Sequence record: PV764603.1
Strand: one strand, 5' to 3'
Length of the DNA stretch: 64,000 nucleotides
The translations under genes and the position numbers were made by a program. The notes below the pieces were generated by a model. The model saw only the letters and a list, made by a program, of their open reading frames with translations. It made no database searches and was not told the origin of the DNA. This document shows, in pieces, positions 1-64,000 of this stretch. How positions within the stretch are numbered: position 1 is the first letter of the stretch; each line of letters opens with the position of its first letter.

Positions 1-26
1 AGCTTAAATGGCAGTCAGTTAGCAAG

Positions 27-266
27 ATGGTCAGCTTCGGGCCACACACCCGAGGCATGAGAATACAGCAGGTTGACGAGGCGCGCTATGCGGGCTATGT
101 CGCTGCGATTACGCCAGAGAACGTTGTCCTGATTCATCCCGACGACACCACGCCTGCCACCTATGGTGGTCAACGCGTGAGCATTCATATCCACGCGGGC
201 AATCGGGAGAGTGCTCAGGAGTTCGCGGTAGCTACCCTCAAGGCGCTGGAGAAGGTGAACGCCTAA
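27..266 (+). CDS. hypothetical protein (79 aa)
   Basis: ORF whose stop overlaps the next start (TAATG). Confidence 0.6.
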   Translation: MVSFGPHTRGMRIQQVDEARYAGYVAAITPENVVLIHPDDTTPATYGGQRVSIHIHAGNRESAQEFAVATLKALEKVNA

Positions 267-688
267 TGGACTTTGTGGCTGGTCCGATATTGATGTTTCG
301 CAACACGCACGTGGCGATGATCCATCGCCGCGATAACAACAAGTGGGTGATCCCGGGCGGTAAGCCTGACCACAACGAGTTGCCTGTCATGACAGCGATT
401 CGTGAACTCAAGGAAGAGACGGGCATCGACTTGCTTTCGCTGGGCTATATCAGCATGGATATGCAACCCTGTTGGTTTGCCTCGCCCAAGCTGGGTGTGC
501 CATCCAAGCACACACTCATTCTGTACTACCTGGTACAGGTAGACGAAATGTATCCCATCCACAACATTGAACCTGCCAAGCATCACGATGCACAATGGAT
601 CGACCTCAAGGAACTGGGTCGCTACAACGTGGGCTCACGTGATTTGCAGGCACTCCGTAACGCTCGACTTCTGCAACGAGGACGCTAA
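266..688 (+). CDS. Nudix hydrolase
   Basis: Nudix box GGKPDHNELPVMTAIRELKEETGI. Confidence 0.9.
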   Translation: MDFVAGPILMFRNTHVAMIHRRDNNKWVIPGGKPDHNELPVMTAIRELKEETGIDLLSLGYISMDMQPCWFASPKLGVPSKHTLILYYLVQVDEMYPIHNIEPAKHHDAQWIDLKELGRYNVGSRDLQALRNARLLQRGR

Positions 689-894
689 TGCTTCTTACCC
701 ATAAGCTGGACCCACTGGTATTCCTGACTGGCGCAAATGATCTTGAACATGCTCGACGCATCATTGCAGTTGAAGAAGGGCTCATGCAACGCCCTGACCT
801 CCGGCACCTTACTGTGATCCCCACCAAGGAGCAGCAGGAGGCCCACATCAACCGGACCCTCAAGGAAATGGATGATGAAACGCCAGCAGCGTAA
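688..894 (+). CDS. hypothetical protein (68 aa)
   Basis: translationally coupled ORF (TAATG overlap). Confidence 0.6.
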   Translation: MLLTHKLDPLVFLTGANDLEHARRIIAVEEGLMQRPDLRHLTVIPTKEQQEAHINRTLKEMDDETPAA

Positions 895-1138
895 ACTCCT
901 GTTTGGTGCCCTGTACGTCGTGTGCGTTCTCCTGTTTTCGGTCTTTATCAACCGCACCTACGTGATCGGGAAGAACTTGGACAGCAAGCAGGATGCAATC
1001 AACACGGAATGGTGTGAAGAACGTGGTGGCCACCTAACGTTCCAGCGATACCCGCCACGCACTTTCTGCATGAAGGATGGCGTAGAGGTTGAACCGCAGT
1101 ATCTCAAGTCCGAAGTTTGGATTGGCACTACCCCTTAA
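872..1138 (+). CDS. small membrane-anchored protein
   Basis: N-terminal hydrophobic helix LLFGALYVVCVLLFSVFI, then a domain with two Cys. Confidence 0.65.
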   Translation: MMKRQQRKLLFGALYVVCVLLFSVFINRTYVIGKNLDSKQDAINTEWCEERGGHLTFQRYPPRTFCMKDGVEVEPQYLKSEVWIGTTP

Positions 1139-1155
1139 TACCGCAATCTCAATAG

Positions 1156-1163
1156 TGTAAATA
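1156..1163 (+). promoter_or_regulatory. TGTAAATA promoter-like motif (variant of CTGTAAATA)
   Basis: intergenic, 60 nt upstream of ATG 1223; motif recurs upstream of many genes. Confidence 0.55.
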
Positions 1164-1222
1164 ACCTATGGGTGGTATGCTCCGGCATGCCGCTCATTTT
1201 TCATTTCCCAATCGGAGTTTCC

Positions 1223-2032
1223 ATGTCTCATCAGCAACTCAACGCCAACGTCAATAACCTCGTAGGCAATACCCCGAACGCCCACCCGCTGCTGCGCATC
1301 CTGACCTCGCAAGGTCGGATCATCAAGCAGGAAGCGGAAGAGTTGATGGCCGCTATTCTGGCCAAGGACATTACCGAAGTTCGTGACGGTCTGAGCGACG
1401 TGATCGTTACCACTGACGGCATGTACCATCGTCTCGGCATCGAGGGTGCCGATCTGGAAGAAGTGGCAAAGAGTGCGGCGGACGTTTCTGCCGTATACCC
1501 GATCAAGAGCGCACCTTCCCTGCTGAGTATCGTGCTGGAGCAGATCAACGCTCAGATCAACTTCCTTGCTGTCGTCGGTGGCCTGACCCAGGATCAACTG
1601 GACGGCATGGCATTCAAGAACCACACCTCCACGAAGGAACAGGCCAACGAAGCTTGGATCAAGGATACCATCGCCAGCTGTGATATTCTGCGCCGCTCTG
1701 CCTACCTGTTGTCTTCCATGTTCGGTGTTGACATTGCCGCCGACCAGCAGGCTGTGTACGAATCGAACATGAGCAAGTTCGACACCGACCGCAGTGTGGC
1801 TGAGGAAGGCGTCGGTCGCTACTGGCGTACCGTTGGTGTCGAAGTGGAAATCTTCCCGAACACCATCAACGACGTGGAATACTTTGTCCTCAAGTCGGCC
1901 AAGGATCAGAAGGGCACTGACGGCAAGGACTACCCTGCTGGTAAGTTCCTCAAGTCCAGCAACTTCTTCGAGCCGCGCTTCCAGCCCTTGCCGGAAGACG
2001 CACCCATCTTTGAACTCCTCGCTTCCAAGTAA
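1223..2032 (+). CDS. MazG-like / PRA-PH family (d)NTP pyrophosphohydrolase
   Basis: IKQEAEEL...EVRDGLSDVIV acidic helices and YESNMSKFD motif; start moved to ATG 1223 after a GGAG RBS. Confidence 0.75.
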   Translation: MSHQQLNANVNNLVGNTPNAHPLLRILTSQGRIIKQEAEELMAAILAKDITEVRDGLSDVIVTTDGMYHRLGIEGADLEEVAKSAADVSAVYPIKSAPSLLSIVLEQINAQINFLAVVGGLTQDQLDGMAFKNHTSTKEQANEAWIKDTIASCDILRRSAYLLSSMFGVDIAADQQAVYESNMSKFDTDRSVAEEGVGRYWRTVGVEVEIFPNTINDVEYFVLKSAKDQKGTDGKDYPAGKFLKSSNFFEPRFQPLPEDAPIFELLASK

Positions 2033-2865
2033 TGAAGGCTGTACTGACTGTTTCCAACAATTGCATCGCGGATACCCTCAAGCTCGTCAACCGATGGGCT
2101 GAGGGTCATCCAAAGAAACCGAAAGTCGAATTGATTGGCTTCGGAGAAAAGCTGCGTGACGCAGACGTGCTGTTGCTGCCCGCTTCCTCCATGCTGTATA
2201 GCGCACGGGAGAAGTTGGCCAAGATGAAGTCGGTGGTGATTGTGTTTGACGCCCCGCTCCAGTGCACGATGATCCAACCGGCAACGCATCTGGACATTGA
2301 GTATCAGCGTCCTAGCTACAAGTGTGCGTTCCGTAAGCTGACTCAGGGATTGGTCAGTGAAGAACTGGACAAGGCGTTCGGGGCAAAGTCTGTTGACATT
2401 GAGTGGGAGCGGATTGAAGTCGCTCCGCGTTTGATGAACCAGCAGCTTACCAGCATCCTGAATCCGATCATGACATTCCTGCATTCTGTGCGTGACCCTG
2501 ACAACAGGCAGCACTATCAGAAGCTGGTATATACATGGTTGTTCTCTGACGCTCCTGTCAGTGTGCTGCAATCCAAGATCATGGAAGACGGTAACTACAA
2601 GAAGGTTCCCGCCGCACTTGCCAAGCTGGTCGAAGCTATGACGCCAATGGACAAGGCACGCGAGGCATTCCGCGAAGTCCTGAGCAGGACGGAAGCGGGT
2701 AAGGCGGTGAGCTACAAGAAGTTGAGTGCGAAGTACGGAGTGGCTGTGTTTGACCTCCGGTATACGATGAGTGTTGTCCGCAAACTTGGCAAGTATCATG
2801 TGGTTCAAAAGACGGTCAAAGAACTGTATGACACCCGCCAGAAAGAGAAGCGGTTGAAGGAATGA
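2032..2865 (+). CDS. hypothetical protein (277 aa)
   Basis: long coupled ORF; no family recognised. Confidence 0.7.
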   Translation: MKAVLTVSNNCIADTLKLVNRWAEGHPKKPKVELIGFGEKLRDADVLLLPASSMLYSAREKLAKMKSVVIVFDAPLQCTMIQPATHLDIEYQRPSYKCAFRKLTQGLVSEELDKAFGAKSVDIEWERIEVAPRLMNQQLTSILNPIMTFLHSVRDPDNRQHYQKLVYTWLFSDAPVSVLQSKIMEDGNYKKVPAALAKLVEAMTPMDKAREAFREVLSRTEAGKAVSYKKLSAKYGVAVFDLRYTMSVVRKLGKYHVVQKTVKELYDTRQKEKRLKE

Positions 2866-2925
2866 AATTTTGCAATTTCATCTTGCCCCTCTGAGGGCAT
2901 TCCCAAACTCATCGGACTACTGACC

Positions 2926-3267
2926 ATGAAAGAAATCTCCATTGAATCACTTGACCATCTGGATGAAGTGGTCGCCAGCAACCCGCTGGTGATCGCCAAG
3001 TTCGGTAAGGACAACTGCCCCGGCTGCAACGCTCTGGATATTACATTGCAGAACATGCGTAGCAAGGCGGAGTACACTGAGGTGGTTGTTGCTAACGTCA
3101 AGTTGGAGAAGATCGGCCGTGATGAATTCATCACTGTAGCACGTGCAGCCCCTACCACTCTGCTGTATCGGTATGGGGACGAAGTGTACCGCCTCAACAG
3201 CTTTACTGGCGCGGTGCCTTTCATCAGTGCAGTTGACCAGCATCTGCTGTCCAGCTGTGAAGCGTAA
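2926..3267 (+). CDS. thioredoxin
   Basis: KFGKDNCPGC CxxC motif; directly upstream of nrdA. Confidence 0.85.
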   Translation: MKEISIESLDHLDEVVASNPLVIAKFGKDNCPGCNALDITLQNMRSKAEYTEVVVANVKLEKIGRDEFITVARAAPTTLLYRYGDEVYRLNSFTGAVPFISAVDQHLLSSCEA

Positions 3268-3342
3268 GTGAATTAAATCCAACTAATAGACCAAGGGCGT
3301 ACAGGGCTTACACCCAACTACGTCGGCGGTTGCAGGTGAACC

Positions 3343-5859
3343 ATGATTAAGACGATTATCAAGCGGGACGGGCGAGTAGAAGATTTTAGCCCGGAGAAGA
3401 TCAATGGATGGGGCGTGTGGGCAGCGCAATCCCTAGGCGGTTACGTAGATTGGTCCGGCGTTGTGATGACTGCTGTGGCGGGTCTGCCTGAATACTGCGA
3501 TAGTGAGAAGCTGCAACTGGCGCTCATCCAAGCCTGTCTGGACCAAGCGGATTGGGCACACAATCGTATGGCGGGACGTCTCTACACCGCACTGCGCCGC
3601 AAGCAACTGTTCGACGGTAAGGTTCCGACCTACCGCGAACTGCAAGAGCGTATGGCTGAACACCTCGGTGATGTGGTCGAACGTTATGACTACACCGATG
3701 CTGATTGGGAAAAGATCGAGGGCATGATTGACCATGACCGAGACTTTGGCTATGCGTACTTCCAGACGGATCACATCCGCAGGAAGTATTCGCTGCGCGA
3801 CCGCGTTGCAGGTAAGGAGTACGAAACTCCGCAGTTCACCTTTATGCGCATGGCGAGTTCGCTTGCGCACGATGAACCCAAGGCAACTCGCCTTGAGCAC
3901 ACCCGGAAGTGGTACGACCACTTCTCGTACAACCGCATCAACGCTCCGACCCCTAATTGGGTCAACCTCGGTACGTCGCATCGTGGTTACGCGTCGTGCT
4001 GTCTGTATACCACGCTGGACACGGAACCCTCGTTGGAAGTGGGCGACCATATCGCGCGCGCCATGACGGCGCAGAGTGCAGGCATCGGCGGCATCATCCA
4101 GAGCCGGAGCCTGAGCGACAAGGTGCGTGGTGGTTTGATCGAGCATCAGGGTAAGCTGCCCTACTACACTGCACTGGCTGGCGCTGTGAAGTCCAGCTTG
4201 CAGAACGGTCGCGGTGGTGCGTGCACTACTTACTTCTCGGTCTACGACCCTGAGATTGAAGTGCTGATTCGCCTCAAGCACCCGCTTACCCCGGAAGAGA
4301 AACAGAACCTTGACATTGACTACAACGTCATCTTCAATCGGTTCTTCGTGCGTCAAGCTGCGCTGAATAAGCAGGTGTTCCTGTTCAACATCAAGTCGGC
4401 TCCTGATCTGTGGGAGGCGCAGTTCCAAGGTAACCCCGAATTGTTCGAGTCCCTGTACGCCAAGTACGAGGCCGACGATTCGTTCGTCAAGAAGTACGTC
4501 AGCGCTCGTAAGCTGGCGGTGAATGTCATCAACGTTGGCCTAGAGACGGGTCGCCTGTACCTGTTCAACAGCGACGAGGTGAACATCCACACTCCGTTCA
4601 ACGACTCCATCTACAGCAGCAACCTGTGCGCTGAAATCACTGAACCGACCTACGGTTACGAGTCGATGCCTGACCTGTATACCGACGGCCCGGTTGGATA
4701 CATTGAGGTAGAGGTTGTTGGAGCGGGAGACACCAAGACTACCCAAAAGCTGTCGGCACCTAGCAAGGTCAAGGTGCAGCGTGATGGTGTGGACCGAGTG
4801 ATCGCTGCTCAGGAATTGAAGGAAGGGGACGTTATCACCGTCGGGCAGCCGCTGGAGAAGCTAACTGCTCCGGGCAAGGTAACTAACCTGACGTACTACG
4901 ATGCACAGACGGTTGAGCGTATTATCAAGCTCAAGAAAGAACCGGAAGTCGCAATGTGCTCGCTGGCTGCGCTGTGCGTGCACAACATCCATTCCCAGGA
5001 AGAGTACGAGGACGCTGCTTACTACGCCCTCAAGATGATCGACAAGGCTATCCACCTGTCGGATCATCCGCTGCCTCACGTTGCATGGAGCAGCCGTCAA
5101 CGCCTGTCTGCTGGCGTTGGTATGACGGGTGTTGCGTACTACATGGCTCGCAAGAAGCTCAAGTTCAACTCGCCGGAAGGTATGCGTGAACTGCATCGAC
5201 TGGCCGAGCGTCACATGTATGCCCTCATCAAGGCTTCGCTGCGCCTCGGTAAGGAACTCGGAAACGCACCGTGGATGCACCGTACCAAGTGGCCGCAGGG
5301 TTGGATGCCCATCGACACCTACAACCATCGGATCGATGAGTACGCTGACTTCCCGCTGGAACAGGATTGGGAAAGCCTGCGTGCAGAAGTGATTGCCAAT
5401 GGTGGTATTCGCCACTCGGTCGTGTGCGCGCACATGCCTGTGGAGAGTTCCTCGAAAGCTTCCGGTGGTCCCAACTCGCTGTACCCTGTTCGTGGGCTTG
5501 ACCTGTCCAAGACGGATCGTGGTTCGGCACTTGAGTGGGTGGCAAACGATGACGTGAAGCTGCGTCGTCACTACCAGCTGGCGTGGGATATTCCCATGTC
5601 GGATATGGTCAAGGTGTACGGCATCTTCCAGAAGTTCTGCGATCAGGCCATCAGTGCTGATATGTGGCTCAAGCTGGAGGCAGACGCATCCATTACGGAT
5701 CGTGATCTGCTGCAACACATGATTGATATGACTCGCTACGGCATGAAGACTCGGTACTACTTCAACAGCATGACCTCCATCGTTGGTGACGACGGCGAAG
5801 TTACGCTGGTCGAAACCGAAAAAGAGAACGCCTGCACCAGCGGCGCGTGCGACGTTTAA
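3343..5859 (+). CDS. nrdA: class Ia ribonucleotide reductase alpha subunit with N-terminal ATP cone and an internal insertion
   Basis: IIKRDG ATP cone, ASCCL, SSNLCAEI (Asn/Cys/Glu active site), TRYYFNS, C-terminal CTSGAC. Confidence 0.97.
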   Translation: MIKTIIKRDGRVEDFSPEKINGWGVWAAQSLGGYVDWSGVVMTAVAGLPEYCDSEKLQLALIQACLDQADWAHNRMAGRLYTALRRKQLFDGKVPTYRELQERMAEHLGDVVERYDYTDADWEKIEGMIDHDRDFGYAYFQTDHIRRKYSLRDRVAGKEYETPQFTFMRMASSLAHDEPKATRLEHTRKWYDHFSYNRINAPTPNWVNLGTSHRGYASCCLYTTLDTEPSLEVGDHIARAMTAQSAGIGGIIQSRSLSDKVRGGLIEHQGKLPYYTALAGAVKSSLQNGRGGACTTYFSVYDPEIEVLIRLKHPLTPEEKQNLDIDYNVIFNRFFVRQAALNKQVFLFNIKSAPDLWEAQFQGNPELFESLYAKYEADDSFVKKYVSARKLAVNVINVGLETGRLYLFNSDEVNIHTPFNDSIYSSNLCAEITEPTYGYESMPDLYTDGPVGYIEVEVVGAGDTKTTQKLSAPSKVKVQRDGVDRVIAAQELKEGDVITVGQPLEKLTAPGKVTNLTYYDAQTVERIIKLKKEPEVAMCSLAALCVHNIHSQEEYEDAAYYALKMIDKAIHLSDHPLPHVAWSSRQRLSAGVGMTGVAYYMARKKLKFNSPEGMRELHRLAERHMYALIKASLRLGKELGNAPWMHRTKWPQGWMPIDTYNHRIDEYADFPLEQDWESLRAEVIANGGIRHSVVCAHMPVESSSKASGGPNSLYPVRGLDLSKTDRGSALEWVANDDVKLRRHYQLAWDIPMSDMVKVYGIFQKFCDQAISADMWLKLEADASITDRDLLQHMIDMTRYGMKTRYYFNSMTSIVGDDGEVTLVETEKENACTSGACDV

Positions 5860-5866
5860 GGAGAAC

Positions 5867-7000
5867 ATGATGAGTACCGAAATCAATCAGTCCGTTGCTG
5901 GCAGCAAGATTTTCAACTTCTCCAAAGTTGATTACGCAGAGAAGACCAGTATCTTCAAAGGTCAGGACGCTGGCCTGTTCGACACGCTGCACAAGAAGCA
6001 CCCGACCCTGCAAAAGCTGTTCGTCCACCTGCGCAGTATCGACTGGAAGGAAACGGAGTTTGAGTTCCTTCCCTGCAACGCAGAGTTCAAGCGTTACCCA
6101 CGTCGCCTGTCCAACATGATGAAGGATACGCTGGCGTGGCAGTGGGAAGCGGATAGCGTCGCAGCCAAGATGGCGTTCGCAGTGCTGGCACCGTTCATCA
6201 CGGACTCCACCGCCGCGCGTCTGCTTGGTCGCATTCTCGACAACGAGCACCTGCACGCTGCTACCTACTCGGAGATCGTCAACTTCTCGTTCGATGATCC
6301 CACCGAAGTGATGCAGAGCGTGGTCGATAACATGGAAGCCATGCGCCGCTTGACCACTATCACTAACGTGATGGAAGAAAGCTACGTGGTCAGCCACAAG
6401 GTTGCCCTTGGCATGATCGACCGCAACTCGGATGAGGCTTACGATGCTGCCATGATGTTTATGGCCGCGATGCTGGCGATGGAACGAATTGCGTTCATGA
6501 GTTCGTTCGTCATCACCTTCGCGTTTGGTAAGGCGGGCATGTTCGTCCCCATCGCTACGGCGGTGCAGAAGATTTGTCAGGATGAGCATGAAGTACATGT
6601 CCAGTTTGACAAGTACGTCATCAAGCATGAACTGTCCCTGCCGTGTGGTCAGGCTTTCATGCAGCGTTGCGGGCACAAGGTTCAGGCCCTGCTGGACGAG
6701 GCAGTAGAAAGTGAAATGAGTTGGATCGCCTACACTGGCATTGATGAAGATCCGATCGTTGGTGTCAACGGTGACAACCTGCGCAGTCAGGTGCGTTACT
6801 TTGCGGGCGATGCTTACGCGACGTTTGGCCTCAAGCCTGACTTCGTTGTTCCCCGCAAGATGCCGATGCCGTGGCTAATCAAGTGGCTCAACATGGGCAA
6901 GACTCAGAAGGCATTGCAGGAAGAGAAGAACGGCCAGTACAAGGTCAACATGCTTCGCTTCGTGATGCCCGAGGACGAAATCATCGCCGTAGATTTCTAA
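5867..7000 (+). CDS. nrdB: class Ia ribonucleotide reductase beta subunit
   Basis: EADS, NEHLHAATY (radical Tyr), MERIAF, DEHEVH metal ligands; start at ATG 5867 after AAGGAG. Confidence 0.96.
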   Translation: MMSTEINQSVAGSKIFNFSKVDYAEKTSIFKGQDAGLFDTLHKKHPTLQKLFVHLRSIDWKETEFEFLPCNAEFKRYPRRLSNMMKDTLAWQWEADSVAAKMAFAVLAPFITDSTAARLLGRILDNEHLHAATYSEIVNFSFDDPTEVMQSVVDNMEAMRRLTTITNVMEESYVVSHKVALGMIDRNSDEAYDAAMMFMAAMLAMERIAFMSSFVITFAFGKAGMFVPIATAVQKICQDEHEVHVQFDKYVIKHELSLPCGQAFMQRCGHKVQALLDEAVESEMSWIAYTGIDEDPIVGVNGDNLRSQVRYFAGDAYATFGLKPDFVVPRKMPMPWLIKWLNMGKTQKALQEEKNGQYKVNMLRFVMPEDEIIAVDF

Positions 7001-7026
7001 TGGAAACCCGGCCAAGGATGGCCTTC

Positions 7027-7035
7027 CTGTAAATA
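7027..7035 (+). promoter_or_regulatory. CTGTAAATA promoter-like motif
   Basis: intergenic, about 25 nt upstream of the primase start. Confidence 0.6.
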
Positions 7036-7057
7036 CTATGCGAGTACGTTTGGAGAG

Positions 7058-8092
7058 TTGACGATGGCGAAGCCATTGAAGGAACAGGACACACCGAATT
7101 CGGTTGCAGCAGAAGTCATCATGCGCAATTTGCCGAAGGTGCCTGGGCCTAAGAAATATCAGAGCAAGGGTACGATCAACATTTGGTGTCCGTTCCACGG
7201 TGACCCGAATGAACGCATGGTAGGCAACCCCTCCTTCATGCTCAACCTTGCTGCTGGCGAAAGATTCCCTGTCGGATTTGGTCATTGCTTCTCTTGCGGC
7301 AAGACTAAGAACTGGAATGACATTGCAGCAAAGTATGGACTAGAGAGATATGGCGAAGGCGATGACGCTGACATTTGGGCAGTGAAGCCGGACTTCGACA
7401 AGCTCAGTGATCGCATGTTCGCGGAAGATGATGGCGAATCTCTTGACCACCTGTGTCCTCAAATGCGAATCCCTTTCCACCTCGGGTGGCAGAAGGGTAT
7501 CAAGTGGCGCGGCATCAAGTCGAAGACATTGATAAGCATCGGGGCGCACTATGGTCTTGACGAAGAGACCGAAGATCAGGCGGTGATCCTGCCAGTCAAT
7601 GTGCAGGGAGATTTGGTCGGGGCAGTCAAGGCGCGGTGGAAGCCGCAGGACGGCAGCCCTAGCTATATCAACAGCCCCGGCAAATGGACAAAGCGTAAGG
7701 GCCTGTTCCTGCTGGATGAGTCGCTGGAACTCGGCGATGGGGCAACGATTATTTTGGGAGAAGGTCCACGCGATGGCCTGCGGTTGTACCAAGATGGTCT
7801 TCCCGGCGTAAGTATTCTAGGCGTCACCAACTGGACGAAGCAGAAGCGCGATCTGCTGCTGGAAGCTGGGGTTGAACGTATCATCCTGTGTATGGATGGT
7901 GACAAGGCTGGTAACGAGGCGATCAAGAAGATCAAGCCTGACCTGATCGGGTACTTTGACGTGTACGTGTTCAACCTCAACAAGTGGCGCAAGAGGTTGA
8001 AGTGGAAGAAGATGGACCCAGGCAACATGCCAGAGGAAGTCCTAGAACGCCTGCGCAAGATGTATGAGCGGGTATCAGAAAGTGATGAGTGA
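7058..8092 (+). CDS. DNA primase (Zn ribbon + Toprim, no helicase)
   Basis: WCPFH...CFSC zinc-binding domain; ILGEGPRDG and ILCMDGDKAG Toprim motifs. Confidence 0.88.
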   Translation: MTMAKPLKEQDTPNSVAAEVIMRNLPKVPGPKKYQSKGTINIWCPFHGDPNERMVGNPSFMLNLAAGERFPVGFGHCFSCGKTKNWNDIAAKYGLERYGEGDDADIWAVKPDFDKLSDRMFAEDDGESLDHLCPQMRIPFHLGWQKGIKWRGIKSKTLISIGAHYGLDEETEDQAVILPVNVQGDLVGAVKARWKPQDGSPSYINSPGKWTKRKGLFLLDESLELGDGATIILGEGPRDGLRLYQDGLPGVSILGVTNWTKQKRDLLLEAGVERIILCMDGDKAGNEAIKKIKPDLIGYFDVYVFNLNKWRKRLKWKKMDPGNMPEEVLERLRKMYERVSESDE

Positions 8093-8099
8093 TACGAAT

Positions 8100-8125
8100 A
8101 AAGGGCCTTCGGGCCCTTTCTTTTT
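8100..8125 (+). terminator. intrinsic terminator
   Basis: AAAGGGCC-TTCG-GGCCCTTT followed by CTTTTT. Confidence 0.9.
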
Positions 8126-8262
8126 GCCCAAAATAGGGGCTCCAACAAGCCACTTTGGTGCAACGGGAGGGCCTGTAGACGCAAGGATTTGAGCCCAAAT
8201 TTCAGGGTACGTGGTAGGGGTGCTGTCAAGCAAACTTGGCAGAAAATTGCCGGATTCCGAGC

Positions 8263-8290
8263 AAAAGAAAAGGCGCCTAGGCGCCTTTTC
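8263..8290 (-). terminator. intrinsic terminator (24-bp perfect palindrome)
   Basis: GAAAAGGCGCCTAGGCGCCTTTTC at 8267-8290 with a U-tract on the minus strand. Confidence 0.8.
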
Positions 8291-8303
8291 TCGTTTCTGG
8301 GAT

Positions 8304-9257
8304 TTAGTCGTTCAGGAGGGCAGACTCCCAACGCCACTTCGGATCGGTCAGGCCGTTGTGGTAATCACTCAATGCCAAGATGCCAAGGTCAGGGCACTCG
8401 ACTTTGAGAATACCAGCCTCCGGGAACACCTTGACCAACTCGTAGTGTTCGTTGTTCTCCATGCAGGCCATGCGATAGTAGCCCGGCACCACTGGACAGC
8501 CAAGGGCTGCGATACGATCCCTCAAAGCGTTCTCCTTCTTCCGGTGAGCGACAACCATTGCTTCGAGTTCGTCATGCAACCTACGCACTTGCTGTTCCAA
8601 CTCAGCAACCTGCTCGTCGGGTGACTTGACCGTGGGGTCTTGTCGTGTAGCGCCGCCCATGCGTGCGATCAGAGCCGACCATGTGTTGTCACCAAGCTTG
8701 TAGAAGTTGGGGTCACCACTGTCTTTCAACGTGATCCCATACTCGATGAACGGTGCTGGGTAGGACGTGTAGGAAACCACGTTCGGCCCATTGCATCCCG
8801 CCCTACCAAGCGTCTGTGCCACTGTGCGATCCTTAGTGGGCTGGCCACCTACGAACAGGATGACGCGAAGGAAGGGAAGCCGGAAGCCGGTGGCCATGTC
8901 CGGATGGACAAGTACGATCTGCTTGCGCAGTGCTGCCTCACGGTCTGCCTTGGTGGCAGTTGCACGCAGCAAGCCTACGCTAGGAGCCCGGCAGTGAGCA
9001 CCTTCTAGTGGACCAACCTCGTTGGAAATATGGTGACGCAGCGACGCAGCAAGCTCCTGTATGTAACGCCCGTGCATGCGGCACACAATCATCACTTGAG
9101 GGTTGTCGTTCCACGTCCAGAAGTTAGTGCCTTCTTCTTCGGCAGCCTTGGTCAGCAGGTTGATAATCCGTGCGGCCTCCCTGCGCGAAAGCAGGCCATC
9201 CATATTAGAGTCATTCGGGAACGCATAGTTACGATCATCGCGGTAGAGCCTGCTCAT
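8304..9257 (-). CDS. hypothetical protein (317 aa) with a coiled-coil segment
   Basis: long ORF with RBS; QVAELEQQVRRLHDELEA coiled coil. Confidence 0.75.
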   Translation of the reverse strand: MSRLYRDDRNYAFPNDSNMDGLLSRREAARIINLLTKAAEEEGTNFWTWNDNPQVMIVCRMHGRYIQELAASLRHHISNEVGPLEGAHCRAPSVGLLRATATKADREAALRKQIVLVHPDMATGFRLPFLRVILFVGGQPTKDRTVAQTLGRAGCNGPNVVSYTSYPAPFIEYGITLKDSGDPNFYKLGDNTWSALIARMGGATRQDPTVKSPDEQVAELEQQVRRLHDELEAMVVAHRKKENALRDRIAALGCPVVPGYYRMACMENNEHYELVKVFPEAGILKVECPDLGILALSDYHNGLTDPKWRWESALLND

Positions 9258-9733
9258 TCCTTTACCTCATATCCGTAGTAGGGGCTTTCAACCCACTTGC
9301 CATTCTTGTACCACCCGTCCTCTTCAAGCTCTGCGTAAGCACGCTCGGGCCCTGCGATGAAGGTGACACTACCTTCGGAGTAGCCTCCATCAAGCTTGCC
9401 CCACAAGCATTCATGAGTGATGCCCCGATCGTTGTAGATCGAACCCTTAAAGAACAGGGGTTGGGGTGAGAGGCTGATCCAGTAGAGCGGAGTTTTGTCG
9501 CAGTCGCGTCCGCAGTGGACAACGAATGCGCGCACACCCGAACTCAGTTCTACCAAGGAGCCAAGCTCGATGGCGTGCTCCAGCTTTGAGTTGCGCTCCT
9601 TTGAAGTCAGCCCATCGTCGTCTTCAATGTCGGACACGTTGATGAGATAGCCACCACCTTGAAGTCGGGATACACCTTGAGAGCGGACGCGCAAGTCATC
9701 ACCGAGAACGACAGTATGAGGCTTCGCGCTCAT
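9254..9733 (-). CDS. hypothetical protein (159 aa)
   Basis: coupled ORF (ATGA overlaps). Confidence 0.7.
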   Translation of the reverse strand: MSAKPHTVVLGDDLRVRSQGVSRLQGGGYLINVSDIEDDDGLTSKERNSKLEHAIELGSLVELSSGVRAFVVHCGRDCDKTPLYWISLSPQPLFFKGSIYNDRGITHECLWGKLDGGYSEGSVTFIAGPERAYAELEEDGWYKNGKWVESPYYGYEVKE

Positions 9734-9966
9734 TCGTCTTCCCCTTCATCCCCGTCAACGGTGTCCGAGCAGTCGTCGCAGACACCAAAGTTGGTGTCGA
9801 ACTCAGCTTGCGTAATCGGATCACCGCAGTCGGCGCAGTGCTCGTTGTCATCAAGCTCGTCATCCGTGGAGTAGGGATCGTCCAAGCAGGCGTCGCACAA
9901 TCCGGCCTGATCTTCGTAGTCCATCCCGTCTACTTCGATACCGCAGCTATCACACGGCTTGTTCAT
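9730..9966 (-). CDS. small acidic protein with four CxxC motifs (tandem Zn ribbons)
   Basis: CDSC...CDAC...CADC...CDDC; GAGGA RBS before ATG 9966. Confidence 0.65.
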   Translation of the reverse strand: MNKPCDSCGIEVDGMDYEDQAGLCDACLDDPYSTDDELDDNEHCADCGDPITQAEFDTNFGVCDDCSDTVDGDEGEDE

Positions 9967-9978
9967 GGCGTTCCTCAA

Positions 9979-10158
9979 TTAACGTATGCCGAGTTCCCGG
10001 CGGGCTTTCTTTTCCATCCGCTTCTGCTTACGCTCCAACGACATACGCGAAGGAGGTTTGGCTTTGCGGGGTTCCTCTGAATAGGAAGTGGGTGCAGCGA
10101 CATGCGAGGCAAGAGCCAACGCAACCAAACTACGCTGCAACTTGCGTGACAAGGCCAT
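9979..10158 (-). CDS. small basic protein
   Basis: GGAGGAGG RBS before ATG 10158. Confidence 0.55.
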   Translation of the reverse strand: MALSRKLQRSLVALALASHVAAPTSYSEEPRKAKPPSRMSLERKQKRMEKKARRELGIR

Positions 10159-10492
10159 TAGCCTCCTCCCGATGTTGTTCCTTCCAATCCGCGTAGGCTT
10201 GCACCACGCGGTCGCGCCACTCGGGGCACTGTTCAGGGATCGGCAGTGGATGAGGGCCATGCAGACCGAAGATCACGATGCAGCCACAAGCGTTCTCGTA
10301 CACCCACGCATTCTCATGCTCCATCGCAAACTTTGCATGGCCGTCGGCAAAGCCATACTTGCCACACTTGCAGCGGAAGTCCCACCCGAACTCATGTAGG
10401 GCTTTCTTGCGGCGCTTCTTGAGCGCCTTCACTTCGAGGTGCTCGGTGTAGGTGGTGCGTAGCCATGCTGCAAGCTTAGAGAATCCGCGCAT
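10130..10492 (-). CDS. hypothetical protein, possible Zn binding
   Basis: CKCG...CGC motifs; RBS GGAGGA. Confidence 0.6.
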   Translation of the reverse strand: MRGFSKLAAWLRTTYTEHLEVKALKKRRKKALHEFGWDFRCKCGKYGFADGHAKFAMEHENAWVYENACGCIVIFGLHGPHPLPIPEQCPEWRDRVVQAYADWKEQHREEANGLVTQVAA

Positions 10493-11303
10493 GCTGTTCC
10501 TCCCCTTCAATCAGAGTGCCCAAGTGCTGATGCAGCTTGGTCAGAGTTTCGGTCACGTCGTTGTGCTTGATGGCGATACCGCCCGCCTCCACCCATGCCG
10601 CGCAATTCTTGGTGTGGTCATCAATCAGCAAGTCCAGCGGCGCGTGCATCATGACGCATTTGGTACTGCCACCCGGCACTGGAATAATCATCGTGTCAGG
10701 GCGCATGGTCACCGAGGCATTCAACCAACCACGCTTCTGGATAGCCGTCGGGATGTAGTTCGACTTGGGGCAGCCGGTCAAGAAGTGGTATGGCGTGTGG
10801 CGCAGGGCGTGCAGCAAGTCCTGCGCGTGGGGCATCTTGGGCAGGGCACCGAAGAAGTTCTCGTGGCCACGAACCATCGCCCACTTTTCGTCTTCGGTAA
10901 TCGTGTCATGGTGGACACCAAAGATCAAAGGGAATCCCGTATCAAAGTCAGCCATGACGCCATCCACGTCAACGTTTATCAGCGGCATGCGAACCCGCCG
11001 CATCCGAGACACCACTTGAATGCGATAGTTCACTTCACGCATCCACTCTTCCCGAAGATTCTGTTCGTCATCATCGAAGGCACCAAGGCCCTCTTCTTCG
11101 AGAACGTTGCCCATCCAGCCGTGGAACTCCGGCCAGTTCAAGCCACGATTCTCAAAGCTGAAACTGTGCGAGGTATCGGTCAGCGTGACTTGCCCTAGAG
11201 CGTGGCCCCGATTCTGCATCTTCTGCACAACCTTCATGGCCTGCCCTACGTCCAATGGCAGTTCCATTACAGAACCCGGAGCGGTTTCGTACAGGAACTT
11301 CAT
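10476..11303 (-). CDS. HAD-family 5'(3')-deoxyribonucleotidase with an N-terminal extra domain
   Basis: INVDVDGVMADF motif I, HFLTG, LLIDDHTKNCAAWVEAGG. Confidence 0.85.
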   Translation of the reverse strand: MKFLYETAPGSVMELPLDVGQAMKVVQKMQNRGHALGQVTLTDTSHSFSFENRGLNWPEFHGWMGNVLEEEGLGAFDDDEQNLREEWMREVNYRIQVVSRMRRVRMPLINVDVDGVMADFDTGFPLIFGVHHDTITEDEKWAMVRGHENFFGALPKMPHAQDLLHALRHTPYHFLTGCPKSNYIPTAIQKRGWLNASVTMRPDTMIIPVPGGSTKCVMMHAPLDLLIDDHTKNCAAWVEAGGIAIKHNDVTETLTKLHQHLGTLIEGEEQHARIL

Positions 11304-11983
11304 TTCGCATCCTCCTTGCACACCTGCGCTCCCTTGATCTTGAAGCTGACCCAACTCCAACGCAGATGGACACGTTGATAGTCCGGGTCGTTGCGCTCAC
11401 GCATGGCCTTGAGGACAGTCCGCAGCTGGGCCTTGAGCACGTTGAGGTTGGTCGGGGTTTCGTACTTGGTGGTCTTGCTGCCAGCGCACTGGTCCGGCGT
11501 ACCGAAGCGATCACCAAGGAACACCACAGGGACGCCATCAATGGTGTGGATGAACACCGTGTACGTGGCGTAGTCAGGGAGAGCCTTGGCCTTGTTTACC
11601 ATCGGGCCCTGCACACCCAACACCGCGGGACGACTTGCGAGGTCCACCGACTTGACGATGGCTGTGCGCAGGCTGTGCAACTTGCGCCACTTGTTCTGCA
11701 AGTGCGGTAGCGCTATGCCACCAAGGCCAGCGGCTGTCTTGGAAGCAGTGATGGCCGTATCGAGTTCCGCGATCTTCTTGTTGAGTGCAGCGAACACCTT
11801 GGTAAGGATCGGACCGGCCACGCACCACATTAAGACGCTGCCCGAGCCTCGTCGTGCCCTCGGAATCGTATGCGTGTAGGTTTTGGGTTTCGGGACGAGG
11901 CGTTTGAACCAAGCTTCATCCTGTACGTGGTACAGACGTGACGCAGGCAAATGGTATTCCCGGTGTGCGATTTCCTTAGCCAT
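11300..11983 (-). CDS. hypothetical protein (227 aa)
   Basis: long coupled ORF. Confidence 0.7.
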   Translation of the reverse strand: MAKEIAHREYHLPASRLYHVQDEAWFKRLVPKPKTYTHTIPRARRGSGSVLMWCVAGPILTKVFAALNKKIAELDTAITASKTAAGLGGIALPHLQNKWRKLHSLRTAIVKSVDLASRPAVLGVQGPMVNKAKALPDYATYTVFIHTIDGVPVVFLGDRFGTPDQCAGSKTTKYETPTNLNVLKAQLRTVLKAMRERNDPDYQRVHLRWSWVSFKIKGAQVCKEDAK

Positions 11984-11984
11984 G

Positions 11985-12590
11985 TTAGGCTCCTTGAATG
12001 TTGATGATCCCGTTGTACTTGGTAGGTACTTGCATTGGAGCAGCTTGGGTTAGCATGAAAGGGCTGTGATAACGCTGCTTGCCGTACTTCGCTTCGTGGC
12101 CGAGTATCTCAGCGCGCACGCGGAGAATATTCTCCGCGACTGACTCGGGCGTCTTTGCACGCAGTAGATGCTCTGCACTAGGACCAACCGGAGAGAACTG
12201 AGGTACTACAGGTGCGAACCTTGCAACAGATTCCACCGCAGCCTGCACCCGAAGCGCAGCCTCAGCAGGAGGTTCGCCCCTACCCTCGGGTAGCCGCTCC
12301 TTCAAATCCTTCCACGTCTGCGAGTTGACCATGATGACGCTATCGCCGTGCATGCGATAGAACTGCCCATCCCCAATCAGCGGCGTGGTGCCATGTTTCT
12401 TGAGCCACTTCTTGTTGACCCGAGGGGCGTAACAACGCCCCTCGTGCCACTTGCGGGGACGCACAGCTTTCTTGGGCATGCGCGTGTCGTTGATGACGAT
12501 GCGTACACCAAAGATGGTTTGCTGGAGTGCGTCAATTTGTTGCAAGGGTCTTCCCTCCCATGTCTTGTCTGAGACGTTCGTTGAACCCAC
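11985..12590 (-). CDS. hypothetical protein (201 aa)
   Basis: ORF with GGAGG RBS and GTG start. Confidence 0.65.
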   Translation of the reverse strand: MGSTNVSDKTWEGRPLQQIDALQQTIFGVRIVINDTRMPKKAVRPRKWHEGRCYAPRVNKKWLKKHGTTPLIGDGQFYRMHGDSVIMVNSQTWKDLKERLPEGRGEPPAEAALRVQAAVESVARFAPVVPQFSPVGPSAEHLLRAKTPESVAENILRVRAEILGHEAKYGKQRYHSPFMLTQAAPMQVPTKYNGIINIQGA

Positions 12591-13578
12591 TGCCTCCTTC
12601 GGGCAGCTTCAAGAACAAGCCAGCAAGGTTGCAGTATTCAGTGACGTTGCCCGAGGCAAGCAACTCGTCCAGCAGCACGTCGTTGGTATGGTTGTACCCT
12701 CGCTGTGCAAGCCAGTTCGAGAAGTCGGCATCGAACTTGCCAGTAATCAAGTCGATGTAGTACAAGCGCTTACCCGCATATCGCTCTCGCAGTTGCGACA
12801 GGGCGAACCCCGTCTCTGGAGTATCGCGCACGATCATGTTGGGGTGCTCGGTCTTCACCAAGTCGATTTTCTGAATCACGTTGCGATATACGATCTGCCC
12901 ATCGGTGTCGCGTTCTTCGTGCATCGCCTTCCGGCTAGCCGTGGTGTGATGGTATTGCAGGTTCGTACACGCGTTGGTGATGGTCCGCTTCATGATGTTG
13001 AGCATGTGCTTGGCGTTTTCGATCCGAGGGTAGGTCTTGTAGACTCCCTGAATCGCGGAAAGGACTAGCTCATCAATCAACTCATCACGCTGGCTTTGTC
13101 CTGCCGATACCACGAACGCCAAGTCCTTACCGACCTTGTACGCTGCATACTTCTTGGCATGCGGCAGGTTTGACACAATGGCTCGTTGAAGCTTACCCCA
13201 CGACACCGGCAAGTAGCCTTGGTCAAGGAAGCCCTCGAACACTTCGGATAATGAGTCTCGGCGGCGGACCCATCGTTTCAGTTTTACGTCACGCACACGC
13301 AAATCGCTTTCAGCGAAAACACGATCAAGGTTGCCCTTGGCGTAGGCTCGGAAGAGGAACGTCTTGGCTTGGTACATGCGTCCGGTACTCTGCAACGCCA
13401 TGCGATAGTCAATGATGCGTTCCCCAGCAAGCGGTCGCATTATCTTGGTGAACTCACTCACGTTCATTCCGTTGAACGCATAGAGCAGCGTCGTCTCGAC
13501 CGCTGCACACTTGTCCCTCTTGTTGAGGGACAAGTAAGTCTCCGGAAAATGCGTACTCAATAGTTCAGTGATAATCAT
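12532..13578 (-). CDS. putative divergent RNA polymerase sigma factor (region-2-like, gp55-like)
   Basis: DELIDELVLSAIQGVYKTYP...IMKRTITNACTN resembles sigma region 2.2-2.4; weak similarity judged by eye. Confidence 0.45.
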   Translation of the reverse strand: MIITELLSTHFPETYLSLNKRDKCAAVETTLLYAFNGMNVSEFTKIMRPLAGERIIDYRMALQSTGRMYQAKTFLFRAYAKGNLDRVFAESDLRVRDVKLKRWVRRRDSLSEVFEGFLDQGYLPVSWGKLQRAIVSNLPHAKKYAAYKVGKDLAFVVSAGQSQRDELIDELVLSAIQGVYKTYPRIENAKHMLNIMKRTITNACTNLQYHHTTASRKAMHEERDTDGQIVYRNVIQKIDLVKTEHPNMIVRDTPETGFALSQLRERYAGKRLYYIDLITGKFDADFSNWLAQRGYNHTNDVLLDELLASGNVTEYCNLAGLFLKLPEGGSGFNERLRQDMGGKTLATN

Positions 13579-13593
13579 CCCGAAGTCCCCTCC

Positions 13594-14493
13594 TTAGACT
13601 TCGTTCAGGATGAGTCGCCCACCTGCCCCCTTCTTGATGTTCGATTTCTTCGCCTTGCGTTCCAGCAATTCCTTTGTTTCGCGTACAGACATTTCCGACC
13701 CCTTCTTCTTTTTCTTCTTGCGAGAATGGAAGATAATGCCTTCATCCTCGATGCCGCGTTCAAACCATTCCTTCGGAACCGTGTCGATGGTGGGCACGTC
13801 ATCATCGACAAGGGGGCGTGCTCTCCACGGGCGTTCCAGCAGAGCAGCAATCGCCTTGCGAGTCTCCTTCGGCATCTTGGTCTTGCCTTCCGCTTCCAAG
13901 CGCGTCCGACGCTTGCGGAAGTTCTTGCCGCCGACTACGTACTCCGGCAGTCTACCGCCCTCCTTAGCAGTCAGGGAAATGGTGTAGGGATCAGCCTTTC
14001 CCGGTTCACTTGGACTGATATACACTTCGATGCTGTCGCCATGATTCACAGCACCGATCACGTACCCCTTGTAGTATTGGTCGATGTAATGCAGGTCATA
14101 CTTTTCCATCTGCGTCCGAATCTCACGCGGCATGCCGAGCGTCGGAGGAAGATAGACGTACAGTGGTTGCCCCAAACGCAGGCCGACTTTCTTTAGCGGC
14201 TCCTGTCGCAGCAGGGAGTAAGCGAGGATGCGCAGACTTGCACCCTCCATCCCTTTTGCAGCATTCGCCAATGCAGCAAACAACTCGGTACTGCCATCCG
14301 CCTGCTTGATGCGCGTCAAGTCAGGGGTGTAGAACTTGCAAGCCTTCGCAAAAGGCAGAACGCCCGTCTTGCTGCACTTGTCAGCATAGTGCGGACTAGC
14401 CGGTCCTTTGAAATGCAAGCACTCACTGCACTTGAGGCCAATGGCGAGCTTGTTGGAATGGACTGGCGTGACTGCCTTAGAATTGGTCGGCAT
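13594..14493 (-). CDS. hypothetical protein with an N-terminal Cys cluster
   Basis: CSECLHF...C...C; 299-aa ORF. Confidence 0.7.
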   Translation of the reverse strand: MPTNSKAVTPVHSNKLAIGLKCSECLHFKGPASPHYADKCSKTGVLPFAKACKFYTPDLTRIKQADGSTELFAALANAAKGMEGASLRILAYSLLRQEPLKKVGLRLGQPLYVYLPPTLGMPREIRTQMEKYDLHYIDQYYKGYVIGAVNHGDSIEVYISPSEPGKADPYTISLTAKEGGRLPEYVVGGKNFRKRRTRLEAEGKTKMPKETRKAIAALLERPWRARPLVDDDVPTIDTVPKEWFERGIEDEGIIFHSRKKKKKKGSEMSVRETKELLERKAKKSNIKKGAGGRLILNEV

Positions 14494-14504
14494 CGAAGGT
14501 ACTC

Positions 14505-14984
14505 CTAAAGTCGTGATAAATAACGGGCGTGCAACTCATGTATCGCGTGGACCAATGCTTGTTCCTGATTCCGGTATTCCCAATAGTCGCGCAAATCCTT
14601 TAGCTTGTCGCTGGTATCCTTGGTAAAGTTCGTGTGGAACTTGACCTTCTTGTTAGGATCATTCTCAGTCAACTCGCGCGCGGCTTTAATGCGCCCGGCA
14701 AGGTAAAGCGCAACAGAGATAGCCCTCTTTGCTTTGGCTACAGGTAGAGCGCGAATGCGATCATCCTCGGCCAGCATCGTAGGGACTACTCTTCCCTTGC
14801 CTAGCTGGTAACTCAGAGTGTGCACAAGGCTATGGTCAATAGCGCACAGCGAAACTTGCGGACCATCCACGCCACCATAAGCGCATGGAATGATGTGATG
14901 CAGTTCCAAGCTGGACTGAGTGCCACACACAAAGCATGGCCCATCATTGATATAGCCCGGTGTCAGTACAAGCTGTTTACTCAT
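14505..14984 (-). CDS. HNH endonuclease
   Basis: CFVCG...LELHHIIP...GG...LCAIDHSLVH. Confidence 0.8.
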   Translation of the reverse strand: MSKQLVLTPGYINDGPCFVCGTQSSLELHHIIPCAYGGVDGPQVSLCAIDHSLVHTLSYQLGKGRVVPTMLAEDDRIRALPVAKAKRAISVALYLAGRIKAARELTENDPNKKVKFHTNFTKDTSDKLKDLRDYWEYRNQEQALVHAIHELHARYLSRL

Positions 14985-14985
14985 G

Positions 14986-15843
14986 TTAGCGGAAAGGGAA
15001 GCCCCAATCGTTGAGGACAGCTTCACCGATCAGTCGGTTCATGCGATTCAACAGCGCGTGCGGTACAGCCCAGAAATACACGTAACCCTTGCTCGAAGCG
15101 ACGCGACGGCCTGCACCCAGCACCAACTCGTCGCCCATGATCGAGTAACGCTCGTTGCTCTTCTGCCCGACAATGGCAGCGATCTGCTTGGCGTAGTGGG
15201 TCAGGTTGGCAGGCAGGTCTTCATGCTTGAGGTTGATACCGATCACCAGCTGGTTGCCCAGCACGGTGTAGAAGCCCGACTGACCTTCGATGCGGAAGCC
15301 TGCCTTGGCAAGCTGCTCGGTGGTGACCACACCTTCAAACTGAGGAACGATCGGAAGGTGACGGATGATGAAGGGATCGTCCTTGGCCTTGGCGTCCTTG
15401 GGTAGAGTGGAAGCGTACTTGCTGGTCTTGCCGAACAGGCGCTCGTTGACTTGGGTGCCGTCTGGATCATGGGCACGCATCGAAGCCTGCTCCTTCTTGA
15501 GCGCGAAGCGATTCACGGTGGCGATGGCTTCGTCCAGCGAGGCGGTCAGCATCGTCACGCCTTCCTGCACGTCCGACAGTTCCACGTCACCCGATTCCAT
15601 GCCATCCATCAGCGAGGTGGCGATGTTGATGCTGGTGACCACGCTGGTCTTACCCGAAGCGTTCGGCATCGCCGACGGTGCAGCCTTGGAGAATTGACTT
15701 TCGACCGCGCGCAGGCTCGGGACCATAGATGCCAGCGCTTGATGGTGCAAGCTGCCTGCGCTAATCAGGTCGCCGGCCTTCGGCGCAGGTACGGCGTGGC
15801 GCAGAGCGCTTAGGGTGGTAGCGATTTCTTGCAAGGTGCTCAT
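14986..15843 (-). CDS. hypothetical protein (285 aa)
   Basis: long ORF with phage-like codon usage. Confidence 0.75.
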   Translation of the reverse strand: MSTLQEIATTLSALRHAVPAPKAGDLISAGSLHHQALASMVPSLRAVESQFSKAAPSAMPNASGKTSVVTSINIATSLMDGMESGDVELSDVQEGVTMLTASLDEAIATVNRFALKKEQASMRAHDPDGTQVNERLFGKTSKYASTLPKDAKAKDDPFIIRHLPIVPQFEGVVTTEQLAKAGFRIEGQSGFYTVLGNQLVIGINLKHEDLPANLTHYAKQIAAIVGQKSNERYSIMGDELVLGAGRRVASSKGYVYFWAVPHALLNRMNRLIGEAVLNDWGFPFR

Positions 15844-16148
15844 TGTGCATTACCTTTGTTAGAGCGGGCCGAAGACGATTCGTTCTTGACGCGGACTTCC
15901 GACAGCGGCACTTTACCAAAGATGGTTTTGCCGCTTGGTGCAATCACTTCAACGGTTAGCCCGTTGAGTTGGGGACGCAGGTGGCCACGCACAAAGCGTT
16001 CGACCCACAGCGAATTTCGGGAGGCGTTGGGCAGCGCCTCGTATCGCTTCACCTGCGTTTTGGCAGGTGCGCGCACGATGATCTTGATGCCCTCGGCACG
16101 GAGCACTTGACGCTCAAACTCCAATACCGAGACTAGCTCTTCCGACAT
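15840..16148 (-). CDS. hypothetical protein (about 102 aa)
   Basis: ORF from ATG 16148 with a GGAG RBS. Confidence 0.6.
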   Translation of the reverse strand: MSEELVSVLEFERQVLRAEGIKIIVRAPAKTQVKRYEALPNASRNSLWVERFVRGHLRPQLNGLTVEVIAPSGKTIFGKVPLSEVRVKNESSSARSNKGNAQ

Positions 16149-16197
16149 GTAAACAGTTCTCCATTTGTGCGCATCCTTTTCGGGCCTTGAGAAACAC

Positions 16198-16234
16198 GAA
16201 AAGGCAGGAGGGACCGAAGTCCCTCCCACCTGTC
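16198..16234 (-). terminator. intrinsic terminator
   Basis: GGGAGGGAC-TTCG-GTCCCTCC stem followed by a T-rich tail on the minus strand. Confidence 0.8.
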
Positions 16235-16237
16235 TCG

Positions 16238-16759
16238 TTAAGCAATAGGATACTTGACGCCTTTGGATTCGAGAACCCTGCGAAACGTCCGACCAAGTTT
16301 AATATCAGTAACGTTGAACCTACTCACGTTAAACTCCTGGGCTATTTCACAATTCCTATGGCCAGCTTGAAGTCGCTTTGCAATCTTGTACGCAAGTTTG
16401 TTAGTCATGACCACATCGCTCCGGTCTTCACCTATAGCACGTAGATCATTGTCAAACGCGTGCACTACGTTGGCCGAGGGCGTGACGTACTCAAGGTTGC
16501 TCACGTGATTGTGAGCCTTGATTCCGTCTTTGTGGTTGACTACCTGCCCTTTAGGACGCTTGCCAATCCACACCTCTGCCACCATAGAGTGTACCTTTAC
16601 CGTTTTCGGTCCAGACACCAGCTGCAAGTCAACCCCTAAATGACCCGAGCCTGTAGCGGCAGGGCGAAGCACCCTGCCGCGTAGCCCGAGGACTTTACCG
16701 CACGCACTGACCTTGTAGCCAGTGCGCCGGTAGGGACGGAACTCAATGCGCTTGCGCAT
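16238..16759 (-). CDS. HNH homing endonuclease (NUMOD4/HNH_3-like with C-terminal HTH)
   Basis: VHSMVAEVWIG...VVNHKDGIKAHNHVSNLEYVTPSAN; true start ATG 16759. Confidence 0.88.
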   Translation of the reverse strand: MRKRIEFRPYRRTGYKVSACGKVLGLRGRVLRPAATGSGHLGVDLQLVSGPKTVKVHSMVAEVWIGKRPKGQVVNHKDGIKAHNHVSNLEYVTPSANVVHAFDNDLRAIGEDRSDVVMTNKLAYKIAKRLQAGHRNCEIAQEFNVSRFNVTDIKLGRTFRRVLESKGVKYPIA

Positions 16760-16784
16760 CGTCTTGCCCTTAGAGTCCAGAAGA

Positions 16785-17460
16785 TTACTCTTCGTCGTCC
16801 TCTTCATCTTCTTCGTCTTCCTCTTCCTCGTCTTCTTCCTCTTCTTCTTCTTCTTCCTCTTCCTCGTCGTCTTCCTCTTCCTCGTCGTCTTCCTCTTCCT
16901 CTTCCTCGTCTTCTTCTTCTTCCTCGTCTTCTTCTTCTTCTTCTTCCTCTTCTTCGTCTTCTTCCTCTTCCTCGTCTTCTTCCTCTTCCTCTTCTTCTTC
17001 GTCTTCTTCCTCTTCCTCATCCTTCTTGGACTTCTTGCCAGCAGCCTTCTTGCCACCCTTGGCCGGCTTCTCTTCCTCCTCGTCTTCCTCGTCCTCTTCC
17101 TCGGCGTTCATCAGCTCCGCGATCTGCTCCTTGATTTCGTCGATCTGCGCTTGCAGCGACTCCAGAGACAGTTCCGACTTCTTGCCCTTACCCTTGGCAG
17201 CGGCCTTCGGCGCAGCCTTGGCTGCCTTCTTGCCACCCTTGGCCGGCTTCTCTTCTTCCTCTTCTTCTTCTTCTTCCTCTTCCTCGTCGTCTTCCTCTTC
17301 CTCTTCCTCGTCTTCTTCTTCTTCCTCGTCTTCTTCTTCTTCCTCGTCTTCGTACTCTTCGTCTTCGTCGTCACCCTTCACCGACTTCTTGCCACCCTTG
17401 GCCGGCTTCTTGGCAGCGGCCTTCTTGCCACCCTTGGCCGGCTTCTCTTCCTCGGCGTCA
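16785..17460 (-). repeat. GAA/GAG/GAC low-complexity coding repeat with four KPAKGGKK repeat units
   Basis: repeated TTCTTGCCACCCTTGGCCGGCTTC blocks and TTC/CTC/GTC triplet runs on the + strand. Confidence 0.9.
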
Positions 17461-18182
17461 CCGCCAAAGGTGTAGATGCCCTCGTCGGCCAGATAGGTCA
17501 GGAAGCCCTTGAGGCCATCCTTGCTGTTGATCGGATCCAGCGTCGGCAGCAGCTTGGCGATGGCAGCACCGTTGCTGTGCTTCTTCACGTCAATGTCGCC
17601 GTCCTCGTAGATTTCCGAGGCCCACTTGTTGTGAGCGACAGCGATGGCCTTGGCCTGCTTGTCGGTCAGCTTCTTGGCTTCCTTCTGGATGTCCGCGATT
17701 TGCAGGCCATTGAAGACGGCGCGGCCAGCAGCGGCCTTGGTGTCCTTCTTGGCAGCGGCCTTGGCCGGAGCGGACTTGCCCTTACCCTTCGCAGCCGGCT
17801 TACCCTTGCCGCCCTTACCCTTGGCCGGAGCCTTGGCGCTCGACTTCTTGCTCACGACCTTGGCCGTCTTCTTGGTGGTGGCCTTGGTGTCCTTCTTCGG
17901 GGCAGCCTTGGCAGCGGTCTTCTTGGCGACCGGCTTCTTCGCAGCAGCCTTCGGCGCAGCCTTGGTGGTCTTGGCGGCAGCCTTCTTGGCCGGAGCAGCC
18001 TTGGTGGTCTTCGCAGCAGCCTTCTTCACGGCCGGCTTCTTGGCGGCAGCCTTCGGCGCAGCCTTGGTGGCCGGAGCCTTCTTCGCAGCGGTCTTCTTCA
18101 CGGTGGTCTTTTCCGATTTGCCCTTGGCAGCAGCCTTGGTCTTGGTGGCGGCGGTCTTGGTGGTCTTCTTGGTGGTAGCCAT
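16785..18182 (-). CDS. histone H1-like Lys/Ala-rich protein with very long poly-Asp/Glu tracts (465 aa)
   Basis: N-terminal AAKK/KKAPA repeats, about 90-aa non-repetitive core, three acidic tracts separated by EEEKPAKGGKKA repeats. Confidence 0.85.
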   Translation of the reverse strand: MATTKKTTKTAATKTKAAAKGKSEKTTVKKTAAKKAPATKAAPKAAAKKPAVKKAAAKTTKAAPAKKAAAKTTKAAPKAAAKKPVAKKTAAKAAPKKDTKATTKKTAKVVSKKSSAKAPAKGKGGKGKPAAKGKGKSAPAKAAAKKDTKAAAGRAVFNGLQIADIQKEAKKLTDKQAKAIAVAHNKWASEIYEDGDIDVKKHSNGAAIAKLLPTLDPINSKDGLKGFLTYLADEGIYTFGGDAEEEKPAKGGKKAAAKKPAKGGKKSVKGDDEDEEYEDEEEEEDEEEEEDEEEEEEDDEEEEEEEEEEEEKPAKGGKKAAKAAPKAAAKGKGKKSELSLESLQAQIDEIKEQIAELMNAEEEDEEDEEEEKPAKGGKKAAGKKSKKDEEEEEDEEEEEEEEDEEEEEDEEEEEEEEEDEEEEEDEEEEEEDDEEEEDDEEEEEEEEEEEDEEEEDEEDEEDDEE

Positions 18183-18314
18183 GTGAAACAGTTTCCTTAT
18201 AAGGATGAATGGTTGGGTAGTACGTACATGGTTGGCCGTTCGGCGAACTCGTCCATGCCCGAATTCGCTAAAGTGTGCAGCGCCGTCCGGCCTAGCTCGC
18301 CGCTGCATATCCCT

Positions 18315-18323
18315 TATTTACAG
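18315..18323 (-). promoter_or_regulatory. CTGTAAATA promoter-like motif
   Basis: upstream of the leader of the H1-like gene. Confidence 0.6.
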
Positions 18324-18325
18324 GA

Positions 18326-18595
18326 TTACTCGCCAGCGTACTTTCGCTGGAACAGGTACGCCTCAACATCGCCGATGGTCACCCACTTCTCAGCGTCCTC
18401 ATCCGACACTTCGATCTGGAAGGTTTCCTCCAGTTCCATCAGCAGTTCGATCAAGTCGAGCGAATCTGCCCCGAGGTCAGAGACAAGGCTGGCGGTGGGG
18501 AGAACCTCTTCTGGCTTGACGCCGAGGAACTCCACTACCGCGTCGGTCACCCGCTTATGCAGGGTGGGGTAAAGGGGACTTTGTTCGATGCTCAT
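18326..18595 (-). CDS. acpP: acyl carrier protein
   Basis: DLGADSLDLIELLMELEETFQIEVSDEDAEK; phosphopantetheine Ser in DSL. Confidence 0.95.
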   Translation of the reverse strand: MSIEQSPLYPTLHKRVTDAVVEFLGVKPEEVLPTASLVSDLGADSLDLIELLMELEETFQIEVSDEDAEKWVTIGDVEAYLFQRKYAGE

Positions 18596-18620
18596 AAGTA
18601 CCGTCCTGTGGATGTGTCAG

Positions 18621-18629
18621 TATTTACAG
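18621..18629 (-). promoter_or_regulatory. CTGTAAATA promoter-like motif
   Basis: 26 nt upstream of the ACP start. Confidence 0.6.
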
Positions 18630-18671
18630 TATTGAGGTGGCCGGAGCCACCTCAAGTTGCCCCAAGTGGGG

Positions 18672-19652
18672 TCAATCGTCCAAGCTCTCGAAGAGATCCG
18701 CGAGGTTGGCTCGGCTGACCACCCGGACCAGCTGGTCCTGCTGGATGAGGGCGTTAGTGAACACCGGATTGCCTTGGCGATTGCGGCGCACTTCGTACAT
18801 GATCTTGAAGTTGTCCCACCGGACTGCCCTGCCTTGCGTCTTGATGCCTCGGTCAGCCTCGGTCACAAGGGCTCGCGTGTTGGCACTGCCGTCCGTCCAC
18901 TTGACCTCCACCACGCAGCCCGGTTGCACGTCTGCAAACTTGACACCGACCGGGTAGCCACCGTTGACCTTCACGTTGTTCATCTTGAAGGCCGTGTTGG
19001 AGTGGTGCACAATGTAGTCGGCGTTGAAGTGCTTGGTCCGGGGCTTGCGTACCTCAAAGTGGTCCGGGTCCTCAAGCATGAAGCCAACCACGTCTGCCGC
19101 AATGTAGGCAGTGACGTAATCCACGTCAGGAGCCGACTCGTCCAGTGTGCCAACTTGGTGGCAGATGACGCCTCCGATCCGAACCTCGCGGCGCGAATCA
19201 AGGATGACGGCAAAGGAACCGTCGCCTTGAAGGAGGGTGAACGCGTCCCGCAGGCGACGGATGACCGGCGTGGTGTCATGAAGCATTTCCTTGCCACTCC
19301 GCTTCCACTCCTTGATGAACTTCTCCGAAGGGGTCAGCGGAGCCTTGGGCAGCTTGGCGACCGTGGCCGATTGGGTCGGCATCTGCTCCGGGTGCAGGGT
19401 AAAGACGACGAGGAACGCGTAGTTGGAGGCGATCACTTCGACCGCCTTGACCTTCTCCTTGCGACGGCGCATGACGCGCAGGACCGTCTTACGCACTGCC
19501 GCCTTATCCGTGATGGTGTGGGGGAAGAAGATCCGAATCTCATTCTGCTTGTGCAGGGTGGTCTGTCGGACGCCCTTCAACGGCAGGTGGAAAGCCTCGC
19601 ACAGGTCGGACTTGATGAAGGTGTGATTGAAGCCGGTGATTGCGTTGCTCAT
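18672..19652 (-). CDS. hypothetical protein (326 aa)
   Basis: ORF from ATG 19652 with an AAGGA RBS. Confidence 0.75.
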   Translation of the reverse strand: MSNAITGFNHTFIKSDLCEAFHLPLKGVRQTTLHKQNEIRIFFPHTITDKAAVRKTVLRVMRRRKEKVKAVEVIASNYAFLVVFTLHPEQMPTQSATVAKLPKAPLTPSEKFIKEWKRSGKEMLHDTTPVIRRLRDAFTLLQGDGSFAVILDSRREVRIGGVICHQVGTLDESAPDVDYVTAYIAADVVGFMLEDPDHFEVRKPRTKHFNADYIVHHSNTAFKMNNVKVNGGYPVGVKFADVQPGCVVEVKWTDGSANTRALVTEADRGIKTQGRAVRWDNFKIMYEVRRNRQGNPVFTNALIQQDQLVRVVSRANLADLFESLDD

Positions 19653-19687
19653 GTGTGATCCTTCATTGGTCGGAGTGTTCCGGGAAA

Positions 19688-19836
19688 TTTGCCAAGTGTG
19701 CTTGGCGAATCTGGCGTAGCGTGCAGGCACAGGGCATGACTCTACACCACTATCATACACCACCCCTAGCCGGGTGTCAAACCACCCCTGTCAGCCGTTC
19801 AGGTTCCGTTCAGGTTCGATTTGGGCACACTTGGCA
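19688..19836 (-). promoter_or_regulatory. promoter module copy 1: TTGACA-17-TATGAT with upstream CAGGGGTGG and tandem CTGAACG boxes
   Basis: -35 at 19775-19780, -10 at 19752-19757, CTGAACG at 19796-19802 and 19807-19813. Confidence 0.85.
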
Positions 19837-19843
19837 GAATCTC

Positions 19844-20275
19844 TTATTCCACAATCTCCATTTCTAGGCGTTCCTGCCACGTCTTCGGGCGGAGGGTCAG
19901 GGAGTGTGACCAGTGGCCTAGCCTCATTCGTGCCACCTCGTTAGCACCACACCCGTAAGGCACAGGCAGCGAGTTGACCCATTGGTGGAATCCCTGGGAC
20001 GACTTGGCTGACTTGCCTGCCAGCTGCCTTGCCGTGAGATTGATTCCGGCGTTGAATGGCAGTGGGCAAATCCGGGTGCGATTGATGTGGTCAAGTAGCA
20101 CAGTCGCAGGCATTGTCTCAACGCAATTCTGGCATGGTCGGAATCCTGTACCCACGAACTCTTCTGGAATCTGCTCCGTTTCGCACCAGCCCTCCATGCG
20201 ACTGAATGCACGCACGCAGCAACTCGGATAGCCAAACCACAAGCCAAACAGAACGTACTGAGTAGACAATTCCAT
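19844..20275 (-). CDS. hypothetical protein (143 aa)
   Basis: GYPSCC and CQNC motifs. Confidence 0.65.
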   Translation of the reverse strand: MELSTQYVLFGLWFGYPSCCVRAFSRMEGWCETEQIPEEFVGTGFRPCQNCVETMPATVLLDHINRTRICPLPFNAGINLTARQLAGKSAKSSQGFHQWVNSLPVPYGCGANEVARMRLGHWSHSLTLRPKTWQERLEMEIVE

Positions 20276-20298
20276 TTCGGTTCCCCTAGGTAGTGGCC

Positions 20299-21807
20299 TC
20301 AGATTGAGGCCACCATTGTATCAATGTCAGCCACGATCTTGTCGGCTGGCTTCTTGAGCCACTTATCCAGCTGAGTCAGGAATGCCTTCGTCTCCTTGAT
20401 CTTCTCCACAAGCTTCTCGGCTTCCAGAGCCTTCAAGCTGCGAATCTGACGACTCAGGATCGTGTCCACCTGCTCGGCCGTGATCTTGAGGCCCTTCATC
20501 AACACCTCTTCGGTGTTCTTCGCTTTCAGCGCCTTGACGATCAAGTCGATGTTCTTGCATGCCAGCAGCATCAGTTCCTGCAACGCCAACTGCTCTTGCG
20601 TCTTGCCCTTCCGATAATTCAGGGCCTTGACCTCAAGGTCGATGCGCCACTTGGTCCACTTCTTGAAGAAGTCCAGCACGCTGGTCTGCAACAGTTCAGC
20701 TGACGGCGTTTCGGTCTCGTAGTCGAAGCTCTTTTCGATGGCGTTGATTCGGAAGCTGCATCGCTTGGAGAAGTGCTTCTCGATCACTTCAAGCGCCTTG
20801 GCCTCAACCATCCGAACACCAATGTCCTGCTTGAGAACCACTTGAATCAGGAAGGGGTCTTTCCGACTCGTCTCATCCGTACAGGACTTGACACGATCAT
20901 CCTCAGCGACTCGCCCGATCAGCTTCTCCACGTCAGTCTGCGGAGGAATGGACGTGATGTTGATCGTCCGATTCTTGGCGTCGATGGTGTAGTCCGAAGT
21001 GACGATGGCACGGCCAGCACCAGTGGACAGCAGCTGACGCCACTCCTTCCGGATTTCCTTCTGCTCGTTGCTGCCCTTGTTCAGGGTGCAGGGAGTGGAG
21101 CCGTGTCGGGCGTAGTTGATCTTGAGTGCCTTGCTGCAATCCTTCACGTCGATAGGCTGCTTCCGAAGTGCCTTCTTCGTCAGTTCGATGACGCCCTTCA
21201 TGCCAAAGGCAGGCACCCAACCCGCCGTGCCCACCGCGATGTTGCCCGAACTACCATTCAACAGCAGGTTCGGCAGCAGCGACGGGAGGATCATTGGCTC
21301 TTGATCCTTACCATCATAGTTCGGCACCATGTCCGAAACTTCAAGGTGGTCGGCCGAGAAGAAGACGTTGTAGCCATACTTACTCAACTTCAACTCGGTG
21401 TATCGCATCGCCGCAGCTTCGTCCGTCATCGAACCAAAGTTGCCTTGGCCGATGAAGTACGGTTCCGAAGCATTCACCATCTGCACCACCGAGCCATAGG
21501 CTGCGGTGTCACCGTGCGGATGGTACTTACCGATCACGTCACCAACCAGTCGCGCAGACTTCTTGGTGCCACCGCTCGGAGCCATGCCCATCTTGTATGC
21601 CGCGTAGAGGATACGGCGCTGCACAGGCAGCAGCCCATCGCGGTAGTCCGGGAAGGCACGATCCTCAATGACCGCACGGCCATAGGTGAACATGCACTCG
21701 TCGCCGTGGGTGGCCAAGTCAATATCGACTACCACGTTGTTGCCCGAAGCCTTGACCTTACCCGACTTCACTTTCTTGCCTTTCACTTTCTTGGCTACCT
21801 TAGCCAT
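20299..21807 (-). CDS. type IIA topoisomerase subunit A (GyrA/ParC-like, no C-terminal pinwheel)
   Basis: DGLLPVQRRIL, KKSARLVGDVIGKYHPHGD, AAAMRYTE catalytic Tyr. Confidence 0.95.
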   Translation of the reverse strand: MAKVAKKVKGKKVKSGKVKASGNNVVVDIDLATHGDECMFTYGRAVIEDRAFPDYRDGLLPVQRRILYAAYKMGMAPSGGTKKSARLVGDVIGKYHPHGDTAAYGSVVQMVNASEPYFIGQGNFGSMTDEAAAMRYTELKLSKYGYNVFFSADHLEVSDMVPNYDGKDQEPMILPSLLPNLLLNGSSGNIAVGTAGWVPAFGMKGVIELTKKALRKQPIDVKDCSKALKINYARHGSTPCTLNKGSNEQKEIRKEWRQLLSTGAGRAIVTSDYTIDAKNRTINITSIPPQTDVEKLIGRVAEDDRVKSCTDETSRKDPFLIQVVLKQDIGVRMVEAKALEVIEKHFSKRCSFRINAIEKSFDYETETPSAELLQTSVLDFFKKWTKWRIDLEVKALNYRKGKTQEQLALQELMLLACKNIDLIVKALKAKNTEEVLMKGLKITAEQVDTILSRQIRSLKALEAEKLVEKIKETKAFLTQLDKWLKKPADKIVADIDTMVASI

Positions 21808-22006
21808 CGTTACGTGCTCCCAAATGGCTCATGGCGAGATACCCGAATGGGTATCCCTCCGTCTCGTGATACATGCAAGCCGCGTTGACTCGGAACTCGC
21901 TGCCATCAGTGAAGGTCAGTTGGACAGCCTTTAGCTCGCCGTCCTCCCGAAACTCTTCCGCCTTGGCAATCGTCTTGCCTGCCAGCAGTGCTTGAATGTC
22001 CATCAC
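21800..22006 (-). CDS. hypothetical protein (68 aa) between the topoisomerase subunits
   Basis: overlaps both neighbours by 4-8 nt. Confidence 0.6.
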   Translation of the reverse strand: MMDIQALLAGKTIAKAEEFREDGELKAVQLTFTDGSEFRVNAACMYHETEGYPFGYLAMSHLGARNDG

Positions 22007-23895
22007 GGAATCCCCAGCAGGCGTTTTCTGGCGGTCACGTCGTCGGCCATCAGCAACGTAAACCGGGAGAGCGACTTTGCATCCTTGAGCGTGATGCGCT
22101 TGAGCTTACGGGTGGTGGCATCGAACGCTGCCTCCCGCAGCATTTCCGGAGCCGCCTCACCCCACCCCTTGAGGTGGTTGACCTTGTTGCGGTCTGCGCC
22201 CTTCGGCATCTTGGCCCACAGTTCCTTACGCGACTTCGCCATGTAATAGGTCTTGGTCTTGGCGTCGTAGTAAGTGTACTCCGGACTGTCCACTGTGTAG
22301 ATCAGACCACGCTCAAACACACCCGGCACGTACTTGACCAGCAGGGCAATCACAAGCGTTTCGATGTGGCGACCGTCAACGTCCGCGTCGGTCAGCATAA
22401 TCATCTTGCCGGTACGCAGATGGTCAAGCGGATTCTTCTTGGTCGGATCGAAGCCCAGCGCACGTAGGATGAACAACACTTCGTCACTGTTGAAGGCCGC
22501 GTTAATGTCCTTCTGCTTCATGACATTCAGAATCTTGCCGCGCAACGGCAGGATTTCCTGATGCGTCTTATCGCGGGCCTTCTTCGCCGTACCGCCTGCC
22601 GAGTCACCTTCCACCAAGAACGTCTCACGCTTATGCGGAGCGCAGTTGGCGCTGACGAACTTGGCAGGCATGTTGTTGCCCTTCTTCTTGCCCGAGTTCA
22701 GCGCAGCGATGGCCTTCTTTGAGGCAGTGAACTCCGCCTTAGCTCCACGCACAGCCGCTGCCTTCTCGCACAGCGTCTTGGCCAGAGTCTTGTTTTGTGC
22801 GAAGAACTCATCTAGCTTCTTCTGCAACGGCGTGGGCAGCATGTCGTTGACCCGGCCGTCAACCAGCTGTGCCTTGTCCTGACTGCTGAATCGGGGAGCA
22901 TCGAGCTTGGCGTTGATGATGCCTACTGCACCTTCGAGCACGTCGTCCTTTCGGAAGGACTGCTTGCTGTTGGCGTACTTGACGATGGCATTGTAGAGAG
23001 ACTGTTTCAGAATGTCTACATGCAGACCACCATTCTTGTTGTGGATCGAGTTGGTGTATGCCTCGATGTTGTCGCCTTCGGCATCTGTGAACGCCAGCGC
23101 AATCTCAGCAGGGAACCCCTTCTCGGTCAGGACGAACGGCTTGCCAGTGACAGTAGCCTTGAGCTTCTTGCACTGCGCACCGAGGAAGTCCTTGACACCA
23201 TCCTTGAACTTCCACTGCTTCTTCTTGCCATCAACGATGAGCGTGACTTCCAGCCCGGCGTTGAGGTAAGCAGCAAGTTCACACCACTGCTCGAAGTAGT
23301 CGATCGGAATCTTCGAGCCCTTGTCGAAATACTTGAGGTCCGGAATCCAGTGGATCGCCGTGCCCTTCTTGACCTTGACCCCGAACGGCAACTTGGGGGC
23401 AGTCGCCTTCTTGACCGGCTTCTTCTCCACGCCATCGGCGTACTGAGTATGCCACCACACCTTGTCTCGGAAGGTGTGAACCTCAAAGTGCTTCGACAGC
23501 GCATTGGTAGCCTTGAGGCCAACGCCGTGCGTACCACCCGCGTTCTCGTAAGCACCCTTGTCAAACTTTGCGCCTGCATGCAGACGACTGACCAGCGACT
23601 TGAGTGCCGACTCCTTGACCTTGCGGCCTTCGATTTCCAGCGTGTGAGGCTTGACTGGCATACCACCTGCCGAGTCAATGGTCCAGAATTTCCACGCCTT
23701 CGTGTCGATCAACAGGGTGACAGAAGCGCCACGGCCTGCCTTGAATTCGTCAACGATGTTGTCCAGCGGCTCGCGGCCGATGGTGCCGATACCCGTTGAA
23801 TCTGTAAGGCCGATATACATACCGGCTTTGGCCTGAACGGCTTTCAAGCCAATCAGGACTTTTACTTGCTTCTCTGAATAGCTGGCTTTCGCCAC
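22003..23895 (-). CDS. type IIA topoisomerase subunit B (GyrB/ParE-like)
   Basis: EPLDNIVDE, GTHGVG GHKL motifs; VEGDSAGG, PLRGKILN, TDADVDG Toprim; GTG start after GAGGA. Confidence 0.95.
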   Translation of the reverse strand: MAKASYSEKQVKVLIGLKAVQAKAGMYIGLTDSTGIGTIGREPLDNIVDEFKAGRGASVTLLIDTKAWKFWTIDSAGGMPVKPHTLEIEGRKVKESALKSLVSRLHAGAKFDKGAYENAGGTHGVGLKATNALSKHFEVHTFRDKVWWHTQYADGVEKKPVKKATAPKLPFGVKVKKGTAIHWIPDLKYFDKGSKIPIDYFEQWCELAAYLNAGLEVTLIVDGKKKQWKFKDGVKDFLGAQCKKLKATVTGKPFVLTEKGFPAEIALAFTDAEGDNIEAYTNSIHNKNGGLHVDILKQSLYNAIVKYANSKQSFRKDDVLEGAVGIINAKLDAPRFSSQDKAQLVDGRVNDMLPTPLQKKLDEFFAQNKTLAKTLCEKAAAVRGAKAEFTASKKAIAALNSGKKKGNNMPAKFVSANCAPHKRETFLVEGDSAGGTAKKARDKTHQEILPLRGKILNVMKQKDINAAFNSDEVLFILRALGFDPTKKNPLDHLRTGKMIMLTDADVDGRHIETLVIALLVKYVPGVFERGLIYTVDSPEYTYYDAKTKTYYMAKSRKELWAKMPKGADRNKVNHLKGWGEAAPEMLREAAFDATTRKLKRITLKDAKSLSRFTLLMADDVTARKRLLGIP

Positions 23896-23927
23896 GTCGG
23901 TTCCTCTTGGTTGAACGTCATACCCTA

Positions 23928-23936
23928 TATTTACAG
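23928..23936 (-). promoter_or_regulatory. CTGTAAATA promoter-like motif
   Basis: 33 nt upstream of the topoisomerase B start. Confidence 0.6.
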
Positions 23937-23988
23937 GATGCCTCAATGTGCAGAAAGCCCTGCGATTTCTCACAGGGCTCTTCCGGTC

Positions 23989-24675
23989 TTACTCCGCTGC
24001 GCTCCCCTGCTGGCGACGCAGCCACTTCTGCCGTTCCACGATTACGGGATGCACCATATCCCCTTCCACAAGTTCGTAGATATGGTACACCCACACCGCG
24101 TCGATGGCCTTGCCATCCGAACGGTTCTCCGCCGTCTCGTCATAGAGATACTCGAACTGCGGTTCACGTGTACCAAGGTACGCGCCCCACTTGTGCCAGC
24201 GCCAACCACCACTCGGCTCCTGCTCGTCCCTGCGCATTTCAACCATGCTGACGCAGAAGTACCGATTCTCCAGAGCGTCGATGATGGGGAACAGTTCAAA
24301 CAGCTGTTCCGGGGTGTCCACCACACCATAGCAGTTGAGGTAGCGCCTCTTCGGTTCTCCGTCCTCTCCCACGTCGTCGTAGATGCCTGCGTTGTGCTCA
24401 GGGAACTCCGGATAGTCAAGATCGAACTTGCGCTTGCCGTCCTGCTTGGAGCGGTTGATTTCATGATCGAAGTTGAGGTCGCCCGTGAACACACCCGGCA
24501 GCGTTGCGTGCTCGTACACGAATGGGGCACGGTAGGAACCATCCTCCAGCTTCTGGAACTGATCCAGATGCTCATGGAAACTTTCGTTGTGGGGATTGGC
24601 ACCGATGGGGTACTGGTCGCGCAGACCCTGCAACCATTCGGCGGTATAGGTGATGAGCTTCGGAGTAACGAGCAT
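23989..24675 (-). CDS. hypothetical protein
   Basis: YGVVD...GGWRWHKWGAYLG...EYLYDE; RBS AAGGA. Confidence 0.75.
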   Translation of the reverse strand: MLVTPKLITYTAEWLQGLRDQYPIGANPHNESFHEHLDQFQKLEDGSYRAPFVYEHATLPGVFTGDLNFDHEINRSKQDGKRKFDLDYPEFPEHNAGIYDDVGEDGEPKRRYLNCYGVVDTPEQLFELFPIIDALENRYFCVSMVEMRRDEQEPSGGWRWHKWGAYLGTREPQFEYLYDETAENRSDGKAIDAVWVYHIYELVEGDMVHPVIVERQKWLRRQQGSAAE

Positions 24676-24685
24676 TTCAATTCCT

Positions 24686-24877
24686 TTATCGTAGTTGTGC
24701 AGTGTGCTCAATGCGTTCACGCAGCTTGTCGGTGTCGAACGTCTGCTCCATCAGCAGCTTGTTGACCCACAGCTGGTACTCTGTTCGGCCGTCTACGTCA
24801 CGCTTCTTGATGACGTAGCTCTTGCCGTTGTGCGGCGCCACCTGTTCGGTGACAATCTCCCATGTTACTCCTGCCAT
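24686..24877 (-). CDS. hypothetical protein (63 aa)
   Basis: short ORF overlapping the E1 stop. Confidence 0.55.
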   Translation of the reverse strand: MAGVTWEIVTEQVAPHNGKSYVIKKRDVDGRTEYQLWVNKLLMEQTFDTDKLRERIEHTAQLR

Positions 24878-25548
24878 GTTACGCTGTGCATTCCCCATTC
24901 TTCACCCACGCTTGTCACCACCGTGTTAGGTGTCGGGCGGCCCATGACGAAATTCATGAACTGCCAGATCATCTGTGACGCGACAATCTGCGCCGTAGCT
25001 CCGACACTGAGGGTTGCCCCACAAGCCGCGCGCTCTACATTGGCGTCGTCGTCATCGAACAGGCCACCAATGTAATTAGTGCGTTGCCATTCCTTGCTGC
25101 GATCAAGCAGGAACGAGATTGCATCCCGGGCTCCCATGCGTCCATCCAGAAACGCACCACCCTCACACGGCAAGTAGTTCTCCGCGAAGGCACGGCGCGA
25201 TGCCATGTTGTCCACGCATACGAACACATATGGAGTGGCCTCAAACCTGGGCTTATTGAGGCGGCGAGGACACGCGCCCACTCGCGTGTCCGAAACTTGA
25301 CGCAGGCGATCCACCAAGGCAACAGCCTTGTTCGTCCCCACGTCATCGGGACCGTACAGGCATTGGTTCGGCAGGTTGTGGGATTCCACCACGTCATCAT
25401 CATAGACAACGAACGGTACACCGATCTTTGACAACTGCAACGCTACCGCGCTGCCCAAGGCCCCTGCCCCGACAACCACCGCAGGCGTGCGCTCAGTGGC
25501 CTTACTCTTGCTCAGGTCGAAGATACCGGTCAATCGAATTTGATCCAT
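24865..25548 (-). CDS. E1-like / ThiF-family adenylyltransferase
   Basis: GAGALG, DDDVVESHNLPNQ, NKA, VCVDN, DGRMG, and a candidate catalytic Cys in ERAACG; no Zn CxxC pairs. Confidence 0.92.
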   Translation of the reverse strand: MDQIRLTGIFDLSKSKATERTPAVVVGAGALGSAVALQLSKIGVPFVVYDDDVVESHNLPNQCLYGPDDVGTNKAVALVDRLRQVSDTRVGACPRRLNKPRFEATPYVFVCVDNMASRRAFAENYLPCEGGAFLDGRMGARDAISFLLDRSKEWQRTNYIGGLFDDDDANVERAACGATLSVGATAQIVASQMIWQFMNFVMGRPTPNTVVTSVGEEWGMHSVTWQE

Positions 25549-25560
25549 CGTTAGTGCTCC

Positions 25561-28239
25561 TTAAAGTTCATCATCCTCAATATCATCGTCGCACTCGCAA
25601 TCTTCTGGAGTGCACAAGCAGCGGTTGCAACACTTGCAGGGAGAGGACTCACAGTCCGAGCAGCAACTGCACCGAGTACGCTTGCACGTACCACAACAGC
25701 CACATTCTTCGCTCGGCTCATGTTTGCAACATACGCACTTGTGTTGCAGCATGTTACAGCCGGGGCAACTTTCGTTGCTGATGTTGTTCAACTTGAAATA
25801 ACCTTCGGTTACATGGACCAACTCTTCAAGCCTCAGCACTGTCTCCCGAGTAACAGGAATCCTGTGCCAGTCTAGTTCCGCATTGGACACCTGTGCAACG
25901 ATGTTGTCGAACTTCGGATTGCTAGTCTGACTCTTCAACGCAAGCAACTTCGAGCCTGATGCTCCCATGTTTTGATGGGAACCCTTCGACCTCCTGCGTG
26001 TACCAATTGGTGACAGGGAGGGCGCCATGTTTCCGATGAGGTCTTTCCACGGAGAAACCGCCATGTACTCAGCGTCGGGCTTGTCTCCATACGTCTTGGC
26101 CCATGCCCTCACGTACAGGTCGTTGCGATCCGGCGTAGCCAAGAAGTCGTAAAGCAGCTGCAACCTGTAACGCAAGTTACCTACAACCGAATTGGAAGCG
26201 GTGGAAATGTGATCTTCCAACTCGCTATGGAACGAACCTAAGCACAGGGAGCCATGCGACTCTTGGCTGCTCGGGACAGCCATGTGTGGATGGATGCGTA
26301 TACGCAGCCGGGGCTCAGAGTATTCCAATTCGTAGGCAAGCGGTGCTGCAATGTTGCGAATGGCGAGGTCGGTATTGACTAGAGACAGTGCAATCTGATA
26401 CTGGCCAATGTAGAACTGGCTTGGCACCGCCCGGTTATCCGTTTCGTCCTCATCGTCAAAACCTGACACTTCCGGCGGCTGGTAGTACAGGTCATTCGTT
26501 TGGACGATGACCGTGCCCGAGGGCAGCAACTCCACATGCTCAATCCACGTGTAGCTATTGAGTTCTGCCAGCGCGAGGTTCACGTCCTCCGCAGTGAAAG
26601 AACAGATGCGACGAATCTGCTCCTGCAACTCGGCCTTACGTGCACGCAAAGCCAGCAGCGACTTTGTGGTTTCCGTCAAGTCCCGTTCCACGTCCTCGTA
26701 ATCATGCAGGAGCGCCGTCGCCCGCTTAATCTGAATCCCTGTAACCAAGGAATCCTGAGTGGATACAACGTCCGTAGTCAGCGAGTTAAGCAGGGCATGA
26801 TACGTGAGGGCAGGAGAAGCCGACAGGAAGATATTACCTACCCGCACCACCGTAGGTGCGGTGCCCTTACGGAAGCGTTCCCACTTCATCACGCGGCTGG
26901 GAAAGTCACGTGTGTCAGGATAGCCCGATATGTAACCAAGGAAGCGATCCTCGTATGGGTCTAACGCAGAATCGAAGACTTCCGCGATGGCCTTCCATCC
27001 AAGGTTGACCAGCATGGATTCAGCCTTGGCTTTCGTCTCAGGAGTGACATTGAAGTGGATGCCCTCGATATGAGCGGGTCCATACAGCCTGTATTGTGTA
27101 GGCTCTGTCACTTGGAAGCCGAACGTCCTGCGCACTGCTATGCGACGCTCTTGTTCTTTACGATCGGCCTCAAACTCGCGCTGGCTGCGCCCTGTGTCGA
27201 AACTGAGGCGTTCCATCCAGTTGATGAGTTGTGTCTCGTTCTCCATAGCCTCCAGAGGAATGACCAGCGGCATGCGTCCGACGCACGCCATCGCGTACAT
27301 GTGGACTTGATCCTCCTTCATCATTACCTGTTCGACGCTAAAATGAATTTGGCTTGTTGCAGCCCGCCGACTGAACACGTCGTTTGCCAAGGCGCTTTGC
27401 AGATTGCGGAAGTCAATCTCGTATAGTGGAATGGAGTCTGTGTTGCCATTCACGAACGCCTGCTCACGGGTGGACTTGTAGTTGTCCGGATCATCGTCGC
27501 GGGCACGGTCTTGGGACAGCAAGATGAAGAAGAACGCCCACACATGGTACACGTCAGGGAACGTGTTGGAATCCATCAAATCCCACTTGCAATCTTGCAC
27601 GGGGAATACGTCGTTACCGAAGCACTGCTCAGTCATGGCTCGGGCGGCTACGCCAAGGTCGTTCGTGATGTGACCTGTACTGAACTCAGTTACCGAATTG
27701 TATTCGTGTGCGTTAGAACCCGACATGTAGGCAGAGCGAACCGTGTTCGGCATGATGCGCTCATGGCCTGCCGCTTCCTTTGCAATCACCCAAGAGCTAG
27801 GAATGACAGCAGGCTGGTTGAATGCTGGGTATAGATCAGGGGAGTCCTTGAGGTAGGCAGCCACTGTTGGCACAGCCATCCCGAGGTACTTGTAGAATAT
27901 CTCCTGCATTTCAGGAGAGCGGCGATTACGGAACAAAGTCGCCATGTTCTCCCGCAGGGAGTCCACGATGAAAAGAATGCAGGCGCGAAGCGTGGCGGTA
28001 TCCTGCACCTTGATGTAGGGCCTTTCTAGCAAAGGCACGTCTTCGGCCTCTACGTCAAGAGAGACACCCTTGCAGCAATCTCGGCACCGAACGTTCTCAG
28101 AGTACCTGTTCTCGGTGTCGTGGCACTCGCAGTCGCAATCGGAGGTGCAGCACATGCACTCGTCATCATCGCAGTAGTCCCACAACTGAACAACCTTCTG
28201 CTTCGCTGCTGCTTTGGGGAACCTTCCGTTACTCATCAT
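25561..28239 (-). CDS. 892-aa protein with an E2 (UBC-like) domain, a coiled coil and Cys-rich termini
   Basis: IHPHMAVPSSQESHGSLCLGSF and LLYDFLATPDRNDLYVRAWAKTY match UBC HPN..ICL and LL.DPNPDDPL..IA..Y. Confidence 0.75.
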   Translation of the reverse strand: MMSNGRFPKAAAKQKVVQLWDYCDDDECMCCTSDCDCECHDTENRYSENVRCRDCCKGVSLDVEAEDVPLLERPYIKVQDTATLRACILFIVDSLRENMATLFRNRRSPEMQEIFYKYLGMAVPTVAAYLKDSPDLYPAFNQPAVIPSSWVIAKEAAGHERIMPNTVRSAYMSGSNAHEYNSVTEFSTGHITNDLGVAARAMTEQCFGNDVFPVQDCKWDLMDSNTFPDVYHVWAFFFILLSQDRARDDDPDNYKSTREQAFVNGNTDSIPLYEIDFRNLQSALANDVFSRRAATSQIHFSVEQVMMKEDQVHMYAMACVGRMPLVIPLEAMENETQLINWMERLSFDTGRSQREFEADRKEQERRIAVRRTFGFQVTEPTQYRLYGPAHIEGIHFNVTPETKAKAESMLVNLGWKAIAEVFDSALDPYEDRFLGYISGYPDTRDFPSRVMKWERFRKGTAPTVVRVGNIFLSASPALTYHALLNSLTTDVVSTQDSLVTGIQIKRATALLHDYEDVERDLTETTKSLLALRARKAELQEQIRRICSFTAEDVNLALAELNSYTWIEHVELLPSGTVIVQTNDLYYQPPEVSGFDDEDETDNRAVPSQFYIGQYQIALSLVNTDLAIRNIAAPLAYELEYSEPRLRIRIHPHMAVPSSQESHGSLCLGSFHSELEDHISTASNSVVGNLRYRLQLLYDFLATPDRNDLYVRAWAKTYGDKPDAEYMAVSPWKDLIGNMAPSLSPIGTRRRSKGSHQNMGASGSKLLALKSQTSNPKFDNIVAQVSNAELDWHRIPVTRETVLRLEELVHVTEGYFKLNNISNESCPGCNMLQHKCVCCKHEPSEECGCCGTCKRTRCSCCSDCESSPCKCCNRCLCTPEDCECDDDIEDDEL

Positions 28240-28271
28240 CGTCGCCTTTTCGGTAGTCCTGAATGTACGAA

Positions 28272-28301
28272 AGGCCCGAGCGTCTTTCGACGCCCGAGCC
28301 T
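28272..28301 (-). terminator. 13-bp GNRA-loop hairpin with a weak U-tract (possible leaky terminator)
   Basis: AGGCTCGGGCGTC-GAAA-GACGCTCGGGCCT-TTC on the minus strand. Confidence 0.65.
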
Positions 28302-28318
28302 AGGTGGTACGTGTAGCT

Positions 28319-28741
28319 TTAGCCGCCGCTCGCCTTGGCGATAGCGGTCAGCTTGAGGTTTTCCGACAGCTTGCGGTCAAGCGCAACCGGCTTACCCTTG
28401 TCGTCCTGATACTTGAAGTTCTCGTAGCCAGTACCGCCGCCAGCCTTGATGGCCGAACGCACGGTCGAGCCTGCGGCGGCGGAGCCGGTGACGGTCAGCT
28501 TGCCAGTGACCTGCACGGTGTAGGTGGCGACTGCCACTTCCGCCGGAACGTCCGTCACTTCCGTGGTCGGACTGGCAGTTGCGGTAGCTTCTGCCTGACC
28601 TTCACTACCTGCTGCCGGGACACTGACGTTTCCATCAGTCGCGGTGCTGGTTTCCGAATTGGTTCCAACGGTGACACTACCTTCGGCAGCGACGTTGGTG
28701 GCTTCTTCGTTGTTCTGGACGTTCTTTTCATTGGTGTTCAT
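28319..28741 (-). CDS. ubiquitin-like (beta-grasp) protein ending in Gly-Gly, with an N-terminal low-complexity extension
   Basis: C-terminal about 68 aa YTVQVTG...GSTVRSAI...LDRKLSENLKLTAIAKASGG-stop. Confidence 0.8.
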   Translation of the reverse strand: MNTNEKNVQNNEEATNVAAEGSVTVGTNSETSTATDGNVSVPAAGSEGQAEATATASPTTEVTDVPAEVAVATYTVQVTGKLTVTGSAAAGSTVRSAIKAGGGTGYENFKYQDDKGKPVALDRKLSENLKLTAIAKASGG

Positions 28742-28786
28742 CGTTTCGATTCCTTGAGATACAGGGATTGGTTACTGCCTGACGTA

Positions 28787-28810
28787 GCAGGGAGGATCAT
28801 TCCTCCCTGC
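28787..28810. other. intergenic hairpin GCAGGGAGGA-TCAT-TCCTCCCTGC
   Basis: 10-bp perfect inverted repeat; no U-tract on the coding strand. Confidence 0.6.
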
Positions 28811-28826
28811 GAGATTACTGCCGAAC

Positions 28827-29267
28827 TTACTTGACCTTCTTCTTGCCCTTCTTGCCCTTCTTCTTCTCGCCCTTCTCCGGCTTCTCAGCCTTGCCGCCCT
28901 TCGACTTCTTCTTGGCAGCCTCTTCGGCCTCACCCACGAACGAAACGTTCGTGTTGGCGACGACGTAGGTATCACCGTTCTCGGCCACGAACGTGGTGAA
29001 GTTGCCCTTCACTTCGATGGTGTCCGGCGCCACCTTGATGTTGGCCAGTTCCGCACGCGGATTCACGACCGCGATTTCCACCGAACCGTCTTCACCAACA
29101 GCGGCGTACTGCACGTTGGTGCGCGGGATGACAGCCTGCTCGAACTTGGACGAACGCGGGCGCTTGTAGTGGACGGTGATCTGATTCGCGTCTTCCGCGA
29201 CCACGGTGCCTTCGATGGTGCGGATGGCCGGCCCGTACAGGGTGGCGGTATAAATCTGCTTCGACAT
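28827..29267 (-). CDS. beta-rich protein with a Lys-rich C-terminal tail; paralog of 30017-30796
   Basis: alignable core with 30017-30796; tail KKKSKGGKAEKPEKGEKKKGKKGKKKVK. Confidence 0.75.
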   Translation of the reverse strand: MSKQIYTATLYGPAIRTIEGTVVAEDANQITVHYKRPRSSKFEQAVIPRTNVQYAAVGEDGSVEIAVVNPRAELANIKVAPDTIEVKGNFTTFVAENGDTYVVANTNVSFVGEAEEAAKKKSKGGKAEKPEKGEKKKGKKGKKKVK

Positions 29268-29293
29268 TGTGATACCTCAGAGGTTGGGTTGGA

Positions 29294-29965
29294 TCAATTG
29301 GAGGAACGAATGAGTTCCAAGAAACGCCGGTTGACGAGGCCCTGCATGGTTTCGTCAAAGGTGGCGAGCTTGCGGCGAATCTTGAGGTCTTGCTCAAGAT
29401 CACCCCGACGCGTTGCCTCAAACAAGGCGAGCGCCGTTTCTTCGATGGGCAGGCCCCGAACCAGTCGCGTCGTGCGCGCTGGGCAGTTCTTGTTGCCACT
29501 CATGTAGTGGCATTCCTTGTACGCCTTGAGTTGCTCCGAACGCTTCTGATCGGTACTCACCAAGTGGGTGCACTTGAAGCACCACGGCTTGTCCATGATG
29601 AGAAGGTTCTTGGCCGAGTCGTCAATCTCGATGGGGACTTCATCAACGTCGTCGTCCTCCGGGATGACTTGGGAGGTGAAGGAAGGCGTAGCGCCGACCA
29701 CCTCGACAGGAATCTCCCGACCAGTAACTCGCGGCTTGACCGGCAGAACGACTTCGGTACCTTCATCCTCGTATTCGTCCGCGTCCGCACTGGAGACTTC
29801 CGCAGCCTTGCGCAGCTGCTTGTCCACTAGCGCCTCAGTCAGCGCTACCGTGATTGCGGAATCATGCAGTGCCTTGGCAGCGGGTTCCGCCTTGCGCTTT
29901 TTGAGTCGAGGACGATCTTCCTGGGTTGCTGCCTTGGTTGATGCCTTGGTCTTTGCCATGTTCAT
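29294..29965 (-). CDS. hypothetical protein (223 aa) with an acidic N-half and a Cys cluster
   Basis: WCFKCTH...CHY...CP. Confidence 0.7.
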   Translation of the reverse strand: MNMAKTKASTKAATQEDRPRLKKRKAEPAAKALHDSAITVALTEALVDKQLRKAAEVSSADADEYEDEGTEVVLPVKPRVTGREIPVEVVGATPSFTSQVIPEDDDVDEVPIEIDDSAKNLLIMDKPWCFKCTHLVSTDQKRSEQLKAYKECHYMSGNKNCPARTTRLVRGLPIEETALALFEATRRGDLEQDLKIRRKLATFDETMQGLVNRRFLELIRSSN

Positions 29966-30016
29966 TCACCTGTCTTCGTGGAGGGGCACGTCCCCTCCGA
30001 TTTCTGTAGCGAAGAC

Positions 30017-30796
30017 TCACTCGTCTTCGTATTCGTCTTCATCTTCGTCATGCTCTTCCACTTCCACTTCTTGTTCGGATTCTTCTTCGTCTTCTTCATC
30101 CTCTTCGTCGTCTTCATCGTCATCGTCATATACAGGCGGCAACGGCTTTGCGGGCTTCACTACCTTCTGTACTGGCTTGGTAGGGAAGGGAGGCGCATCA
30201 TCTTCTTCCTCGTCCTCGGTATCGTCCTCTTCCTCAACAGGAGGTGCAGGCGGCGCTACCTTCTTCTTGCGTACCGGACGTTCTTCCTCTTCATCCTCAT
30301 CCTCTTCCTCGCGGCGCTTCTTGTACGTCCGCTCGGGAATATCTTCCGCACTACGAATCTGCACAACACTGGTGATGCTAGGATGGCACAAATGAATTGT
30401 ACCGTCTTCTTCATCAGTCAGTACGTACATGCCACCCTGGACTTCAAAGTCGCTGACCTCAAACACGTCATACTCATGGTTCGGGTCATCAATCAGCAGG
30501 GTTGCCTGGGGTTCGTTGATGTAGAACGCTGCCTTGACTGCTGACAGCGGATAGGTCACGTCTTCAAACTTGCCACGGGACCGATGGATGCGGCGACGCA
30601 GGGTAATGTGAACGTCACTACGGCTAATCACCTCACCGTAGACTTCAACGATTCCCGGATGCTGAATGGTTACAGTAAAGGGAATCTTCTTGACCGGCTT
30701 CTTGTGGGCCTTTGCCTTTTCCAACTTTTTCTTGGTCTTGACCTTTTCCGGCACAGCCTTCTTGGTCTTGGTAGGCGCAGGCTTGGTTTTGCTCAT
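30017..30796 (-). CDS. protein with a basic N-tail, beta-rich core and acidic C-tail; paralog of 28827-29267
   Basis: K-rich N-terminus, D/E-rich C-terminal 90 aa. Confidence 0.75.
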   Translation of the reverse strand: MSKTKPAPTKTKKAVPEKVKTKKKLEKAKAHKKPVKKIPFTVTIQHPGIVEVYGEVISRSDVHITLRRRIHRSRGKFEDVTYPLSAVKAAFYINEPQATLLIDDPNHEYDVFEVSDFEVQGGMYVLTDEEDGTIHLCHPSITSVVQIRSAEDIPERTYKKRREEEDEDEEEERPVRKKKVAPPAPPVEEEDDTEDEEEDDAPPFPTKPVQKVVKPAKPLPPVYDDDDEDDEEDEEDEEESEQEVEVEEHDEDEDEYEDE

Positions 30797-30835
30797 TTAG
30801 TACCTCGGACGGGGATGGCTAACTTGCTTATCCTT

Positions 30836-30844
30836 TATTTACAG
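30836..30844 (-). promoter_or_regulatory. CTGTAAATA promoter-like motif
   Basis: 40 nt upstream of the start at 30796. Confidence 0.6.
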
Positions 30845-30851
30845 TATCGCC

Positions 30852-31397
30852 CTAGCGCTCAAATTCAAGGCTGTAGCGGCTGATGATGTGCTCCGGCACC
30901 CTGCTGGCGCTGGCCTTGTGGAGCGCCCGAATCTTCTCCGCGTCCACATTGAAGGGATCGCCGACGATCCGTTCTTCGATGTAGTAATAGTAGAACCCGG
31001 CGGAGGTGGCGTAGTGGTAAAAGTGCGACCGGCGCACGTTCGGATTGACCAAGATGACCACCTCAGTCCCGAGCATGAAGTGCATACAAGCGCGCTCGTA
31101 GTTGCGGCGATGCGCATTCTGCAACTCGTACCCGTTGAACTTGTAGCGCCCCTTGTCATCCTTGAGGAAGTCCTCGGAGGACAGGATGGCCACGGTTTTG
31201 ACTCCATTCGCCAGCGCAGTTGCCGCAATTTCCTGGGCGGCTTCGTCCAGTGGCTCACCCGGTAGGCCCCGCAGGATGTAGAACGCACACTTGATGTTGT
31301 TGGGATGTTGCTGAGCCCGGGTGGGACTCAGCGTTACACCTTGGCGCTTAGGGGGATTGGGATAATCCCCGACGCCGATAGACTGGTTGGTGTCCAT
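30852..31397 (-). CDS. AAA_33/N4BP2-like P-loop kinase homolog with a degenerate Walker A
   Basis: YILRGLPGEPLDEAA, ILSSEDFL...YKF...LQNAH, VVILVNPN. Confidence 0.6.
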   Translation of the reverse strand: MDTNQSIGVGDYPNPPKRQGVTLSPTRAQQHPNNIKCAFYILRGLPGEPLDEAAQEIAATALANGVKTVAILSSEDFLKDDKGRYKFNGYELQNAHRRNYERACMHFMLGTEVVILVNPNVRRSHFYHYATSAGFYYYYIEERIVGDPFNVDAEKIRALHKASASRVPEHIISRYSLEFER

Positions 31398-31402
31398 GAC
31401 GG

Positions 31403-33172
31403 TTAGCCTTTCACAGAATTGTAGAATTTCAGGAACTTGGGATAGCCGGCCACGAACAGGTCAATGCTCTCTTCGCCAAGGCCGTCCACAGCGGACAGTG
31501 CCTTCCGAAGTGCCTTGGGTTTCGCGCCGTAGCTATACAGCTTCTTTCCGAGGGCATCGTATACCAAACTCAGCTTGGCATCTGCCATCGACATACCCGG
31601 ACGGATGAAAGCGCCGCTAACCACCATCCAGTCCACAGCGTTGAACTTTGCAACCTTGGCGGAGATCGACTTGTGCACCTTTGCACCCGCCGCGTTACCC
31701 AGCAGCTTTTGCAGCTTCGGAGCGCTTGCTGCGATCAGCTTGGCAAAGGTGTTCAGCCCCGCATCGTACACCTTGACCATACCCACGCCGCCCATGCCGT
31801 CAAAGTTGACAAACTTGAGCGCCTTCTCGAACCGAGCACGCAGCGTCTCAGCGCACGTATCCGGCTTGGAGCAGTACAGATGCGCATCGCCCATCTTGAG
31901 CTTGGCGCCACACGAACACACAGCAGGCAGTCCTGCCTTCTTGCCCGGCTTGATGACTTCCACCACATGAGGGATGACACCACCGCTGCGCACCACCTTG
32001 ATCTTGGCCCCGAGGTTGAGGTTCAGGGCCATGACGTTCTTGGCATTGTGTGCCGAAGCATTCGTCATCGTGGTATTGCCAACCTTGATGGGCGCGTATG
32101 AAACGTTGGGGATACGAGCACCGTCTGCGCCTGCCGTCCAGAAGAACTCCGTGACCTGAGTAATCTGCGCGGTGGCGTCTTCGGTCACGCCGTACTTGTA
32201 CGCCATAGCGTAGTATGGACGCTTGTCGGGACCACGCTGGTCACGCAGAGCGCCCCGCACCGAAGCCTTGTTCGCTTCGATCACCACGCCGTCGCACTCG
32301 ATCATGTAATCCGAAGCGCTGACCTTGGCGAGCATTGCGTCCAGCGTGGGCTTGATCTTGTCACCCGACACCAGCTTGACCGTCTTAGCGAACATGTCCG
32401 AGAAGCCTTGATCGGCGAGCCACTTGACCGCTGCCAGTTTGGTGTCCATTACCGCATTGCCGTTCGCGTCCATCAGTTCAAACGCGACCACCGAGCAATC
32501 CTTCACGAACGCATCATGGAAGCGAGTGCCAGTCAGGATGCCGTTGACCGAGTTGCGCGCTTCGCCGTAGGTGCGTCCATCCACCTTCTTGCCCGACCAC
32601 TTCTTGAACGCCTTGCGAGTGATGCACAGTTCGCAGCGAACGTAGATGGGCGAGTTCGGATTGGTGCCCTTGATCTTGGCGACCTTGGCAGGCACGACAC
32701 CGAGTTCGATCATCTTGCGCAGATGCTTGGTGACGTTGCGCCCTACGCTACCACTACCGCGCGTGTAGGCCGCAACCGGAATCTGATTCACGATCTTGAT
32801 GAGGAAAGAAGTGCCATCGAACTTCGGTCCCACCACATATTGCTTCGCACCGACCTTGGCCGTGCGTTCGATGTACTTGTCGAACCACTTGGGTTCGTCG
32901 GTCTTGAGCTTGTCGAGCGACGGCAGGTAGAATGGGAGCTTGACTTTCTCACCCCCGGTCTCCTTCGCGCCAGTGCCCGCCAGATACTTCTTGACCGCTG
33001 CTGCGAGCTTCTTGTCACCGACCTTGGCTTTCTCCAAGGCGTCGCGCAGCTTGTCGTATTCAGCATCCGTCATGATGGGCTTGATCTTCTTCCCATCGGC
33101 GTTGAAGTAAGCGGTGTCCGCTTTCTGCAACAGGGTCAGGGTCTTCTTTGCGTCAAAAGGTTTCTTGAACAT
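31403..33172 (-). CDS. ligA: NAD-dependent DNA ligase (no BRCT)
   Basis: MTDAEYDKL, LPSLDK, PKFDG adenylation motif, CDGVVI, AMAYK, VRSGGVIP; start ATG 33172 after GAGGA. Confidence 0.92.
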   Translation of the reverse strand: MFKKPFDAKKTLTLLQKADTAYFNADGKKIKPIMTDAEYDKLRDALEKAKVGDKKLAAAVKKYLAGTGAKETGGEKVKLPFYLPSLDKLKTDEPKWFDKYIERTAKVGAKQYVVGPKFDGTSFLIKIVNQIPVAAYTRGSGSVGRNVTKHLRKMIELGVVPAKVAKIKGTNPNSPIYVRCELCITRKAFKKWSGKKVDGRTYGEARNSVNGILTGTRFHDAFVKDCSVVAFELMDANGNAVMDTKLAAVKWLADQGFSDMFAKTVKLVSGDKIKPTLDAMLAKVSASDYMIECDGVVIEANKASVRGALRDQRGPDKRPYYAMAYKYGVTEDATAQITQVTEFFWTAGADGARIPNVSYAPIKVGNTTMTNASAHNAKNVMALNLNLGAKIKVVRSGGVIPHVVEVIKPGKKAGLPAVCSCGAKLKMGDAHLYCSKPDTCAETLRARFEKALKFVNFDGMGGVGMVKVYDAGLNTFAKLIAASAPKLQKLLGNAAGAKVHKSISAKVAKFNAVDWMVVSGAFIRPGMSMADAKLSLVYDALGKKLYSYGAKPKALRKALSAVDGLGEESIDLFVAGYPKFLKFYNSVKG

Positions 33173-33192
33173 GAATAAGTCCTCGGTGTGTT

Positions 33193-33501
33193 TCAATTGA
33201 AATAAGTGTTGATGCTTCGCAGCCACACCACAAAGGCAGGCAAGCCTGCATTGCCTTTGAAGTGCCCGAACATCATTCCCGTCTTAGTACGAATCTGAAT
33301 CCGTGGCTCAACGTATTTGAAATTGACGCCTGACACATTGAGCTTACGGAAGTGGTACTTCCTGTGGAGTCGCCAGAAACGTTGACGTACCTCCCGAAGG
33401 GTTCCGTTCAAAGGGACGTTGACTAGCTTGCCATTACGTCCCCGAATTTTTACCGCCCCTTCAACGGTGGCTCCCTTGAGCATCTTCCGAAGGTGATCCA
33501 T
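33193..33501 (-). CDS. basic hypothetical protein (102 aa)
   Basis: ORF with a GGGAA RBS. Confidence 0.6.
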   Translation of the reverse strand: MDHLRKMLKGATVEGAVKIRGRNGKLVNVPLNGTLREVRQRFWRLHRKYHFRKLNVSGVNFKYVEPRIQIRTKTGMMFGHFKGNAGLPAFVVWLRSINTYFN

Positions 33502-33519
33502 AAACGTTCCCTTGAACCT

Positions 33520-33545
33520 AAGAAAGCGAGCCCCGAAGGGCTCGC
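33520..33545 (-). terminator. intrinsic terminator
   Basis: GCGAGCCC-TTCG-GGGCTCGC-TTTCTT. Confidence 0.85.
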
Positions 33546-33552
33546 ATCATGT

Positions 33553-34278
33553 TTACTTGCCGCCGTGCAAACGCAGTTCGCGCTTGCTCATGACGCAGGA
33601 GTGCATCGCATTCGGATAGCGCTGCTTGCTCGCGCTGCTCCACTTGATGCCACACTGGTTGCCTTCCACGTAGGCAACCCGCCCGGTGATGATCTTGCCC
33701 TTGTAACCACCTTCACGCGCTGCCGGGCCGTTGGCAGCGAACGACACCTTGCTCCCGACCTTGATGCCAGTGCGCTTGGCATCATACACGATCTTGGGGC
33801 CCGGCCCCTTGGACACGTACACTGCACCCTTCTTCGGCTCCGGCTTCTGGAAGGCGCCGCTCTTGACCTTGCGCTCCAGGTTCTCTGCCCACTCGCGCAC
33901 GTACTCCGCATTCACCGCTTCAAGGAACGCGACCATGTGGTAGGTGTCGATGCCGAAGGTGCGGCCGAGCTTTGCAATCTCGTTGCGCAGTTCCTTCTCG
34001 CGGAGGTCCATGTTGCCAGTCCACATTTCCTCACTGTACTTGGACTCCAGCAGTTCCGGCGTGCACAGCAAGCCACCTTCCACGAAATACTGGAACGACA
34101 GCACCGGACGGGCTGCCACGTTCTCGTCACCTTGCTTCACCTGAACCTCGGTGAAGAACACCGTCAGGATGCCATTCTCGTAGGAGGTGCTGAGGCCGAC
34201 CTTGCGTGCGGTCGAACTGATGATGCCGAAGATGACGTTGGCGAGAGCGTTGAAGGTGCTGGAGTTAATGTCTTTCAT
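33553..34278 (-). CDS. hypothetical protein (241 aa), first gene after promoter module 2
   Basis: ORF with an AAGGAAG RBS. Confidence 0.75.
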   Translation of the reverse strand: MKDINSSTFNALANVIFGIISSTARKVGLSTSYENGILTVFFTEVQVKQGDENVAARPVLSFQYFVEGGLLCTPELLESKYSEEMWTGNMDLREKELRNEIAKLGRTFGIDTYHMVAFLEAVNAEYVREWAENLERKVKSGAFQKPEPKKGAVYVSKGPGPKIVYDAKRTGIKVGSKVSFAANGPAAREGGYKGKIITGRVAYVEGNQCGIKWSSASKQRYPNAMHSCVMSKRELRLHGGK

Positions 34279-34317
34279 GATGGCTTCCTTGATTCAATAG
34301 ATGCCCGAAGGCGTGAG

Positions 34318-34468
34318 ATTTCAAAGTGTGTTTGGTATGCCCTAAGCGACAGGCACACTCCCACACCCCTATCATAACACAAGTCAAGTCGGGTGACTAC
34401 CACCCCTGACTTTCGTTCAGCTGACGTTCAGGTTCCGAGGGTGGTCATTTCGAGCATCCTTTGAAAAA
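34318..34468 (-). promoter_or_regulatory. promoter module copy 2
   Basis: TATGAT at 34371-34376, CAGGGGTGG at 34400-34408, CTGAACG at 34414-34420 and 34425-34431. Confidence 0.8.
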
Positions 34469-34495
34469 TCGAGGGGTCGGTGTTCTGACCCCTCG
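34463..34495 (-). terminator. intrinsic terminator
   Basis: CGAGGGGTC...GACCCCTCG-ATTTTT. Confidence 0.75.
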
Positions 34496-34499
34496 CGTG

Positions 34500-34862
34500 T
34501 TACTGCGCTACCTGCCGCACCTCAATCCCGAGGTGGTGGCACGTCAAGATGATTTGATCCACCGTCATCTGAGTGGACGCAACTACCTTGACACCTACTT
34601 CACGTGCTGCCTTTTGGAAGATGGCGAAAGGCACTCGGATGTTCTCCGCCGCCTTGGACGCCGCCGAAGGCTCCAAGCGTACCGGCTTGAGTGTTGCCTG
34701 CTCAAACGCCTGACCGATCATGTAGAGCGTGGTCAGGGTGTGGAGAGACGACAGCTTGCTGGTTCCTACGTGGTGCTGCTTTGGTTTAGGCTGCGGCTTT
34801 GGTGCTTCCGGTACCTTACGTCCAGTGAGGGCAGCCAACTGCTCTGCCATTGACAGGCTCAT
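34500..34862 (-). CDS. hypothetical protein (120 aa)
   Basis: coupled ORF. Confidence 0.65.
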   Translation of the reverse strand: MSLSMAEQLAALTGRKVPEAPKPQPKPKQHHVGTSKLSSLHTLTTLYMIGQAFEQATLKPVRLEPSAASKAAENIRVPFAIFQKAAREVGVKVVASTQMTVDQIILTCHHLGIEVRQVAQ

Positions 34863-35290
34863 GCTTTACCTCGCTTCTTGCTCTTCCGACGTTCGATGGC
34901 CTTCCACGCTCGACGCTCTGCACGATTGCCATTCGGATTAGGGCCACCATCAAAGCAGGGCTCCATCACCATGTCATCGTACTCATGCTTACGGATAGCT
35001 TCCATCAGACCCTTGGTGTTAATGGGTTGGTCGTGAAGCAATTGGATACGCGGATCGTCAAGAGGCAGCACCATATCGCCGATCACGTCCGGATGTTCCA
35101 GCAGCGCATCTGCTACTCGTACATCCGTGGCAATGAGGTTCAGTACACTACCGAGTGTGTACATGCTCATTGTGCGCGCCATGCGCGACTTGCCGCCCCG
35201 CATCACCTCAAGATCGGGAGCCGATTCCATCATCTGCCGCTTGATTATCTCAAGCGTTTCCACGTCGATTTCTCGGTCGCGTTCCATCAT
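34859..35290 (-). CDS. hypothetical protein (143 aa)
   Basis: coupled ORF. Confidence 0.65.
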   Translation of the reverse strand: MMERDREIDVETLEIIKRQMMESAPDLEVMRGGKSRMARTMSMYTLGSVLNLIATDVRVADALLEHPDVIGDMVLPLDDPRIQLLHDQPINTKGLMEAIRKHEYDDMVMEPCFDGGPNPNGNRAERRAWKAIERRKSKKRGKA

Positions 35291-35559
35291 TCTTCATGGC
35301 CGGTGAGGATTTGGGGCAGCAACTCCGTTGAAACGTTGACGAACTGCGCACCGTCCACGTGATAGAACTGGAAGCCGATCACCTTGTCGTCGGCCTTCAT
35401 GCCAGTGGTGCCACGGTAGACGATGAACTCGCCGCGACGCAGGACAACCTGATCGGACGACACGCGGTTGGACAGGATGACGGTGGTGTCTTCCACAACC
35501 TGATAGACAGCATCCTTGATGAGGACAGGGGACAGAACGTTGGTTCGGATAGAGTACAT
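35287..35559 (-). CDS. hypothetical protein (90 aa)
   Basis: RBS AAGGAAG. Confidence 0.65.
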   Translation of the reverse strand: MYSIRTNVLSPVLIKDAVYQVVEDTTVILSNRVSSDQVVLRRGEFIVYRGTTGMKADDKVIGFQFYHVDGAQFVNVSTELLPQILTGHEE

Positions 35560-35569
35560 GGAGACTTCC

Positions 35570-36523
35570 TTAGATCAGGGGAGCGGTGGCGGTGACGCTG
35601 GCCGACTTCTTGGTGGATTTCTTGGCGCCCTTCTTGCCGTAGGGCTTACCCATCGTGGCAGGTGCAGCTTCCTTGCGCTTGCCGGCCTTCGGCTTCGCCG
35701 CCTTGTTGGCTTGCTTGAGCAATTTCTTTTCGGCCTTGGCCTTCTTGGCCATCGACTTCTTGTGGGCCTTTTCGCGCTTGTCCTGTTCCTTCTCGAAAGC
35801 TTCGATGTACTTGGACTGCCGGACTTCGATCAGGGACTTGTGCTCCTTGAAGCGGGTGAGCAATTCAAGGTCACCCGAGCTATAGACGCCAATCTTCTCC
35901 AGCTTCTTGTAAGCCTTGAGCGCGGCCTTCGGAACATTGGCCCACGGAATCGAGACAGCGATGACGCCACTCAGCGGCAGCACCCGATAGGACGCAGCCT
36001 GACGTGCGAAGTAGGGGAAGCCGAAGCTGACACCCAGCTGCTTCTCCAGCGACTTGCTCTTGCCCTTGGTCTTCGGGGCGACTTCCTTGGACAGGGCGGT
36101 CAGCGCGGTCAGAAGTGCTTCACCTTCGGGTGAGGTCTTGTCCTTGCGCAGCTGATACACCATGTCCCGTACACCCTTGACGCGCACCAGCGCAAGATCG
36201 CGCACGGTGTTGGTCAAGCGGAAGCGCAGGTTGCTTGGAATCGCCTCGCCTGAGAGGCTCATGCCTGCCACGTGCTGACCGAAGCTGGAATCCTTCACCA
36301 ACTTGTAGGCGCCCTTCATGAAGTCCTGCTGGGCCTTGTGGGTAGCCAGCATGTTCTTGAGCACGTCGCCCGACTTGATGAGGAAGTAGCGCGTGTGAAT
36401 GTCGCCGTTGTGCATATCGACTTCGGCCTCACGCACTTGCTGGATCAGTGCCTCCTGCTGGTCGTTGGACAGGTAGTGCTTGAGCTTGACCGGCTTGGTG
36501 TCGGTGGCGGTGGTATCGTTCAT
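35570..36523 (-). CDS. hypothetical protein (317 aa) with a Lys/Ala-rich C-terminal tail
   Basis: highly biased codon usage; AAAGGA RBS. Confidence 0.8.
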   Translation of the reverse strand: MNDTTATDTKPVKLKHYLSNDQQEALIQQVREAEVDMHNGDIHTRYFLIKSGDVLKNMLATHKAQQDFMKGAYKLVKDSSFGQHVAGMSLSGEAIPSNLRFRLTNTVRDLALVRVKGVRDMVYQLRKDKTSPEGEALLTALTALSKEVAPKTKGKSKSLEKQLGVSFGFPYFARQAASYRVLPLSGVIAVSIPWANVPKAALKAYKKLEKIGVYSSGDLELLTRFKEHKSLIEVRQSKYIEAFEKEQDKREKAHKKSMAKKAKAEKKLLKQANKAAKPKAGKRKEAAPATMGKPYGKKGAKKSTKKSASVTATAPLI

Positions 36524-36552
36524 GGTGATTCCTTTGTAATGGGTGTGGTTAT

Positions 36553-37035
36553 TTACTTGACCGCGTAGAGCGGCTTCGGGGTGACGAGGTTGCGGAACTC
36601 TTGGCCGATGTTGCTTGCCTTGATGGGACGGCCACTCAGTGCCCGCTGCACGAATGCACGGATGGCAGTGTCGTAGTCAGTAAGGGCGAAGTATTCGAGT
36701 TGGTGCACCGTTGCCCCATGCAACTCTGCATCATACTCGGTCACTTCGTAGTAGCCGATGGAAATGAGGTGGGCAGGCTCGAACCCGTGGAAGTGCACGA
36801 CACCGTTGTAGTAGAGACCGAGATAGTCGAGGCCAGCACGGGTGTGGCTTGGCTCACACAGATTCACCGGATTGATGTAGGCGCGTGCGTCGATGCCTTG
36901 GCGTGGTCTGCCTTCCATGATCGCCCGAACGTCGAGGTTCTGGAAGAGGCCACGCACTTCCTTGATGCCGGGATGGTCTTCGATCAGGTGGGTGCGGTCA
37001 GGGAACTCAATCAGGTTCGGCTTCATATCACTCAT
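36553..37035 (-). CDS. hypothetical protein
   Basis: ORF coupled to the upstream gene. Confidence 0.65.
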   Translation of the reverse strand: MSDMKPNLIEFPDRTHLIEDHPGIKEVRGLFQNLDVRAIMEGRPRQGIDARAYINPVNLCEPSHTRAGLDYLGLYYNGVVHFHGFEPAHLISIGYYEVTEYDAELHGATVHQLEYFALTDYDTAIRAFVQRALSGRPIKASNIGQEFRNLVTPKPLYAVK

Positions 37036-37453
37036 CGTCTTCTGCCTCGTTCTTGTCAAAGAAAGCTTCCGTCGGGGTCTTGCCGTGCTTGATGCACCAG
37101 TCCATGAGAAGGTCCAGTCCGGTCACGTCGCGGCGTGGGTCGTTGAGCCGCAGTTCATCCATTTCGGTCACGTCGTGTTCATGTAACACGTGGTAACGAA
37201 CGTGATCCATCTTGAAGAACTTCTGGAACGCCTCCCAGCGAGCCGCGACCTGCTGCACTTGAGCCAGTCGCTGCTCAAGATTCTTGATGCGATCAGCTTG
37301 ATCGTTGAGGTCATGCGCAAGATAATTCGCCGACACTTCCCCGATGATGTGGATACGCGACTGCTTCCCATCAGGGGTGGTCAGGGTCATGATCGGAATT
37401 TCATGATGCTTTTCCTTGGTGTCCAGATACCACCAGCGTCCTTGTCTACTCAT
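37028..37453 (-). CDS. hypothetical protein (141 aa)
   Basis: coupled ORF with a coiled-coil segment. Confidence 0.65.
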   Translation of the reverse strand: MSRQGRWWYLDTKEKHHEIPIMTLTTPDGKQSRIHIIGEVSANYLAHDLNDQADRIKNLEQRLAQVQQVAARWEAFQKFFKMDHVRYHVLHEHDVTEMDELRLNDPRRDVTGLDLLMDWCIKHGKTPTEAFFDKNEAEDDE

Positions 37454-37902
37454 CGTTTCTTCTCCAGTGAAATGCCTTCGCGTTCAGAGACACGAACTGT
37501 GTCCCGTCCTACCCGTTGGGCGAGGGGTGGCGAGCACCTGTAGGTCATGGTGCCCCGTACCTTCGGGCTGATTGTGGCTACGCCTATCGCGCGCTCCACG
37601 CTCCAGCCCCGACGCAGACGCATGTAAAGCGTCATGTACTTGATCCCTGTTTCCTCCGCCAGTTGCCGAAGGGTTATCTTCCTCCCTTGATACTCTACGC
37701 ACACCTGCATGTTCGGATCGTACTCTGACTTGAGCCCCTGCTTGCAGCCGCAACTGCGAACGTCGCCGGACCTCAAGTTGGTTGTGGTAACGATCTTGTA
37801 GATGCCGCAGTCGCATAGGCACCGCCATTTCGTTCCACCGCAACGCTCTAGGACTTGCATCATCCCGAAACGTTGCCCTTCCAGATTCAGCATGTTTGAC
37901 AT
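37450..37902 (-). CDS. HNH-endonuclease-associated DNA-binding protein lacking the nuclease core
   Basis: GQRFGMMQVL...WRCLCDCG...LRSG..RSCGC fused directly to YQGRKITLRQLAEETGIKYMTLYMRLRRGW. Confidence 0.65.
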   Translation of the reverse strand: MSNMLNLEGQRFGMMQVLERCGGTKWRCLCDCGIYKIVTTTNLRSGDVRSCGCKQGLKSEYDPNMQVCVEYQGRKITLRQLAEETGIKYMTLYMRLRRGWSVERAIGVATISPKVRGTMTYRCSPPLAQRVGRDTVRVSEREGISLEKKR

Positions 37903-37911
37903 GGTGACTTC

Positions 37912-38217
37912 CTAGGAATGATGCTGCCTGTAGACCTGCATGATGCTTTCCGGCATCGTATCCATCGTCTCAGTGAACCGGACGTAGATGCTGTCGCGCA
38001 CGCAGGTATCGCCCATGCTCCAACGGTAGATTTCGGCCATTTCATCATCTTGCAGGGTGGCAAAGAACGCATCCACCACCGCAGGGTTCAAGTAGGTGCC
38101 CGGATCAATGTCGAAGTGGTCAAGGATGTTGATGAGCAAGTCGTGCGCCGAGTCCAGTTCGTGCTTGTCCGCCTTGACCTTCGCAATGATTGCTTCGTTG
38201 ATTGCCTTGTTGCTCAC
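37912..38217 (-). CDS. hypothetical protein (101 aa)
   Basis: coupled ORF. Confidence 0.6.
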   Translation of the reverse strand: MSNKAINEAIIAKVKADKHELDSAHDLLINILDHFDIDPGTYLNPAVVDAFFATLQDDEMAEIYRWSMGDTCVRDSIYVRFTETMDTMPESIMQVYRQHHS

Positions 38218-38603
38218 AGCTTTCTCCCGAGCGCCTGAATAATCTCAGGCGGTGCGTTTGGGTCGATGTAGGTGTAACCGGCCTTGTTGCAGATGGGCGC
38301 GATACGCATTTTCTTTCGCTCGATTTCCTCACGCGCTGCTTTTTCACGGGCAGCCCATTCAGGGGTCACCTCACGTACCACATGCTTGACCGTGCTAGGC
38401 GCACGCATCGTCGCCGATGGTCCCGAGGCAGCTTTCTTCATGGCGTCAGTGATGACGTACTTGCTTTCGCGGGGCTTCAACTCAGTGAACTGTTTCTTCG
38501 GTCTCTTCTTCGCAGTGTTAGCCTCAATCTCTGCCTCACGCTTTGCAGCGTTCTCGGCTCGCTTGATCGCCCACAGTTTCTTCTTACGCTGACCTGTTGC
38601 CAT
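38214..38603 (-). CDS. basic hypothetical protein (129 aa)
   Basis: C-terminal IAPICNKAGYTYI motif. Confidence 0.65.
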   Translation of the reverse strand: MATGQRKKKLWAIKRAENAAKREAEIEANTAKKRPKKQFTELKPRESKYVITDAMKKAASGPSATMRAPSTVKHVVREVTPEWAAREKAAREEIERKKMRIAPICNKAGYTYIDPNAPPEIIQALGRKL

Positions 38604-38800
38604 TACGAGGTACGCCCCACGTAAATGTCCTTGTCGCTGCCAATCAGCAGACTCTGACCCGGCTGCAAATCGGCGATGGCGTCGAACTCTTCATCGCTGT
38701 AGTCCGTCATGTTGAACACCTGCTGCAACGTGAGGTCGTTGCGCGTGGTGCTTTCAGCAGCCGAGGGCTCCGAACGATCCTGCATGGTGAAACGGCGCAT
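38603..38800 (-). CDS. hypothetical protein (65 aa)
   Basis: coupled ORF. Confidence 0.5.
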   Translation of the reverse strand: MRRFTMQDRSEPSAAESTTRNDLTLQQVFNMTDYSDEEFDAIADLQPGQSLLIGSDKDIYVGRTS

Positions 38801-39027
38801 CAGACTTTCTCCTTCTTGAAGTAGTTGCGGAGGGTTTCCTCATAGTAGAACATGAGGTCCCGATTTCGTTTGAGGTCATCCTGCACACCTGCACCGCGCC
38901 CCTGATACTTGCGCAGGCGCTCAACTTCGCGGGTGGCCTTGGGAAGATTCAAGTAGGCCACGCGTGCCTGCTCAAACGACGGCTCACTCGGAGCCGTCAT
39001 CAAATCGTCGTCATCGAAGTCCATCAC
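38800..39027 (-). CDS. hypothetical protein (75 aa)
   Basis: coupled ORF. Confidence 0.55.
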   Translation of the reverse strand: MMDFDDDDLMTAPSEPSFEQARVAYLNLPKATREVERLRKYQGRGAGVQDDLKRNRDLMFYYEETLRNYFKKEKV

Positions 39028-40004
39028 GAACCCCGACTAGCTTCGCGCTCCCACGCATCAGCCTCACGCGTGGTCATGTGGGCATCCAGCGGGAAGTCTT
39101 CGGCTGTGTCTTCCTCACGCTGGCGCTTCTCTTCTTCGTAGATGCGAACCGATTCGGTGAATTGCGCATCTTGTTCGCGTTCTTCTTCGCGCGACCACAG
39201 TTCCCGATCACGCTCCAGCTGGTCGTGGTTCGGTTCGTCCAGCGTATCGTCATATTCGCGGTCGAGGTCTTCCGCCCAGTCCGACATTGAATCGTTGTAC
39301 TCCTGCTCGCGCCTACGTTCCTCGAAGCGGTAGTTGATGTAGTTGCTGGACAGCAGACGACGGAGGATGCTTTCCATCGCACTCCGCGATGAAGTGCAGA
39401 AGACGAAACCACTGCGGCCACGCATACTGTCGAAGTAGTGCAGCTTGCCTTGGGTGTAGTCGATGGTACCCGACGGGGAATCGTACTCGATGTTCGATTC
39501 CAACTGGCGCAGTGAACGCTGCACTACCCTCGGACCGCCGTGCCTACCATCAGTGCGCTGGTAGTGGATGCTCACCGAAGTGGCGCGTCGTCCACGCTCT
39601 GCCCACATGTACCCGATTGACTGCAACGGCATCATGAGCTTCGGGGTAGCCTTCTTGAACGGCGGCGCGTCTTCCTTGTTTTCGTGCATCATGCCGTGCA
39701 CGATCTTGCTGGTTTCCTCCAGCTTCTCGTACCACTTCTTGCTACGCCAACCGAACTGGTTCATGGGACGAACCGGACCGAGGACGATCATGTGATCGAC
39801 ACTGATGCCGTCCTCCATGATGACTGCACGGAACAGGTGATCGCCAAGGCGCAACTTGCGCAGTGCCTTGTCCGACAAGGAAGGTATATCGAACCCCGTC
39901 TTGTCGTAGCCCCAGCCGTGATCCCAGCGGTCACGCTGGCGAATCACGCGATGCTTCGGCGAGGTGTTGCTCTTGCGGGTACGGTAGTTGGTGGTCATCG
40001 TCAT
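39024..40004 (-). CDS. hypothetical protein with an acidic C-terminal region
   Basis: start moved to ATG 40004, downstream of a CTGTAAATA motif. Confidence 0.7.
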   Translation of the reverse strand: MTMTTNYRTRKSNTSPKHRVIRQRDRWDHGWGYDKTGFDIPSLSDKALRKLRLGDHLFRAVIMEDGISVDHMIVLGPVRPMNQFGWRSKKWYEKLEETSKIVHGMMHENKEDAPPFKKATPKLMMPLQSIGYMWAERGRRATSVSIHYQRTDGRHGGPRVVQRSLRQLESNIEYDSPSGTIDYTQGKLHYFDSMRGRSGFVFCTSSRSAMESILRRLLSSNYINYRFEERRREQEYNDSMSDWAEDLDREYDDTLDEPNHDQLERDRELWSREEEREQDAQFTESVRIYEEEKRQREEDTAEDFPLDAHMTTREADAWEREASRGS

Positions 40005-40018
40005 CGTCTCGTCTAGGT

Positions 40019-40027
40019 TATTTACAG
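40019..40027 (-). promoter_or_regulatory. CTGTAAATA promoter-like motif
   Basis: 15 nt upstream of ATG 40004. Confidence 0.55.
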
Positions 40028-40039
40028 GAGGTGGTTGGA

Positions 40040-40531
40040 TCAATCGCTGTTCAAGTCATGTGCGTGATTGCACTTGACGCATCCGTGTTCCCACTGGCCG
40101 TAGCCAGTGAACTTGCCCTGTCCATAGACAAGGCCGCCCGTCATCCACGAATAGGCGCCGATGCAGTGGTTGTGGTTCAACTCACTGTTGGCGTCGGTCA
40201 CCACAGGAGTGACCAGCATGGGCTGACCGAACAGCTTGTCGTGGTACAGCCCCGAGGTCCGCATGCTCTCAAGGAAGCTGCGAAGGTCGCGCCGCGCTTC
40301 TGCGATGGCATCCTCAGCGATACCGGCTGCGAGGTATTCCATATCGCGTACCGTCATCGTGGGCATGGTCAGCACGTCCTCGCTACCCCATGTGACGCGT
40401 TCGCCGTTACGGCAGCGGCGCTGAATCCAGTCATGGATATGACCGAGCCAATCTCCGCCGCGTTCGTTCATCAATACCAGCGAATCAACGTGGGAGTGGC
40501 TTACGATTTCTTCCTTGTTGAGCAGGGCCAT
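40040..40531 (-). CDS. hypothetical protein (163 aa)
   Basis: GAGGA RBS; C-terminal CVKC. Confidence 0.65.
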   Translation of the reverse strand: MALLNKEEIVSHSHVDSLVLMNERGGDWLGHIHDWIQRRCRNGERVTWGSEDVLTMPTMTVRDMEYLAAGIAEDAIAEARRDLRSFLESMRTSGLYHDKLFGQPMLVTPVVTDANSELNHNHCIGAYSWMTGGLVYGQGKFTGYGQWEHGCVKCNHAHDLNSD

Positions 40532-40546
40532 CGTAGTGTCCTCGGA

Positions 40547-40798
40547 TCAGTAGGTAGTTGTCAGGAGGCGCTTCAATAACTTGTTGTCACGTTCCGGGTT
40601 GCTTTTCAGGTCGAGCGAAACAGATTCGCCGTATGCGCAGGGTTCACCGTCTGCATTGAGTCGCACGAATCCACCGCTTTCCGGTGAGCGTCCAACGAAC
40701 GCCCCGGTCATTCGATCATGCTCCATGTACTCAGGGAAGATGATCGCTCCAAGTACAGACCCGTACTTGGCATTCAATTCACCCACAAGATATTTCAT
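40547..40798 (-). CDS. hypothetical protein (83 aa)
   Basis: GGFV...YGESVSLDLKS motif. Confidence 0.65.
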   Translation of the reverse strand: MKYLVGELNAKYGSVLGAIIFPEYMEHDRMTGAFVGRSPESGGFVRLNADGEPCAYGESVSLDLKSNPERDNKLLKRLLTTTY

Positions 40799-41232
40799 TA
40801 CCGCAGGCCCCCGATGAACTCATTGTAGGGAACAACCACGTTCTCCACTGCCGGGTGGTAAGCAGGGTTGACGCGAATCTCGTTCTTGAAGAACGGATAC
40901 GAACACGTCATGAAGACGTAGCGTTCAAGGGTGATGGCAGGTGCACCCTTGGTCGCATCCGGCTTCCACTTCCCCTGCGCCATTTGGCTGGCCAGTCGCG
41001 GATACTGGCGTGCGATGCAGGAGGAAATGCCTGCCACCTTGGGGCCGTTGGGATCATCGAAGGCACCCGCCTCGATCCAGTCCACTTCCACCTGCGCGAA
41101 CGTTGCAGCATTATCGCCCGTGGTCAGATTGCCACTGCGCGCCCACATGCTCGCACGATCTTCCTGGGAGTACGAGGTGGCGGAGGCTACGGCGGAGAAA
41201 GCGAGCAGCGCAATACCGATCAGCATTTTCAT
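40798..41232 (-). CDS. exported protein
   Basis: signal peptide MKMLIGIALLAFSAVASA. Confidence 0.7.
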   Translation of the reverse strand: MKMLIGIALLAFSAVASATSYSQEDRASMWARSGNLTTGDNAATFAQVEVDWIEAGAFDDPNGPKVAGISSCIARQYPRLASQMAQGKWKPDATKGAPAITLERYVFMTCSYPFFKNEIRVNPAYHPAVENVVVPYNEFIGGLR

Positions 41233-42032
41233 CAGTAAGTTACCTGTCGAGTGGTGAGGGCAGCGGCGCGTTCGCCAATGGCCGGATGGATCGGCATGCC
41301 GCGCATGAGGTGGTCGATAGCCTGCCCGATAAGCCAGCGGCCGTGCAGGCTTTCGGGAAGTTGCTCACCCGCGTCGATCTGTTCGCGGGTCAGTACGCTG
41401 TCGTTGCGAACGTAACCTTCCGCGATCAGAAGTTTCGCAACGAACTCATGATCGAAGTGCAGGCGGTTGTTGTCGTTGATGGCAGCGAAGTCCCCGATCC
41501 ACTGGAGCAAATCGCTCTCGTAGCCGTCGGCGGGGAATATTTGGATCAGGCGATCAATCTGGACTTGGTCAAGTTGCGCAAGTTTGACCCGGACAGCTTC
41601 CGCCTGCTTGTACGCATCCGTTTCCCTGTACTCCCGGCTACGTTCTTCGCACAGTTCGTGGAACCTGCTTTCCCATTTGGTGACGGCAGGGGAGGGCCGA
41701 TGGTTGATAATGCGCTCTGCCTCGTCACGGGTCAGGCGGACTTCAACGTCAATGTCATTGGCGCGCACGTTGAGCTTGCTTTCCCACCCGAACATCTGCT
41801 GCATGACCGCCAGCATGTTCTCGCACTTGGCGAGTACGGTGGGAATGTGTGCGCCCGGTTCCTCAATGGTGGTGAGGAACAACGTAGCGTCCCGATCGCT
41901 CTGGACCAACTCGCCGATGACGCCAGCGAGGTCGCTCAGGTGGGCCGGGCCGCGCAGTTCGCGCTTGGAAGGAATGTAAGGCTTGCCGTTCAGGGTCATC
42001 GTCATCGTCTCTTCTTGGGAAGGGTTGTGCAT
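41232..42032 (-). CDS. hypothetical protein (266 aa)
   Basis: coupled ORF. Confidence 0.7.
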   Translation of the reverse strand: MHNPSQEETMTMTLNGKPYIPSKRELRGPAHLSDLAGVIGELVQSDRDATLFLTTIEEPGAHIPTVLAKCENMLAVMQQMFGWESKLNVRANDIDVEVRLTRDEAERIINHRPSPAVTKWESRFHELCEERSREYRETDAYKQAEAVRVKLAQLDQVQIDRLIQIFPADGYESDLLQWIGDFAAINDNNRLHFDHEFVAKLLIAEGYVRNDSVLTREQIDAGEQLPESLHGRWLIGQAIDHLMRGMPIHPAIGERAAALTTRQVTY

Positions 42033-42472
42033 CAGTCCAGCAGGTTGTTGAAAGCGTCGTCGATCAGTTCATCGAGGTTGTCACCGACAACGCAGTAGCC
42101 GCCTTCACTTGCATCGAGGGTCGCGCTTTCGTAGTCCACATTGGCGCACACCATCCATGCGCCCTTGAAGACCGTGTTGCGCTTGGGGTCGCGCGGACCG
42201 ATGTAGTAGCCTTCCTTCTGGAGGGCATGGGCGCGTGCGAAGCGCTCCGAAGTCTGCTCAGTGTTCTTGCTCATGTTCGTTTCCTTGGGCACGTGGCCCG
42301 GGTAAGGGTTTTCTTTGGTCAGAATCCACTCGGGATTCTCTGCGACTTTGGCAAGTGCCTCTGGCACAGAGGCACCGAATGTGGTGATGATGCGGCGTGG
42401 CCACTCTTTGACATTCACCAAAATGAGGTGATCGTATCCCGAAGACCACTCGATTCCTACTTCAATGGTCAT
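42032..42472 (-). CDS. hypothetical protein
   Basis: start ATG 42472 overlapping the upstream stop. Confidence 0.6.
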   Translation of the reverse strand: MTIEVGIEWSSGYDHLILVNVKEWPRRIITTFGASVPEALAKVAENPEWILTKENPYPGHVPKETNMSKNTEQTSERFARAHALQKEGYYIGPRDPKRNTVFKGAWMVCANVDYESATLDASEGGYCVVGDNLDELIDDAFNNLLD

Positions 42473-42750
42473 TTGGTCGCCGCCCATTCCAGCTTGAACT
42501 CGGCCATCGCTTGGCGCAAGGCCGTGTCGATGTGTTCGTCGTTGAGGTAATCGTACACCGGCCACCCCGTCTGCATGCCTGCGCTGTCACCCGCTCGGAG
42601 CTGGGTAGCCCATAGCGCGTCCCATCGGAAACGCATCGGCGTCAGGCCATTGTTTTGATAGAGAGCTTCGGACAGCTTGAGCTTGGGGAGGATGGTAGTC
42701 AGCGCATCGCGCAGCTGAGTGTAATGTTCCGGCTTCATCTTCATCATCAA
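42469..42750 (-). CDS. hypothetical protein (93 aa)
   Basis: MKPEHY...RFRWD...YDYLNDEHIDTALR. Confidence 0.7.
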   Translation of the reverse strand: MMMKMKPEHYTQLRDALTTILPKLKLSEALYQNNGLTPMRFRWDALWATQLRAGDSAGMQTGWPVYDYLNDEHIDTALRQAMAEFKLEWAATK

Positions 42751-42917
42751 TCTCCGTCATCACAGGTGCAGGTGGACCACACGTAGCAGTAGCCGCAGGG
42801 GCGCAGGTCCGGATTCTCAACCCACTCACCAGCAGGCCGAGGATTCTCGCTGTCAGCGAGCGCGGCGCATCGCTCGCAGCCACACAGTTCACTGTGCAGC
42901 ACGTATTCCTTAGCCAT
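42747..42917 (-). CDS. small Cys-rich protein
   Basis: CGCERC...CGYC...CTC. Confidence 0.5.
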   Translation of the reverse strand: MAKEYVLHSELCGCERCAALADSENPRPAGEWVENPDLRPCGYCYVWSTCTCDDGD

Positions 42918-43131
42918 TGTCCTCGGCCTCCGTCGGCTCAGGCAGCTTGTCCCACTCCTTCGTTCCTGGGTTCCACTCGTAGCCAAGCGGCTGGCCCGGA
43001 TAGTGGATCATGTAGAAGTCGAGCGCCCGCACCGCACCTGCTCCGTAACCTGCGTTGGTGAAGGCGTCTTCAATCGTTTCACCCTCGACCAGTTCATGCG
43101 TGCCCGAACGCCAATACAGAACGTAGTTCAT
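42910..43131 (-). CDS. hypothetical protein (73 aa)
   Basis: AAGGAAAG RBS. Confidence 0.65.
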   Translation of the reverse strand: MNYVLYWRSGTHELVEGETIEDAFTNAGYGAGAVRALDFYMIHYPGQPLGYEWNPGTKEWDKLPEPTEAEDNG

Positions 43132-43141
43132 GTTTCTTTCC

Positions 43142-43465
43142 TTAGAGGATGGTGGTGCGCCGCTTGCCCTTGGGGTGCAGCACTACCGAGTGGAGGTTGT
43201 TGAGGTCGATCAGGTCCGTTGGTTCAACCGCTGCGCCGTTGATATGCACAGCGCCATTGTTCATCCATCGCCTCAACTCCGAATTGCTTGCGGGTGACTT
43301 GGGGTTTTCAGTGGACCAAAAGCCACCCGCTCCGAATTTGTGGATGCCTTGCAAGTATGCAAGCGCAGTTGTCAGTCGCTTCACAGGTAACCCCGGTACA
43401 GGTTTTCCATTTCGCCGCCCGTAACATAGAAATAGACGCCTTGCTTCTTGAAGATATGGAACCAC
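43142..43465 (-). CDS. S4-like RNA-binding domain protein
   Basis: SNSELRRWMNNGAVHING...KGKRR resembles the S4 motif of TyrRS/Hsp15. Confidence 0.55.
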   Translation of the reverse strand: MVPYLQEARRLFLCYGRRNGKPVPGLPVKRLTTALAYLQGIHKFGAGGFWSTENPKSPASNSELRRWMNNGAVHINGAAVEPTDLIDLNNLHSVVLHPKGKRRTTIL

Positions 43466-43779
43466 TCCGAGTTCTCAATCTCCTTGATGACAAGGAGCAA
43501 CGCATCGTGTCGCGTCTTACCGCCCCGAACCACAGTGTAGTAGTCGAACCCACCCGCCATTGGAATCTCCAACGACATTTCTGCGTAGTGAATCCCGTGC
43601 TTGGGAGATACCACGTTGAAGTGCATCGGCAGGATCATGGTTGCGTCGCTCGGTTCCACCCATGCGCGCTTATGCTTGCGCACCTTGCCAAGCTTGCCGG
43701 CCAGCTTTTCCGTGCGGCTCTTGCCAGTTGGTTCAGCGAGGACTCGGGTGGTGCGAATGACAATATTGCTAAGGGACAT
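43381..43779 (-). CDS. hypothetical protein, first gene after promoter module 3
   Basis: ATG 43779 with a GGAG RBS. Confidence 0.6.
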   Translation of the reverse strand: MSLSNIVIRTTRVLAEPTGKSRTEKLAGKLGKVRKHKRAWVEPSDATMILPMHFNVVSPKHGIHYAEMSLEIPMAGGFDYYTVVRGGKTRHDALLLVIKEIENSEWFHIFKKQGVYFYVTGGEMENLYRGYL

Positions 43780-43800
43780 GCTAGCTCCGATGAGTGCGTT

Positions 43801-43945
43801 ATTTTCAAAGTGTGTTTGGCCTGCTCTAGACGACAGGCAGACTTTCTCACAACTACAGTATAGCACAAATCTTCTCGGTGTGCGGCCACCCCTGATTCCC
43901 GTTCAGCTGCCGTTCAGGTTCAGTTCGAGCACCCTTTGAAAAAAT
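43801..43945 (-). promoter_or_regulatory. promoter module copy 3
   Basis: TATACT at 43857-43862, CAGGGGTGG at 43886-43894, CTGAACG at 43900-43906 and 43911-43917. Confidence 0.8.
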
Positions 43946-43959
43946 CGACCCATTCGGGA

Positions 43960-43997
43960 AACGAAAAGGGGCCACCAAGATCGCTCCCGGCAGCCCC
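43960..43997 (-). terminator. intrinsic terminator ending the modification cluster
   Basis: GGGGCTGCCGGGA-GCGA-TCTTGGTGGCCCC-TTTTC. Confidence 0.8.
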
Positions 43998-44002
43998 TAA
44001 AT

Positions 44003-44851
44003 TCAGCCTAGTTTGAAGTCGATGCCCACAGCCACCTTGCTAGTGACCGGGTGCACGCCACGTAGGACTGAGGAAATCTGCCGTTCAAACAACGGGGCTT
44101 CCCAATCCAAGTACGTAGTGGTATCGCCATGACGGACGATTATTTCCGCATCCTCTATCAGGGGCGCACCTATCAACTCTGTTACGCCTGCTGCATTCGG
44201 ATTGTACATTGCGGCTACTTCGATCACATCATCGAACCCTAGCACTTGAACTTCACCACCCCAATTTACTGGAGTGGTTGCAGCATGATCTACCTTTGCA
44301 GCCACGTCGAAGCCACGCTGCCATCCGATGATGCTCATCAGGTGGAAGCCTAGGTCGTACTTGATTACGTGGTTCCACGGAGAACCATCGGTAGGCATGT
44401 TGTTGTGGTACATAGCCAGCGCCGTGATGGGGTCGTGCACGCCTGCCAGCTTGGAATGGTAAATCCATTCGGCGGAAACAAGCACACGATCATCAATCAC
44501 GTCTGACTTATACGGCTTCTCACACAGCACGCGAGACTCAGGGAAGCATTGTACCGCTTGCCTCACTAACAGGTCATGAGTGCTATCTGGCGTGGCGATG
44601 ATAATGAGGTCCGGAGCATTCCACGTACTCATCATTGCGCCAGTCAGTGTTTTGTATACTGGAACCTGACGCTCCAGCACAGCTTCTTCATAGAACGAAC
44701 CCCATTGATTAACCAGCACCGATCTGCTGTAGACTTCACTAGCCTTGGGGTCCACGTCTACGACAAAGGACAGCGTATGTCCGAGATTCAAGGCAGCGAT
44801 GGCGTGAGCTTTACCCACGCCAAGGCCCCCTACAATTCCAATGCGAGCCAT
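44003..44851 (-). CDS. Gfo/Idh/MocA-family oxidoreductase
   Basis: RIGIVGGLGVGKAH, IIATPDSTH, VLCEKP. Confidence 0.85.
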   Translation of the reverse strand: MARIGIVGGLGVGKAHAIAALNLGHTLSFVVDVDPKASEVYSRSVLVNQWGSFYEEAVLERQVPVYKTLTGAMMSTWNAPDLIIIATPDSTHDLLVRQAVQCFPESRVLCEKPYKSDVIDDRVLVSAEWIYHSKLAGVHDPITALAMYHNNMPTDGSPWNHVIKYDLGFHLMSIIGWQRGFDVAAKVDHAATTPVNWGGEVQVLGFDDVIEVAAMYNPNAAGVTELIGAPLIEDAEIIVRHGDTTTYLDWEAPLFERQISSVLRGVHPVTSKVAVGIDFKLG

Positions 44852-44854
44852 TGC

Positions 44855-45964
44855 TTAGTTCGGGTAGCGGTCGTTGTCGAGCAACTTAGTCAGGCGAGTG
44901 GTAATCGTGTGCTCAAATGCGTTGACCTGCACGAACACTGGGGCCCTCAACACGTCGAACAGAGTGTGGCGTACCCAATCCTTACTCAGGAGTTGGGCTG
45001 CATCTTCCAGCGTGTAGTACAGGTGCTCGTCGCGGTACATGTATGGGTAGCACGCGCGGTTGGGCACTACCGGAATCGCGCCTAGGACCACTGCATCAAT
45101 AACGCTGTAACCGAAAGTCTCCAGCGTTGCAGAGCTAAACAGGAAACTCAGTTTCGCCACCTCGGTCCAATACTTGTCCTTGGTATCACATAGGACGAAC
45201 TCAATACCTGCATCCACCGCTTCCTGATACAGCGGTGCGGTGTCGAGGGGAACCGGGTGCAGAACGCGGAAGGTGCGGGTGTCGCCAAGACGATGGGCCA
45301 GTTCGATGAAGTCTTCGGGGCGCTTATCCTCTGCCCAACGATGGCTCCAGCCCACGACAGGCTTTGCCTCTTCAGCACGCGCAGTCAGCGAACGGCGCAG
45401 CTGCGCAGGGTTGGTATCTTGTGGGCTAATGACCGGCAGGCCAATGACGTTGACGTTGGTGGAGTTTAGTAGGTCCACTCCATAATCGGTAGCTACGTAG
45501 GTTTCGGTGAAACAATCCAGCAGGGTTTCTTCGAGGCTGCGTACCCACGAGCCTGCCGAATACAGGAAGTCACCCGGAGTCTCAACGCTGCTATGGAAGA
45601 AGCCGGTCAGGTGGGCCTTGATGCCTGCGCAGTGCATGTGGAACTTGAGCACCGGAACGGCAGGCGACCAACCATCGGCAAAGTAAACCACGTCGCCATC
45701 AGCGATGTGATCCAGCACACCCAGCACACCCTTGCAGAACGATTTGGTCATCGTCTCGTCGGAATAGAACATGGACTGCGACGACATGCTGTTGAATTCT
45801 TCGCCGCTGTTCACCTCAACGACTTCAAACTCATGACCGTTGAGGGTCCGAGTCTTGTCTGCTGCGGTTTGGCGGAGGGCGGCGATCACCTTGTTAGTGA
45901 TCCACTTCTCAGGGCGGAAGTCCGACTCAGGACTGCGAACTACAATGATCTTCTTCACTTTCAA
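44855..45964 (-). CDS. GT-B glycosyltransferase, GTDC1/QTMAN-like
   Basis: WSHRWAEDKRPEDF and SATLETFGYSVIDAVVLGAIPVVPNRACYPYMY. Confidence 0.8.
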   Translation of the reverse strand: MKVKKIIVVRSPESDFRPEKWITNKVIAALRQTAADKTRTLNGHEFEVVEVNSGEEFNSMSSQSMFYSDETMTKSFCKGVLGVLDHIADGDVVYFADGWSPAVPVLKFHMHCAGIKAHLTGFFHSSVETPGDFLYSAGSWVRSLEETLLDCFTETYVATDYGVDLLNSTNVNVIGLPVISPQDTNPAQLRRSLTARAEEAKPVVGWSHRWAEDKRPEDFIELAHRLGDTRTFRVLHPVPLDTAPLYQEAVDAGIEFVLCDTKDKYWTEVAKLSFLFSSATLETFGYSVIDAVVLGAIPVVPNRACYPYMYRDEHLYYTLEDAAQLLSKDWVRHTLFDVLRAPVFVQVNAFEHTITTRLTKLLDNDRYPN

Positions 45965-46569
45965 TCCTCTTTGAACTTTCGGTGGTGGAGGCTGCGAGTT
46001 ACCTCAACATGAAGCGACGGTCCGCGCTCTCCCTTTTCATGCAACACGAACGACTCTGCAATCAGATCGAAGTTGCCGATCATATACATTTCGCGCTCGT
46101 AGATTTGCAGGCACTTGCTCTTGGCTTTGGTTTCGCTGTAGAGCGTGAAGTCCGGCACCTTGTAGTTGAATGCAGGCACCAGCACGGATGGGCGCTCCTT
46201 GACTGGCAGCATCGACCACGCGAGCATGGTGTGCTTGTGTAGTTCCCGATGATGGCGGTGGCCATACTCACCGTTCGGGTTGTGCGTTACGAGGTAGTTG
46301 TACCCATTGTGCAACTGCTGATAGATGTTCTCCACCAGCAGCGCAGTGTCCTCGGTCAGCGTGCCTTGGTAATCGTCGTCCAACGCAAGCTGGATACCCC
46401 TCGATTTCAACACCTTACAGGCGGCAAGGAATTCCTTGCCGCGTGCAGTGCGATGACCGTAAGTGGCACATAGATCGTGCCACTCGATATGAGGCGTGGC
46501 CTGCCGGATGTTGTGGCCGAAAATGAAACTGTCATCCGGGTGGGCCATTACAATCAGTGCTTTCATCAC
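45961..46569 (-). CDS. PIG-L/LmbE-family deacetylase
   Basis: VMAHPDD, VTHNPNGEYGHRHH. Confidence 0.8.
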   Translation of the reverse strand: MMKALIVMAHPDDSFIFGHNIRQATPHIEWHDLCATYGHRTARGKEFLAACKVLKSRGIQLALDDDYQGTLTEDTALLVENIYQQLHNGYNYLVTHNPNGEYGHRHHRELHKHTMLAWSMLPVKERPSVLVPAFNYKVPDFTLYSETKAKSKCLQIYEREMYMIGNFDLIAESFVLHEKGERGPSLHVEVTRSLHHRKFKED

Positions 46570-48089
46570 AGTCCTACTAGCGGCGCGTCCTGCATATACT
46601 TTACAGGATCGTCCTTACCAATCATGGCAAACGCGGTTCGCCTCAGCTGGCATGGCCCACAGTTTCCGCAATGAAGCTCACCGCCGTGGTAGCAACTCCA
46701 GCTAAGGTGAATTGGCGCTTCCAGCATCAGACCCGTCTGTGCCACCTCATGCTTCATCAGCTTGTCCAGAGGGTTGACCAACTTCGGAGCGGCCTTGGAG
46801 CCAATGGCGATTGCCTTCTCCATCAGGTCGAAGAATTCCTTTTCATTGTCCCCGAAAGCACCTGCTTCTTCAAGATTGGCGCCGGTGTAGATTGCACCGA
46901 AGCTCCACCGATCAGCATACGCTGCCATCATGGCGACCATCAGGCCATTACGGAACGGCACCCATTCATTCGCGTACTCGATGCCGTCCTTGCCGGTTGC
47001 CACTTCCATCGTGTCGTCCACCAGCGGGTTGCCACCCAGCTGCTTGAGGAAGTCGAGGTCGAAGAACTTGAGGGTGATCGTCTTCCGAGGATGACGCTCA
47101 ACCAGTGCAGCATGAATAGCCGTCACTGCCTCCGTCTCGCGCGTCTGTGCCCGGCAACCATAATGGAAGTGAGCGAGCACGATGTTGGTGTGATCCCGGC
47201 ATGCGATTTCTGCACTAACCGTGCTGTCCATACCACCGGACAGGATCACGATGGCGCTCTCAGGGTTGCCGCCGTTCGGGTCCTTGTCGAAGCGAGTGGT
47301 TGCCGCCTTGCCTACGAAGAAAGAGTTCCGGTCGATGTGGCCGTTGAACTTCCAAGTCGAGTTGGCGGCGATTGGGTAATCGGTATACATGCCGTCACGA
47401 AACAGTGCACGCGTAATGGCCTGCCGCTCACTGGCGAATACTACCGCAGCGCCGTTTTCATGGAAGCCAAAGCTAGGGCACACAGCGGAGAGGGGCCGAT
47501 AGTTGCGGGCGAGCCACAGCGTATCAGTCTCCACGTCGTAGACCGCTGACGCAACAGAACCGATCAGGCTTTCAAACTCACCACGCTCAATCGCGTAGGG
47601 AATCGCAGCGCTATCCACCTTGGTGCGGGAATGTTCCGGGATGAATTGCGCATCGTTGGCGATGACGCCGTTATGCACAGCGAAATAGCGTTCAGAGGGC
47701 CAGTTGGCGTAGGGCTGAATGTCATCCTCGCGCTGGTCCTGTAGCCATTCAGTAGTCGGCTCGGCTCGGCAGTTTGCGATCAGGGTGAAACTTCTCACCT
47801 CGTTCGGAGTCATGGCGTCGAGGTTGCGCATCATGATCTGCACCTGACTGATTACAGCCAGTGCACGTGCATTGAGGTCAGGATGAGTATCCCGAATCGA
47901 ACGGAAAGACTGACGCTGGAACACGCGATGCGTGGTGCCATCAAGCGACGTGATGAAGGCAGCGTAGCCCATTGCATCACGGCCACGCTCGCAACTTTCA
48001 ACAGCCAGCGTCATCAGTGCGTTGAAGACGACGCGCTTCTGCTGTGCGTCAGACCAACGCAGGTTATGGACACCGAAAATGGAACACAT
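46566..48089 (-). CDS. queC: class II glutamine amidotransferase-QueC fusion (GAT-QueC)
   Basis: N-terminal MCSIFG, ERGRD, NCRAEP, HNGVI, DS; then ILSGGMDST, VPFRN, SWSCY...HCGNCGPCQLR. Confidence 0.92.
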   Translation of the reverse strand: MCSIFGVHNLRWSDAQQKRVVFNALMTLAVESCERGRDAMGYAAFITSLDGTTHRVFQRQSFRSIRDTHPDLNARALAVISQVQIMMRNLDAMTPNEVRSFTLIANCRAEPTTEWLQDQREDDIQPYANWPSERYFAVHNGVIANDAQFIPEHSRTKVDSAAIPYAIERGEFESLIGSVASAVYDVETDTLWLARNYRPLSAVCPSFGFHENGAAVVFASERQAITRALFRDGMYTDYPIAANSTWKFNGHIDRNSFFVGKAATTRFDKDPNGGNPESAIVILSGGMDSTVSAEIACRDHTNIVLAHFHYGCRAQTRETEAVTAIHAALVERHPRKTITLKFFDLDFLKQLGGNPLVDDTMEVATGKDGIEYANEWVPFRNGLMVAMMAAYADRWSFGAIYTGANLEEAGAFGDNEKEFFDLMEKAIAIGSKAAPKLVNPLDKLMKHEVAQTGLMLEAPIHLSWSCYHGGELHCGNCGPCQLRRTAFAMIGKDDPVKYMQDAPLVGL

Positions 48090-48094
48090 GTGGG

Positions 48095-48889
48095 TTACTC
48101 CGTGGGGTCGAGCAAGACCGGAACCTTGCGCTCAAAAGGAATGGGCTTCCACGTCTTCTTGTAGTCGAAGACGGCGAGGCCGAGGTTGAGATACAGCACG
48201 TTCGCCTTGTAGCACAGGCGCAGGGCTTGCAGGAGCATTACGTTCCCGATGGTGTACTCCTTGGCGTATTGGTCACGCAGGAGCAACGTGTTGACCCAGT
48301 GATACTCATCGTTCTCTGGGCACATTTGGAACATGCCAATGCCGCATGGGGTGAACTTGCCATCCTCGCTAGGACGGAAAACCAGCACCACGTCACTGTT
48401 GGGAATCAGCGACCATGCAGCGATGTACTCAAGGTATGCCACCGCCGTTTCTGTCGCACCTTCAAACGTCATGCCCGGATTGAAGTGTTGCAGGTTCGAG
48501 ACGATGATGTGGATGAGTCCAGCCTTGAACTGGTCAAACTCTCCACCACGCGCGGGATGGAACATGAGGTGGGCCGTGTTCTTCCAGCTGCGCTTCAACT
48601 GCGACAGCGATTGCAGGTGCGCCTCAAAGCTGGGACGGCTTGCAATAACACGAACCTCTGGACGCATCGTGTGCGCCAGATTGTCCGACAAGTTCAGAAC
48701 CTCATCGTAGAAGGCAGGGAACTCAGTGTCGCCCATAGGAACAAGGATGGCCCCTGCGTCCTCGGTATGGACCTCCTCAACGGTAAAGCCATTCGGTGCA
48801 GCGACCGGCTTGAAGGGTAGGCCCTTATTGCGCGCCAGAACCTCGCGGTATACACGGTACTTCTCGAAGGCTGCGCGAACGTTACTCAT
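48095..48889 (-). CDS. GNAT-fold transferase (Acetyltransf_6/Fem-like)
   Basis: SFEAHLQSLS...; IGNVMLLQAL...YLNLGLAVFDYKKTW. Confidence 0.65.
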   Translation of the reverse strand: MSNVRAAFEKYRVYREVLARNKGLPFKPVAAPNGFTVEEVHTEDAGAILVPMGDTEFPAFYDEVLNLSDNLAHTMRPEVRVIASRPSFEAHLQSLSQLKRSWKNTAHLMFHPARGGEFDQFKAGLIHIIVSNLQHFNPGMTFEGATETAVAYLEYIAAWSLIPNSDVVLVFRPSEDGKFTPCGIGMFQMCPENDEYHWVNTLLLRDQYAKEYTIGNVMLLQALRLCYKANVLYLNLGLAVFDYKKTWKPIPFERKVPVLLDPTE

Positions 48890-49925
48890 AAACCCATGCT
48901 CCTGCTTGGTAGTAGGGAGGCCACATTTTCTCTTTGGGGGTGGCCGAACAGATTGCGATACCTGCATACGTCATCGTGTCATTACACACGGGACGCTTGT
49001 ACTGACTGTAGGTGTGCCCTTCCACAAAGTCAGCAGCCAATGTGGTATCAATGATGGCGGTCCCCGTCTCCGGCCGCTGTAGGTAATACTGCACAGCATG
49101 CGCCAGCACCGCAGTACCCAACCCATTCGGAGCATCGTAGGTCGAGTCCTTGAAGAAGCCAACGAAGACGCGACGATTGACGCGCTTCACGAACGTACCG
49201 ACTGCCACAAGGCGCAAGCCATCGTAAACCTTGATGGTATCGCACCCTGAACCAGCAGCCACCGACATTGCCAGCGGTAACAGCGAACCTTCCACTACCA
49301 GCGGATGCCACGTCGAGCACGTCTCCGCTGTCTGCGCACTCCAATGTTCCTGCATCCACTCGGCGATGACTGGAATCTCATAGTCGAACAAGGGCTCGAC
49401 CTCAAACGTGAGGTGCTCGGATACGCGCAGCTTCTGCCGTACTTGTGCCCTACGCTTAGTGGACAGGGACGTGAGATATTCATCCCACGTCATGACTCCG
49501 GCGCGATCACGATACCCGAGATACACCACGTCTGACTTGAGCGAGTAGATTTCCCGGGGGAAGTCTTCGCCGTATCTATGTGGGCAGTCAAGGGCAGGAG
49601 GTGCGACAACTGCATTATCCTGCTCAAAGGTTGGGATGGATTGAGACAGGTCGATCAAGGTGTTCTTGATTTGATCGACCGTACCTAACATGAAGCCGGT
49701 TGCCATCCCCATGTTGGTGAACCCTGCGTACAGGGTTCCGTCCGGGTAAGACTCAACAGCGATTGAGCCGTCCGTGCTCACGTACAGCGGCTTGTCCGCA
49801 TAGGAAGGTGCAAGCTTTCTGCGGAGCTTTACCCACTGTGCTTGCACGTCCTTATCTAGCTCAGGGTAGATCGAATTTGAACATCCGAAACGTTCAATGT
49901 AATGCTCGGCAGTCATTACGTGCAT
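48882..49925 (-). CDS. GNAT-fold transferase (Acetyltransf_6/Fem-like)
   Basis: TWDEYLTSLSTKRRAQVRQK; GLGTAVLAHAV; YSQYKR. Confidence 0.7.
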   Translation of the reverse strand: MHVMTAEHYIERFGCSNSIYPELDKDVQAQWVKLRRKLAPSYADKPLYVSTDGSIAVESYPDGTLYAGFTNMGMATGFMLGTVDQIKNTLIDLSQSIPTFEQDNAVVAPPALDCPHRYGEDFPREIYSLKSDVVYLGYRDRAGVMTWDEYLTSLSTKRRAQVRQKLRVSEHLTFEVEPLFDYEIPVIAEWMQEHWSAQTAETCSTWHPLVVEGSLLPLAMSVAAGSGCDTIKVYDGLRLVAVGTFVKRVNRRVFVGFFKDSTYDAPNGLGTAVLAHAVQYYLQRPETGTAIIDTTLAADFVEGHTYSQYKRPVCNDTMTYAGIAICSATPKEKMWPPYYQAGAWVYE

Positions 49926-49927
49926 GG

Positions 49928-50803
49928 TTATTCCTTTGCGGTGTTATTTAGCAGTGCATGGCGCAGCTTGAGAATACTTTCGGGGTGAGTCAGGTCGCGG
50001 TCAGTACGCGCATGGAACAGGGAGCCTCTGAACGTGCTGTAGCTGACGCCGTATTCCACTGCCGTAACCTGTGCGCCCTTGACGTAAGACACCACCGCAG
50101 TGTGGAAGGTACGCGAGAAGTAGTCTCGGATGTTCCACATTTGCTTATAGGTGTCATCCCACACAGAGTAATGCTGGTCCGGTAGCAGATTACTCAGGTC
50201 TTCCGGCACGATACCAGCAGCGCCGTCGAGGATCAGCAGATACCACTTGTCACGAATACCGAGTTGGGTCAGGAGGTTCTGAGTCAACTCGATGATTTCA
50301 GGATTATTTGGAACAACCAGCACGTGCGGTCGCGTGGGAGCGTACAGTTCCCTAGCAGCTTCGATACCGATGACCTTGGCACGACGCTCTGCCATCACAG
50401 GGTTAGACACGAAATCGTGCTCGGGCTCGGCGAACTCGTAGCCCCTGCGCGACTGCGGGATGGGCGTTTCCGAATCCAGCAGACGCAGCACGATGGAGGT
50501 TTCAGGGCGGATGGCACACATGGCTTCCAACACAACTTCGGTCATGTTGCGGCCGTAGTCTGCTGCCTGCCATGCAGGACCAACAATCTCATCGCCTTGC
50601 AGTTCGACCGTGGTGCTGCCGATAGCGAAGCGCAGGTAGGTCAGCAGTGGAGCCCACGAACTCGGCACACCTTGCAGCGTGTAGTTGCCGTCCAGCGATG
50701 CCAGATAGGACAGCGCGTTGACCAGTTCAGGCAGGCTCTTGGAATTCGGACTCAGTTGCGAGGATGCGTCGTTCTCAGTTTGGGAATGAATCTCAATCTT
50801 CAT
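49928..50803 (-). CDS. hypothetical protein (291 aa) within the modification cluster
   Basis: coupled ORF; family not recognised. Confidence 0.7.
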   Translation of the reverse strand: MKIEIHSQTENDASSQLSPNSKSLPELVNALSYLASLDGNYTLQGVPSSWAPLLTYLRFAIGSTTVELQGDEIVGPAWQAADYGRNMTEVVLEAMCAIRPETSIVLRLLDSETPIPQSRRGYEFAEPEHDFVSNPVMAERRAKVIGIEAARELYAPTRPHVLVVPNNPEIIELTQNLLTQLGIRDKWYLLILDGAAGIVPEDLSNLLPDQHYSVWDDTYKQMWNIRDYFSRTFHTAVVSYVKGAQVTAVEYGVSYSTFRGSLFHARTDRDLTHPESILKLRHALLNNTAKE

Positions 50804-52430
50804 GCTTCAACCTCTTGTAGTAGTAGAATGCGTCCGTGCTATCAAGGTCATTACCAAACGAATCTGTCTTGTCATCGTAGTAGCCTACGACAGGCAGGCT
50901 CTGCTCAAACCCGAGGGCACGATACAGGCGCTTGGCAGGGTCGTTGGTAACCGAAGTGTGCAGGGCAACGCCGTCAAATTCATTCGACAGCAGCGCGAAC
51001 GCCTTTTGCATCATCTGCCTACCGACACCGTGGCCACGCATCTGCTCAGTGACGTACACAAGGTCGATATAGGCGTTCGGATTAAATTGGTTGAAAACAA
51101 TGTAGCCGATGGGGTTCCGATACCGCCACCTTGCGACAAGAATCCGAACACTTCCGCCCTCACGTGCCGTCATCAGGATGTGCGACAGCTGATTGATCGT
51201 CTCAAGATCGAAGGTGTTGAGGTCGTCTTCCCCGAACAGTTCAGAAGTCAGCTTGAGGAACTCAGCCAGCTTGATCTCCGACACGTCGATCTGATCGTTC
51301 CACTTGCTGTCCAGCTTCTTCAACTCCCATCCCTTACCACGGATGTATACCGGAGGTTCAAAGCCGTACTCAGCGCAGTAGTTGCCTGCGCAGAAATCCG
51401 AATCCACCACAGCGTAGTCGAGGGGAACGATGGGCAGTTCAAAGCCTACCGGAATGAACTTTTCCTTGTAGGTACCTTCGGTGTCTAGGTGGTAATACTT
51501 TACGTCGAGCGGCAGTTCTTCCGCAATGAATCGGATCGCCTCGTAGATGGCGAGGAAGCCGATGCGACGCTTCTTGTACTCTTCGTAGCTCACACCCGGC
51601 ACGGCCAGCTTGTCCACGTACACAGCGCCACGCACTTCACCGATGTTGGTGCAGATGAGGCGGTTGTCCGCGTCGTAGATATTGAGGACCAACGCATTAC
51701 GGTCCTCAAGGTTATGCAGCATGTTGTTGATGTGGATGATGTTGGTGACGTTATCATCCGAGGTGTAGGTCCACCGCTCAAGGTTGGCGGTGTAGTTCTT
51801 GTGGAAGTCAGCAGACTTCATCACGTCGCGCAGGCTAACCTGCTCCACCCGAACGCCTTCGTTCAGGCGCATCACAGCACGATAGTTCTCCCGGTTCTTC
51901 TTCGACAGGGAGGCAACGTAGCTTTCCATCGATTCGGGGATGTAGAGGCCATAGGACTTGTCATCCTGATAGCCATACTCACGCGGGTAGATCGGGAAGT
52001 AGTTGACGATCATGCAGGGCGGCAGCTGCTCAAACACGTCATCCAGAAATTCTGGCAGCGCCGGTGGGACGCTGACTTCAAAGTAGCTCGCACCAAACAG
52101 GTCAAACTTGGCTTGCTTGAGGGGATCACGGGTGTTCCACAGATCGTGCAGGATCGTATGGCCTACCATCTGCCCGGTGTTCAGGTCATACACATTCGTA
52201 ATCACCAGCACGCTTTGATGCACAAAGTTTGCCAGCAGTACCGAAATGTATTCGTCGTAGGTGGGCAGCAAGTCACCAAAGATGCCCACACCATCAAGTG
52301 CTTTGACCCGATGCAGGTACTGCTCAAACTTTGCCTTCGGGATGAGCTTCACAACGTCAGCGGTGGGTGCGACAACATGCTGCTCGCCGAACACCCGATC
52401 AGTGCGAAACTCGCGCAGTCCGTAATTCAT
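50793..52430 (-). CDS. double-GNAT protein (Acetyltransf_6-like plus C-terminal RimI-like domain)
   Basis: SMESYVASLSKKNRENYR; C-terminal VYVTEQMRGHGVG and NDPAKRLYRALGF. Confidence 0.8.
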   Translation of the reverse strand: MNYGLREFRTDRVFGEQHVVAPTADVVKLIPKAKFEQYLHRVKALDGVGIFGDLLPTYDEYISVLLANFVHQSVLVITNVYDLNTGQMVGHTILHDLWNTRDPLKQAKFDLFGASYFEVSVPPALPEFLDDVFEQLPPCMIVNYFPIYPREYGYQDDKSYGLYIPESMESYVASLSKKNRENYRAVMRLNEGVRVEQVSLRDVMKSADFHKNYTANLERWTYTSDDNVTNIIHINNMLHNLEDRNALVLNIYDADNRLICTNIGEVRGAVYVDKLAVPGVSYEEYKKRRIGFLAIYEAIRFIAEELPLDVKYYHLDTEGTYKEKFIPVGFELPIVPLDYAVVDSDFCAGNYCAEYGFEPPVYIRGKGWELKKLDSKWNDQIDVSEIKLAEFLKLTSELFGEDDLNTFDLETINQLSHILMTAREGGSVRILVARWRYRNPIGYIVFNQFNPNAYIDLVYVTEQMRGHGVGRQMMQKAFALLSNEFDGVALHTSVTNDPAKRLYRALGFEQSLPVVGYYDDKTDSFGNDLDSTDAFYYYKRLKHED

Positions 52431-53260
52431 TTCTTCGTTCTCAGGTAACGTGCATGGTTGAATACTTGCGTGGCGTCAAGGGCCTGAATGCCATCAAACA
52501 AAGGGAGGTTGAACCCAGAGGCATTCGCAGCGGCGTCCTTCTTGATGCGCTCAACCCAATCGCGGAAGTGCAGGCCATCCATATCCATAGCGCCAAGGGC
52601 ACCGAGGTGTGGGGCAAACGTTTCCATATCGACAAGGCGCTTACCAGCCTGACCGGCCCACAAGTCCAGCGCAACCATTGCAGCCTTGGATGCATTCGGG
52701 GTCAGGGAGAACATGCTGTCTACGCTAATGTAAGTGGGGAAGTTTAGGCCGAACAGGCCACCTACGATTTCGCCTTCTGCGTTGAGCACTGTGACCGAGT
52801 ACGCTTTACGTTCTTTACCATAGTGGAGTGCCTTGTATGCACGCTGGGTAGGAGTGTCGAGCCATTGCGTGTATTCGTCTGCATCTTCTTCCTTGTCTTC
52901 CGGGCGCTCAATCGTAGCGCAGTGGTGGATCACCTTGTCGAAGCCGACGTTCAGTTGGTAGCCCCAACCCTGCTTGCGAATGAACTGCTCGGTAGTCTTG
53001 GAAACGTGCAGGCCACCAACAGGCAGCACGGCGCGGCGACCGCTGACTTCCCAAATCCATTCGGGTTCGTCCTCCGTGCCAACGAACCCCATAGGGTGCG
53101 CCTGTGCCCTGTCGGCCAAACCGTACAGAAGGTGCGGCGTCATTTCTACTGTCCAGCAGTAGTCGTCATCATCCAGCGGGAAGTGCTCCGCATTGATGTG
53201 GCGAACGTCGTTCAAGTCGTACAGCTTGAACGGAATCTTAGTATCGCTCGAAGTGTCCAT
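52427..53260 (-). CDS. aat: leucyl/phenylalanyl-tRNA-protein transferase
   Basis: RRAVLP..LHVSKT, FDKVIHHCA, IVGGLFG, DSMFS...NASKAAM, HLGALGA. Confidence 0.85.
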   Translation of the reverse strand: MDTSSDTKIPFKLYDLNDVRHINAEHFPLDDDDYCWTVEMTPHLLYGLADRAQAHPMGFVGTEDEPEWIWEVSGRRAVLPVGGLHVSKTTEQFIRKQGWGYQLNVGFDKVIHHCATIERPEDKEEDADEYTQWLDTPTQRAYKALHYGKERKAYSVTVLNAEGEIVGGLFGLNFPTYISVDSMFSLTPNASKAAMVALDLWAGQAGKRLVDMETFAPHLGALGAMDMDGLHFRDWVERIKKDAAANASGFNLPLFDGIQALDATQVFNHARYLRTKK

Positions 53261-53960
53261 TCAGTTCATTTCCATAGAATTCAGTGAGGGTCATACCGAG
53301 GTGTGCAGTTTCGTCAACGGTGTCTGTTTCGATGGAAGCAGAGTCCCAAGGCGTGCGCTGAATGAAACTGTTCAGGTGCTTGCAGAGAGCATCGAATGCT
53401 TCCCGATTCGTGATGAACCGCTTGGCGTGGTCGTCACCTTCGCGCCCGGCGTTCTGAATGACCATGACAGGCTCGCCCTTGAACCACACGGAAGCCAGCC
53501 TCCAGAAGCGGCGCGGATCGAAGAAGAATTCCTTGATGACGCGCACTTCAATCTCGGTGTCTTTGTGAAGCGCCTCCATATCGAAGTCGCTGAGTTCTAC
53601 GTCTAGGCCACCCTTTAGATGGTTGAAGTAGAAGCCACGCAGAGCGTAAATGGCCGGCTCAACCTTATCGAAGTTTTCGATGGCGTAGATTTCCTCGCAG
53701 GTAAAGGGAACCTTGGCAGCCTCGGCCCTAGCCAGCTGATCTGCCTTGTACTCATTGATGGCGTCTACAAGTTGATTGACCTCACGGTCTCCCTGTGCAC
53801 CGCCGTCCACCTCCTCCATCTTGATTTCCACACCGATACTTTTCAGCATGGGCTCAATCTTTACGAGGGCCTGCATGTAGTGCATCGGTCCGAGGCCAGC
53901 CTCAATAGCTGCATAGACTAGGTGGGCAGGCTTGAACACAATCACAGTTTGTTCCGACAT
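53238..53960 (-). CDS. hypothetical protein (240 aa)
   Basis: AAGGAG RBS. Confidence 0.75.
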   Translation of the reverse strand: MSEQTVIVFKPAHLVYAAIEAGLGPMHYMQALVKIEPMLKSIGVEIKMEEVDGGAQGDREVNQLVDAINEYKADQLARAEAAKVPFTCEEIYAIENFDKVEPAIYALRGFYFNHLKGGLDVELSDFDMEALHKDTEIEVRVIKEFFFDPRRFWRLASVWFKGEPVMVIQNAGREGDDHAKRFITNREAFDALCKHLNSFIQRTPWDSASIETDTVDETAHLGMTLTEFYGNELNGHFERY

Positions 53961-53986
53961 TGGAATCTCCTTGAGGATACAGTCTA

Positions 53987-53995
53987 TATTTACAG
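53987..53995 (-). promoter_or_regulatory. CTGTAAATA promoter-like motif heading the 53.9-44 kb operon
   Basis: lies between the terminator at 54006 and the start at 53960. Confidence 0.6.
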
Positions 53996-54005
53996 GATCG
54001 GGAAA

Positions 54006-54038
54006 CGCAAAAGGGGCAGCCGTTAGGCCACCCCTTTC
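54006..54038 (-). terminator. intrinsic terminator
   Basis: AAGGGGTGGCC-TAAC-GGCTGCCCCTT-TTG. Confidence 0.8.
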
Positions 54039-54046
54039 GTGTGTTC

Positions 54047-54322
54047 TCAGGAACGACCCGCGAACACAAGGCGTCGGCCCGAACCCTTGGGGCGCAGGTT
54101 GCCTTCCAATTCGCGGAAGAGCTTGCGCTCCCCGTTCTTGTTGGATTCAATGCTTGCGGTCGTGCCCTTGGCCGACAGTTCCAGCGCCACCACTTTTCCG
54201 CTCCGGGTGGAAATCATCGACTCTGCGCCTTCCTCCCAGCCCTCACGAAGACACGCAGGCACCGGGGTCGTAATCACTTCAACCTCGTCACCCAACTTGA
54301 ACTTGAACGGATACAGATTCAC
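54047..54322 (-). CDS. hypothetical protein (91 aa), possible SH3/KOW-like
   Basis: FKLGDEVEV motif. Confidence 0.55.
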   Translation of the reverse strand: MNLYPFKFKLGDEVEVITTPVPACLREGWEEGAESMISTRSGKVVALELSAKGTTASIESNKNGERKLFRELEGNLRPKGSGRRLVFAGRS

Positions 54323-54332
54323 GCTTACTCCT

Positions 54333-54941
54333 TTAGTGTAGATGCTTCTTGCTTGTGGTGTTACCGTCTAGCTTGAATAGGCGGCGTAGAACAGGGCCAT
54401 CCAGAATGAATGGGTCAAAGTATTCTGGATCAATCTCGTCCATGTCTTCCTGCGTCATGCCCATTAGCGCAGCATACTCTTCTCGGGTAGGCTCGATGAT
54501 GGAATCAACGTAGGTAAACAGGTGGTGCGGATGAGTGTCGTCCCCGACCAGCGTTACCAAGCCAGCGGCCTGACTGATACAACTCTCGGGGCCGTAGTGG
54601 AGGGAATGCAGCTTGCGAATCTCTTCCAGCATTTCGTCGCGCTCATGGCCAGTGCGTGCAGCCAGCTGATTTCGAGTGACGATATACATGGGGTCTTCGG
54701 AGCCACGGTCGATCTTGAACATGACCAACACATTGATCCGCTGTATTCCGGTTGCTACGATTTGCGCCTTGTTGTTGGAGAGACGCAAGGTGTAGTCATG
54801 GCCACACACAGGGCAACTCCATTCCATGATTCCGTTTGCAGGGATCGGAGAACAATCCACTGTAGCCTTCTCACAGTTGAGGCACGTTGCTTCAACCCCG
54901 TTAAATACTTTCTTGGTCGAGGTAGGGGACGACACAAACAC
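54333..54941 (-). CDS. Zn-ribbon-containing hypothetical protein
   Basis: CLNC...CPVCG. Confidence 0.65.
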   Translation of the reverse strand: MFVSSPTSTKKVFNGVEATCLNCEKATVDCSPIPANGIMEWSCPVCGHDYTLRLSNNKAQIVATGIQRINVLVMFKIDRGSEDPMYIVTRNQLAARTGHERDEMLEEIRKLHSLHYGPESCISQAAGLVTLVGDDTHPHHLFTYVDSIIEPTREEYAALMGMTQEDMDEIDPEYFDPFILDGPVLRRLFKLDGNTTSKKHLH

Positions 54942-54981
54942 TCCGAATGGTGAGGGCGCATTGCTGCGCCCTATGGGTTAC

Positions 54982-56448
54982 TTAGTATTCGTCAGGGATA
55001 ATATCCGGAGACTTTGAGGACGGCGGGGTAGTGTCGTCCTCCGTCTTGACACCGAGACGGTTCAGGACAGCAGCACCCGCTGGGGTGTTGGCAAAGCTTT
55101 CAACCATCGCGCCCATGTTCAGGCCACCCGCAGCGCCGAACAGACCGGAGACCTTGTTGATGCCTTCGGTCGGGGTTCCAGTGTTGGCGATGACCTTGAC
55201 GCTTGCGCCTTCCAGAGCCTTGGCCTGAGCGATACCGACTTCCTTGGTGGCGTTGATGCTTTCCACGCTCAGGAGGTACGTCTGATAGCCTTGGTTCTCA
55301 CCGATTTCCTTGGCCAGTTCGATCTGAGTGGTGACCGGGGCACGCAAGCGTGCAGTCTCGGCCGCCGCCTCAGCTTCACCTCGGGCCTGAATACCCTCAG
55401 CCTCACGCTGCGCCTGAGTCAGTGCTGCATCGGCCTCAAGCTCGATCTGACGCTTGTTACCTTCTGCCCGAATAACCTGCGACTCCTTCTGCGCAGTTGC
55501 GGCGATCAGGGCCGTCTTCTGCTGTGCTTCGGCGTTGATGACCGAGGTCTGACGATCTTCCTCTGCCTTGACCACACTCACTTCACGGCGAATGTCAGCG
55601 CCACGCACTTCCTCAACCTTGCGTACTTCCATTTCGCGGGTCTTGGTGATCGCAGCTTCCTGCGAGACTTCCTGCTGGGTGCGCTCCCGAGCGATACCAA
55701 CAGTCTTTTCCTTCTCAGCGGTGCGCTTACCAATCGTCTCTTCCGATTCCTGACGACGCATTTCCACTTCCTGCTGGGCTTCGATTTCCACCAGCGAAGC
55801 AGTGCGCAGGTTGCGTGCGACCTCAGTACGGCTTTCGGATTCGATCTGAGAAATCTTCTTTGCCATGATGTTGGCAATGACTTCCTGACCCGGCGCGTCC
55901 TTAATATCCATCAACTCGATGGACTTGACGCTCTTGACACCCCACGCCGGAAGCTGCTGTTGCACGTCCTCAGTGAAAGCCTTACCGAACGTGCTGCGCT
56001 CGGTCATGATTTCGTTAATGTCGTAGGTCGCCAGCATCGAACGCGCTGCACCCTTGACAATGGATTCCAGCTGGGAGGTCAGTTCCTCAAAGTTCTCAAC
56101 GCTCTGTGCCGCCACGTCCGAATCAGCGATCTGGAAGAAGGCTTCCACTTCGATGCGGAACGGAGTCCGATCCTTATCGTATGCCTCGTAGTCGTTCAGG
56201 CGAACGCTGAACATGGTAGTCGGCAGGATGCGGCGAGTCATACCGATGCGCGGGAACCATTCCGGCCACTTGTAATAGACGTTACCTGCATCCTTGTCCT
56301 TGCCGTAGCTGACGGTAGCCTTGGCTTGCTGGACAATGTGTACTTCGTTGGTGGGGACAACAGTGCGGCGACCGAATGCCCAAAGGCAAATGATCGCAAG
56401 CAGTGCAAGGATGACGAGCACTGCGATACCGATGACGATGATTCCCAT
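54982..56448 (-). CDS. SPFH/flotillin-family membrane protein
   Basis: N-terminal TM helix, RTVVPTNEVHIV, SPFH core, Ala/Glu-rich coiled coil. Confidence 0.9.
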   Translation of the reverse strand: MGIIVIGIAVLVILALLAIICLWAFGRRTVVPTNEVHIVQQAKATVSYGKDKDAGNVYYKWPEWFPRIGMTRRILPTTMFSVRLNDYEAYDKDRTPFRIEVEAFFQIADSDVAAQSVENFEELTSQLESIVKGAARSMLATYDINEIMTERSTFGKAFTEDVQQQLPAWGVKSVKSIELMDIKDAPGQEVIANIMAKKISQIESESRTEVARNLRTASLVEIEAQQEVEMRRQESEETIGKRTAEKEKTVGIARERTQQEVSQEAAITKTREMEVRKVEEVRGADIRREVSVVKAEEDRQTSVINAEAQQKTALIAATAQKESQVIRAEGNKRQIELEADAALTQAQREAEGIQARGEAEAAAETARLRAPVTTQIELAKEIGENQGYQTYLLSVESINATKEVGIAQAKALEGASVKVIANTGTPTEGINKVSGLFGAAGGLNMGAMVESFANTPAGAAVLNRLGVKTEDDTTPPSSKSPDIIPDEY

Positions 56449-56479
56449 AGATGAAACGTTTCCTTGTGGTTAGTAGCTG

Positions 56480-56779
56480 TTACCAGCGGATTGTGGTGCC
56501 TTTGATGAAACCGGAACACGCTATGCCTTCTACCTTGGCACCTTGAGGGGACGTAGCGCGGAACTTGGCGCGGAAGGTGTCGCCATCAGAGCAACCTAGC
56601 CATGAATAACCGAGGTATTCAACGTCAGTGTAGCCCTGCGCGTGCAGAGCCTCCACCATCTTGCCCTGCCCGAAGGCTCGCGTTTTCAGCGGACCTCCTA
56701 GGAAGAAGATCGCCAAGAGGGCGATCACTGCGACTACGATGATGAGTTCGATCAGAGTAAAGCCCGATTGCTTCTTCAT
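56480..56779 (-). CDS. protein with a type IV prepilin-like N-terminal cleavage/methylation motif
   Basis: MKKQSG-FTLIELIIVVAVIALLA. Confidence 0.8.
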   Translation of the reverse strand: MKKQSGFTLIELIIVVAVIALLAIFFLGGPLKTRAFGQGKMVEALHAQGYTDVEYLGYSWLGCSDGDTFRAKFRATSPQGAKVEGIACSGFIKGTTIRW

Positions 56780-57081
56780 TGCTGGTCCAGAGTTCTCAGG
56801 AACTTGCGGCGACGGAAAAGGTCGTACTTGAGATTTCGGAAGAAATCAACCACAGGCCACCACAGACGATGGACCAGTGGATCGTGCTTGCTCAAATGCC
56901 GATAAACCGCACGATGCTCCATGCGATCAAACGACATTAGCAGTTCACGCTCTACCTTTACAGGATCAGCGCCATGCACTGCCGTGGCGTGGAAGCGTGC
57001 CACACCCATAGACTGGAGCTTTTCTTTGACGCGATCCGTAGACGCGCCTTTATTCTCTACGTCAAACAATGGCACTTCCAT
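56776..57081 (-). CDS. hypothetical protein (101 aa)
   Basis: GAGGA RBS. Confidence 0.6.
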   Translation of the reverse strand: MEVPLFDVENKGASTDRVKEKLQSMGVARFHATAVHGADPVKVERELLMSFDRMEHRAVYRHLSKHDPLVHRLWWPVVDFFRNLKYDLFRRRKFLRTLDQQ

Positions 57082-57082
57082 C

Positions 57083-57397
57083 TTAGTCCTCGTTGGCTAT
57101 CTTGAGTAATACGTGACCGTGGCAAGGAGCAGGTGCGCACCAGCATACCAAGTCCTTGCCTTTCAATCGCTGCTTGATTTTGCGCACCATGTTCGGATCA
57201 GCGAGCACCCATTCCTTGAATGCCTGAATCGCCTCATGACGCGAGGACACACGGAACTTAGCTTGTGTGCCATCTTTACTGCCGAAGGGATTGCCCCACT
57301 CAGACGGCCTACCTATGTAGACAGCACCTTCGGGTGCGTTTCCCCGTCGCTTGTTGTATACCCTTGGTCCCGAAGGAACGTCAAAGAGCTTCTTCAC
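57083..57397 (-). CDS. DUF4326-family protein
   Basis: VYIGRPSEWGNPF...LKGKDLVCWCAPAPCHG. Confidence 0.85.
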   Translation of the reverse strand: MKKLFDVPSGPRVYNKRRGNAPEGAVYIGRPSEWGNPFGSKDGTQAKFRVSSRHEAIQAFKEWVLADPNMVRKIKQRLKGKDLVCWCAPAPCHGHVLLKIANED

Positions 57398-57741
57398 TTG
57401 ATGCCTACAAATCCGAGATAGCGATAGGGAGCTTCCATTCCCCACTTGTCGCACAGGCGAGTAATCATTTCCGTGTAGTGACAGCCGTGCTTAGTCTTGA
57501 ACTTCTGTTCAAGGGTGTTGGCTATTGCGCGCCATCGTCGAGTGGATTGCTCGGCTGGCGTGAGGTCGTCCCCTTCGTCGGCATGCTCAGAATCGAGGTC
57601 ATCGAACTCTCCGAGCACATCCGTTCCACCGCCGCTCTCTGCCAAGGATAGAGCCCTACAGACGCCTTCTTCGGTTGCTCTAGCGAGGAGCCAGATGGAG
57701 TAGTCGGGATGGTCATGGGGTATCTGCACCTGTAGTTTCAT
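57394..57741 (-). CDS. hypothetical protein
   Basis: ORF from ATG 57741. Confidence 0.55.
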   Translation of the reverse strand: MKLQVQIPHDHPDYSIWLLARATEEGVCRALSLAESGGGTDVLGEFDDLDSEHADEGDDLTPAEQSTRRWRAIANTLEQKFKTKHGCHYTEMITRLCDKWGMEAPYRYLGFVGIK

Positions 57742-57847
57742 GTTGGGATTCGTAGAATTGTTGGCGGGTGATCCACTCGCCGTTGTGCCACAGGTAGCCG
57801 AGTTCAATCAACTTCTCAACCGCCTTGATGCGACGTGGAGTTCCCAT
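57713..57847 (-). CDS. small ORF not in the supplied track (44 aa, MGTPRRIKAVEKLIELGYLWHNGEW...)
   Basis: read manually; AGGA RBS; fills the intergenic gap. Confidence 0.5.
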   Translation of the reverse strand: MGTPRRIKAVEKLIELGYLWHNGEWITRQQFYESQHETTGADTP

Positions 57848-57882
57848 GTTCCTGTCAAACAGGTGGGACTGAGGGCCTTCAC

Positions 57883-58833
57883 TCATTTGCGGATACCTAC
57901 GAGTACGTTGGCCTTGATGCTTTCGAGCAAATCCTCATCGTCCGTTTCGTCTGCGTCCCATGTGAGCACGGGATCGAGATTCTCGAAATCGTTGGCATCA
58001 TAGTCGCAGTGCCACGCATCGACCTGTGCGAAGCCTGCATCGTGCATCATGTCCGTCAACTCTGGCTCAGAGAAGTAGCGCTGACAGAAGGGGTTCTTGA
58101 TCTTGACGGATACAACCACACGCCCATCAACCTTGATGGAAATGCTGCTGAATTCGTCAACGTTGTTGGAGGTGGTCCGATCGTAGTACGAGGTAACGCG
58201 TGCAACTACGACCACACTAGAGTACCGAGTGTTGCTGGCGAGGTTCTTGCTGACCAGCCATCGGTACAGCGGAGTATAGCAGTCCACATGGAATTCTTGG
58301 GTGGAAGGCTTACCGCTCATGCGCTCATCAGGGGAGATTGCGGTGGCGTAGCCATCCGAGCAGAAATCCATGATGAAGATACCACCTTTCTTGGTGGCCG
58401 AGAACGCCGCGTTGATGAAGCCTTGTACGCCAGCGCGAGTGACGATGCCTCCCTTGTCCATATCACATACGGAACTCGGCGAGTAGTAGTGGGCGGTCAC
58501 AATGTCCCACTGCTGTTTGAAAATGTGCTGCGTAATGTCGCGCACTTGGATGATACTGGGGTTGCCTGCGGACAAAGTGCCATCAGTACCCGAATACTTG
58601 AGGCCCTGCGCAGGCCATGCTTTCTTGAAGTAATCGGCATGCTTGCTGTGTGCGCCAGAGAGAAGTTCCAGCAAGGAGGTGGCGCGCGGGTGCATTTGGA
58701 ATGCAATGTGCGCGAAGGCGTTTGCCTCCTGCATCTTGTAGCCTTCATTCCGATTGTAGATAGCTTGGTATAGCTCGCTGAAATCGTACAGGTGATGCAG
58801 CTTCATGTTGATTGTTTTGCGCGGACCTTTCAT
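57883..58833 (-). CDS. class I SAM-dependent methyltransferase-like protein
   Basis: SLLELLSG (motif I-like), WDIVTA, KKGGIFIMD, RYFSEPELTDMMHDAGF. Confidence 0.6.
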   Translation of the reverse strand: MKGPRKTINMKLHHLYDFSELYQAIYNRNEGYKMQEANAFAHIAFQMHPRATSLLELLSGAHSKHADYFKKAWPAQGLKYSGTDGTLSAGNPSIIQVRDITQHIFKQQWDIVTAHYYSPSSVCDMDKGGIVTRAGVQGFINAAFSATKKGGIFIMDFCSDGYATAISPDERMSGKPSTQEFHVDCYTPLYRWLVSKNLASNTRYSSVVVVARVTSYYDRTTSNNVDEFSSISIKVDGRVVVSVKIKNPFCQRYFSEPELTDMMHDAGFAQVDAWHCDYDANDFENLDPVLTWDADETDDEDLLESIKANVLVGIRK

Positions 58834-58858
58834 TCCTTATCCTCGTTGTTTGTCTTTC

Positions 58859-58884
58859 CAAAGTGGGGAGGGAAACCTCCCCAC
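58859..58884 (-). terminator. intrinsic terminator
   Basis: GTGGGGAGG-TTTC-CCTCCCCAC-TTT. Confidence 0.75.
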
Positions 58885-58890
58885 GAATAG

Positions 58891-59271
58891 TTACCAGTAC
58901 CAGCGATCAGCCCAACTCAGGATGCGCTTGCTAGGACGCTCCACGTCGCCAACGTCGTCAAGGTCCGCGAGCTTGCGAATCTTGTCAGTGCATCGACGGG
59001 TGGCAGCGCGCAGCTTGTGCTCTGCGATGTTACGGTAGCTTCGCGGAACACTTCCCATCAGATAGGAGCGATAACCATCCGAATGGAAGTACGCGATAGC
59101 GGCCTTGTGGGCTTTCTCAATGTCGGTGTGACCATAGACTCGCTGACAGTGGTTCAGTACAAGTTCTTCACCAGTCCAATACTCAGACTTGTATTGACGC
59201 CCGGGGTTGAAATTGTCGTGAACGTGCCAGTTCAGGTCATAGTGGTTTCGACGACGGATGGTGCGACTCAT
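58891..59271 (-). CDS. Arg-rich hypothetical protein (MSRTIRRR...)
   Basis: GAGAGG RBS. Confidence 0.7.
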   Translation of the reverse strand: MSRTIRRRNHYDLNWHVHDNFNPGRQYKSEYWTGEELVLNHCQRVYGHTDIEKAHKAAIAYFHSDGYRSYLMGSVPRSYRNIAEHKLRAATRRCTDKIRKLADLDDVGDVERPSKRILSWADRWYW

Positions 59272-59346
59272 GGTGATGCCCTCTCGTTGTAGTTAACGAT
59301 CGGGTATCACGAATCCAGTACCAGTAGCTCTTGCTCATGCTGTTCC

Positions 59347-59787
59347 TCAGTTGGTGTTCGGGAAAGCGTTCATGATGGTGTCGATGTGCGCGTGCATATC
59401 GGCCCCGTCAATGGTGGCCATGTTGGCAGTGTCGTTGGCAATGCTGCGCACAGCGTTGCGGTACGCCAGCACCAGCTGATTGCTGCGCTCGGCCAGCAGC
59501 TGCTGGAGGCCCATATCAGCAACCGCATCCGGGGTTTCGATGTGAGCGTTCAGGTGGATGGTGTGATTGCTGCCAGTGTTGCCGAACTGCGGGTAGGTAA
59601 CAACACCCGACAGGTCGAACATGTAACCACGCTGGTAACCAGCCGGGGTAGCAGAAACAACAACGCTACCGCCCGAACCCTGAGCACGCAGGGCATCTTC
59701 CAGATGGCCAGCGACAGCAGTGGCATCGTCAACGTTGACGATCAGCGGGTTGAAAGCAATGGTGATGGTTTCATTGTAAGCCGACAT
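59347..59787 (-). CDS. hypothetical protein (146 aa)
   Basis: GGAG RBS; biased codon usage. Confidence 0.75.
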   Translation of the reverse strand: MSAYNETITIAFNPLIVNVDDATAVAGHLEDALRAQGSGGSVVVSATPAGYQRGYMFDLSGVVTYPQFGNTGSNHTIHLNAHIETPDAVADMGLQQLLAERSNQLVLAYRNAVRSIANDTANMATIDGADMHAHIDTIMNAFPNTN

Positions 59788-59827
59788 TAGGATTCTCCAT
59801 AGTTGTGTCGGTGGATGGTGCGGAGCG

Positions 59828-60382
59828 TTATGCTCCTTCGTGCACCGCTGCCATTTCCGCAGCGGTAAGGTGCCTGCATCCCGCCATCAGCATTTCCATG
59901 CAGATAGGACAGTGGTACATGCCAATAGGCATGCCCATCAGGAGTTCGGGATGCTCGTGGCATTCAAAGTCAGCGTTGCGATAGAAGCGCGCAAGCACCA
60001 ACTGGATGTTCTCCATCTTGGGGTAGTCGTAGTAGACGCCCCGAGTGGCAGCGTGGATGGGCGCAGCCTTGAATTCAGCAGAATCGAAAATCTGGCGCAG
60101 GTACTTGTTGATGAGATCCAGCGGACGGCTAATGTCGCCAACGTGGTCAATCAGGAAAGCAAGATCGACGCACTTGAGAACACGGTCATCGGCGCACTTG
60201 ACCTTCGCAGCGTAGATGGTTCGCTGCTCGGACTTCCACGGGATGAAAGAGGGATCACTTTCAAAGACGGCCATCGTCACGTAGGACGGCAGGTAGCCCT
60301 TGTACGGAAGATTGACCGAGAAGCCTTCAATCTCAACGCTCTTGTTGGTGTCACACACCACGATGTAGGGAATGTCGTTCAC
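59828..60382 (-). CDS. hypothetical protein (184 aa)
   Basis: C-terminal YHCPIC...AGCRH. Confidence 0.7.
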   Translation of the reverse strand: MNDIPYIVVCDTNKSVEIEGFSVNLPYKGYLPSYVTMAVFESDPSFIPWKSEQRTIYAAKVKCADDRVLKCVDLAFLIDHVGDISRPLDLINKYLRQIFDSAEFKAAPIHAATRGVYYDYPKMENIQLVLARFYRNADFECHEHPELLMGMPIGMYHCPICMEMLMAGCRHLTAAEMAAVHEGA

Positions 60383-60714
60383 TCAGTAACCTCCACCTGA
60401 ATCCACAGTTCACGCAGCTTGCGCAACGCCTGATACCGTGCTTCCTCAAAGTCGTCGTAATCGAACACGAACGTTTCTTCACAGAGGTCCACACCCGGCA
60501 CCGTAACGTAGTCACCTTTGCCATAGTGCTGGGTGTTGGCACCCATGATAGGGTCAGCCATCCACGATGCGTTATACATGACCTCATCAGTGCAGCGGGC
60601 GAGCTTGATGATGAAGATGACACGCTCAGCCCGTTCACCCTCCCCACGATTCGGCACTACGTCCGGAAAGCCCTGACAGAAGATGTGACGGATGAACAGG
60701 AAAGGAATCTTCAC
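60379..60714 (-). CDS. hypothetical protein (111 aa)
   Basis: coupled ORF. Confidence 0.6.
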   Translation of the reverse strand: MKIPFLFIRHIFCQGFPDVVPNRGEGERAERVIFIIKLARCTDEVMYNASWMADPIMGANTQHYGKGDYVTVPGVDLCEETFVFDYDDFEEARYQALRKLRELWIQVEVTE

Positions 60715-61013
60715 TTGTCCGTCTCCAGCAGGCCCGCCTTGATCGCACGCTTCTCAGCCTTCTTGAGCATCTTGATGTACTCAGGCAGCTGCGCCACGGG
60801 AATGCTCATGCCCTTGCCGGGATTGAATTCCTTGTCGTTCTTTTTCTTGTACCACGTGCGAGTATCGACCAAGCTGCGACCGTCCTCAAACGTGTTGATG
60901 GTGACGCGGAGTTCCGTGGTGTCAGTCTCAGCGAAGATGCCGATGTTGCGAACCTTTTCAGGGGCGAACGTCTTGGCGGGCTTCTCTTCGCGCTTTCCTT
61001 TGGACTTGCTCAT
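60711..61013 (-). CDS. PC4/YdbC-like ssDNA-binding protein
   Basis: LRVTINTFEDGRSLVDTRTWY...PGKGMSIP. Confidence 0.8.
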   Translation of the reverse strand: MSKSKGKREEKPAKTFAPEKVRNIGIFAETDTTELRVTINTFEDGRSLVDTRTWYKKKNDKEFNPGKGMSIPVAQLPEYIKMLKKAEKRAIKAGLLETDK

Positions 61014-61021
61014 GTGTTCCT

Positions 61022-61372
61022 CTACTTGGAGTGTAAGACTTCGACGTGTGACCCGCCCGGAATCAGGAATCGCTTGATCCTGTAGTCCACGGCAGGGAGG
61101 GTGTACTCTACGGCGCGAATGGCGCCGGTGTGAATCATCGCATCAATGAAGTTACAGATTCCATGTGTGCTAAAGCGTACCGTAACGCCCGCAGTGTGCA
61201 AGCGTGACATTAGCTCTGGAATGAGTTCCATCGCCTTGCATCCTTGCTTGATCGAAACAATCTCGACAATCATCCTCCGAAGAACCTGTGCAGACTCTTC
61301 ATCAATGGCGGACGCATCATCGCACTGCTGAATGGACATGGCTAGTACCGAGAAAGGTGCCCCGAAGGGCAC
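61022..61372 (-). CDS. hypothetical protein
   Basis: ORF; start uncertain. Confidence 0.55.
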   Translation of the reverse strand: MPFGAPFSVLAMSIQQCDDASAIDEESAQVLRRMIVEIVSIKQGCKAMELIPELMSRLHTAGVTVRFSTHGICNFIDAMIHTGAIRAVEYTLPAVDYRIKRFLIPGGSHVEVLHSK

Positions 61373-61379
61373 CTGTAGG

Positions 61380-61688
61380 TTAGAGGTCGTTCAACTGGTC
61401 ACGCATATCGTTGTCAGCGCTGACGCGAGAAAGTCCACGCCCGGTCCAACTATTGCCGTAGCTGGATTTGTACGCACGATGCAGACGGCACGAATGGCAC
61501 TTGCAATGCGGCTTCGTGGTATTGATCCTACGCCGAGCATTGTTGACAGCCCACTCCTTCTGATTGAAGTAGGACTCCACGTAGTTGGACCGAGAGGGAT
61601 CACCCATCTTTTCAGTGCGAAGGGTGTTCTGCTTCAAACGCTTTGCAAAGATGCGTTCACGGTGGTGACGACGAATTGCACGGTTCAT
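61380..61688 (-). CDS. Arg-rich protein with CKCHSC motif
   Basis: MNRAIRRHHRER...; GGAG RBS. Confidence 0.65.
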   Translation of the reverse strand: MNRAIRRHHRERIFAKRLKQNTLRTEKMGDPSRSNYVESYFNQKEWAVNNARRRINTTKPHCKCHSCRLHRAYKSSYGNSWTGRGLSRVSADNDMRDQLNDL

Positions 61689-61772
61689 TGCTGGTCTCCA
61701 TAAGGCCCCCTGCCCACGGCGGACAGGGGCTGCCTATGACGGAAATCAGCGATTCGCTCTTGACGTTCATGC

Positions 61773-62030
61773 TCACCTCAGCTGGGAGTCTTTCGATCCG
61801 CGACGGTTGTAATACGTTTCGCCAGTAACGGCGTACTTGCTTTGACAGCATACACACCGAGTTGCGTTGGGCATCGCCTTACGGCGTGCGAGGGGAATGG
61901 GGTTGTCGCAATCCACACAATCCTCAGTGCCCGTTCCTTGTAGCATCAGGCGCGCTCGATCAATCGCGTTGTTAACCGTTGCGTCAATCGTATCCTGCAC
62001 GCCATCTGCTGGTCCGAAACCTACTGCCAT
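61773..62030 (-). CDS. TraR/DksA C4-type zinc-finger protein (YbiI-like)
   Basis: CVDCDNPIPLARRKAMPNATRCVCCQ...YNRRGSKDSQLR. Confidence 0.92.
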   Translation of the reverse strand: MAVGFGPADGVQDTIDATVNNAIDRARLMLQGTGTEDCVDCDNPIPLARRKAMPNATRCVCCQSKYAVTGETYYNRRGSKDSQLR

Positions 62031-62042
62031 CTTGTCACCTAC

Positions 62043-62222
62043 TTAGAAGCCGTGGTAGTCGTCACGCTTCACTGCGTTCTCGGGATGCTGTGCCGCAGTG
62101 GAGCTAAACCACGATACACCCTTCATCTTGTCCGGGCCCATCGTGGTCATTTGCTGCTCAAACGCCGCCGCCAGATTGGCAGTCAGCGTAGGCCGAAGTT
62201 GATTGAATTGCTCAGTCGTCAT
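62043..62222 (-). CDS. hypothetical protein
   Basis: coupled short ORF. Confidence 0.5.
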   Translation of the reverse strand: MTTEQFNQLRPTLTANLAAAFEQQMTTMGPDKMKGVSWFSSTAAQHPENAVKRDDYHGF

Positions 62223-62778
62223 TGGTTCCCTCAATTACCTTGGAGAGTTTCGGCTTCACGTATTTCAGATCAGCCAGCTTCTTGATGGTCGCCAGATTGG
62301 CGTACTGCTTCAACATGCTGGAGATTGCTTCTGCATGCAGGCCCTTTTCCATCTTGCGGCGCTGTACCGGAGTCAGCAGGCCCTTGCGGAAGAGGGAGTC
62401 TGCATCCGAACCGGAGTAGTGACGCTGGAACTGCTCCACCCACTTGACTTCCAGCGCGAACCGAACAGTCTCTGCGTTGGTGGGCCATGCGCCTACCGTC
62501 AGCAGCGCCTCAGTCACTTCCGGCGTGAGGTACCGAGCATTGGAGGTGTGCTTGCGAGGAGACAGCAGGAGGATGTTCTCGTTCCTGCCAATGTTCCTTC
62601 GGTGGTGGTCAAACTGACTGCTGTAGACAGTGCCCCGAGTACCCACTGCGAACAGACCGCCAGACAGGTTGTAGACGCGAGGACGATCAGGGTGCAGCAC
62701 CACTGAGTCCGAAGGGAACGCGCGCATCTGAACGTCAGGCAGGTTGAGTTGCGGGGCAGTAATGATGAGAGCAGTCAT
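62212..62778 (-). CDS. hypothetical protein (188 aa)
   Basis: AAGGAAG RBS. Confidence 0.7.
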   Translation of the reverse strand: MTALIITAPQLNLPDVQMRAFPSDSVVLHPDRPRVYNLSGGLFAVGTRGTVYSSQFDHHRRNIGRNENILLLSPRKHTSNARYLTPEVTEALLTVGAWPTNAETVRFALEVKWVEQFQRHYSGSDADSLFRKGLLTPVQRRKMEKGLHAEAISSMLKQYANLATIKKLADLKYVKPKLSKVIEGTNDD

Positions 62779-62790
62779 GCTAGGACTTCC

Positions 62791-63474
62791 TTATGCGTTG
62801 ATGGCTATGTAAGCCGAGGTTGGGTTGCACGGTTGCAGGTCGTACCCATTGACGTAGTAGGTACGGGTCCAGAAAGTACGGTCAAGCTGAGGGACAGCAA
62901 TCCAGCAGTCAACATCAACTACCGGCTTGGAGAAAGCAACCTCAAACCGTTCACGCTTGATGGTCAAGGTTGGTTGGAGCGGTACGCCCGAAGAGCGAGC
63001 GTATACAGCGAGGTCACGATTGTGTTGAGCCACCAACCGTGAGTACCTGGTACTTGTGAAACGTTGTGCGTGTCCGGGCCCACCGTTGTAGCACACAAGT
63101 GCTCTCTGGCTGTGACCGAAGGTATCGACACACTCACGTAGATAAAGAGCAGCTACTCGCAACCCCAATTCAGTGTCGTTGCGTAGACGGGCTGGCGTTA
63201 TCGTCCCGAGTTCTGGATGCCGCGTAGCGACATACTTTGCCGTAGCAAGGTTTACGTGCCCGACGCCGAAGTGCTTGCCTCCTGCGTCTGTCGTTACCCT
63301 GCCCAGCGAGGACTCTCGGAAGACGAGTCCGGGCAGCATGTCCGAAACTCCATACTCCGCGCCAATCTGTGCAGACAGGTGCAGTACGGTTTGCTGTTTC
63401 GGGGTAAGCTTTAGTGCCATCGCCTCTGACGCGAACGGCACAAACATAAGAAGCATAGCGAGAATGAAGCGCAT
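62791..63474 (-). CDS. exported SLT-family lytic transglycosylase
   Basis: signal peptide MRFILAMLLMFVPFASEAMA; RESS catalytic Glu; GVGHV; YNGG. Confidence 0.8.
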   Translation of the reverse strand: MRFILAMLLMFVPFASEAMALKLTPKQQTVLHLSAQIGAEYGVSDMLPGLVFRESSLGRVTTDAGGKHFGVGHVNLATAKYVATRHPELGTITPARLRNDTELGLRVAALYLRECVDTFGHSQRALVCYNGGPGHAQRFTSTRYSRLVAQHNRDLAVYARSSGVPLQPTLTIKRERFEVAFSKPVVDVDCWIAVPQLDRTFWTRTYYVNGYDLQPCNPTSAYIAINA

Positions 63475-63577
63475 GTTAACCTCATGGGTGCGGTGGCCCT
63501 GACTGTCCTTTATGTCCGGGTCACATTGTCTACTCAAGCTCCGCCGGTGTACGGCTGTAGAGGATTAATGGGAAGGG

Positions 63578-63910
63578 TTAGAAGATGGTTACAGCAAGAA
63601 CGGCCCACATGACTTTACACAACACATGCAAACCTTGATCCACGTTGATTCCGATTAAGCGTTCGCTCTTGAGAAAATCAATTGCGAAGTGACACGCAGT
63701 TTCCAGTACACCCAGCAGTGCGGAGCCTGTTATGAGAGCAACCGCACCACCATGAATCATGGCGTGTGCAGTCAGCGCATGCCACCAAGGCACGTGCTTG
63801 TCTCCAGTACGTCTACACTTGTTTGCTGCGATGAATGGTCCCTGTAATGGATAGTCGGCCAAGGCATGACCAACTATCAGGAAGAACAGAATGGATAGGA
63901 ACTCGGTCAA
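63578..63910 (-). CDS. DUF3307 membrane protein
   Basis: GHALADYPLQ, HAMIH, HFAID, DQGLH. Confidence 0.85.
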   Translation of the reverse strand: MTEFLSILFFLIVGHALADYPLQGPFIAANKCRRTGDKHVPWWHALTAHAMIHGGAVALITGSALLGVLETACHFAIDFLKSERLIGINVDQGLHVLCKVMWAVLAVTIF

Positions 63911-63999
63911 TCGTTGTCCTCGATTTCTTCGTCTTCATCGTCCGGATGAAGCTCCGAGAAGGTTCCGTCGGCGTTCTTGACTTGGGTAGGCAACGCGGT
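63907..63999 (-). CDS. 3' end of a gene truncated by the window edge (...KNADGTFSELHPDDEDEEIEDND)
   Basis: open frame to TGA at 63907, overlapping the DUF3307 start. Confidence 0.5.
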   Translation of the reverse strand, partial: TALPTQVKNADGTFSELHPDDEDEEIEDND

Positions 64000-64000
64000 A

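Follow-up and report, generated by a model that had tools for sequence, protein, structure and literature searches.

The window analysed here, 64,000 nt of the 229 kb genome of the Xanthomonas jumbo phage PhiXhv-16, encodes a 465-aa protein in which basic and acidic residues are segregated into long blocks. Our preferred reading, which we hold tentatively, is that this charge-block protein is an abundant, largely disordered, DNA-associated architectural protein whose acidic tail would compete with DNA for the protein's own basic arm. The case for it draws on the layout of the protein, on the signals and codon usage of its gene, and on a similar tail carried by the phage's own single-stranded DNA-binding protein (SSB).

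The charge-block gene and its product

The charge-block ORF is a real gene. It occupies 16785-18182 on the minus strand and encodes 465 aa, as the first-pass annotation had described. The CDS in GenBank starts at 18308, 42 codons upstream of 18182. This extension had a CAI of 0.18, against 0.80 for the remaining CDS, and 8 of its 42 residues were R, whereas the 465-aa protein has only 1. Because the extension is poor in CAI and rich in arginine, the start at 18182, which the first-pass annotation had also taken, is preferred. Two competing frames, a plus-strand ORF at 16746-18572 (608 aa, F/L-rich) and a K/R-rich alternative frame, were rejected as mirror artefacts of the GAA/GAG repeats. The coding sequence is divided as follows.

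16785-18182, minus strand: CDS of the charge-block protein, 465 aa (stop codon 16785-16787)
17727..18182, minus strand: basic arm, histone H1 tail-like, residues 1-152 (A 33%, K 33%, T 14%, P 7%; net +47)
17460..17726, minus strand: unique core, residues 153-241 (89 aa), non-repetitive, net charge 0
17373..17459, minus strand: basic spacer 1, residues 242-270, two KPAKGGKK units, net +6, invariant in orthologues
17250..17372, minus strand: acidic tract 1, residues 271-311 (41 aa), D/E 40/41, length differing among genomes
17178..17249, minus strand: basic spacer 2, residues 312-335, one KPAKGGKK unit, net +10
17103..17177, minus strand: amphipathic helix, residues 336-360 (25 aa), L/I spacing 3-4-3-4-3, candidate short coiled coil, invariant
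17070..17102, minus strand: acidic tract 2, residues 361-371 (11 aa), D/E 11/11
17022..17069, minus strand: basic spacer 3, residues 372-387, one KPAKGGKK unit, net +8
16788..17021, minus strand: acidic tract 3, residues 388-465 (78 aa), D/E 78/78, periodic GAA/GAG/GAC repeats, the most variable part between genomes

An arm of about 150 aa of AAKK/KKAP repeats and a unique core of about 90 aa had both been claimed earlier, and both were recovered, at 152 aa (net +47) and 89 aa (net 0). The arm repeats were irregular (AAKK/KAAP/AKKP), with imperfect tandem repeats of 15-39 nt in the DNA. The same annotation had described three long D/E tracts separated by repeat units. Three tracts were indeed found (41, 11 and 78 aa), but the middle one is short, and while KPAKGGKK does occur in the spacers, two of its four copies precede tract 1. 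The 24 nt coding for this unit were identical in all four copies (0 expected). Not one basic residue occurred in the three D/E tracts, and the tail holds 130 acidic residues. The heptad helix at residues 336-360, between tracts 1 and 2, was absent from the first-pass annotation.

Over the full 465 aa we counted 91 K+R (only one of them R; K:R 90:1) and 154 D+E, giving a net charge of -63. Opposite charges were strongly segregated (kappa 0.61; 500 shuffles averaged 0.17 and did not exceed 0.23), and aromatic residues were nearly absent (8 of 465).

Transcription unit, conservation and genomic context

Judged by its sequence signals, the charge-block gene forms its own transcription unit, made up of a promoter-like 9-mer, leader, ribosome-binding site, ORF and terminator.

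18315..18323, minus strand: promoter-like 9-mer CTGTAAATA, preceded by TC abutting the stop codon of the ACP gene
18183..18314, minus strand: putative 5′ leader of ~132 nt, with two local hairpins, containing the upstream GenBank ATG at 18308; invariant in five genomes
18194..18198, minus strand: ribosome-binding site AAGGA, 11 nt ahead of the ATG at 18182
16234..16784, minus strand: inserted HNH homing-endonuclease gene (ORF 16238-16759, GenBank 16238-16807; Pfam HNH_3, E 1.4e-7)
16202..16231, minus strand: intrinsic terminator, a 13-bp stem (8 G-C) followed by a T-run; the best terminator match in 15000-34900

The earlier proposal that the gene has its own promoter motif was borne out by CTGTAAATA, which occurred 7 times in the window (0.12 expected) and 17 times in 225 kb (about 1 expected). 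All copies were co-oriented with the local genes, and none lay in the structural block at 142.7-181 kb. Other copies preceded genes annotated as DnaA-like, primase, topoisomerase II and a DNA polymerase III subunit, which suggests that genes under the 9-mer may be expressed in the replication phase. No sigma-70 promoter was found ahead of the charge-block gene; a near-consensus sigma-70 early promoter sits elsewhere, at 19752-19780.

A structured leader had been proposed as well. The 132-nt leader exists, yet its folding was no more stable than chance (z = -0.93 versus shuffles) and no Rfam family matched it, so a riboswitch or structured-leader reading was rejected. A palindrome over the ribosome-binding site, CCTTATAAGG, was also rejected, being a single copy and not above chance. 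A nearly identical string of ribosome-binding site plus spacer was seen ahead of the next downstream gene (15840-16148).

The HNH gene lies inside the charge-block transcription unit, is separate from the protein and has a CAI of 0.26. Its insert was present in PhiXhv-16 and PhiXhv-12 and absent from PhiXhv-15 and Ep032; it was also absent from Ep026, as read from an identical ORF end coordinate. In Ep032, which lacks the insert, the terminator stands 11 nt past the charge-block stop codon.

The set available for comparison consisted of five genomes, 98-100% identical. The reading frame was kept in four of the five orthologues, across 8 in-frame indels, and one genome was frameshifted. The core was identical in all five genomes, although this invariance carries little weight because the genomes themselves are so similar. 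The spacers and the heptad helix were invariant too, and only the tract lengths drifted. The CAI of the charge-block gene was 0.80, while the genome median was 0.36 (sd 0.11), the major head protein scored 0.77-0.79 and the N-domain of the SSB 0.60. The core alone scored 0.75; codon bias was therefore among the strongest in the genome with the non-repetitive core included. On this codon bias the gene is probably very highly expressed, at the level of the major head protein.

The gene is located in a minus-strand, non-structural block at 70-142 kb, between the ACP and topoisomerase genes. The nearest relatives of the topoisomerase II, ~35% identical, were those of PaBG, BcepSaruman, phiRSL1 and Erwinia jumbophages. 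A neighbouring 352-aa protein had no relative in IMG/VR. Two other proteins of the phage had tails of similar style. In the phage's own SSB (record 16115-17584; phrog_15004, E 2.9e-57) the tail is assembled from poly-D tracts and K/G spacers, so that this architecture is seen again on a protein known to bind DNA. In a 259-aa protein at 30017-30796, preceded by the same 9-mer, a basic arm and a small domain are joined to an acidic tail that also has K/G spacers. Promoter class, predicted expression and the SSB tail fit a DNA-linked role of the charge-block protein in the replication phase.

Searches for relatives and comparison with known systems

By sequence comparison the core is an orphan, with no relative beyond the five near-identical phage genomes. 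It had no match in Pfam, PHROGs or NCBIfam, in a word-indexed search of 5.8 billion clusters, or in the IMG/VR and JGI metagenomes, and nothing significant was found among all PDB chains with phmmer. A tblastn search of 50,697 phage records returned nothing outside the five genomes, and a six-frame translation of the phage's own genome gave no match either. The sole marginal match to the core (E 7e-4, exhaustive phmmer against 1.84 billion representatives) was to a repeat in a 1304-aa tail-fibre-like protein and was judged to be chance. Searches with the full-length protein or with the arm only gave composition matches or nothing: the arm had no HMMER match, and profile and word searches with it were empty. 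Metagenomic proteins P0002-P0005 were considered as relatives and rejected, as they have a different core and could not be linked to the SSB of this phage.

Structure prediction added little to this picture. Two single-sequence AlphaFold2 runs gave a mean pLDDT of 50 and 44; a useful alignment cannot be built, since the orthologues are all identical. The core was predicted to be all-helical at low confidence (pLDDT 44-66), the helix at 336-360 was the only confidently predicted element (72-90), and the acidic tracts were homopolymer-like and predicted to be unstructured (below 50). A structure search on the core, the check that the first-pass annotation had set, was run on the predicted structure with Foldseek against the PDB and returned nothing below E 2.8. 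No DNA-binding fold was recognisable in the core by phmmer against the PDB, Pfam or Foldseek.

Analogies with H1 tails and with nucleolin and nucleoplasmin had also been drawn. They hold for composition, but no H1, Hc1, nucleoplasmin or DNA-mimic family was matched. Nucleolin was the only named database match (E 7e-4); it covered low-complexity segments only and reflects composition, not homology. Pfam scans detected no nucleoplasmin core and no RRM domains, and no linker histone H1/H5 domain was found in the full protein, arm or core at E up to 10. In the nucleolin N-terminus, nucleoplasmin, the HMGB1 tail and the linker histone/prothymosin alpha pair, DNA faces competition from a polyacid for a basic, DNA-binding region. 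The charge-block protein resembles these eukaryotic pairs, by analogy and not by homology, in that acidic tracts are interleaved with basic segments. It differs in having no RRM, nucleoplasmin core, HMG box or winged-helix H1 globular domain. Folded DNA mimics of the Ocr/ArdA type are also a poor model, as the tracts were predicted to be unstructured and had no family or PDB match.

The H1-like tails of the bacterial proteins AlgP and PhaF bind DNA or polyphosphate and tether cargo to the nucleoid (PMC11894788), and chlamydial Hc1 corresponds to PF07432 (PMC12619734). All share with the present arm a long K/A/P low-complexity region, almost no arginine and a variable repeat number. The arm has an AlgP/PhaF-type composition (A 33%, K 33%, P 7%), a low-complexity similarity that cannot establish homology; no Pfam or NCBIfam match identified it as an H1-like tail, and Pfam scans did not detect PF07432. 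Unlike these proteins, in which there is no acidic tail, the charge-block protein has its arm at the N-terminus, and the arm is threonine-rich and irregular, whereas AlgP has 54 KPAA-type units.

Tails of phage SSBs offer another parallel, namely an acidic tail on a DNA-binding module, and that of the PhiXhv-16 SSB is built alike, from tracts and K/G-rich spacers. The charge-block protein is nevertheless distinct from it. Neither the protein nor its pieces matched the SSB profile phrog_15004 in a PHROGs scan, the true SSB being encoded elsewhere in the genome; its tail is E-rich and not D-rich, and its candidate DNA-binding part is the disordered arm.

Two proteins of Bacillus phage SPO1 are closest in design. 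Gp44, a transcription inhibitor, has a DNA-binding N-terminal motif, a disordered DNA-mimic domain that is 57% D/E and contains no basic residue, and a mosaic of charge blocks at its C-terminus, and it binds RNA polymerase's beta and beta′ subunits (PMC8208478). The charge-block protein likewise shows a candidate DNA-binding N-terminal part, long D/E tracts free of basic residues (41, 11 and 78 aa with 0 K/R) and a mosaic of opposite charges (spacers of +6, +10 and +8). Gp44 is, however, a 237-aa protein with a folded 55-aa Xis-like motif, and no such motif was found when the core was compared with all PDB chains by phmmer; here a 152-aa disordered arm is joined to an unrelated core. The charge-block protein carries about twice the acidic content of Gp44, divided over three tracts, and the promoter class of its gene suggests the replication phase, not early takeover. 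Gp27 combines a self-associating domain with a lysine-rich disordered DNA-binding region and forms condensates around DNA during infection (PMC13401047). Compared by description, Gp27 and the charge-block protein are both modular phage proteins with a self-associating element (a candidate one in the present case) and a lysine-rich disordered region. Gp27 differs in its length of 155 aa, in having no polyacidic tail and in binding RNA polymerase via a folded C-terminal domain.

Proposed function and alternatives

We infer the following course of action. The protein would be produced alongside the phage replication genes. Its 152-residue lysine/alanine arm would bind DNA without sequence preference, in the manner of H1-type tails, and the 130 acidic residues of the three tracts would rival DNA for the arm and for the K/G spacers. 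As an outcome, DNA binding would be reversible and soluble, and DNA would not aggregate. Self-association or contact with a partner, and with it multivalency, may come from the core, predicted to be helical, and from the short heptad helix. The protein would then dynamically coat or bridge the phage DNA as it replicates, or the host nucleoid, and present a polyanionic fringe. Several points count against this reading. With a net charge of -63, the tail could mask the arm fully, and the protein would then never be on DNA. RNA and polyphosphate are further ligands of lysine/alanine arms, and the core shows no recognisable DNA-binding fold.

A less probable function is that of a DNA-anchored polyanionic decoy like Gp44, in which the arm parks on DNA while the acidic tracts pose as nucleic acid and sequester DNA-binding proteins of the host (RNA polymerase, nucleoid proteins or nucleases, for example), for host takeover or counter-defence. 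The three ingredients of Gp44 are present here in more extreme form, and a stoichiometric trap would suit the high predicted abundance. However, the core had no sequence match in the PDB, which includes residues 1-55 of Gp44 (6L6V; PMC8208478), and Gp44 is an early takeover gene, whereas the charge-block gene carries the replication-gene motif and not a promoter of the sigma-70 early type seen at 19752-19780. Self-neutralisation is the simpler account, because the tail outweighs the arm by 130 charges to about 50.

Somewhat less likely again is a self-coacervating scaffold of a membraneless DNA or replication compartment, with phase separation driven by the opposite charge blocks and the heptad helix, and with the like-tailed phage proteins as clients. 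Strong charge segregation (kappa 0.61), a candidate oligomerisation helix (336-360), very high predicted abundance and a tail style common to three phage proteins including the SSB are all in keeping with it, and Gp27 is a precedent for condensates around DNA during infection (PMC13401047). Against this, the case is wholly one of composition, a net charge of -63 disfavours self-coacervation unless a polycation partner takes part, aromatics number 8 of 465, and the literature on this phage reports no compartment. A PhiKZ-type nucleus is unlikely in this phage on the GenBank annotation, in which a sigma factor but no multisubunit RNA polymerase is listed, and a replication compartment for the charge-block protein therefore stays speculative. 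In its fullest form, which we consider still more doubtful, the idea would be a charge-driven, membraneless compartment for replicating DNA in an apparently non-PhiKZ-like jumbo phage. The charge-block protein would be the abundant scaffold, and the SSB and the 259-aa protein (30017-30796) would be recruited to it, a tail of acidic tracts and K/G spacers acting as a shared address.

An internal protein packaged in the virion, or a precursor that the head maturation protease cleaves, is improbable; in that case the basic pieces would neutralise capsid DNA and the acidic tracts would be removable pro-regions. The phage does encode a head maturation protease, and in codon bias the gene matches the major head protein as well as the adjacent virion protein. 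The gene, however, lies in a non-structural block, in the interval between ACP and topoisomerase, CTGTAAATA is missing from the structural module, and the protein showed no recognisable signal for targeting or cleavage. Least probable is a fast-evolving low-complexity ORF of no specific function, produced by repeat expansion: tract lengths do differ among near-identical genomes, one copy is frameshifted and the core is an orphan, but the gene has dedicated promoter, ribosome-binding and terminator signals, codon bias near the strongest of the genome with the core included, 8 of 8 indels in frame, invariant spacers and four exact 24-nt units.

Phage proteins that act on DNA via disordered charge blocks have been described only recently, in SPO1 Gp44 and Gp27, and a 2026 review of jumbo phages makes no mention of histone-like, disordered or condensate-forming proteins. 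As an example of this kind, the charge-block protein is clean, extreme and probably present in very large amounts: a single chain holds a long H1-like arm, 130 acidic residues and invariant spacers. The phage belongs to a new jumbophage genus under development for biocontrol of lettuce leaf spot. If the protein proves to be just a soluble polyampholyte, it would still be a useful natural model of self-competing polyelectrolyte proteins. If it does coat or compartmentalise DNA, it would be an example of how the genome of a large phage can be managed or shielded with no protein-shell nucleus, and the tail style shared with the SSB would suggest an electrostatic code used throughout the phage.

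The charge-block gene and its product

Window positions 10000-30000 matched the Xanthomonas phage PhiXhv-16 (PV764603.1; host X. hortorum pv. vitians; genome 229,154 bp) at 100% identity in a megablast search, and window coordinates equal those of the record minus 62000. The genomes of PhiXhv-12, PhiXhv-15, Ep026 and Ep032 were 98-99% identical to it. These phages have been given the status of a new jumbophage genus without relatives (PMC13340338). The charge-block gene is not discussed in that paper, and its GenBank product name is 'hypothetical protein'.

The ORF that the first-pass annotation placed at 16785-18182 was recovered with its basic arm, core and D/E tracts; it lies on the minus strand and codes for 465 aa.

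Blocks of the charge-block protein (residues, block, net charge)
1-152, basic arm, +47
153-241, core, 0
242-270, spacer, +6
271-311, acidic tract, -40
312-335, spacer, +10
336-360, helix, -5
361-371, acidic tract, -11
372-387, spacer, +8
388-465, acidic tract, -78

The protein has 91 K+R (only one R) and 154 D+E residues and a net charge of -63. Its kappa is 0.61, whereas 500 shuffles averaged 0.17 and never exceeded 0.23. The arm consists largely of A (33%), K (33%), T (14%) and P (7%). KPAKGGKK occurs four times in the protein, and the identity of all four copies over their 24 coding bases suggests that the module was duplicated or underwent gene conversion. The helix, which the first-pass annotation had overlooked, shows an L/I spacing of 3-4-3-4-3 and was the only part confidently predicted by single-sequence AlphaFold2 (pLDDT 72-90). 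The core was predicted to be helical at low confidence. A structure search with the core, as suggested by the first-pass annotation, gave nothing below E 2.8 (Foldseek against PDB). No accepted homologue of the core was found in Pfam, PHROGs, NCBIfam, PDB, IMG/VR, JGI metagenomes or the phage's own six-frame genome, and the single marginal match among 1.84 billion representatives (phmmer, E 7e-4) was judged to be chance. Judged by sequence, the core is a lineage-restricted orphan.

The GenBank CDS (XYR93443.1) begins 42 codons upstream, at 18308, as do its counterparts in PhiXhv-12 and PhiXhv-15. The ATG at 18308 sits 7 nt past the promoter-like 9-mer CTGTAAATA, and the extension begins inside the promoter region. 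This extension (18183-18308, minus strand) had a CAI of 0.18 and held 8 R in 42 residues, against 1 R in the remaining 465. The ATG at 18182 has AAGGA 11 nt upstream, and a nearly identical RBS-plus-spacer string precedes the next gene downstream (15840-16148). The first-pass start at 18182 was therefore preferred on the codon use and arginine content of the extension and on the AAGGA; the GenBank start is probably 42 codons too early.

The charge-block ORF is a real gene, since its frame is conserved, its codon bias and CAI are high, and the long alternative frames are artefacts. In four of the five genomes the frame was kept through eight indels, each 1-4 codons long and inside a low-complexity tract, and core, spacers and helix were invariant; the PhiXhv-15 copy differs from the others by one frameshift. 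Its codons lean strongly to those preferred by the major head protein (ACC 92%, CCG 100%, GCC+GCT 87%, GGY 100%, against 42%, 44%, 49% and 81% in 24 other window genes). With the major head protein and a neighbouring virion protein as the reference set, the ORF had a CAI of 0.80, and its non-repetitive core alone 0.75; the median across 294 ORFs was 0.36 (sd 0.11), and the N-domain of the phage SSB reached 0.60. Only four ORFs, two of them reference genes, exceeded the GenBank-extended form. A long plus-strand F/L-rich ORF and a K/R-rich frame were rejected as mirror images of the GAA/GAG repeats.

Transcription signals and neighbouring genes

Of 19 intergenic regions searched in the minus-strand block, 5 contained CTGTAAATA. 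The motif occurs seven times in the window against 0.12 expected, which supports the earlier proposal that the gene has its own promoter motif.

18315-18323, minus strand, CTGTAAATA copy in front of the charge-block gene
18621-18629, minus strand, CTGTAAATA copy
23928-23936, minus strand, CTGTAAATA copy
30836-30844, minus strand, CTGTAAATA copy
40019-40027, minus strand, CTGTAAATA copy
53987-53995, minus strand, CTGTAAATA copy
7027-7035, plus strand, CTGTAAATA copy
19731-19843, minus strand, long intergenic region
34279-34499, minus strand, long intergenic region
43780-44002, minus strand, long intergenic region

Within the genome's first 225 kb there were 17 copies against about 1 expected, all co-oriented with local genes, usually just after an ATC triplet, and absent from the structural block (142.7-181 kb). 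Genes downstream include, by GenBank name, a DnaA-like protein, primase, topoisomerase II and a DNA polymerase III subunit; those for an acyl carrier protein and a 259-aa charge-block protein also stand behind the motif. From this placement CTGTAAATA behaves as a putative phage promoter class before replication and other non-structural genes. Near-consensus sigma-70 promoters (for example 19752-19780, 11 of 12 matches) form a separate set, and one is found in each of the three long intergenic regions together with GAACCTGAACG-type repeats and a CAGGGGTGG box. As this separate set is probably an early class read by the host polymerase, we infer that CTGTAAATA is a phage middle-type promoter.

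For 11 of the 17 copies, CTGTAAATA is followed after 14-39 nt by the annotated start. In the charge-block gene, with its start at 18182, the distance is 132 nt, and the leader is thus unusually long. The structured leader of the first-pass annotation was not borne out (folding z -0.93 against shuffles), and no Rfam family matched it. The strongest terminator of the region is at 16202-16231. Between it and the charge-block stop, PhiXhv-16 and PhiXhv-12 carry an HNH homing-endonuclease gene of low CAI (about 16234-16788, minus strand; 0.26). This insert is missing from Ep032 and PhiXhv-15 (in the latter by alignment breakpoint), and also from Ep026 as judged by an ORF end coordinate identical to that of Ep032. 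Since the Ep032 terminator lies only 11 nt past the stop codon and some genomes lack the insert, the ancestral unit is monocistronic: promoter, leader, ORF and terminator.

The phage-encoded acyl carrier protein gene lies directly upstream (18326-18595, minus strand; PP-binding, E 2.4e-15) and has its own 9-mer copy. Other genes noticed include three orphans of high codon adaptation, all within the non-structural block.

59347-59787, minus strand, orphan gene, CAI 0.72
28319-28741, minus strand, orphan gene, CAI 0.60
35570-36523, minus strand, orphan gene with a K-rich C-terminal tail, CAI 0.585
54982-56448, minus strand, SPFH/Band 7 domain protein, 488 aa (E 1.9e-19), CAI fairly high (0.567)

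Annotated QueD-like, radical-SAM activating-enzyme-like and GTP cyclohydrolase genes (PV764603.1 19635-20099, 220000-220899 and 223351-224031) suggest a 7-deazaguanine DNA modification pathway in PhiXhv-16. A polyamine aminopropyltransferase is annotated at PV764603.1 47083-47862.

Possible role and other charge-block proteins

Polyacidic tails on DNA-binding modules, such as those of phage SSBs and HMGB1, compete with DNA for the basic surface; another established case of such competition by a polyacid is the linker histone-prothymosin pair. The H1-type lysine/alanine tails of AlgP and PhaF bind DNA and other polyanions (PMC11894788). We tentatively favour an architectural protein that is abundant, associates with DNA and belongs to the replication phase; its arm would bind DNA as H1-type tails do, and its acidic tail would buffer that arm by competing with DNA. 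SPO1 Gp44 combines a DNA anchor, a disordered D/E DNA mimic and mosaic charges (PMC8208478), and a decoy of this kind is the foremost, though unlikely, alternative. SPO1 Gp27, which binds DNA through a lysine-rich disordered region, self-associates and forms condensates on DNA (PMC13401047); that the charge-block protein is likewise a condensate scaffold is somewhat less likely still. An internal protein of the virion is improbable, and a functionless expansion very improbable indeed. Every testable defining fold of the candidate families was absent from the protein, so no family membership can be claimed, and it would work at most like Gp44, Gp27 or H1-type tails.

A charge-block scan of all ORFs of the phage found two more proteins. 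The SSB gene (PV764603.1 16115-17584, outside the window) lies just after a sigma-factor gene. Residues 21-248 of its product match phrog_15004, single-strand DNA-binding protein (E 2.9e-57), and the remainder is an enormous poly-D tail with tracts parted by K/G-rich spacers. As annotated, the SSB ORF changes frame once, and an odd M/T-rich stretch forms its end. The 259-aa protein (30017-30796, minus strand) has a 38-aa basic arm, a small beta-rich domain of ~120 aa and an acidic tail that contains basic and proline-rich spacers. This domain has a weak paralogue (E 6e-5) in a 146-aa protein (28827-29267, minus strand) with very high CAI (0.745) and a K/G-rich C-terminal tail. Neither matched Pfam; the 146-aa protein was also without a match in PHROGs, where the 259-aa protein matched phrog_22271 marginally (E 0.0022).

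Metagenomic proteins of ~360 aa (P0002-P0005) form a further charge-block family: their N-terminus is basic and their end likewise, and they carry a Cys-rich (CxxC...CPFC-like) domain, a long D/E tract and a C-terminal domain. Its core is unrelated to the charge-block core, and no link to the PhiXhv-16 SSB was detectable.

From the architectures of the SSB and the 259-aa protein, a DNA-binding or basic part joined to acidic tracts with K/G spacers is, at the level of sequence, a recurrent habit of PhiXhv-16, and for one carrier of this design, the SSB, a DNA-binding role is not in doubt.

Follow-up and report, generated by a model that had tools for sequence, protein, structure and literature searches.

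Composite promoter cassettes in the PhiXhv-16 genome

The window analysed here is a stretch of 64,000 nucleotides corresponding to positions 62001-126000 of record PV764603.1, from the 229-kb genome of the Xanthomonas jumbo phage PhiXhv-16. It contains three copies of a promoter module on the minus strand (copies 1, 2 and 3, or modules B, C and D), while the genome carries five copies and no further ones, the two beyond the window (A and E) lying at record positions 39954 (plus strand) and 140049 (minus strand). According to the authors who described PhiXhv-16, its genome is not homologous to that of any known phage. The three copies had been described in a first-pass annotation, and all of its elements were located: the paired boxes CTGAACG-N4-CTGAACG are exact at 19796-19813, 34414-34431 and 43900-43917, the -10 hexamers of copies 1, 2 and 3 read TATGAT, TATGAT and TATACT, the corresponding -35 positions read TTGACA, TAGTCA and CCGCAC, and the leader contains CCAA(A/G)CACACTT(T/G)G. 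The two extra copies, an inverted repeat at the module ends and the TGn elements of copies 2 and 3 had been missed. The element CAGGGGTGG, which the annotation had taken as part of the module, is present in the window copies and is replaced by TCACCCTGC in diverged relatives, so that it does not qualify as a conserved element.

No further CTGAACG-N4-CTGAACG match occurs in the window when up to two mismatches are allowed. Across the 229-kb genome the phased motif YGAAC-N6-TGAACG occurs 7 times compared with 0.2 expected, and 6 of the 7 occurrences fall within modules, an enrichment well above what chance would give. Modules D and E share 85.5% identity over 173 bp, and modules D and C share 74% over 164 bp. 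Each of four sister phages retains all five modules, and three diverged metagenome relatives (L099, L069 and L140) also carry a module; these were recruited via a box search, and their box conservation is ascertained rather than independent.

The module is part of a cassette of about 190-220 bp that runs in the order terminator, left arm of the inverted repeat, boxes, sigma-70 core promoter, leader with a predicted 5' hairpin, right arm, and ribosome site with start codon. The cassette of copy 1 (19650-19841, minus strand, as are all features of the three window copies) reaches from left arm to start codon and has no upstream terminator, whereas the cassettes of copy 2 (34276-34495) and copy 3 (43777-43998) extend from an intrinsic terminator through the ATG at 34278 and 43779, respectively. 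In the terminator of copy 2 (34463-34495) a T run follows a 9-bp GC-rich stem, and in that of copy 3 (43964-43998) it follows a stem of 14 pairs; these terminators are the two strongest within 33-45 kb. The predicted 5' leader hairpins lie at 34335-34358 in copy 2 (-14.3 kcal/mol, z = -2.0) and at 43819-43842 in copy 3 (-9.8 kcal/mol, z = -1.8), and over the modules such hairpins are only modestly more stable than shuffles (z of -0.1 to -2.0). One hairpin stem pair is G-U in module C, C-G in D and G-C in E.

The core promoters are complete

The modules carry sigma-70 promoters, the assignment requiring a -10 hexamer that has a -35 hexamer spaced 17 ± 1 bp from it or else is extended by TGn. 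Modules A and B and the L099 module contain TTGACA-17-(C/T)AT(A/G)AT and have no TGn, and modules C, D, E and L069 combine TGn with TAT(G/A)(A/C)T and have no -35. In copy 1 the core promoter (19752-19780) is TTGACA, 17 bp and TATGAT; in copy 2 an extended -10, TGT-TATGAT (34371-34379), accompanies TAGTCA at the -35 position, and in copy 3 TGC-TATACT (43857-43865) accompanies CCGCAC. Wherever the -35 is degenerate, a TGn extended -10 is present, making these copies self-sufficient sigma-70 promoters; the core promoters being complete, an activator is not strictly required.

A simple scan for the two promoter hexamers showed no enrichment over shuffles, so that the case for promoters is one of conservation and context. 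The modules are intergenic, point toward a gene and are kept in orthologues, and the cassettes lead all intergenic sigma-70 matches of correct orientation in the 229 kb. The L099 module is the syntenic orthologue of copy 1, and the L099 topoisomerase has 56% amino-acid identity. While the two modules are 62% identical overall, they match at 21 of 22 box positions, and the -35 and -10 islands TTGACACCCGG (11/11) and GGGGTGTATGATA (13/13) are invariant.

No phage RNA polymerase was detected in PhiXhv-16, and its sigma-like protein has a weak region 2 only, with no region 4. A second, distinct promoter class, CCTGTAAATATAG, drives other PhiXhv-16 genes. Because they are the best intergenic host-type promoters of the genome, the five modules are most likely early promoters. 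Their completeness suggests that host polymerase could fire them right after DNA entry, which would start long blocks of small early genes. On the sequence evidence, we consider it probable that the five are early promoters read by host sigma-70, set in composite cassettes with putative regulator boxes and recombination joints.

The first-pass annotation had instead proposed activator-dependent early or middle promoters analogous to those with T4 MotA boxes, followed by a leader word resembling boxA that might direct antitermination. T4 MotA boxes lie near -30, in place of the -35, and require MotA and AsiA. The PhiXhv-16 modules resemble the T4 middle promoters in being a class of phage promoters that share a conserved box not belonging to sigma-70 and that, in some copies, have a poor -35 (degenerate in 3 of 5), and the leader word matches 8 of 13 positions of the E. 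coli rrn boxA consensus, a loose likeness. Against this, the PhiXhv-16 boxes are tandem direct repeats at -67..-50 rather than at -30, every missing -35 is compensated by a TGn extended -10, and a six-frame search for MotA_activ, MotCF and AsiA (PF09114, PF09158 and PF09010) gave no match at E <= 1. The leader word likewise varies, with the forms CACACTTTGAAA, GCACACTTGGCA, GACTTGCG and CAGACTTGCGAGA, copy 1 and the diverged relatives having different words, and its changes are paralleled by those of a complementary word lying 5' of the boxes; it matches no Rfam family. Terminators directly precede the next cassette, and processive antitermination would defeat them. Sigma appropriation of the MotA type combined with a boxA-type leader is thus extremely improbable. 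The part of the annotation that stands is that these are promoters, probably early ones, with boxes that are plausibly a regulator site.

The phased boxes and their candidate binder

The box array of each cassette comprises two exact copies of (C)TGAAC(G) and one degenerate copy in 11-bp phasing, with CTGAACG boxes at about -67 and about -56 in every copy. The pair spans -68..-51 in copy 1 and -67..-50 in copies 2 and 3, and the distance from box 1 to the -10 is 54-56 nt in all eight modules. These 7-bp direct repeats with a 4-bp spacer, an 11-bp period and a fixed promoter register have the geometry of an OmpR/PhoB-type site, and from this geometry the boxes are most likely the tandem site of a winged-helix regulator of that type, which would touch polymerase from upstream and tune the five promoters together. 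In the pho box recognized by PhoB, two 7-bp direct repeats separated by a 4-bp spacer overlap and replace the -35. The PhiXhv-16 promoters share with PhoB/OmpR promoters the 7+4-bp geometry, the 11-bp period, the placement of 2-3 units on one helix face, the fixed -10 distance and a candidate winged-helix protein, here phage-encoded. They differ in having a complete core promoter with the boxes set 1-3 turns further upstream, in a class-I-like position; moreover, the candidate protein lacks a receiver domain and falls below the family cut-off.

The candidate is the phage protein XYR93411 (record 57980-58549), a weak assignment whose link to the boxes is the usual site geometry of its family. 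Its residues 95-174 align with 72 of the 77 profile positions of Trans_reg_C (3-74 of 77; E = 4e-5 to 2e-4) at a score of 22 bits, under the Pfam cut-off of 26.2. The C-termini of MtrA and RppA give weak matches to the same residues, and a comparison of XYR93411 with solved structures gave no match. Its gene lies behind a different promoter class, and the protein would act after the first wave of transcription.

A host regulator is the alternative reader of the boxes. A Xanthomonas response regulator or other recruiter, with no phage protein involved, might boost early transcription or sense host state. Good sigma-70 promoters are confined to the five cassettes, so that first transcription must rely on host proteins alone, and the reverse complement of most boxes (CCGTTCAG) matches footprinted Pseudomonas AlgR sites at 6-8 of 9 positions (PMC4787818). 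AlgR, however, requires a leading CC, and the boxes differ at these positions; LytTR-type regulators are not typically 11-bp phased, and the module is absent from the bacterial genomes searched (185,579 species). Exclusive reading by a host factor is a genuine possibility, if well short of an even chance.

Replication origins, in which initiator sites phased beside a promoter would be coupled to R-loop priming as at T4 oriF and oriG, might also account for an 11-bp array adjoining a promoter, and the arms are AT-richer. Yet the protein annotated as 'DnaA' belongs to the clamp-loader AAA+ proteins and lacks the DnaA DNA-binding domain, DnaA boxes are not clustered, and there is no GC-skew inflection at the modules, making an origin function most improbable.

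A co-varying inverted repeat brackets the promoter

The ends of the module as first delimited coincide with an inverted repeat whose arms are complementary at 12/12, 17/24 and 20/27 positions in copies 1, 2 and 3, respectively. In copy 1 the left arm TGCCAAGTGTGC (19825-19836) pairs with the right arm GCACACTTGGCA (19690-19701), a complementarity reached by 0 of 2000 shuffles; the right arm also makes a local palindrome, GCCAAG-CACA-CTTGGC. The arms of copy 2 lie at 34443-34466 (left, core TTTCAAAG) and 34319-34342 (right, core CTTTGAAA), and those of copy 3 at 43921-43947 (left, core TTTTCAAAG) and 43797-43823 (right, core CTTTGAAAA), the latter followed by a leader tail, AACGCACTCATCGGAG, common to module E. 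The leader word previously read as boxA-like is the right half of this repeat. Four arm columns contain 2-3 Watson-Crick pair types, compensatory changes keeping the arms complementary even among copies of one phage, and a few G-U pairs lengthen the stems.

The arms also hold a helical register. In six modules the left arm lies at a fixed 19-20 nt ahead of box 1, and it is exactly 11 bp further away in copy 2, where one additional 11-bp unit separates arm and boxes, and the arm-to-arm distances cluster at 124-126 and 135-136 bp, about 12 and 13 helical turns. The arms may be paired DNA sites or may form an RNA stem in read-through transcripts. As RNA, they would close a long-range stem in transcripts from the upstream operon with the promoter region looped out, serving for processing, insulation or the coupling of translation, and selection would act on complementarity rather than on protein binding. 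The compensatory changes, also found between copies in one phage, and the G-U pairs extending some stems are consistent with such a stem, as are the perfect 12- and 13-bp stems of B and L140 (the B-type copies), of which B has no preceding terminator and the upstream flank of L140 ends with its contig. RNAalifold likewise places the arm stem as the closing helix, but the consensus fold is weakly stable, at -4.1 kcal/mol, and minimum-energy folds show the stem in only 2 of 5 copies. Little RNA should contain the left arm of C, D or E, where a strong terminator's U-tract overlaps it, and both the distances of about 12 or 13 turns and the 11-bp register between left arm and boxes point to DNA. 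Pairing as RNA is therefore unlikely, if not negligibly so.

The cassettes as probable recombination joints

Module E is a mosaic junction at which a 2.5-kb helicase segment has been swapped for an allele of 37% amino-acid identity, with the boundary at the cassette edge; an inserted 63-codon ORF there is flanked by leader-tail repeats. Such an indel or replacement junction between near-identical phages is seen at one of the five cassettes. The cassettes, being repeated, would also act as homologous-recombination joints in the manner of PeSL elements, the promoter-early stem-loop cassettes of T4-type phages (Arbiol et al. 2010, PMC2839356; Comeau et al. 2014, PMC4122927). Contigs of the runs holding the phage, the only material searched, contained no mini-circle joints between cassettes.

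The arms could alternatively serve as sites at which recombination inverts or relocates the promoter, in the manner of an inverton or MITE-like element. Inverted repeats of 12-27 bp about 125 bp apart flanking a promoter reproduce the layout of invertons such as fimS, recombination within the repeats would homogenise the arms and so explain their covariation, and one cassette lies at a mosaic junction. PhiXhv-16 differs from those systems in having neither a dedicated site-specific recombinase nor an inverted form: a serine recombinase (Resolvase) is absent, the sole tyrosine-recombinase (Phage_integrase) match is a sub-threshold fold match within a 668-aa topoisomerase-like protein, and the annotated recombinase is of the RecA/UvsX type. 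An inverted or excised form is absent from contigs of four independent runs, a weak test in that contigs hide rare forms, and one contig spans copy 3 in its normal orientation. Target-site duplications are not seen, and the phage is lytic with neighbouring genes all co-oriented, so that flipping would have no obvious use. An invertible or mobile promoter is accordingly very unlikely.

The correspondence with PeSLs extends to the overall design. Both are composite intergenic units in which a stem-loop or terminator accompanies a strong early promoter of the sigma-70 type, with a 3' ribosome site (PMC2839356, PMC4122927), both are dispersed repeats amid small genes of no known function, and both mark insertion, deletion or replacement junctions between near-identical phages (in PhiXhv-16, module E). 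PeSLs place a GGGG...CCCC-type stem over the -35 or between the -35 and -10, and PhiXhv-16 has GGGTG...CACCC. The lineages are nevertheless unrelated, PhiXhv-16 not being T4-like (its nearest topoisomerase is ~37% identical), and PhiXhv-16 has just five copies. Where PeSLs have an AT-rich UP-like tract, PhiXhv-16 instead has GC-rich phased CTGAACG boxes upstream of the -35, and a co-varying inverted repeat bracketing the promoter is not described for PeSLs. The promoter/terminator design of the PhiXhv-16 cassettes thus appears to be of an already known, PeSL-like kind, from which the phased boxes and co-varying arms would set them apart.

The box and arm observations might be united in one scheme, in which a receiver-less OmpR-type phage protein expressed from the CCTGTAAATATAG class binds the boxes and, together with the arms, kept complementary at 12 or 13 helical turns from each other, closes a loop or RNA stem over the promoter, which would give one co-ordinated early-to-middle switch, the repeated cassette also being a joint for module exchange between phages. 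We regard this combination as doubtful; if true, the cassette would be a self-contained regulatory unit of an undescribed kind, acting on all five early promoters together.

The cassette of copy 1 also bears on gene annotation. The downstream gene most likely starts at the ATG at 19652-19650 rather than at the annotated GTG at 19730, the orthologous contig L099 keeping M-A-N-A-T-T at this start compared with M-S-N-A-I-T in PhiXhv-16.

Five promoter cassettes in the PhiXhv-16 genome

PhiXhv-16 (PV764603.1; 229,154 bp, of which the window covers positions 62001-126000) is a Xanthomonas jumbo phage placed in a new lineage by the paper that describes it, which is silent on promoters, terminators and RNA polymerase (PMC13340338). 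Every motif that the first-pass annotation listed for its three promoter modules is present on the minus strand where it had been placed, with exact CTGAACG-N4-CTGAACG box pairs at window positions 19796-19813, 34414-34431 and 43900-43917 and no further pair in the window when up to two mismatches are allowed. A search of the whole genome found five modules and no more: module A at record position 39954 on the plus strand, and modules B (copy 1, 81813), C (copy 2, 96431), D (copy 3, 105917) and E (140049) on the minus strand. Genome-wide, the modules hold six of the seven phased boxes (0.2 expected), five of the six occurrences of the arm word and all six of GGGTG-N5/6-CACCC. The phage has four near-identical relatives (PhiXhv-15, PhiXhv-12, Ep026 and Ep032), and the sister phages each keep all five copies; the cassette is a real and conserved element.

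A metagenome scan by box pattern returned 120 matches, from which a whole-module profile screen yielded three diverged relatives (contigs L099, L140 and L069). Since these were retrieved via the boxes, box conservation in them is not independent evidence; this restriction does not touch the promoter islands, the arms or the spacing. L099 is the orthologue, in synteny, of the locus that holds module B: its topoisomerase (56% amino acid identity) is followed by a small ORF and then the module. Overall identity between B and L099 is 62%, with 21 of 22 positions identical in the boxes, 11 of 11 in TTGACACCCGG and 13 of 13 in GGGGTGTATGATA. CAGGGGTGG, previously taken for a conserved element, is not one, being replaced by TCACCCTGC in both L099 and L140. 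In IMG/VR the exact module pattern had no match, a looser box pattern had five matches of which none extended past the boxes, and a protein route with the topoisomerase as query found no relatives. The nearest topoisomerases of annotated phages are about 37% identical or below, so these phages are too distant for DNA footprinting. The bacterial genomes that could be searched gave 117 box matches, none of them a module and none in Xanthomonas, and no bacterial or prophage copy of the module was found.

Two side observations came from these scans. In L069 (Ga0256799_1039088, approximately 760-1000) some 190 nt with no obvious ORF separate the cassette promoter from a downstream hairpin that resembles a terminator and has a T run; a short early transcript that is non-coding may be made here. 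A tandem GAACCTGAACGG-N3-CTGAACGG recurs in unrelated bacteria (metagenome contigs L143 and L165, and many Acidobacteriota and Actinomycetota genomes), with TTCACC...TCGTTCA and a gene coming next; the likeness to the phage boxes may be that of a bacterial regulator site or of an ECF-type promoter.

Core promoters and gene starts

With +1 set seven nt past the -10, box 1 spans -67 to -61 and box 2 spans -56 to -50 in all five copies (±1 base). Modules A and B have no TGn but carry TTGACA, spaced 17 bp from a good -10, whereas C, D and E have no -35 and carry TGn immediately 5' of the -10. This alternation of TTGACA or TGn, also present in the diverged relatives, is a requirement of sigma-70 polymerase. 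By sequence, the cassettes hold complete sigma-70 promoters. The first-pass annotation had proposed activator-dependent promoters analogous to those of T4 MotA; the box position is wrong for MotA/AsiA, and homologues of MotA and AsiA were not found. In a sigma-70 scan of the genome the five modules are among the top scorers, and the top matches that are intergenic and correctly oriented are these five. Of the intrinsic terminators at 33-45 kb, the two strongest lie directly 5' of copies 2 and 3. No phage-encoded RNA polymerase was detected, and the phage sigma-like protein has a weak region 2 match, with region 4 not found; the five cassettes are therefore read as host-polymerase early promoters. 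They stand ahead of long series of small unknown genes. Beyond their being sigma-70 promoters by sequence, we infer every step of cassette function.

TGAAC as the -35 of an ECF sigma was dropped by eye, with nothing conserved 16-18 nt downstream in eight modules.

Two annotated gene starts fall inside cassette leaders and are probably miscalled. For XYR93445 the annotated GTG (window 19730, minus strand; region 19652-19730) lies within the leader, and the likelier start is the ATG at 19652, backed by the L099 orthologue and by a ribosome site. For XYR93546 (record 139918-139974, minus strand) the ATG following GGAGATAATGCA is the more probable start.

Complementary arms bracket the promoter

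The ends of the modules as first delimited coincide with complementary arms, with 12 of 12 positions paired in copy 1, 17 of 24 in copy 2 and 20 of 27 in copy 3; in L140 the pair is perfect over 13 bp and of other sequence, and L099 has arms of 8 bp. Alignment of the arms on the invariant AAG/CTT core shows four columns that vary on both sides yet stay complementary. Each has two or three pair types, and three of the four are paired in 6/6 modules. The covariation is seen even between B and C/D/E inside one phage. It is thus the complementarity itself that is maintained, and this speaks against boxA: the leader sequence earlier likened to boxA is one half of an inverted repeat and covaries with the upstream arm.

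The arms may act as DNA sites or by pairing. Action as DNA sites would fit the fixed register between left arm and boxes, a constant 19-20 nt apart with exactly one 11-bp unit more in copy C, and the arm-to-arm spacing, which at 124-126 or 135-136 bp amounts to roughly 12 or 13 turns of the helix. Action by pairing is favored by the covariation and by RNAalifold, which chose the arm stem as closing helix. Against an RNA stem, the left arm overlaps the terminator U-tract in C, D and E. The consensus fold is also weak, which counts against the RNA stem and led us to reject the whole module as a structured RNA; no Rfam family matched the module.

The leaders mostly open with a hairpin, in which one stem position is G-U in C, C-G in D and G-C in E and whose stability shows a modest excess over shuffled sequences (z of -0.1 to -2.0). 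Stem-loops at 5' ends protect messages, and by analogy the leader hairpin plausibly stabilizes the early messages.

A candidate reader of the phased boxes

The phased boxes, 7+4-bp direct repeats with an 11-bp period at a fixed distance from the -10, match the site geometry of OmpR/PhoB-family winged-helix regulators that bind in tandem. In a six-frame family scan of the phage, Trans_reg_C had a single near-full-length match. It lies in XYR93411, a hypothetical protein of 189 aa (record 57980-58549, plus strand, outside the window; L288:1219-1788). The match is C-terminal, covers profile positions 3-74 of 77 and has an E-value of 4e-5 to 2e-4, its score of 22 bits falling below the 26.2 cut-off. 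MtrA and RppA give weak matches, through their DNA-binding ends, over the same residues, and no receiver domain was seen in the protein. The gene lies behind a CCTGTAAATAT motif, so the protein would come after the first wave. We regard XYR93411 as no more than a lead, a candidate winged-helix reader encoded by the phage itself, and reading of the boxes by a host regulator is a serious alternative.

The boxes resemble the AlgR word in part; an AlgR/LytTR reading was rejected, as the essential CC is not conserved and a LytTR protein was not found in the phage.

Module E as a recombination joint

PhiXhv-16 is 99% identical to PhiXhv-15 and PhiXhv-12 on each flank of module E, while the 2.5 kb 5' of the module (record 140109-142614, a helicase gene and intergenic sequence) is a swapped allele with 37% amino acid identity, a clear case in which an allele was exchanged with a remote relative. 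The breakpoint of this allele is the upstream edge of the module E cassette. In PhiXhv-15 and PhiXhv-12 the downstream edge bears an additional 63-codon ORF and hairpin, the insert being bordered by direct repeats of the leader tail common to D and E.

Recombination-joint behavior has been described for the promoter-early stem-loop (PeSL) cassettes of T4-type phages, which often have a GGGG...CCCC stem across the -35 or -10 (PMC2839356, PMC4122927). Such a stem over the -35 or -10 is present here too, and the exchange at the edges of module E matches PeSL behavior. The cassette is best filed as a PeSL-like composite early-promoter variant, distinctive in its phased upstream boxes, its covarying inverted-repeat bracket and its candidate winged-helix reader. 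One early-promoter cassette can unite phased regulator boxes, a covarying bracket and a recombination-joint role, and the PeSL concept gains a GC-rich, non-T4 example.

Two other readings of the cassette found no support. For an inverton, a serine recombinase was not found and the sole tyrosine-recombinase match is a sub-threshold fold match in a topoisomerase-like protein; contigs of four public runs, which break at the repeated parts, showed no inverted or excised forms, a weak test. For a replication origin or iterons, DnaA boxes lie scattered without clustering, and the protein annotated as 'DnaA' is a clamp loader.

The 668-aa 'topoisomerase' (record 191134-193140, plus strand, outside the window) has a sub-threshold Phage_integrase match (tyrosine-recombinase fold, E = 3e-6) and may be either a type IB topoisomerase or an enzyme resembling telomere resolvases. 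The 'chromosomal replication initiator protein DnaA' (record 26263-27540, plus strand, outside the window) is a clamp-loader-type AAA+ protein, with a DNA_pol3_delta2 match at E = 7.5e-29 and no DnaA DNA-binding domain found, and the annotated 'recombinase' is of RecA/UvsX type. The annotation is corrected for these two and, probably, for the two gene starts.

A second promoter class

CCTGTAAATATAG occurs seven times in the genome, each time just 5' of a gene: at window 23925-23937 and 53984-53996 on the minus strand (two observed in the window against 0.01 expected) and at record 36043, 43210, 50618, 57945 and 221849 on the plus strand, the last with ACTG... instead of CCTG.... Four copies have the palindrome TGCCA-W3-TGGCA on their 5' side. 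This promoter-like motif marks a second, distinct promoter class. Its TAAATA core recalls T4 late promoters and would suit the phage sigma-like protein. Together with the five host-type early promoters and this sigma-like factor, the second class makes up the first map of regulation in this recently described lineage of jumbo phages, whose use in biocontrol of lettuce leaf spot is under consideration.

A further intergenic word, (C/T)AATTTTA, recurs 5' of structural genes on the plus strand (record 166.4, 175.6, 184.5, 195.8 and 206.6 kb) and may be a late-promoter element.

Follow-up and report, generated by a model that had tools for sequence, protein, structure and literature searches.

The genome of the lytic Xanthomonas phage PhiXhv-16 (229 kb; GenBank PV764603.1) carries, on the minus strand at positions 24865–28741 of the window (the whole 64,000-nucleotide stretch of DNA analysed here), three open reading frames. 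They encode a putative ubiquitin-like (Ubl) protein tag, an E2-like protein and an E1. An earlier note on this DNA had claimed that the three genes are adjacent and co-oriented; the ORF calls and the GenBank coding sequences confirm it, and every motif quoted in that note was verified by translation. In GenBank two of the products are ‘hypothetical’ and the E1 gene is labelled ‘thiamine biosynthesis protein’. The annotated neighbourhood is one of replication genes, including topoisomerase II and DNA ligase. The features, with their basis in brackets, are as follows.

28319–28741, minus strand: tag (Ubl) gene, 140 aa (ORF and translation)
28526–28741, minus strand: tag residues 1–72, acidic tail rich in T, A, E and N (composition)
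28322–28525, minus strand: tag residues 73–140, ThiS-like domain ending AIAKASGG (hhalign)
28319–28321, minus strand: tag stop codon (translation)
28272–28301, minus strand: stem-loop between the Ubl and E2-like genes (RNA fold)
25561–28239, minus strand: E2-like gene, 892 aa (ORF)
28054–28176, minus strand: N-terminal cysteine cluster, CDDDECMCCTSDCDCECH...CRDCC (translation)
26689–28053, minus strand: family-specific N-terminal region, residues ~63–517 (alignments A1 and A9)
27049–27066, minus strand: conserved EGIHFN motif (within the N-terminal region of the E2-like protein)
25921–26688, minus strand: UBC/E2-like domain, residues ~518–773 (profiles, alignment A4, AlphaFold)
26284–26292, minus strand: HPH650–652 of the E2-like protein (translation)
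26242–26244, minus strand: Cys666 of the E2-like protein (translation)
25588–25773, minus strand: C-terminal metallothionein-like cysteine cluster, ~24 Cys in 62 residues (translation)
24865–25548, minus strand: E1 gene, 227 aa, ThiF-type adenylyltransferase (ORF, Pfam ThiF)
25453–25470, minus strand: GAGALG, E1 residues 27–32 (translation)
25363–25401, minus strand: DDDVVESHNLPNQ, E1 residues 50–62 (translation)
25021–25023, minus strand: Cys176 of the E1 (translation)

On sequence grounds the assignment of the E1 is secure. Its gene, 12 nt past the stop of the E2-like gene, has a strong AAGGAG ribosome-binding site. The protein scores 75.4 bits against Pfam ThiF (4.8e-21; cutoff 28.1), and its profile retrieves ThiF from the PDB at 2.4e-17, together with Uba1, MccB, Uba4, Cap2 and BubCD. 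Of 117 aligned homologues at least 108 share each of the nucleotide-binding residues G27, G29, G32, D50, K74 and D113, and Cys176 is kept in 94 of the 101 not gapped at that position. When ThiF and MoeB are aligned with the family by MAFFT, Cys176 shares a column with ThiF C184 and MoeB C187; the apparent equivalence rests on this alignment, because the hhalign match between the E1 and ThiF/MoeB is confined to the N-terminal half and stops short of the Cys176 region. The CxxC pairs that form the zinc site of ThiF/MoeB are absent, as is any ubiquitin-fold domain for E2 recruitment, and an Asn stands where the ThiF/MoeB motif NLxRQ has its arginine. A ThiF/E1 enzyme lacking the zinc pairs, with a Cys at the MoeB position, is what the earlier note had described, and this description was borne out. 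The protein is not ThiF or MoeB proper: it reaches 54.6 bits against TIGR02356, whose cutoff is 275, and falls far below the cutoffs of the MoeB models. The label ‘thiamine biosynthesis protein’ is over-specific.

The tag ends in AIAKASGG-stop, exposing a C-terminal Gly-Gly for adenylation as in ThiS–MoaD/ubiquitin-like modifiers. The adenylation of a short precursor ending in Asn, as by MccB, was rejected as a model for a 140-aa protein with a GG end. Against the ThiS-family Ubls of sister operons (described below) the tag domain aligns in register to the C-terminus (hhalign 89.7%, E 1.8e-6), and two of those tags, L106 and L101, score above the Pfam ThiS cutoff. The tag itself has no direct Pfam or PDB match, is recognised by no PADLOC, PHROG or NCBIfam model, and gives a pLDDT of 32 in single-sequence AlphaFold. 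Of the proposal that it is a beta-grasp protein ending in ASGG, the ending stands and is conserved, while the beta-grasp-like domain is reached through the ThiS family (hhalign 90%) with no direct fold match. The N-terminal tail, with a net charge of −10 over the 68 residues scored, looks disordered.

Between the tag and E2-like genes lies a hairpin with a 13-bp stem, a GAAA loop and a short U run. Its folding energy is −31.1 kcal/mol (z = −4.2; none of 200 shuffles was as good), and it is kept in the related locus L002 despite a diverged flanking spacer, a TC-to-CT change preserving the pairing via G–U. Its probable role is that of a partial terminator or of an element that stabilises the mRNA, which would yield an excess of tag over enzymes.

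Is the 892-aa protein an E2? The motifs IHPH, GSLCLG (which holds Cys666) and LLYDFLATPDRNDLYVRAWAKTY (residues 695–717) are present, within a succession of long N-terminal helix, beta meander, HPH, Cys666 and three helices including LLYDFLATPDRND. In alignment A4, of 27 diverse homologues, no residue but Cys666 is invariant, and H652, G612 and G668 are conserved at 90% or more. The family profile finds almost exclusively E2 enzymes among its top PDB matches (hmmsearch, best E 0.005), the domain aligns with canonical E2s (hhalign 92.3%, E 5.5e-7), and both methods lay HPH/Cys666 onto the HPN and catalytic Cys of E2s. In many relatives the distance from motif to Cys is exactly that of E2s (HPHIKENGECCLG versus HPNINSNGSICLD). 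The AlphaFold model of the domain (pLDDT 81.7, pTM 0.75) shows helix, beta meander, Cys loop and three helices, an order that fits UBC, plus an inserted hairpin. Foldseek of this model against the PDB gave no significant match, none better than E 0.4; ranks 2, 4 and 6, all non-significant, were Atg10, an RWD domain and an E2. No curated E2 model in Pfam, PADLOC or NCBIfam (UQ_con, Prok-E2_A–E) matched the whole protein or any of the 27 domain sequences, and no PHROG model recognises it. Of the earlier claim of an E2, then, the HPH/Cys pair in E2 register stood and gained the profile match, the hhalign result and the invariant Cys; confirmation of the fold by Foldseek did not follow from a confident model.

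Outside this domain, the region of residues ~63–517 contains an invariant G393 and H395 (alignments A1 and A9) and matches nothing in Pfam or the PDB; it may be a module for substrate binding or E1 docking, or an E3-like one. The N-terminal cysteine cluster occurs in L002 and P0005; it lies outside the conserved core, since it is absent from P0006–P0008. The C-terminal cluster is the only stretch of its kind in a real gene of the window, and its version in L002 is short.

The search of gene neighbourhoods in related phages that the earlier note had proposed found the complete triad in eight further divergent loci from phages or metagenomes, several of them on 200–240 kb contigs. Identity to the window triad is 16–31% for the E2-like protein (587–947 aa, directly adjoining the E1 gene in all eight) and 40–68% for the E1; the tag ends in GG-stop in 8 of 8, and one relative, L006, has a tandem di-Ubl tag. 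Since these three genes, and only these, recur across the eight loci, the triad is more than a chance association. Sister operons, frequent in crAss-like and Flavobacterium phages, differ in two ways: their tags have no free GG end, and they possess an extra JAMM deubiquitinase-like gene, whose product carries the full E..HxH..S..D motif and matches Rpn11, CSN5 and AMSH by profile. Of the 78 viral loci with such tags, 76 have the JAMM gene, and no GG-stop locus does, which is the pattern expected of a system of conjugation and deconjugation. Some distant sister-operon proteins end in KGN. By these comparisons the window triad belongs to a much larger, apparently phage-only E2/JAMM/E1/Ubl family, in which it represents the branch without JAMM. 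No JAMM/JAB homologue was found in the 64-kb window, nor any E3 or deconjugating enzyme for its triad.

We consider it likely that the triad is a self-contained, phage-borne ubiquitin-like conjugation cascade. The earlier note had suggested as much, and each of its assignments has now withstood an independent sequence test. Might such a cascade nonetheless be directed at rival phages or mobile elements (superinfection exclusion), in the way that Bil tags phage tail proteins, and not be an anti-host tool? The known prokaryotic Ubl–E1–E2 systems serve in defence against phages (PMC10097602, PMC10557695), and the PADLOC models of Cap2 and BilD weakly match the E1. These matches, however, are limited to its generic Rossmann part (BilD, the only Bil model to match, at 7.8e-6), and neither the E2-like protein nor the tag matches any defence model. 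Moreover, entire lineages of strictly lytic phages carry the module almost without exception (76 of 78 viral loci), and its place there is in replication modules, not accessory islands; no cellular counterpart turned up when 185,579 species genomes were scanned for the pattern. We regard a weapon against competitors as unlikely.

Bil (bacterial ISG15-like) itself, operon type 6d of Iyer et al. 2006 (PMC1779556; PMC10557695), shares with the phage triad the separate Ubl, E2 and E1 genes and the predicted relay from E1 to E2 to lysine. A JAMM gene is common to Bil and the sister phage operons, but the window lineage has none; Bil belongs to a bacterial defence island, the window triad to a lytic phage. 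The type 6d E2s are without the classical His-Pro-His/Asn before the Cys, whereas the phage domain keeps it (PMC1779556). The window lineage also lacks the fifth, alpha-helical protein of type 6d, its E2 is embedded in an 892-aa protein, and its tag has a long acidic tail. With no JAMM/JAB in the window and a lytic phage as the host element, assignment to Bil (Ubl, E2, JAB and E1 in a bacterial defence context) was rejected. CBASS type II Cap2/Cap3 (types 6a/6b; PMC10097602) has in common a minimal bacterial-type E1, a conserved Cys and a coupled E2 domain; yet Cap2 is an E2–E1 fusion, and what it conjugates is a CD-NTase, through its C-terminus, instead of a free Ubl. In the phage, E2 and E1 are encoded separately, and neither a CD-NTase nor an effector gene is annotated or seen near the triad, so type II CBASS was rejected too. 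The Bub systems, type 6e (PMC11601596, PMC11601603), are likewise mobile, diverged Ubl pathways, whose poly-Ubls the L006 tag resembles; they have an inactive, Cys-less E2/RWD domain and a JAB–E1 fusion in place of the invariant Cys and stand-alone E1 of the phage. The TAPI protein of phages lambda and T1, encoded with JAB-NlpC, is also a Ubl-related protein of tailed phages, but it comes without an E1 or E2 and belongs to a tail-assembly cluster, not among replication genes (PMC1779556).

Less probable still is a sulfur-carrier system, in which the E1 would adenylate a ThiS-like protein that is then thiocarboxylated and passes its sulfur to a nucleic acid or cofactor, the 892-aa protein being a cysteine-dependent sulfurtransferase whose Cys clusters would be ligands of metal or Fe-S. 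Among solved structures the E1 is closest to ThiF, Uba4 and MoeB, and its Cys176 stands at the position of ThiF C184, which forms an acyl-disulfide (PMC1779556); the ThiS matches of the sister tags, the thiamine annotation and the setting in a DNA-metabolism module point the same way. Like ThiS–ThiF, MoaD–MoeB and SAMP–UbaA, the phage pairs a small GG-ending, putative beta-grasp protein with a ThiF-type adenylyltransferase of some 230–250 aa. None of those pairs has an E2-like partner, however, and here the sole conserved partner has a UBC-like domain; it is not a rhodanese, cysteine desulfurase, ThiG/MoaE or PP-loop enzyme. The E1 differs from ThiF, MoeB and UbaA in lacking the zinc pairs and in falling below all of their NCBIfam cutoffs, the JAMM isopeptidase of the sister operons is a hallmark of conjugation, a 72-residue acidic tail is foreign to sulfur carriers, and the cysteine clusters are lineage-specific. 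We hold equally improbable that the E2-like protein is a substrate or scaffold, the tag being attached directly from the E1 adenylate or thioester as in SAMP/UbaA and Urm1/Uba4: the minimal E1 without an E2-recruiting domain, the E2-independent Urm1 conjugation already documented (PMC9574740), the Foldseek result and the unusual size for an E2 favour it, but a passive substrate is hard to reconcile with an invariant active-site-like Cys in 27 very divergent homologues and with an upstream HP[HN] and downstream helix motif kept in E2 register.

How might the conjugation cascade operate? From the gene content and the conserved catalytic residues we infer the following chemistry and direction of transfer. 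The tag would be translated in its mature form, with the Gly-Gly end free, and the hairpin 3′ of its gene probably raises its abundance above that of the enzymes. The minimal ThiF-type E1 would bind ATP-Mg, adenylate Gly140 of the tag and then probably hold it as a thioester on Cys176. The tag would move to Cys666 in the UBC-like domain, where His652 of HPH may take the role of the HPN asparagine, and finally to a lysine of a target protein. Since there is no separate E3, the family-specific N-terminal region of ~500 residues may supply target or E1 binding. Once attached, the tag would bring with it its 72-residue acidic, disordered-looking tail. The position of the operon among replication genes suggests an action on host or phage proteins early or midway through infection, and its role may therefore be one of takeover or counter-defence.

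To our knowledge, Ubl-tagging chemistry has so far been described in bacteria, as anti-phage defence, and not in phages; a published description of the phage triad was not found in the literature. It is possible, and we offer it tentatively, that tailed phages run Ubl signalling of their own, the triad being a branch of a large, apparently phage-restricted superfamily that hardly any member of whole lineages lacks, crAss-like gut phages and Flavobacterium phages among them. In infected cells the tag might then be linked covalently to phage proteins or to host defence, nucleoid or replication proteins, neutralising or redirecting them. If true, viruses would possess an equivalent of the Bil and Cap2 conjugation systems of bacteria.

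What does PhiXhv-16 carry among its replication genes? This 229-kb virulent jumbo Xanthomonas phage (PV764603.1; isolation host X. hortorum pv. vitians), to which the window is 100% identical, has four close relatives at 98.8-99.2% identity, and the paper that describes these phages presents them as a new lineage; ubiquitin, ThiF and thiamine are absent from it. Within a long minus-strand gene run, with the topoisomerase II subunits on one side and the NAD-dependent DNA ligase on the other, lie three genes:

28319-28741 (-), tag gene: 140 aa, C-terminus AIAKASGG-stop
25561-28239 (-), E2-like gene: 892 aa; IHPH(650-652)...GSLC(666)LG and LLYDFLATPDRNDLYVRAWAKTY
24865-25548 (-), E1 gene: 227 aa; GAGALG, DDDVVESHNLPNQ, Cys176

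ORF calls and translation reproduce the coordinates, lengths and motifs from which the earlier note proposed a ubiquitin-like (Ubl) conjugation operon. In GenBank the first two products are 'hypothetical' and the third is a 'thiamine biosynthesis protein'. Gaps of 79 nt (tag/E2-like) and 12 nt (E2-like/E1) separate the genes, and a strong AAGGAG ribosome-binding site precedes the E1 gene. A strong stem-loop (-31 kcal/mol, z = -4.2) lies in the spacer that separates the tag gene from the enzyme genes and is kept with its pairing intact in the close relative L002 although the spacer has diverged; it may serve to give a high tag-to-enzyme ratio. A scan for sigma-70 promoters and terminators was uninformative, promoter-like sites being fewer than in shuffled sequence.

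If the third gene is labelled for thiamine biosynthesis, is its product a thiamine enzyme? It matches Pfam ThiF at 75.4 bits (cutoff 28.1, E 4.8e-21), and a profile of six orthologues finds ThiF in the PDB at 2.4e-17, along with Uba1, PaaA, MccB, Uba4, MoeB, UBA5, Cap2 and BubCD. Across 117 distinct homologues the nucleotide-site residues are near-invariant (G27, G29, G32, D50, D52, N58, K74 and D113). The assignment to the ThiF/E1 enzymes is secure. Cys176 is kept in 94 of the 101 homologues having a residue there. In a MAFFT alignment with ThiF and MoeB sequences, it shares a column with ThiF C184 and MoeB C187, and the phage E1s lack both CxxC zinc pairs, in agreement with the first reading of the sequence. 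By hhalign, only residues 18-125, the N-terminal half, aligned with ThiF/MoeB. None of the NCBIfam equivalog cutoffs is nearly reached (for ThiF, 54.6 against 275 bits); because of this shortfall and the missing zinc site, the GenBank label is over-specific. We conclude, from sequence, that the protein is an E1-like adenylyltransferase, minimal and zinc-less, and not a thiamine or molybdopterin enzyme.

Does the 892-aa protein contain an E2? No match to it was found in Pfam, PHROGs, PADLOC or NCBIfam, apart from a weak one to the Knl1 RWD domain, disregarded because it covers the coiled-coil helix only; sequences of its E2-like domain, taken one by one, likewise matched nothing in Pfam or PADLOC. 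Iterated searching of the collected loci gave 27 diverse domain sequences, 13-37% identical to that of the window. Cys666 is their single invariant residue; conservation is 90% or higher at His652, Gly612 and Gly668. Many members read HPHIxxxGxxCLG, with the spacing of the canonical E2 motif HPNIxxxGxICLD. Searched against all PDB sequences, the family profile retrieves almost exclusively ubiquitin-conjugating enzymes (best E 0.005), the few others being coiled-coil matches to the N-terminal helix. In the E2 alignments HPH pairs with HPN, the Cys with the catalytic Cys and FLxxxNPxD with LLxxPNPxDP. With a small profile of four human E2s, hhalign gives 92.3% probability (E 5.5e-7, 83 columns). 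The E2 homology of this domain is well supported by these profile comparisons.

For the E2-like domain AlphaFold, with the 27-homologue alignment as input, returned a confident model (pLDDT 81.7, pTM 0.75) whose order of elements (long helix, beta meander with an inserted hairpin, Cys loop, three helices) fits that of UBC. Foldseek, however, gave no significant match to this model in the PDB (best E 0.4), where Atg10, an RWD domain and a Leishmania E2 held the non-significant ranks 2, 4 and 6, or in BFVD, where the best were uncharacterised phage proteins. Elsewhere in the protein, the N-terminal 460 residues match neither Pfam nor the PDB; residues ~63-517 show relatives only within their own family and keep a single conserved motif, EGxHxN. 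Both ends carry lineage-specific, metallothionein-like cysteine clusters (25588-25773 and 28054-28176, minus strand); the C-terminal one packs about 24 Cys into the protein's final ~62 residues.

How widely do the three genes travel together? Word-based searches with the 892-aa protein and its alignment recovered its own cluster only. It took exhaustive searching with HMMER to reach four distant homologues (P0005-P0008), and L002 was reached as a fifth locus through a 50%-identical tag. In all five a ThiF gene (220-244 aa) directly follows the large protein, and a small gene with a GG-stop product precedes it wherever the contig reaches upstream. On the viral contigs L011 (238 kb) and L012 (206 kb) the triad is arranged in a different order. 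The gene-neighbourhood search suggested in the earlier note finds the triad in divergent phage and metagenome loci, where it is all that the lineages have in common; flanking genes are common only to the window and L002. Where known, loci with a GG-ending tag lie on contigs of about 200-240 kb. L012 also has, over 1062-4664 and 4705-4995, two tandem E2-like paralogues with an NPHGxCVGSF motif and a much shorter His-to-Cys spacing, and after them a small HTH (Xre-type) gene ahead of the E1 gene.

As a single query the window's E1 found nothing in viral contigs, but an E1 alignment did: homologues of 28-35% identity are common there (162 matches, 80 kept), and crAss-like Bacteroides phages and Flavobacterium phage FpV4 have them as well. 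Genes for a ~500-aa and a ~300-aa protein lie upstream of them, in operons labelled 'hypothetical' and 'thiamine biosynthesis protein':

L003 (crAss-like bajarodcaudo virus 1) 2235-5570: E2-like, JAMM (Rpn11-like) and E1 genes, replication module
L004 (Flavobacterium phage FpV4) 2494-5564: E2-like, JAMM (Rpn11-like) and E1 genes, replication module
L013-L090 (many uncultured phages): E2-like, JAMM and E1 genes in replication modules

The C-terminus of the ~500-aa protein aligns with the E2-like domain (hhalign 96%, E 2.3e-9; consensus NPH..C[LM]G[GS]Y). The ~300-aa protein has a complete JAMM motif, E...HxH...S..D, and its profile matches Rpn11, CSN5 and AMSH (best 2.3e-10). Of the wider-family loci, 76 of 78 viral and 21 of 41 metagenome ones have JAMM; neither the window nor any locus with a GG-stop tag does. 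A tblastn search of isolated phages with a JAMM-like protein, a method too insensitive here, gave no match. A scan of 185,579 species genomes for the E1 signature, a limited, pattern-based test, gave four weak matches with no adjoining E2-like gene.

Is the tag a Ubl? Its last 68 residues are conserved between lineages, with G91, T93, R95, D113, K117, DRKL122-125 and GG139-140 among the invariant positions, and follow a variable, acidic N/T/A/E-rich tail of 30-110 residues across relatives. Direct searches of Pfam, the PDB, PHROGs, PADLOC and NCBIfam found no match, a tag profile found nothing meaningful in the PDB, and AlphaFold from the single sequence reached a pLDDT of 32. The link comes instead through the sister operons, whose small genes after E1 are ThiS-family (34.2 bits in L106 and 24.9 in L101, both above the Pfam ThiS cutoff); the window-type tag profile aligns with these proteins from one end to the other (hhalign 89.7%, E 1.8e-6). 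This alignment gives a beta-grasp fold indirect support. In locus L006 (7353-7910) the tag homologue is a tandem di-Ubl with the GG end on the second repeat only.

In JAMM loci the ThiS-like proteins end in GGI, GA, AG or KGN, with VVKAD[NS]A more weakly supported. A free GG without the peptidase, against a blocked end with it, is as predicted for a conjugation system with precursor processing. The VVKAD[NS]A end belongs to 80-87-aa ORFs with weak, consistent ThiS-like matches, about 2-4 kb upstream of E1 (L013-L022, L025, L031, L037 and others), perhaps tag precursors in which the C-terminus is unusual. The KGN or KGNE ends (L095 3329-3556, L099 2390-2857, L101 5823-6272, L107 5820-6296) recall the C-terminal Asn adenylated by MccB-type E1-like enzymes. 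For the window a RiPP/MccB-like reading was rejected, the tag being a 140-aa protein with a GG end.

The most economical reading, and one that we hold to be probable, is a phage-borne Ubl cascade. As we infer its steps, E1 would adenylate the tag and then probably hold it as a thioester on Cys176; the tag would move to Cys666 of the UBC-like domain and from there to target lysines. This E1 lacks a ubiquitin-fold domain and no E3 gene is present, which makes the family-specific N-terminal region of the 892-aa protein the most evident candidate for docking E1 and selecting substrates. With K136 before ASGG, the calculated tryptic remnant on a modified lysine would be ASGG (+272.11 Da). Replication genes surround the operon in jumbo phages as well as in the crAss-like and FpV4 phages, which suggests action in early or middle infection, and its targets might be host defence proteins, nucleoid/replication proteins or phage proteins.

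Could the same chemistry serve superinfection exclusion? We think this unlikely, the module being near-universal within lytic lineages, which speaks mildly against it. About as unlikely is that tag and E1 act in sulfur transfer: the ThiS/ThiF ancestry agrees with a sulfur carrier, but the UBC-like partner, the sister-operon JAMM gene and the acidic tail would go unexplained. E2-independent conjugation, in which the large protein would be the substrate, is equally improbable, being hard to reconcile with an invariant Cys in E2 register.

A perfect 10-bp hairpin without a U-tract, GCAGGGAGGA-AUGA-UCCUCCCUGC (28787-28810, minus strand), lies just past the upstream gene's stop and 45 nt ahead of the tag start codon. 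Immediately upstream of the tag gene, 28827-29267 (-) and 30017-30796 (-) encode two small paralogues (phmmer 5.8e-6) whose low-complexity tails are lysine-rich and acidic; they are conserved only in L002; that they are substrates is conceivable, as pure speculation. Farther off, 16785-18308 (-) encodes a ~500-aa protein, annotated hypothetical, with a histone-H1-like N-terminal half (AKKPA/AAKK repeats) and a C-terminal half of almost pure poly-Glu/Asp; this gene causes the strong AT and GC skew of the 16-18 kb bin.

What would be new here? Prokaryotic Ubl conjugation has recently been established as anti-phage defence, in CBASS Cap2 and Bil (PMC10097602, PMC10557695). Also described are bacterial Cap2/Cap3, Bil and Bub, the Ubl of lambda tail assembly, E1 homologues in Asgard viruses and, in passing in one preprint, a gut-phage family resembling UBA5. 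Neither a phage Ubl-E2-E1 operon nor this E2 family was described in the literature searched, of which coverage was incomplete, so that an earlier report is possible. The chemistry is known; new would be the lytic-phage carrier, the diverged E2 family in a large protein, the tailed Ubl and the minimal, zinc-less E1.

PhiXhv-16 is under development for biocontrol, so the module's effect on the host is of practical interest. If the reading is true, it would account for hundreds of phage genes labelled 'thiamine biosynthesis protein' or 'hypothetical', and would bring in a new E2 family that is highly diverged and has a classical HP[HN]-Cys active site. With relatives spanning jumbo, crAss-like and Flavobacterium phages, lytic phages that bring their own activating and conjugating set would open the opposite side of the Ubl-defence conflict.
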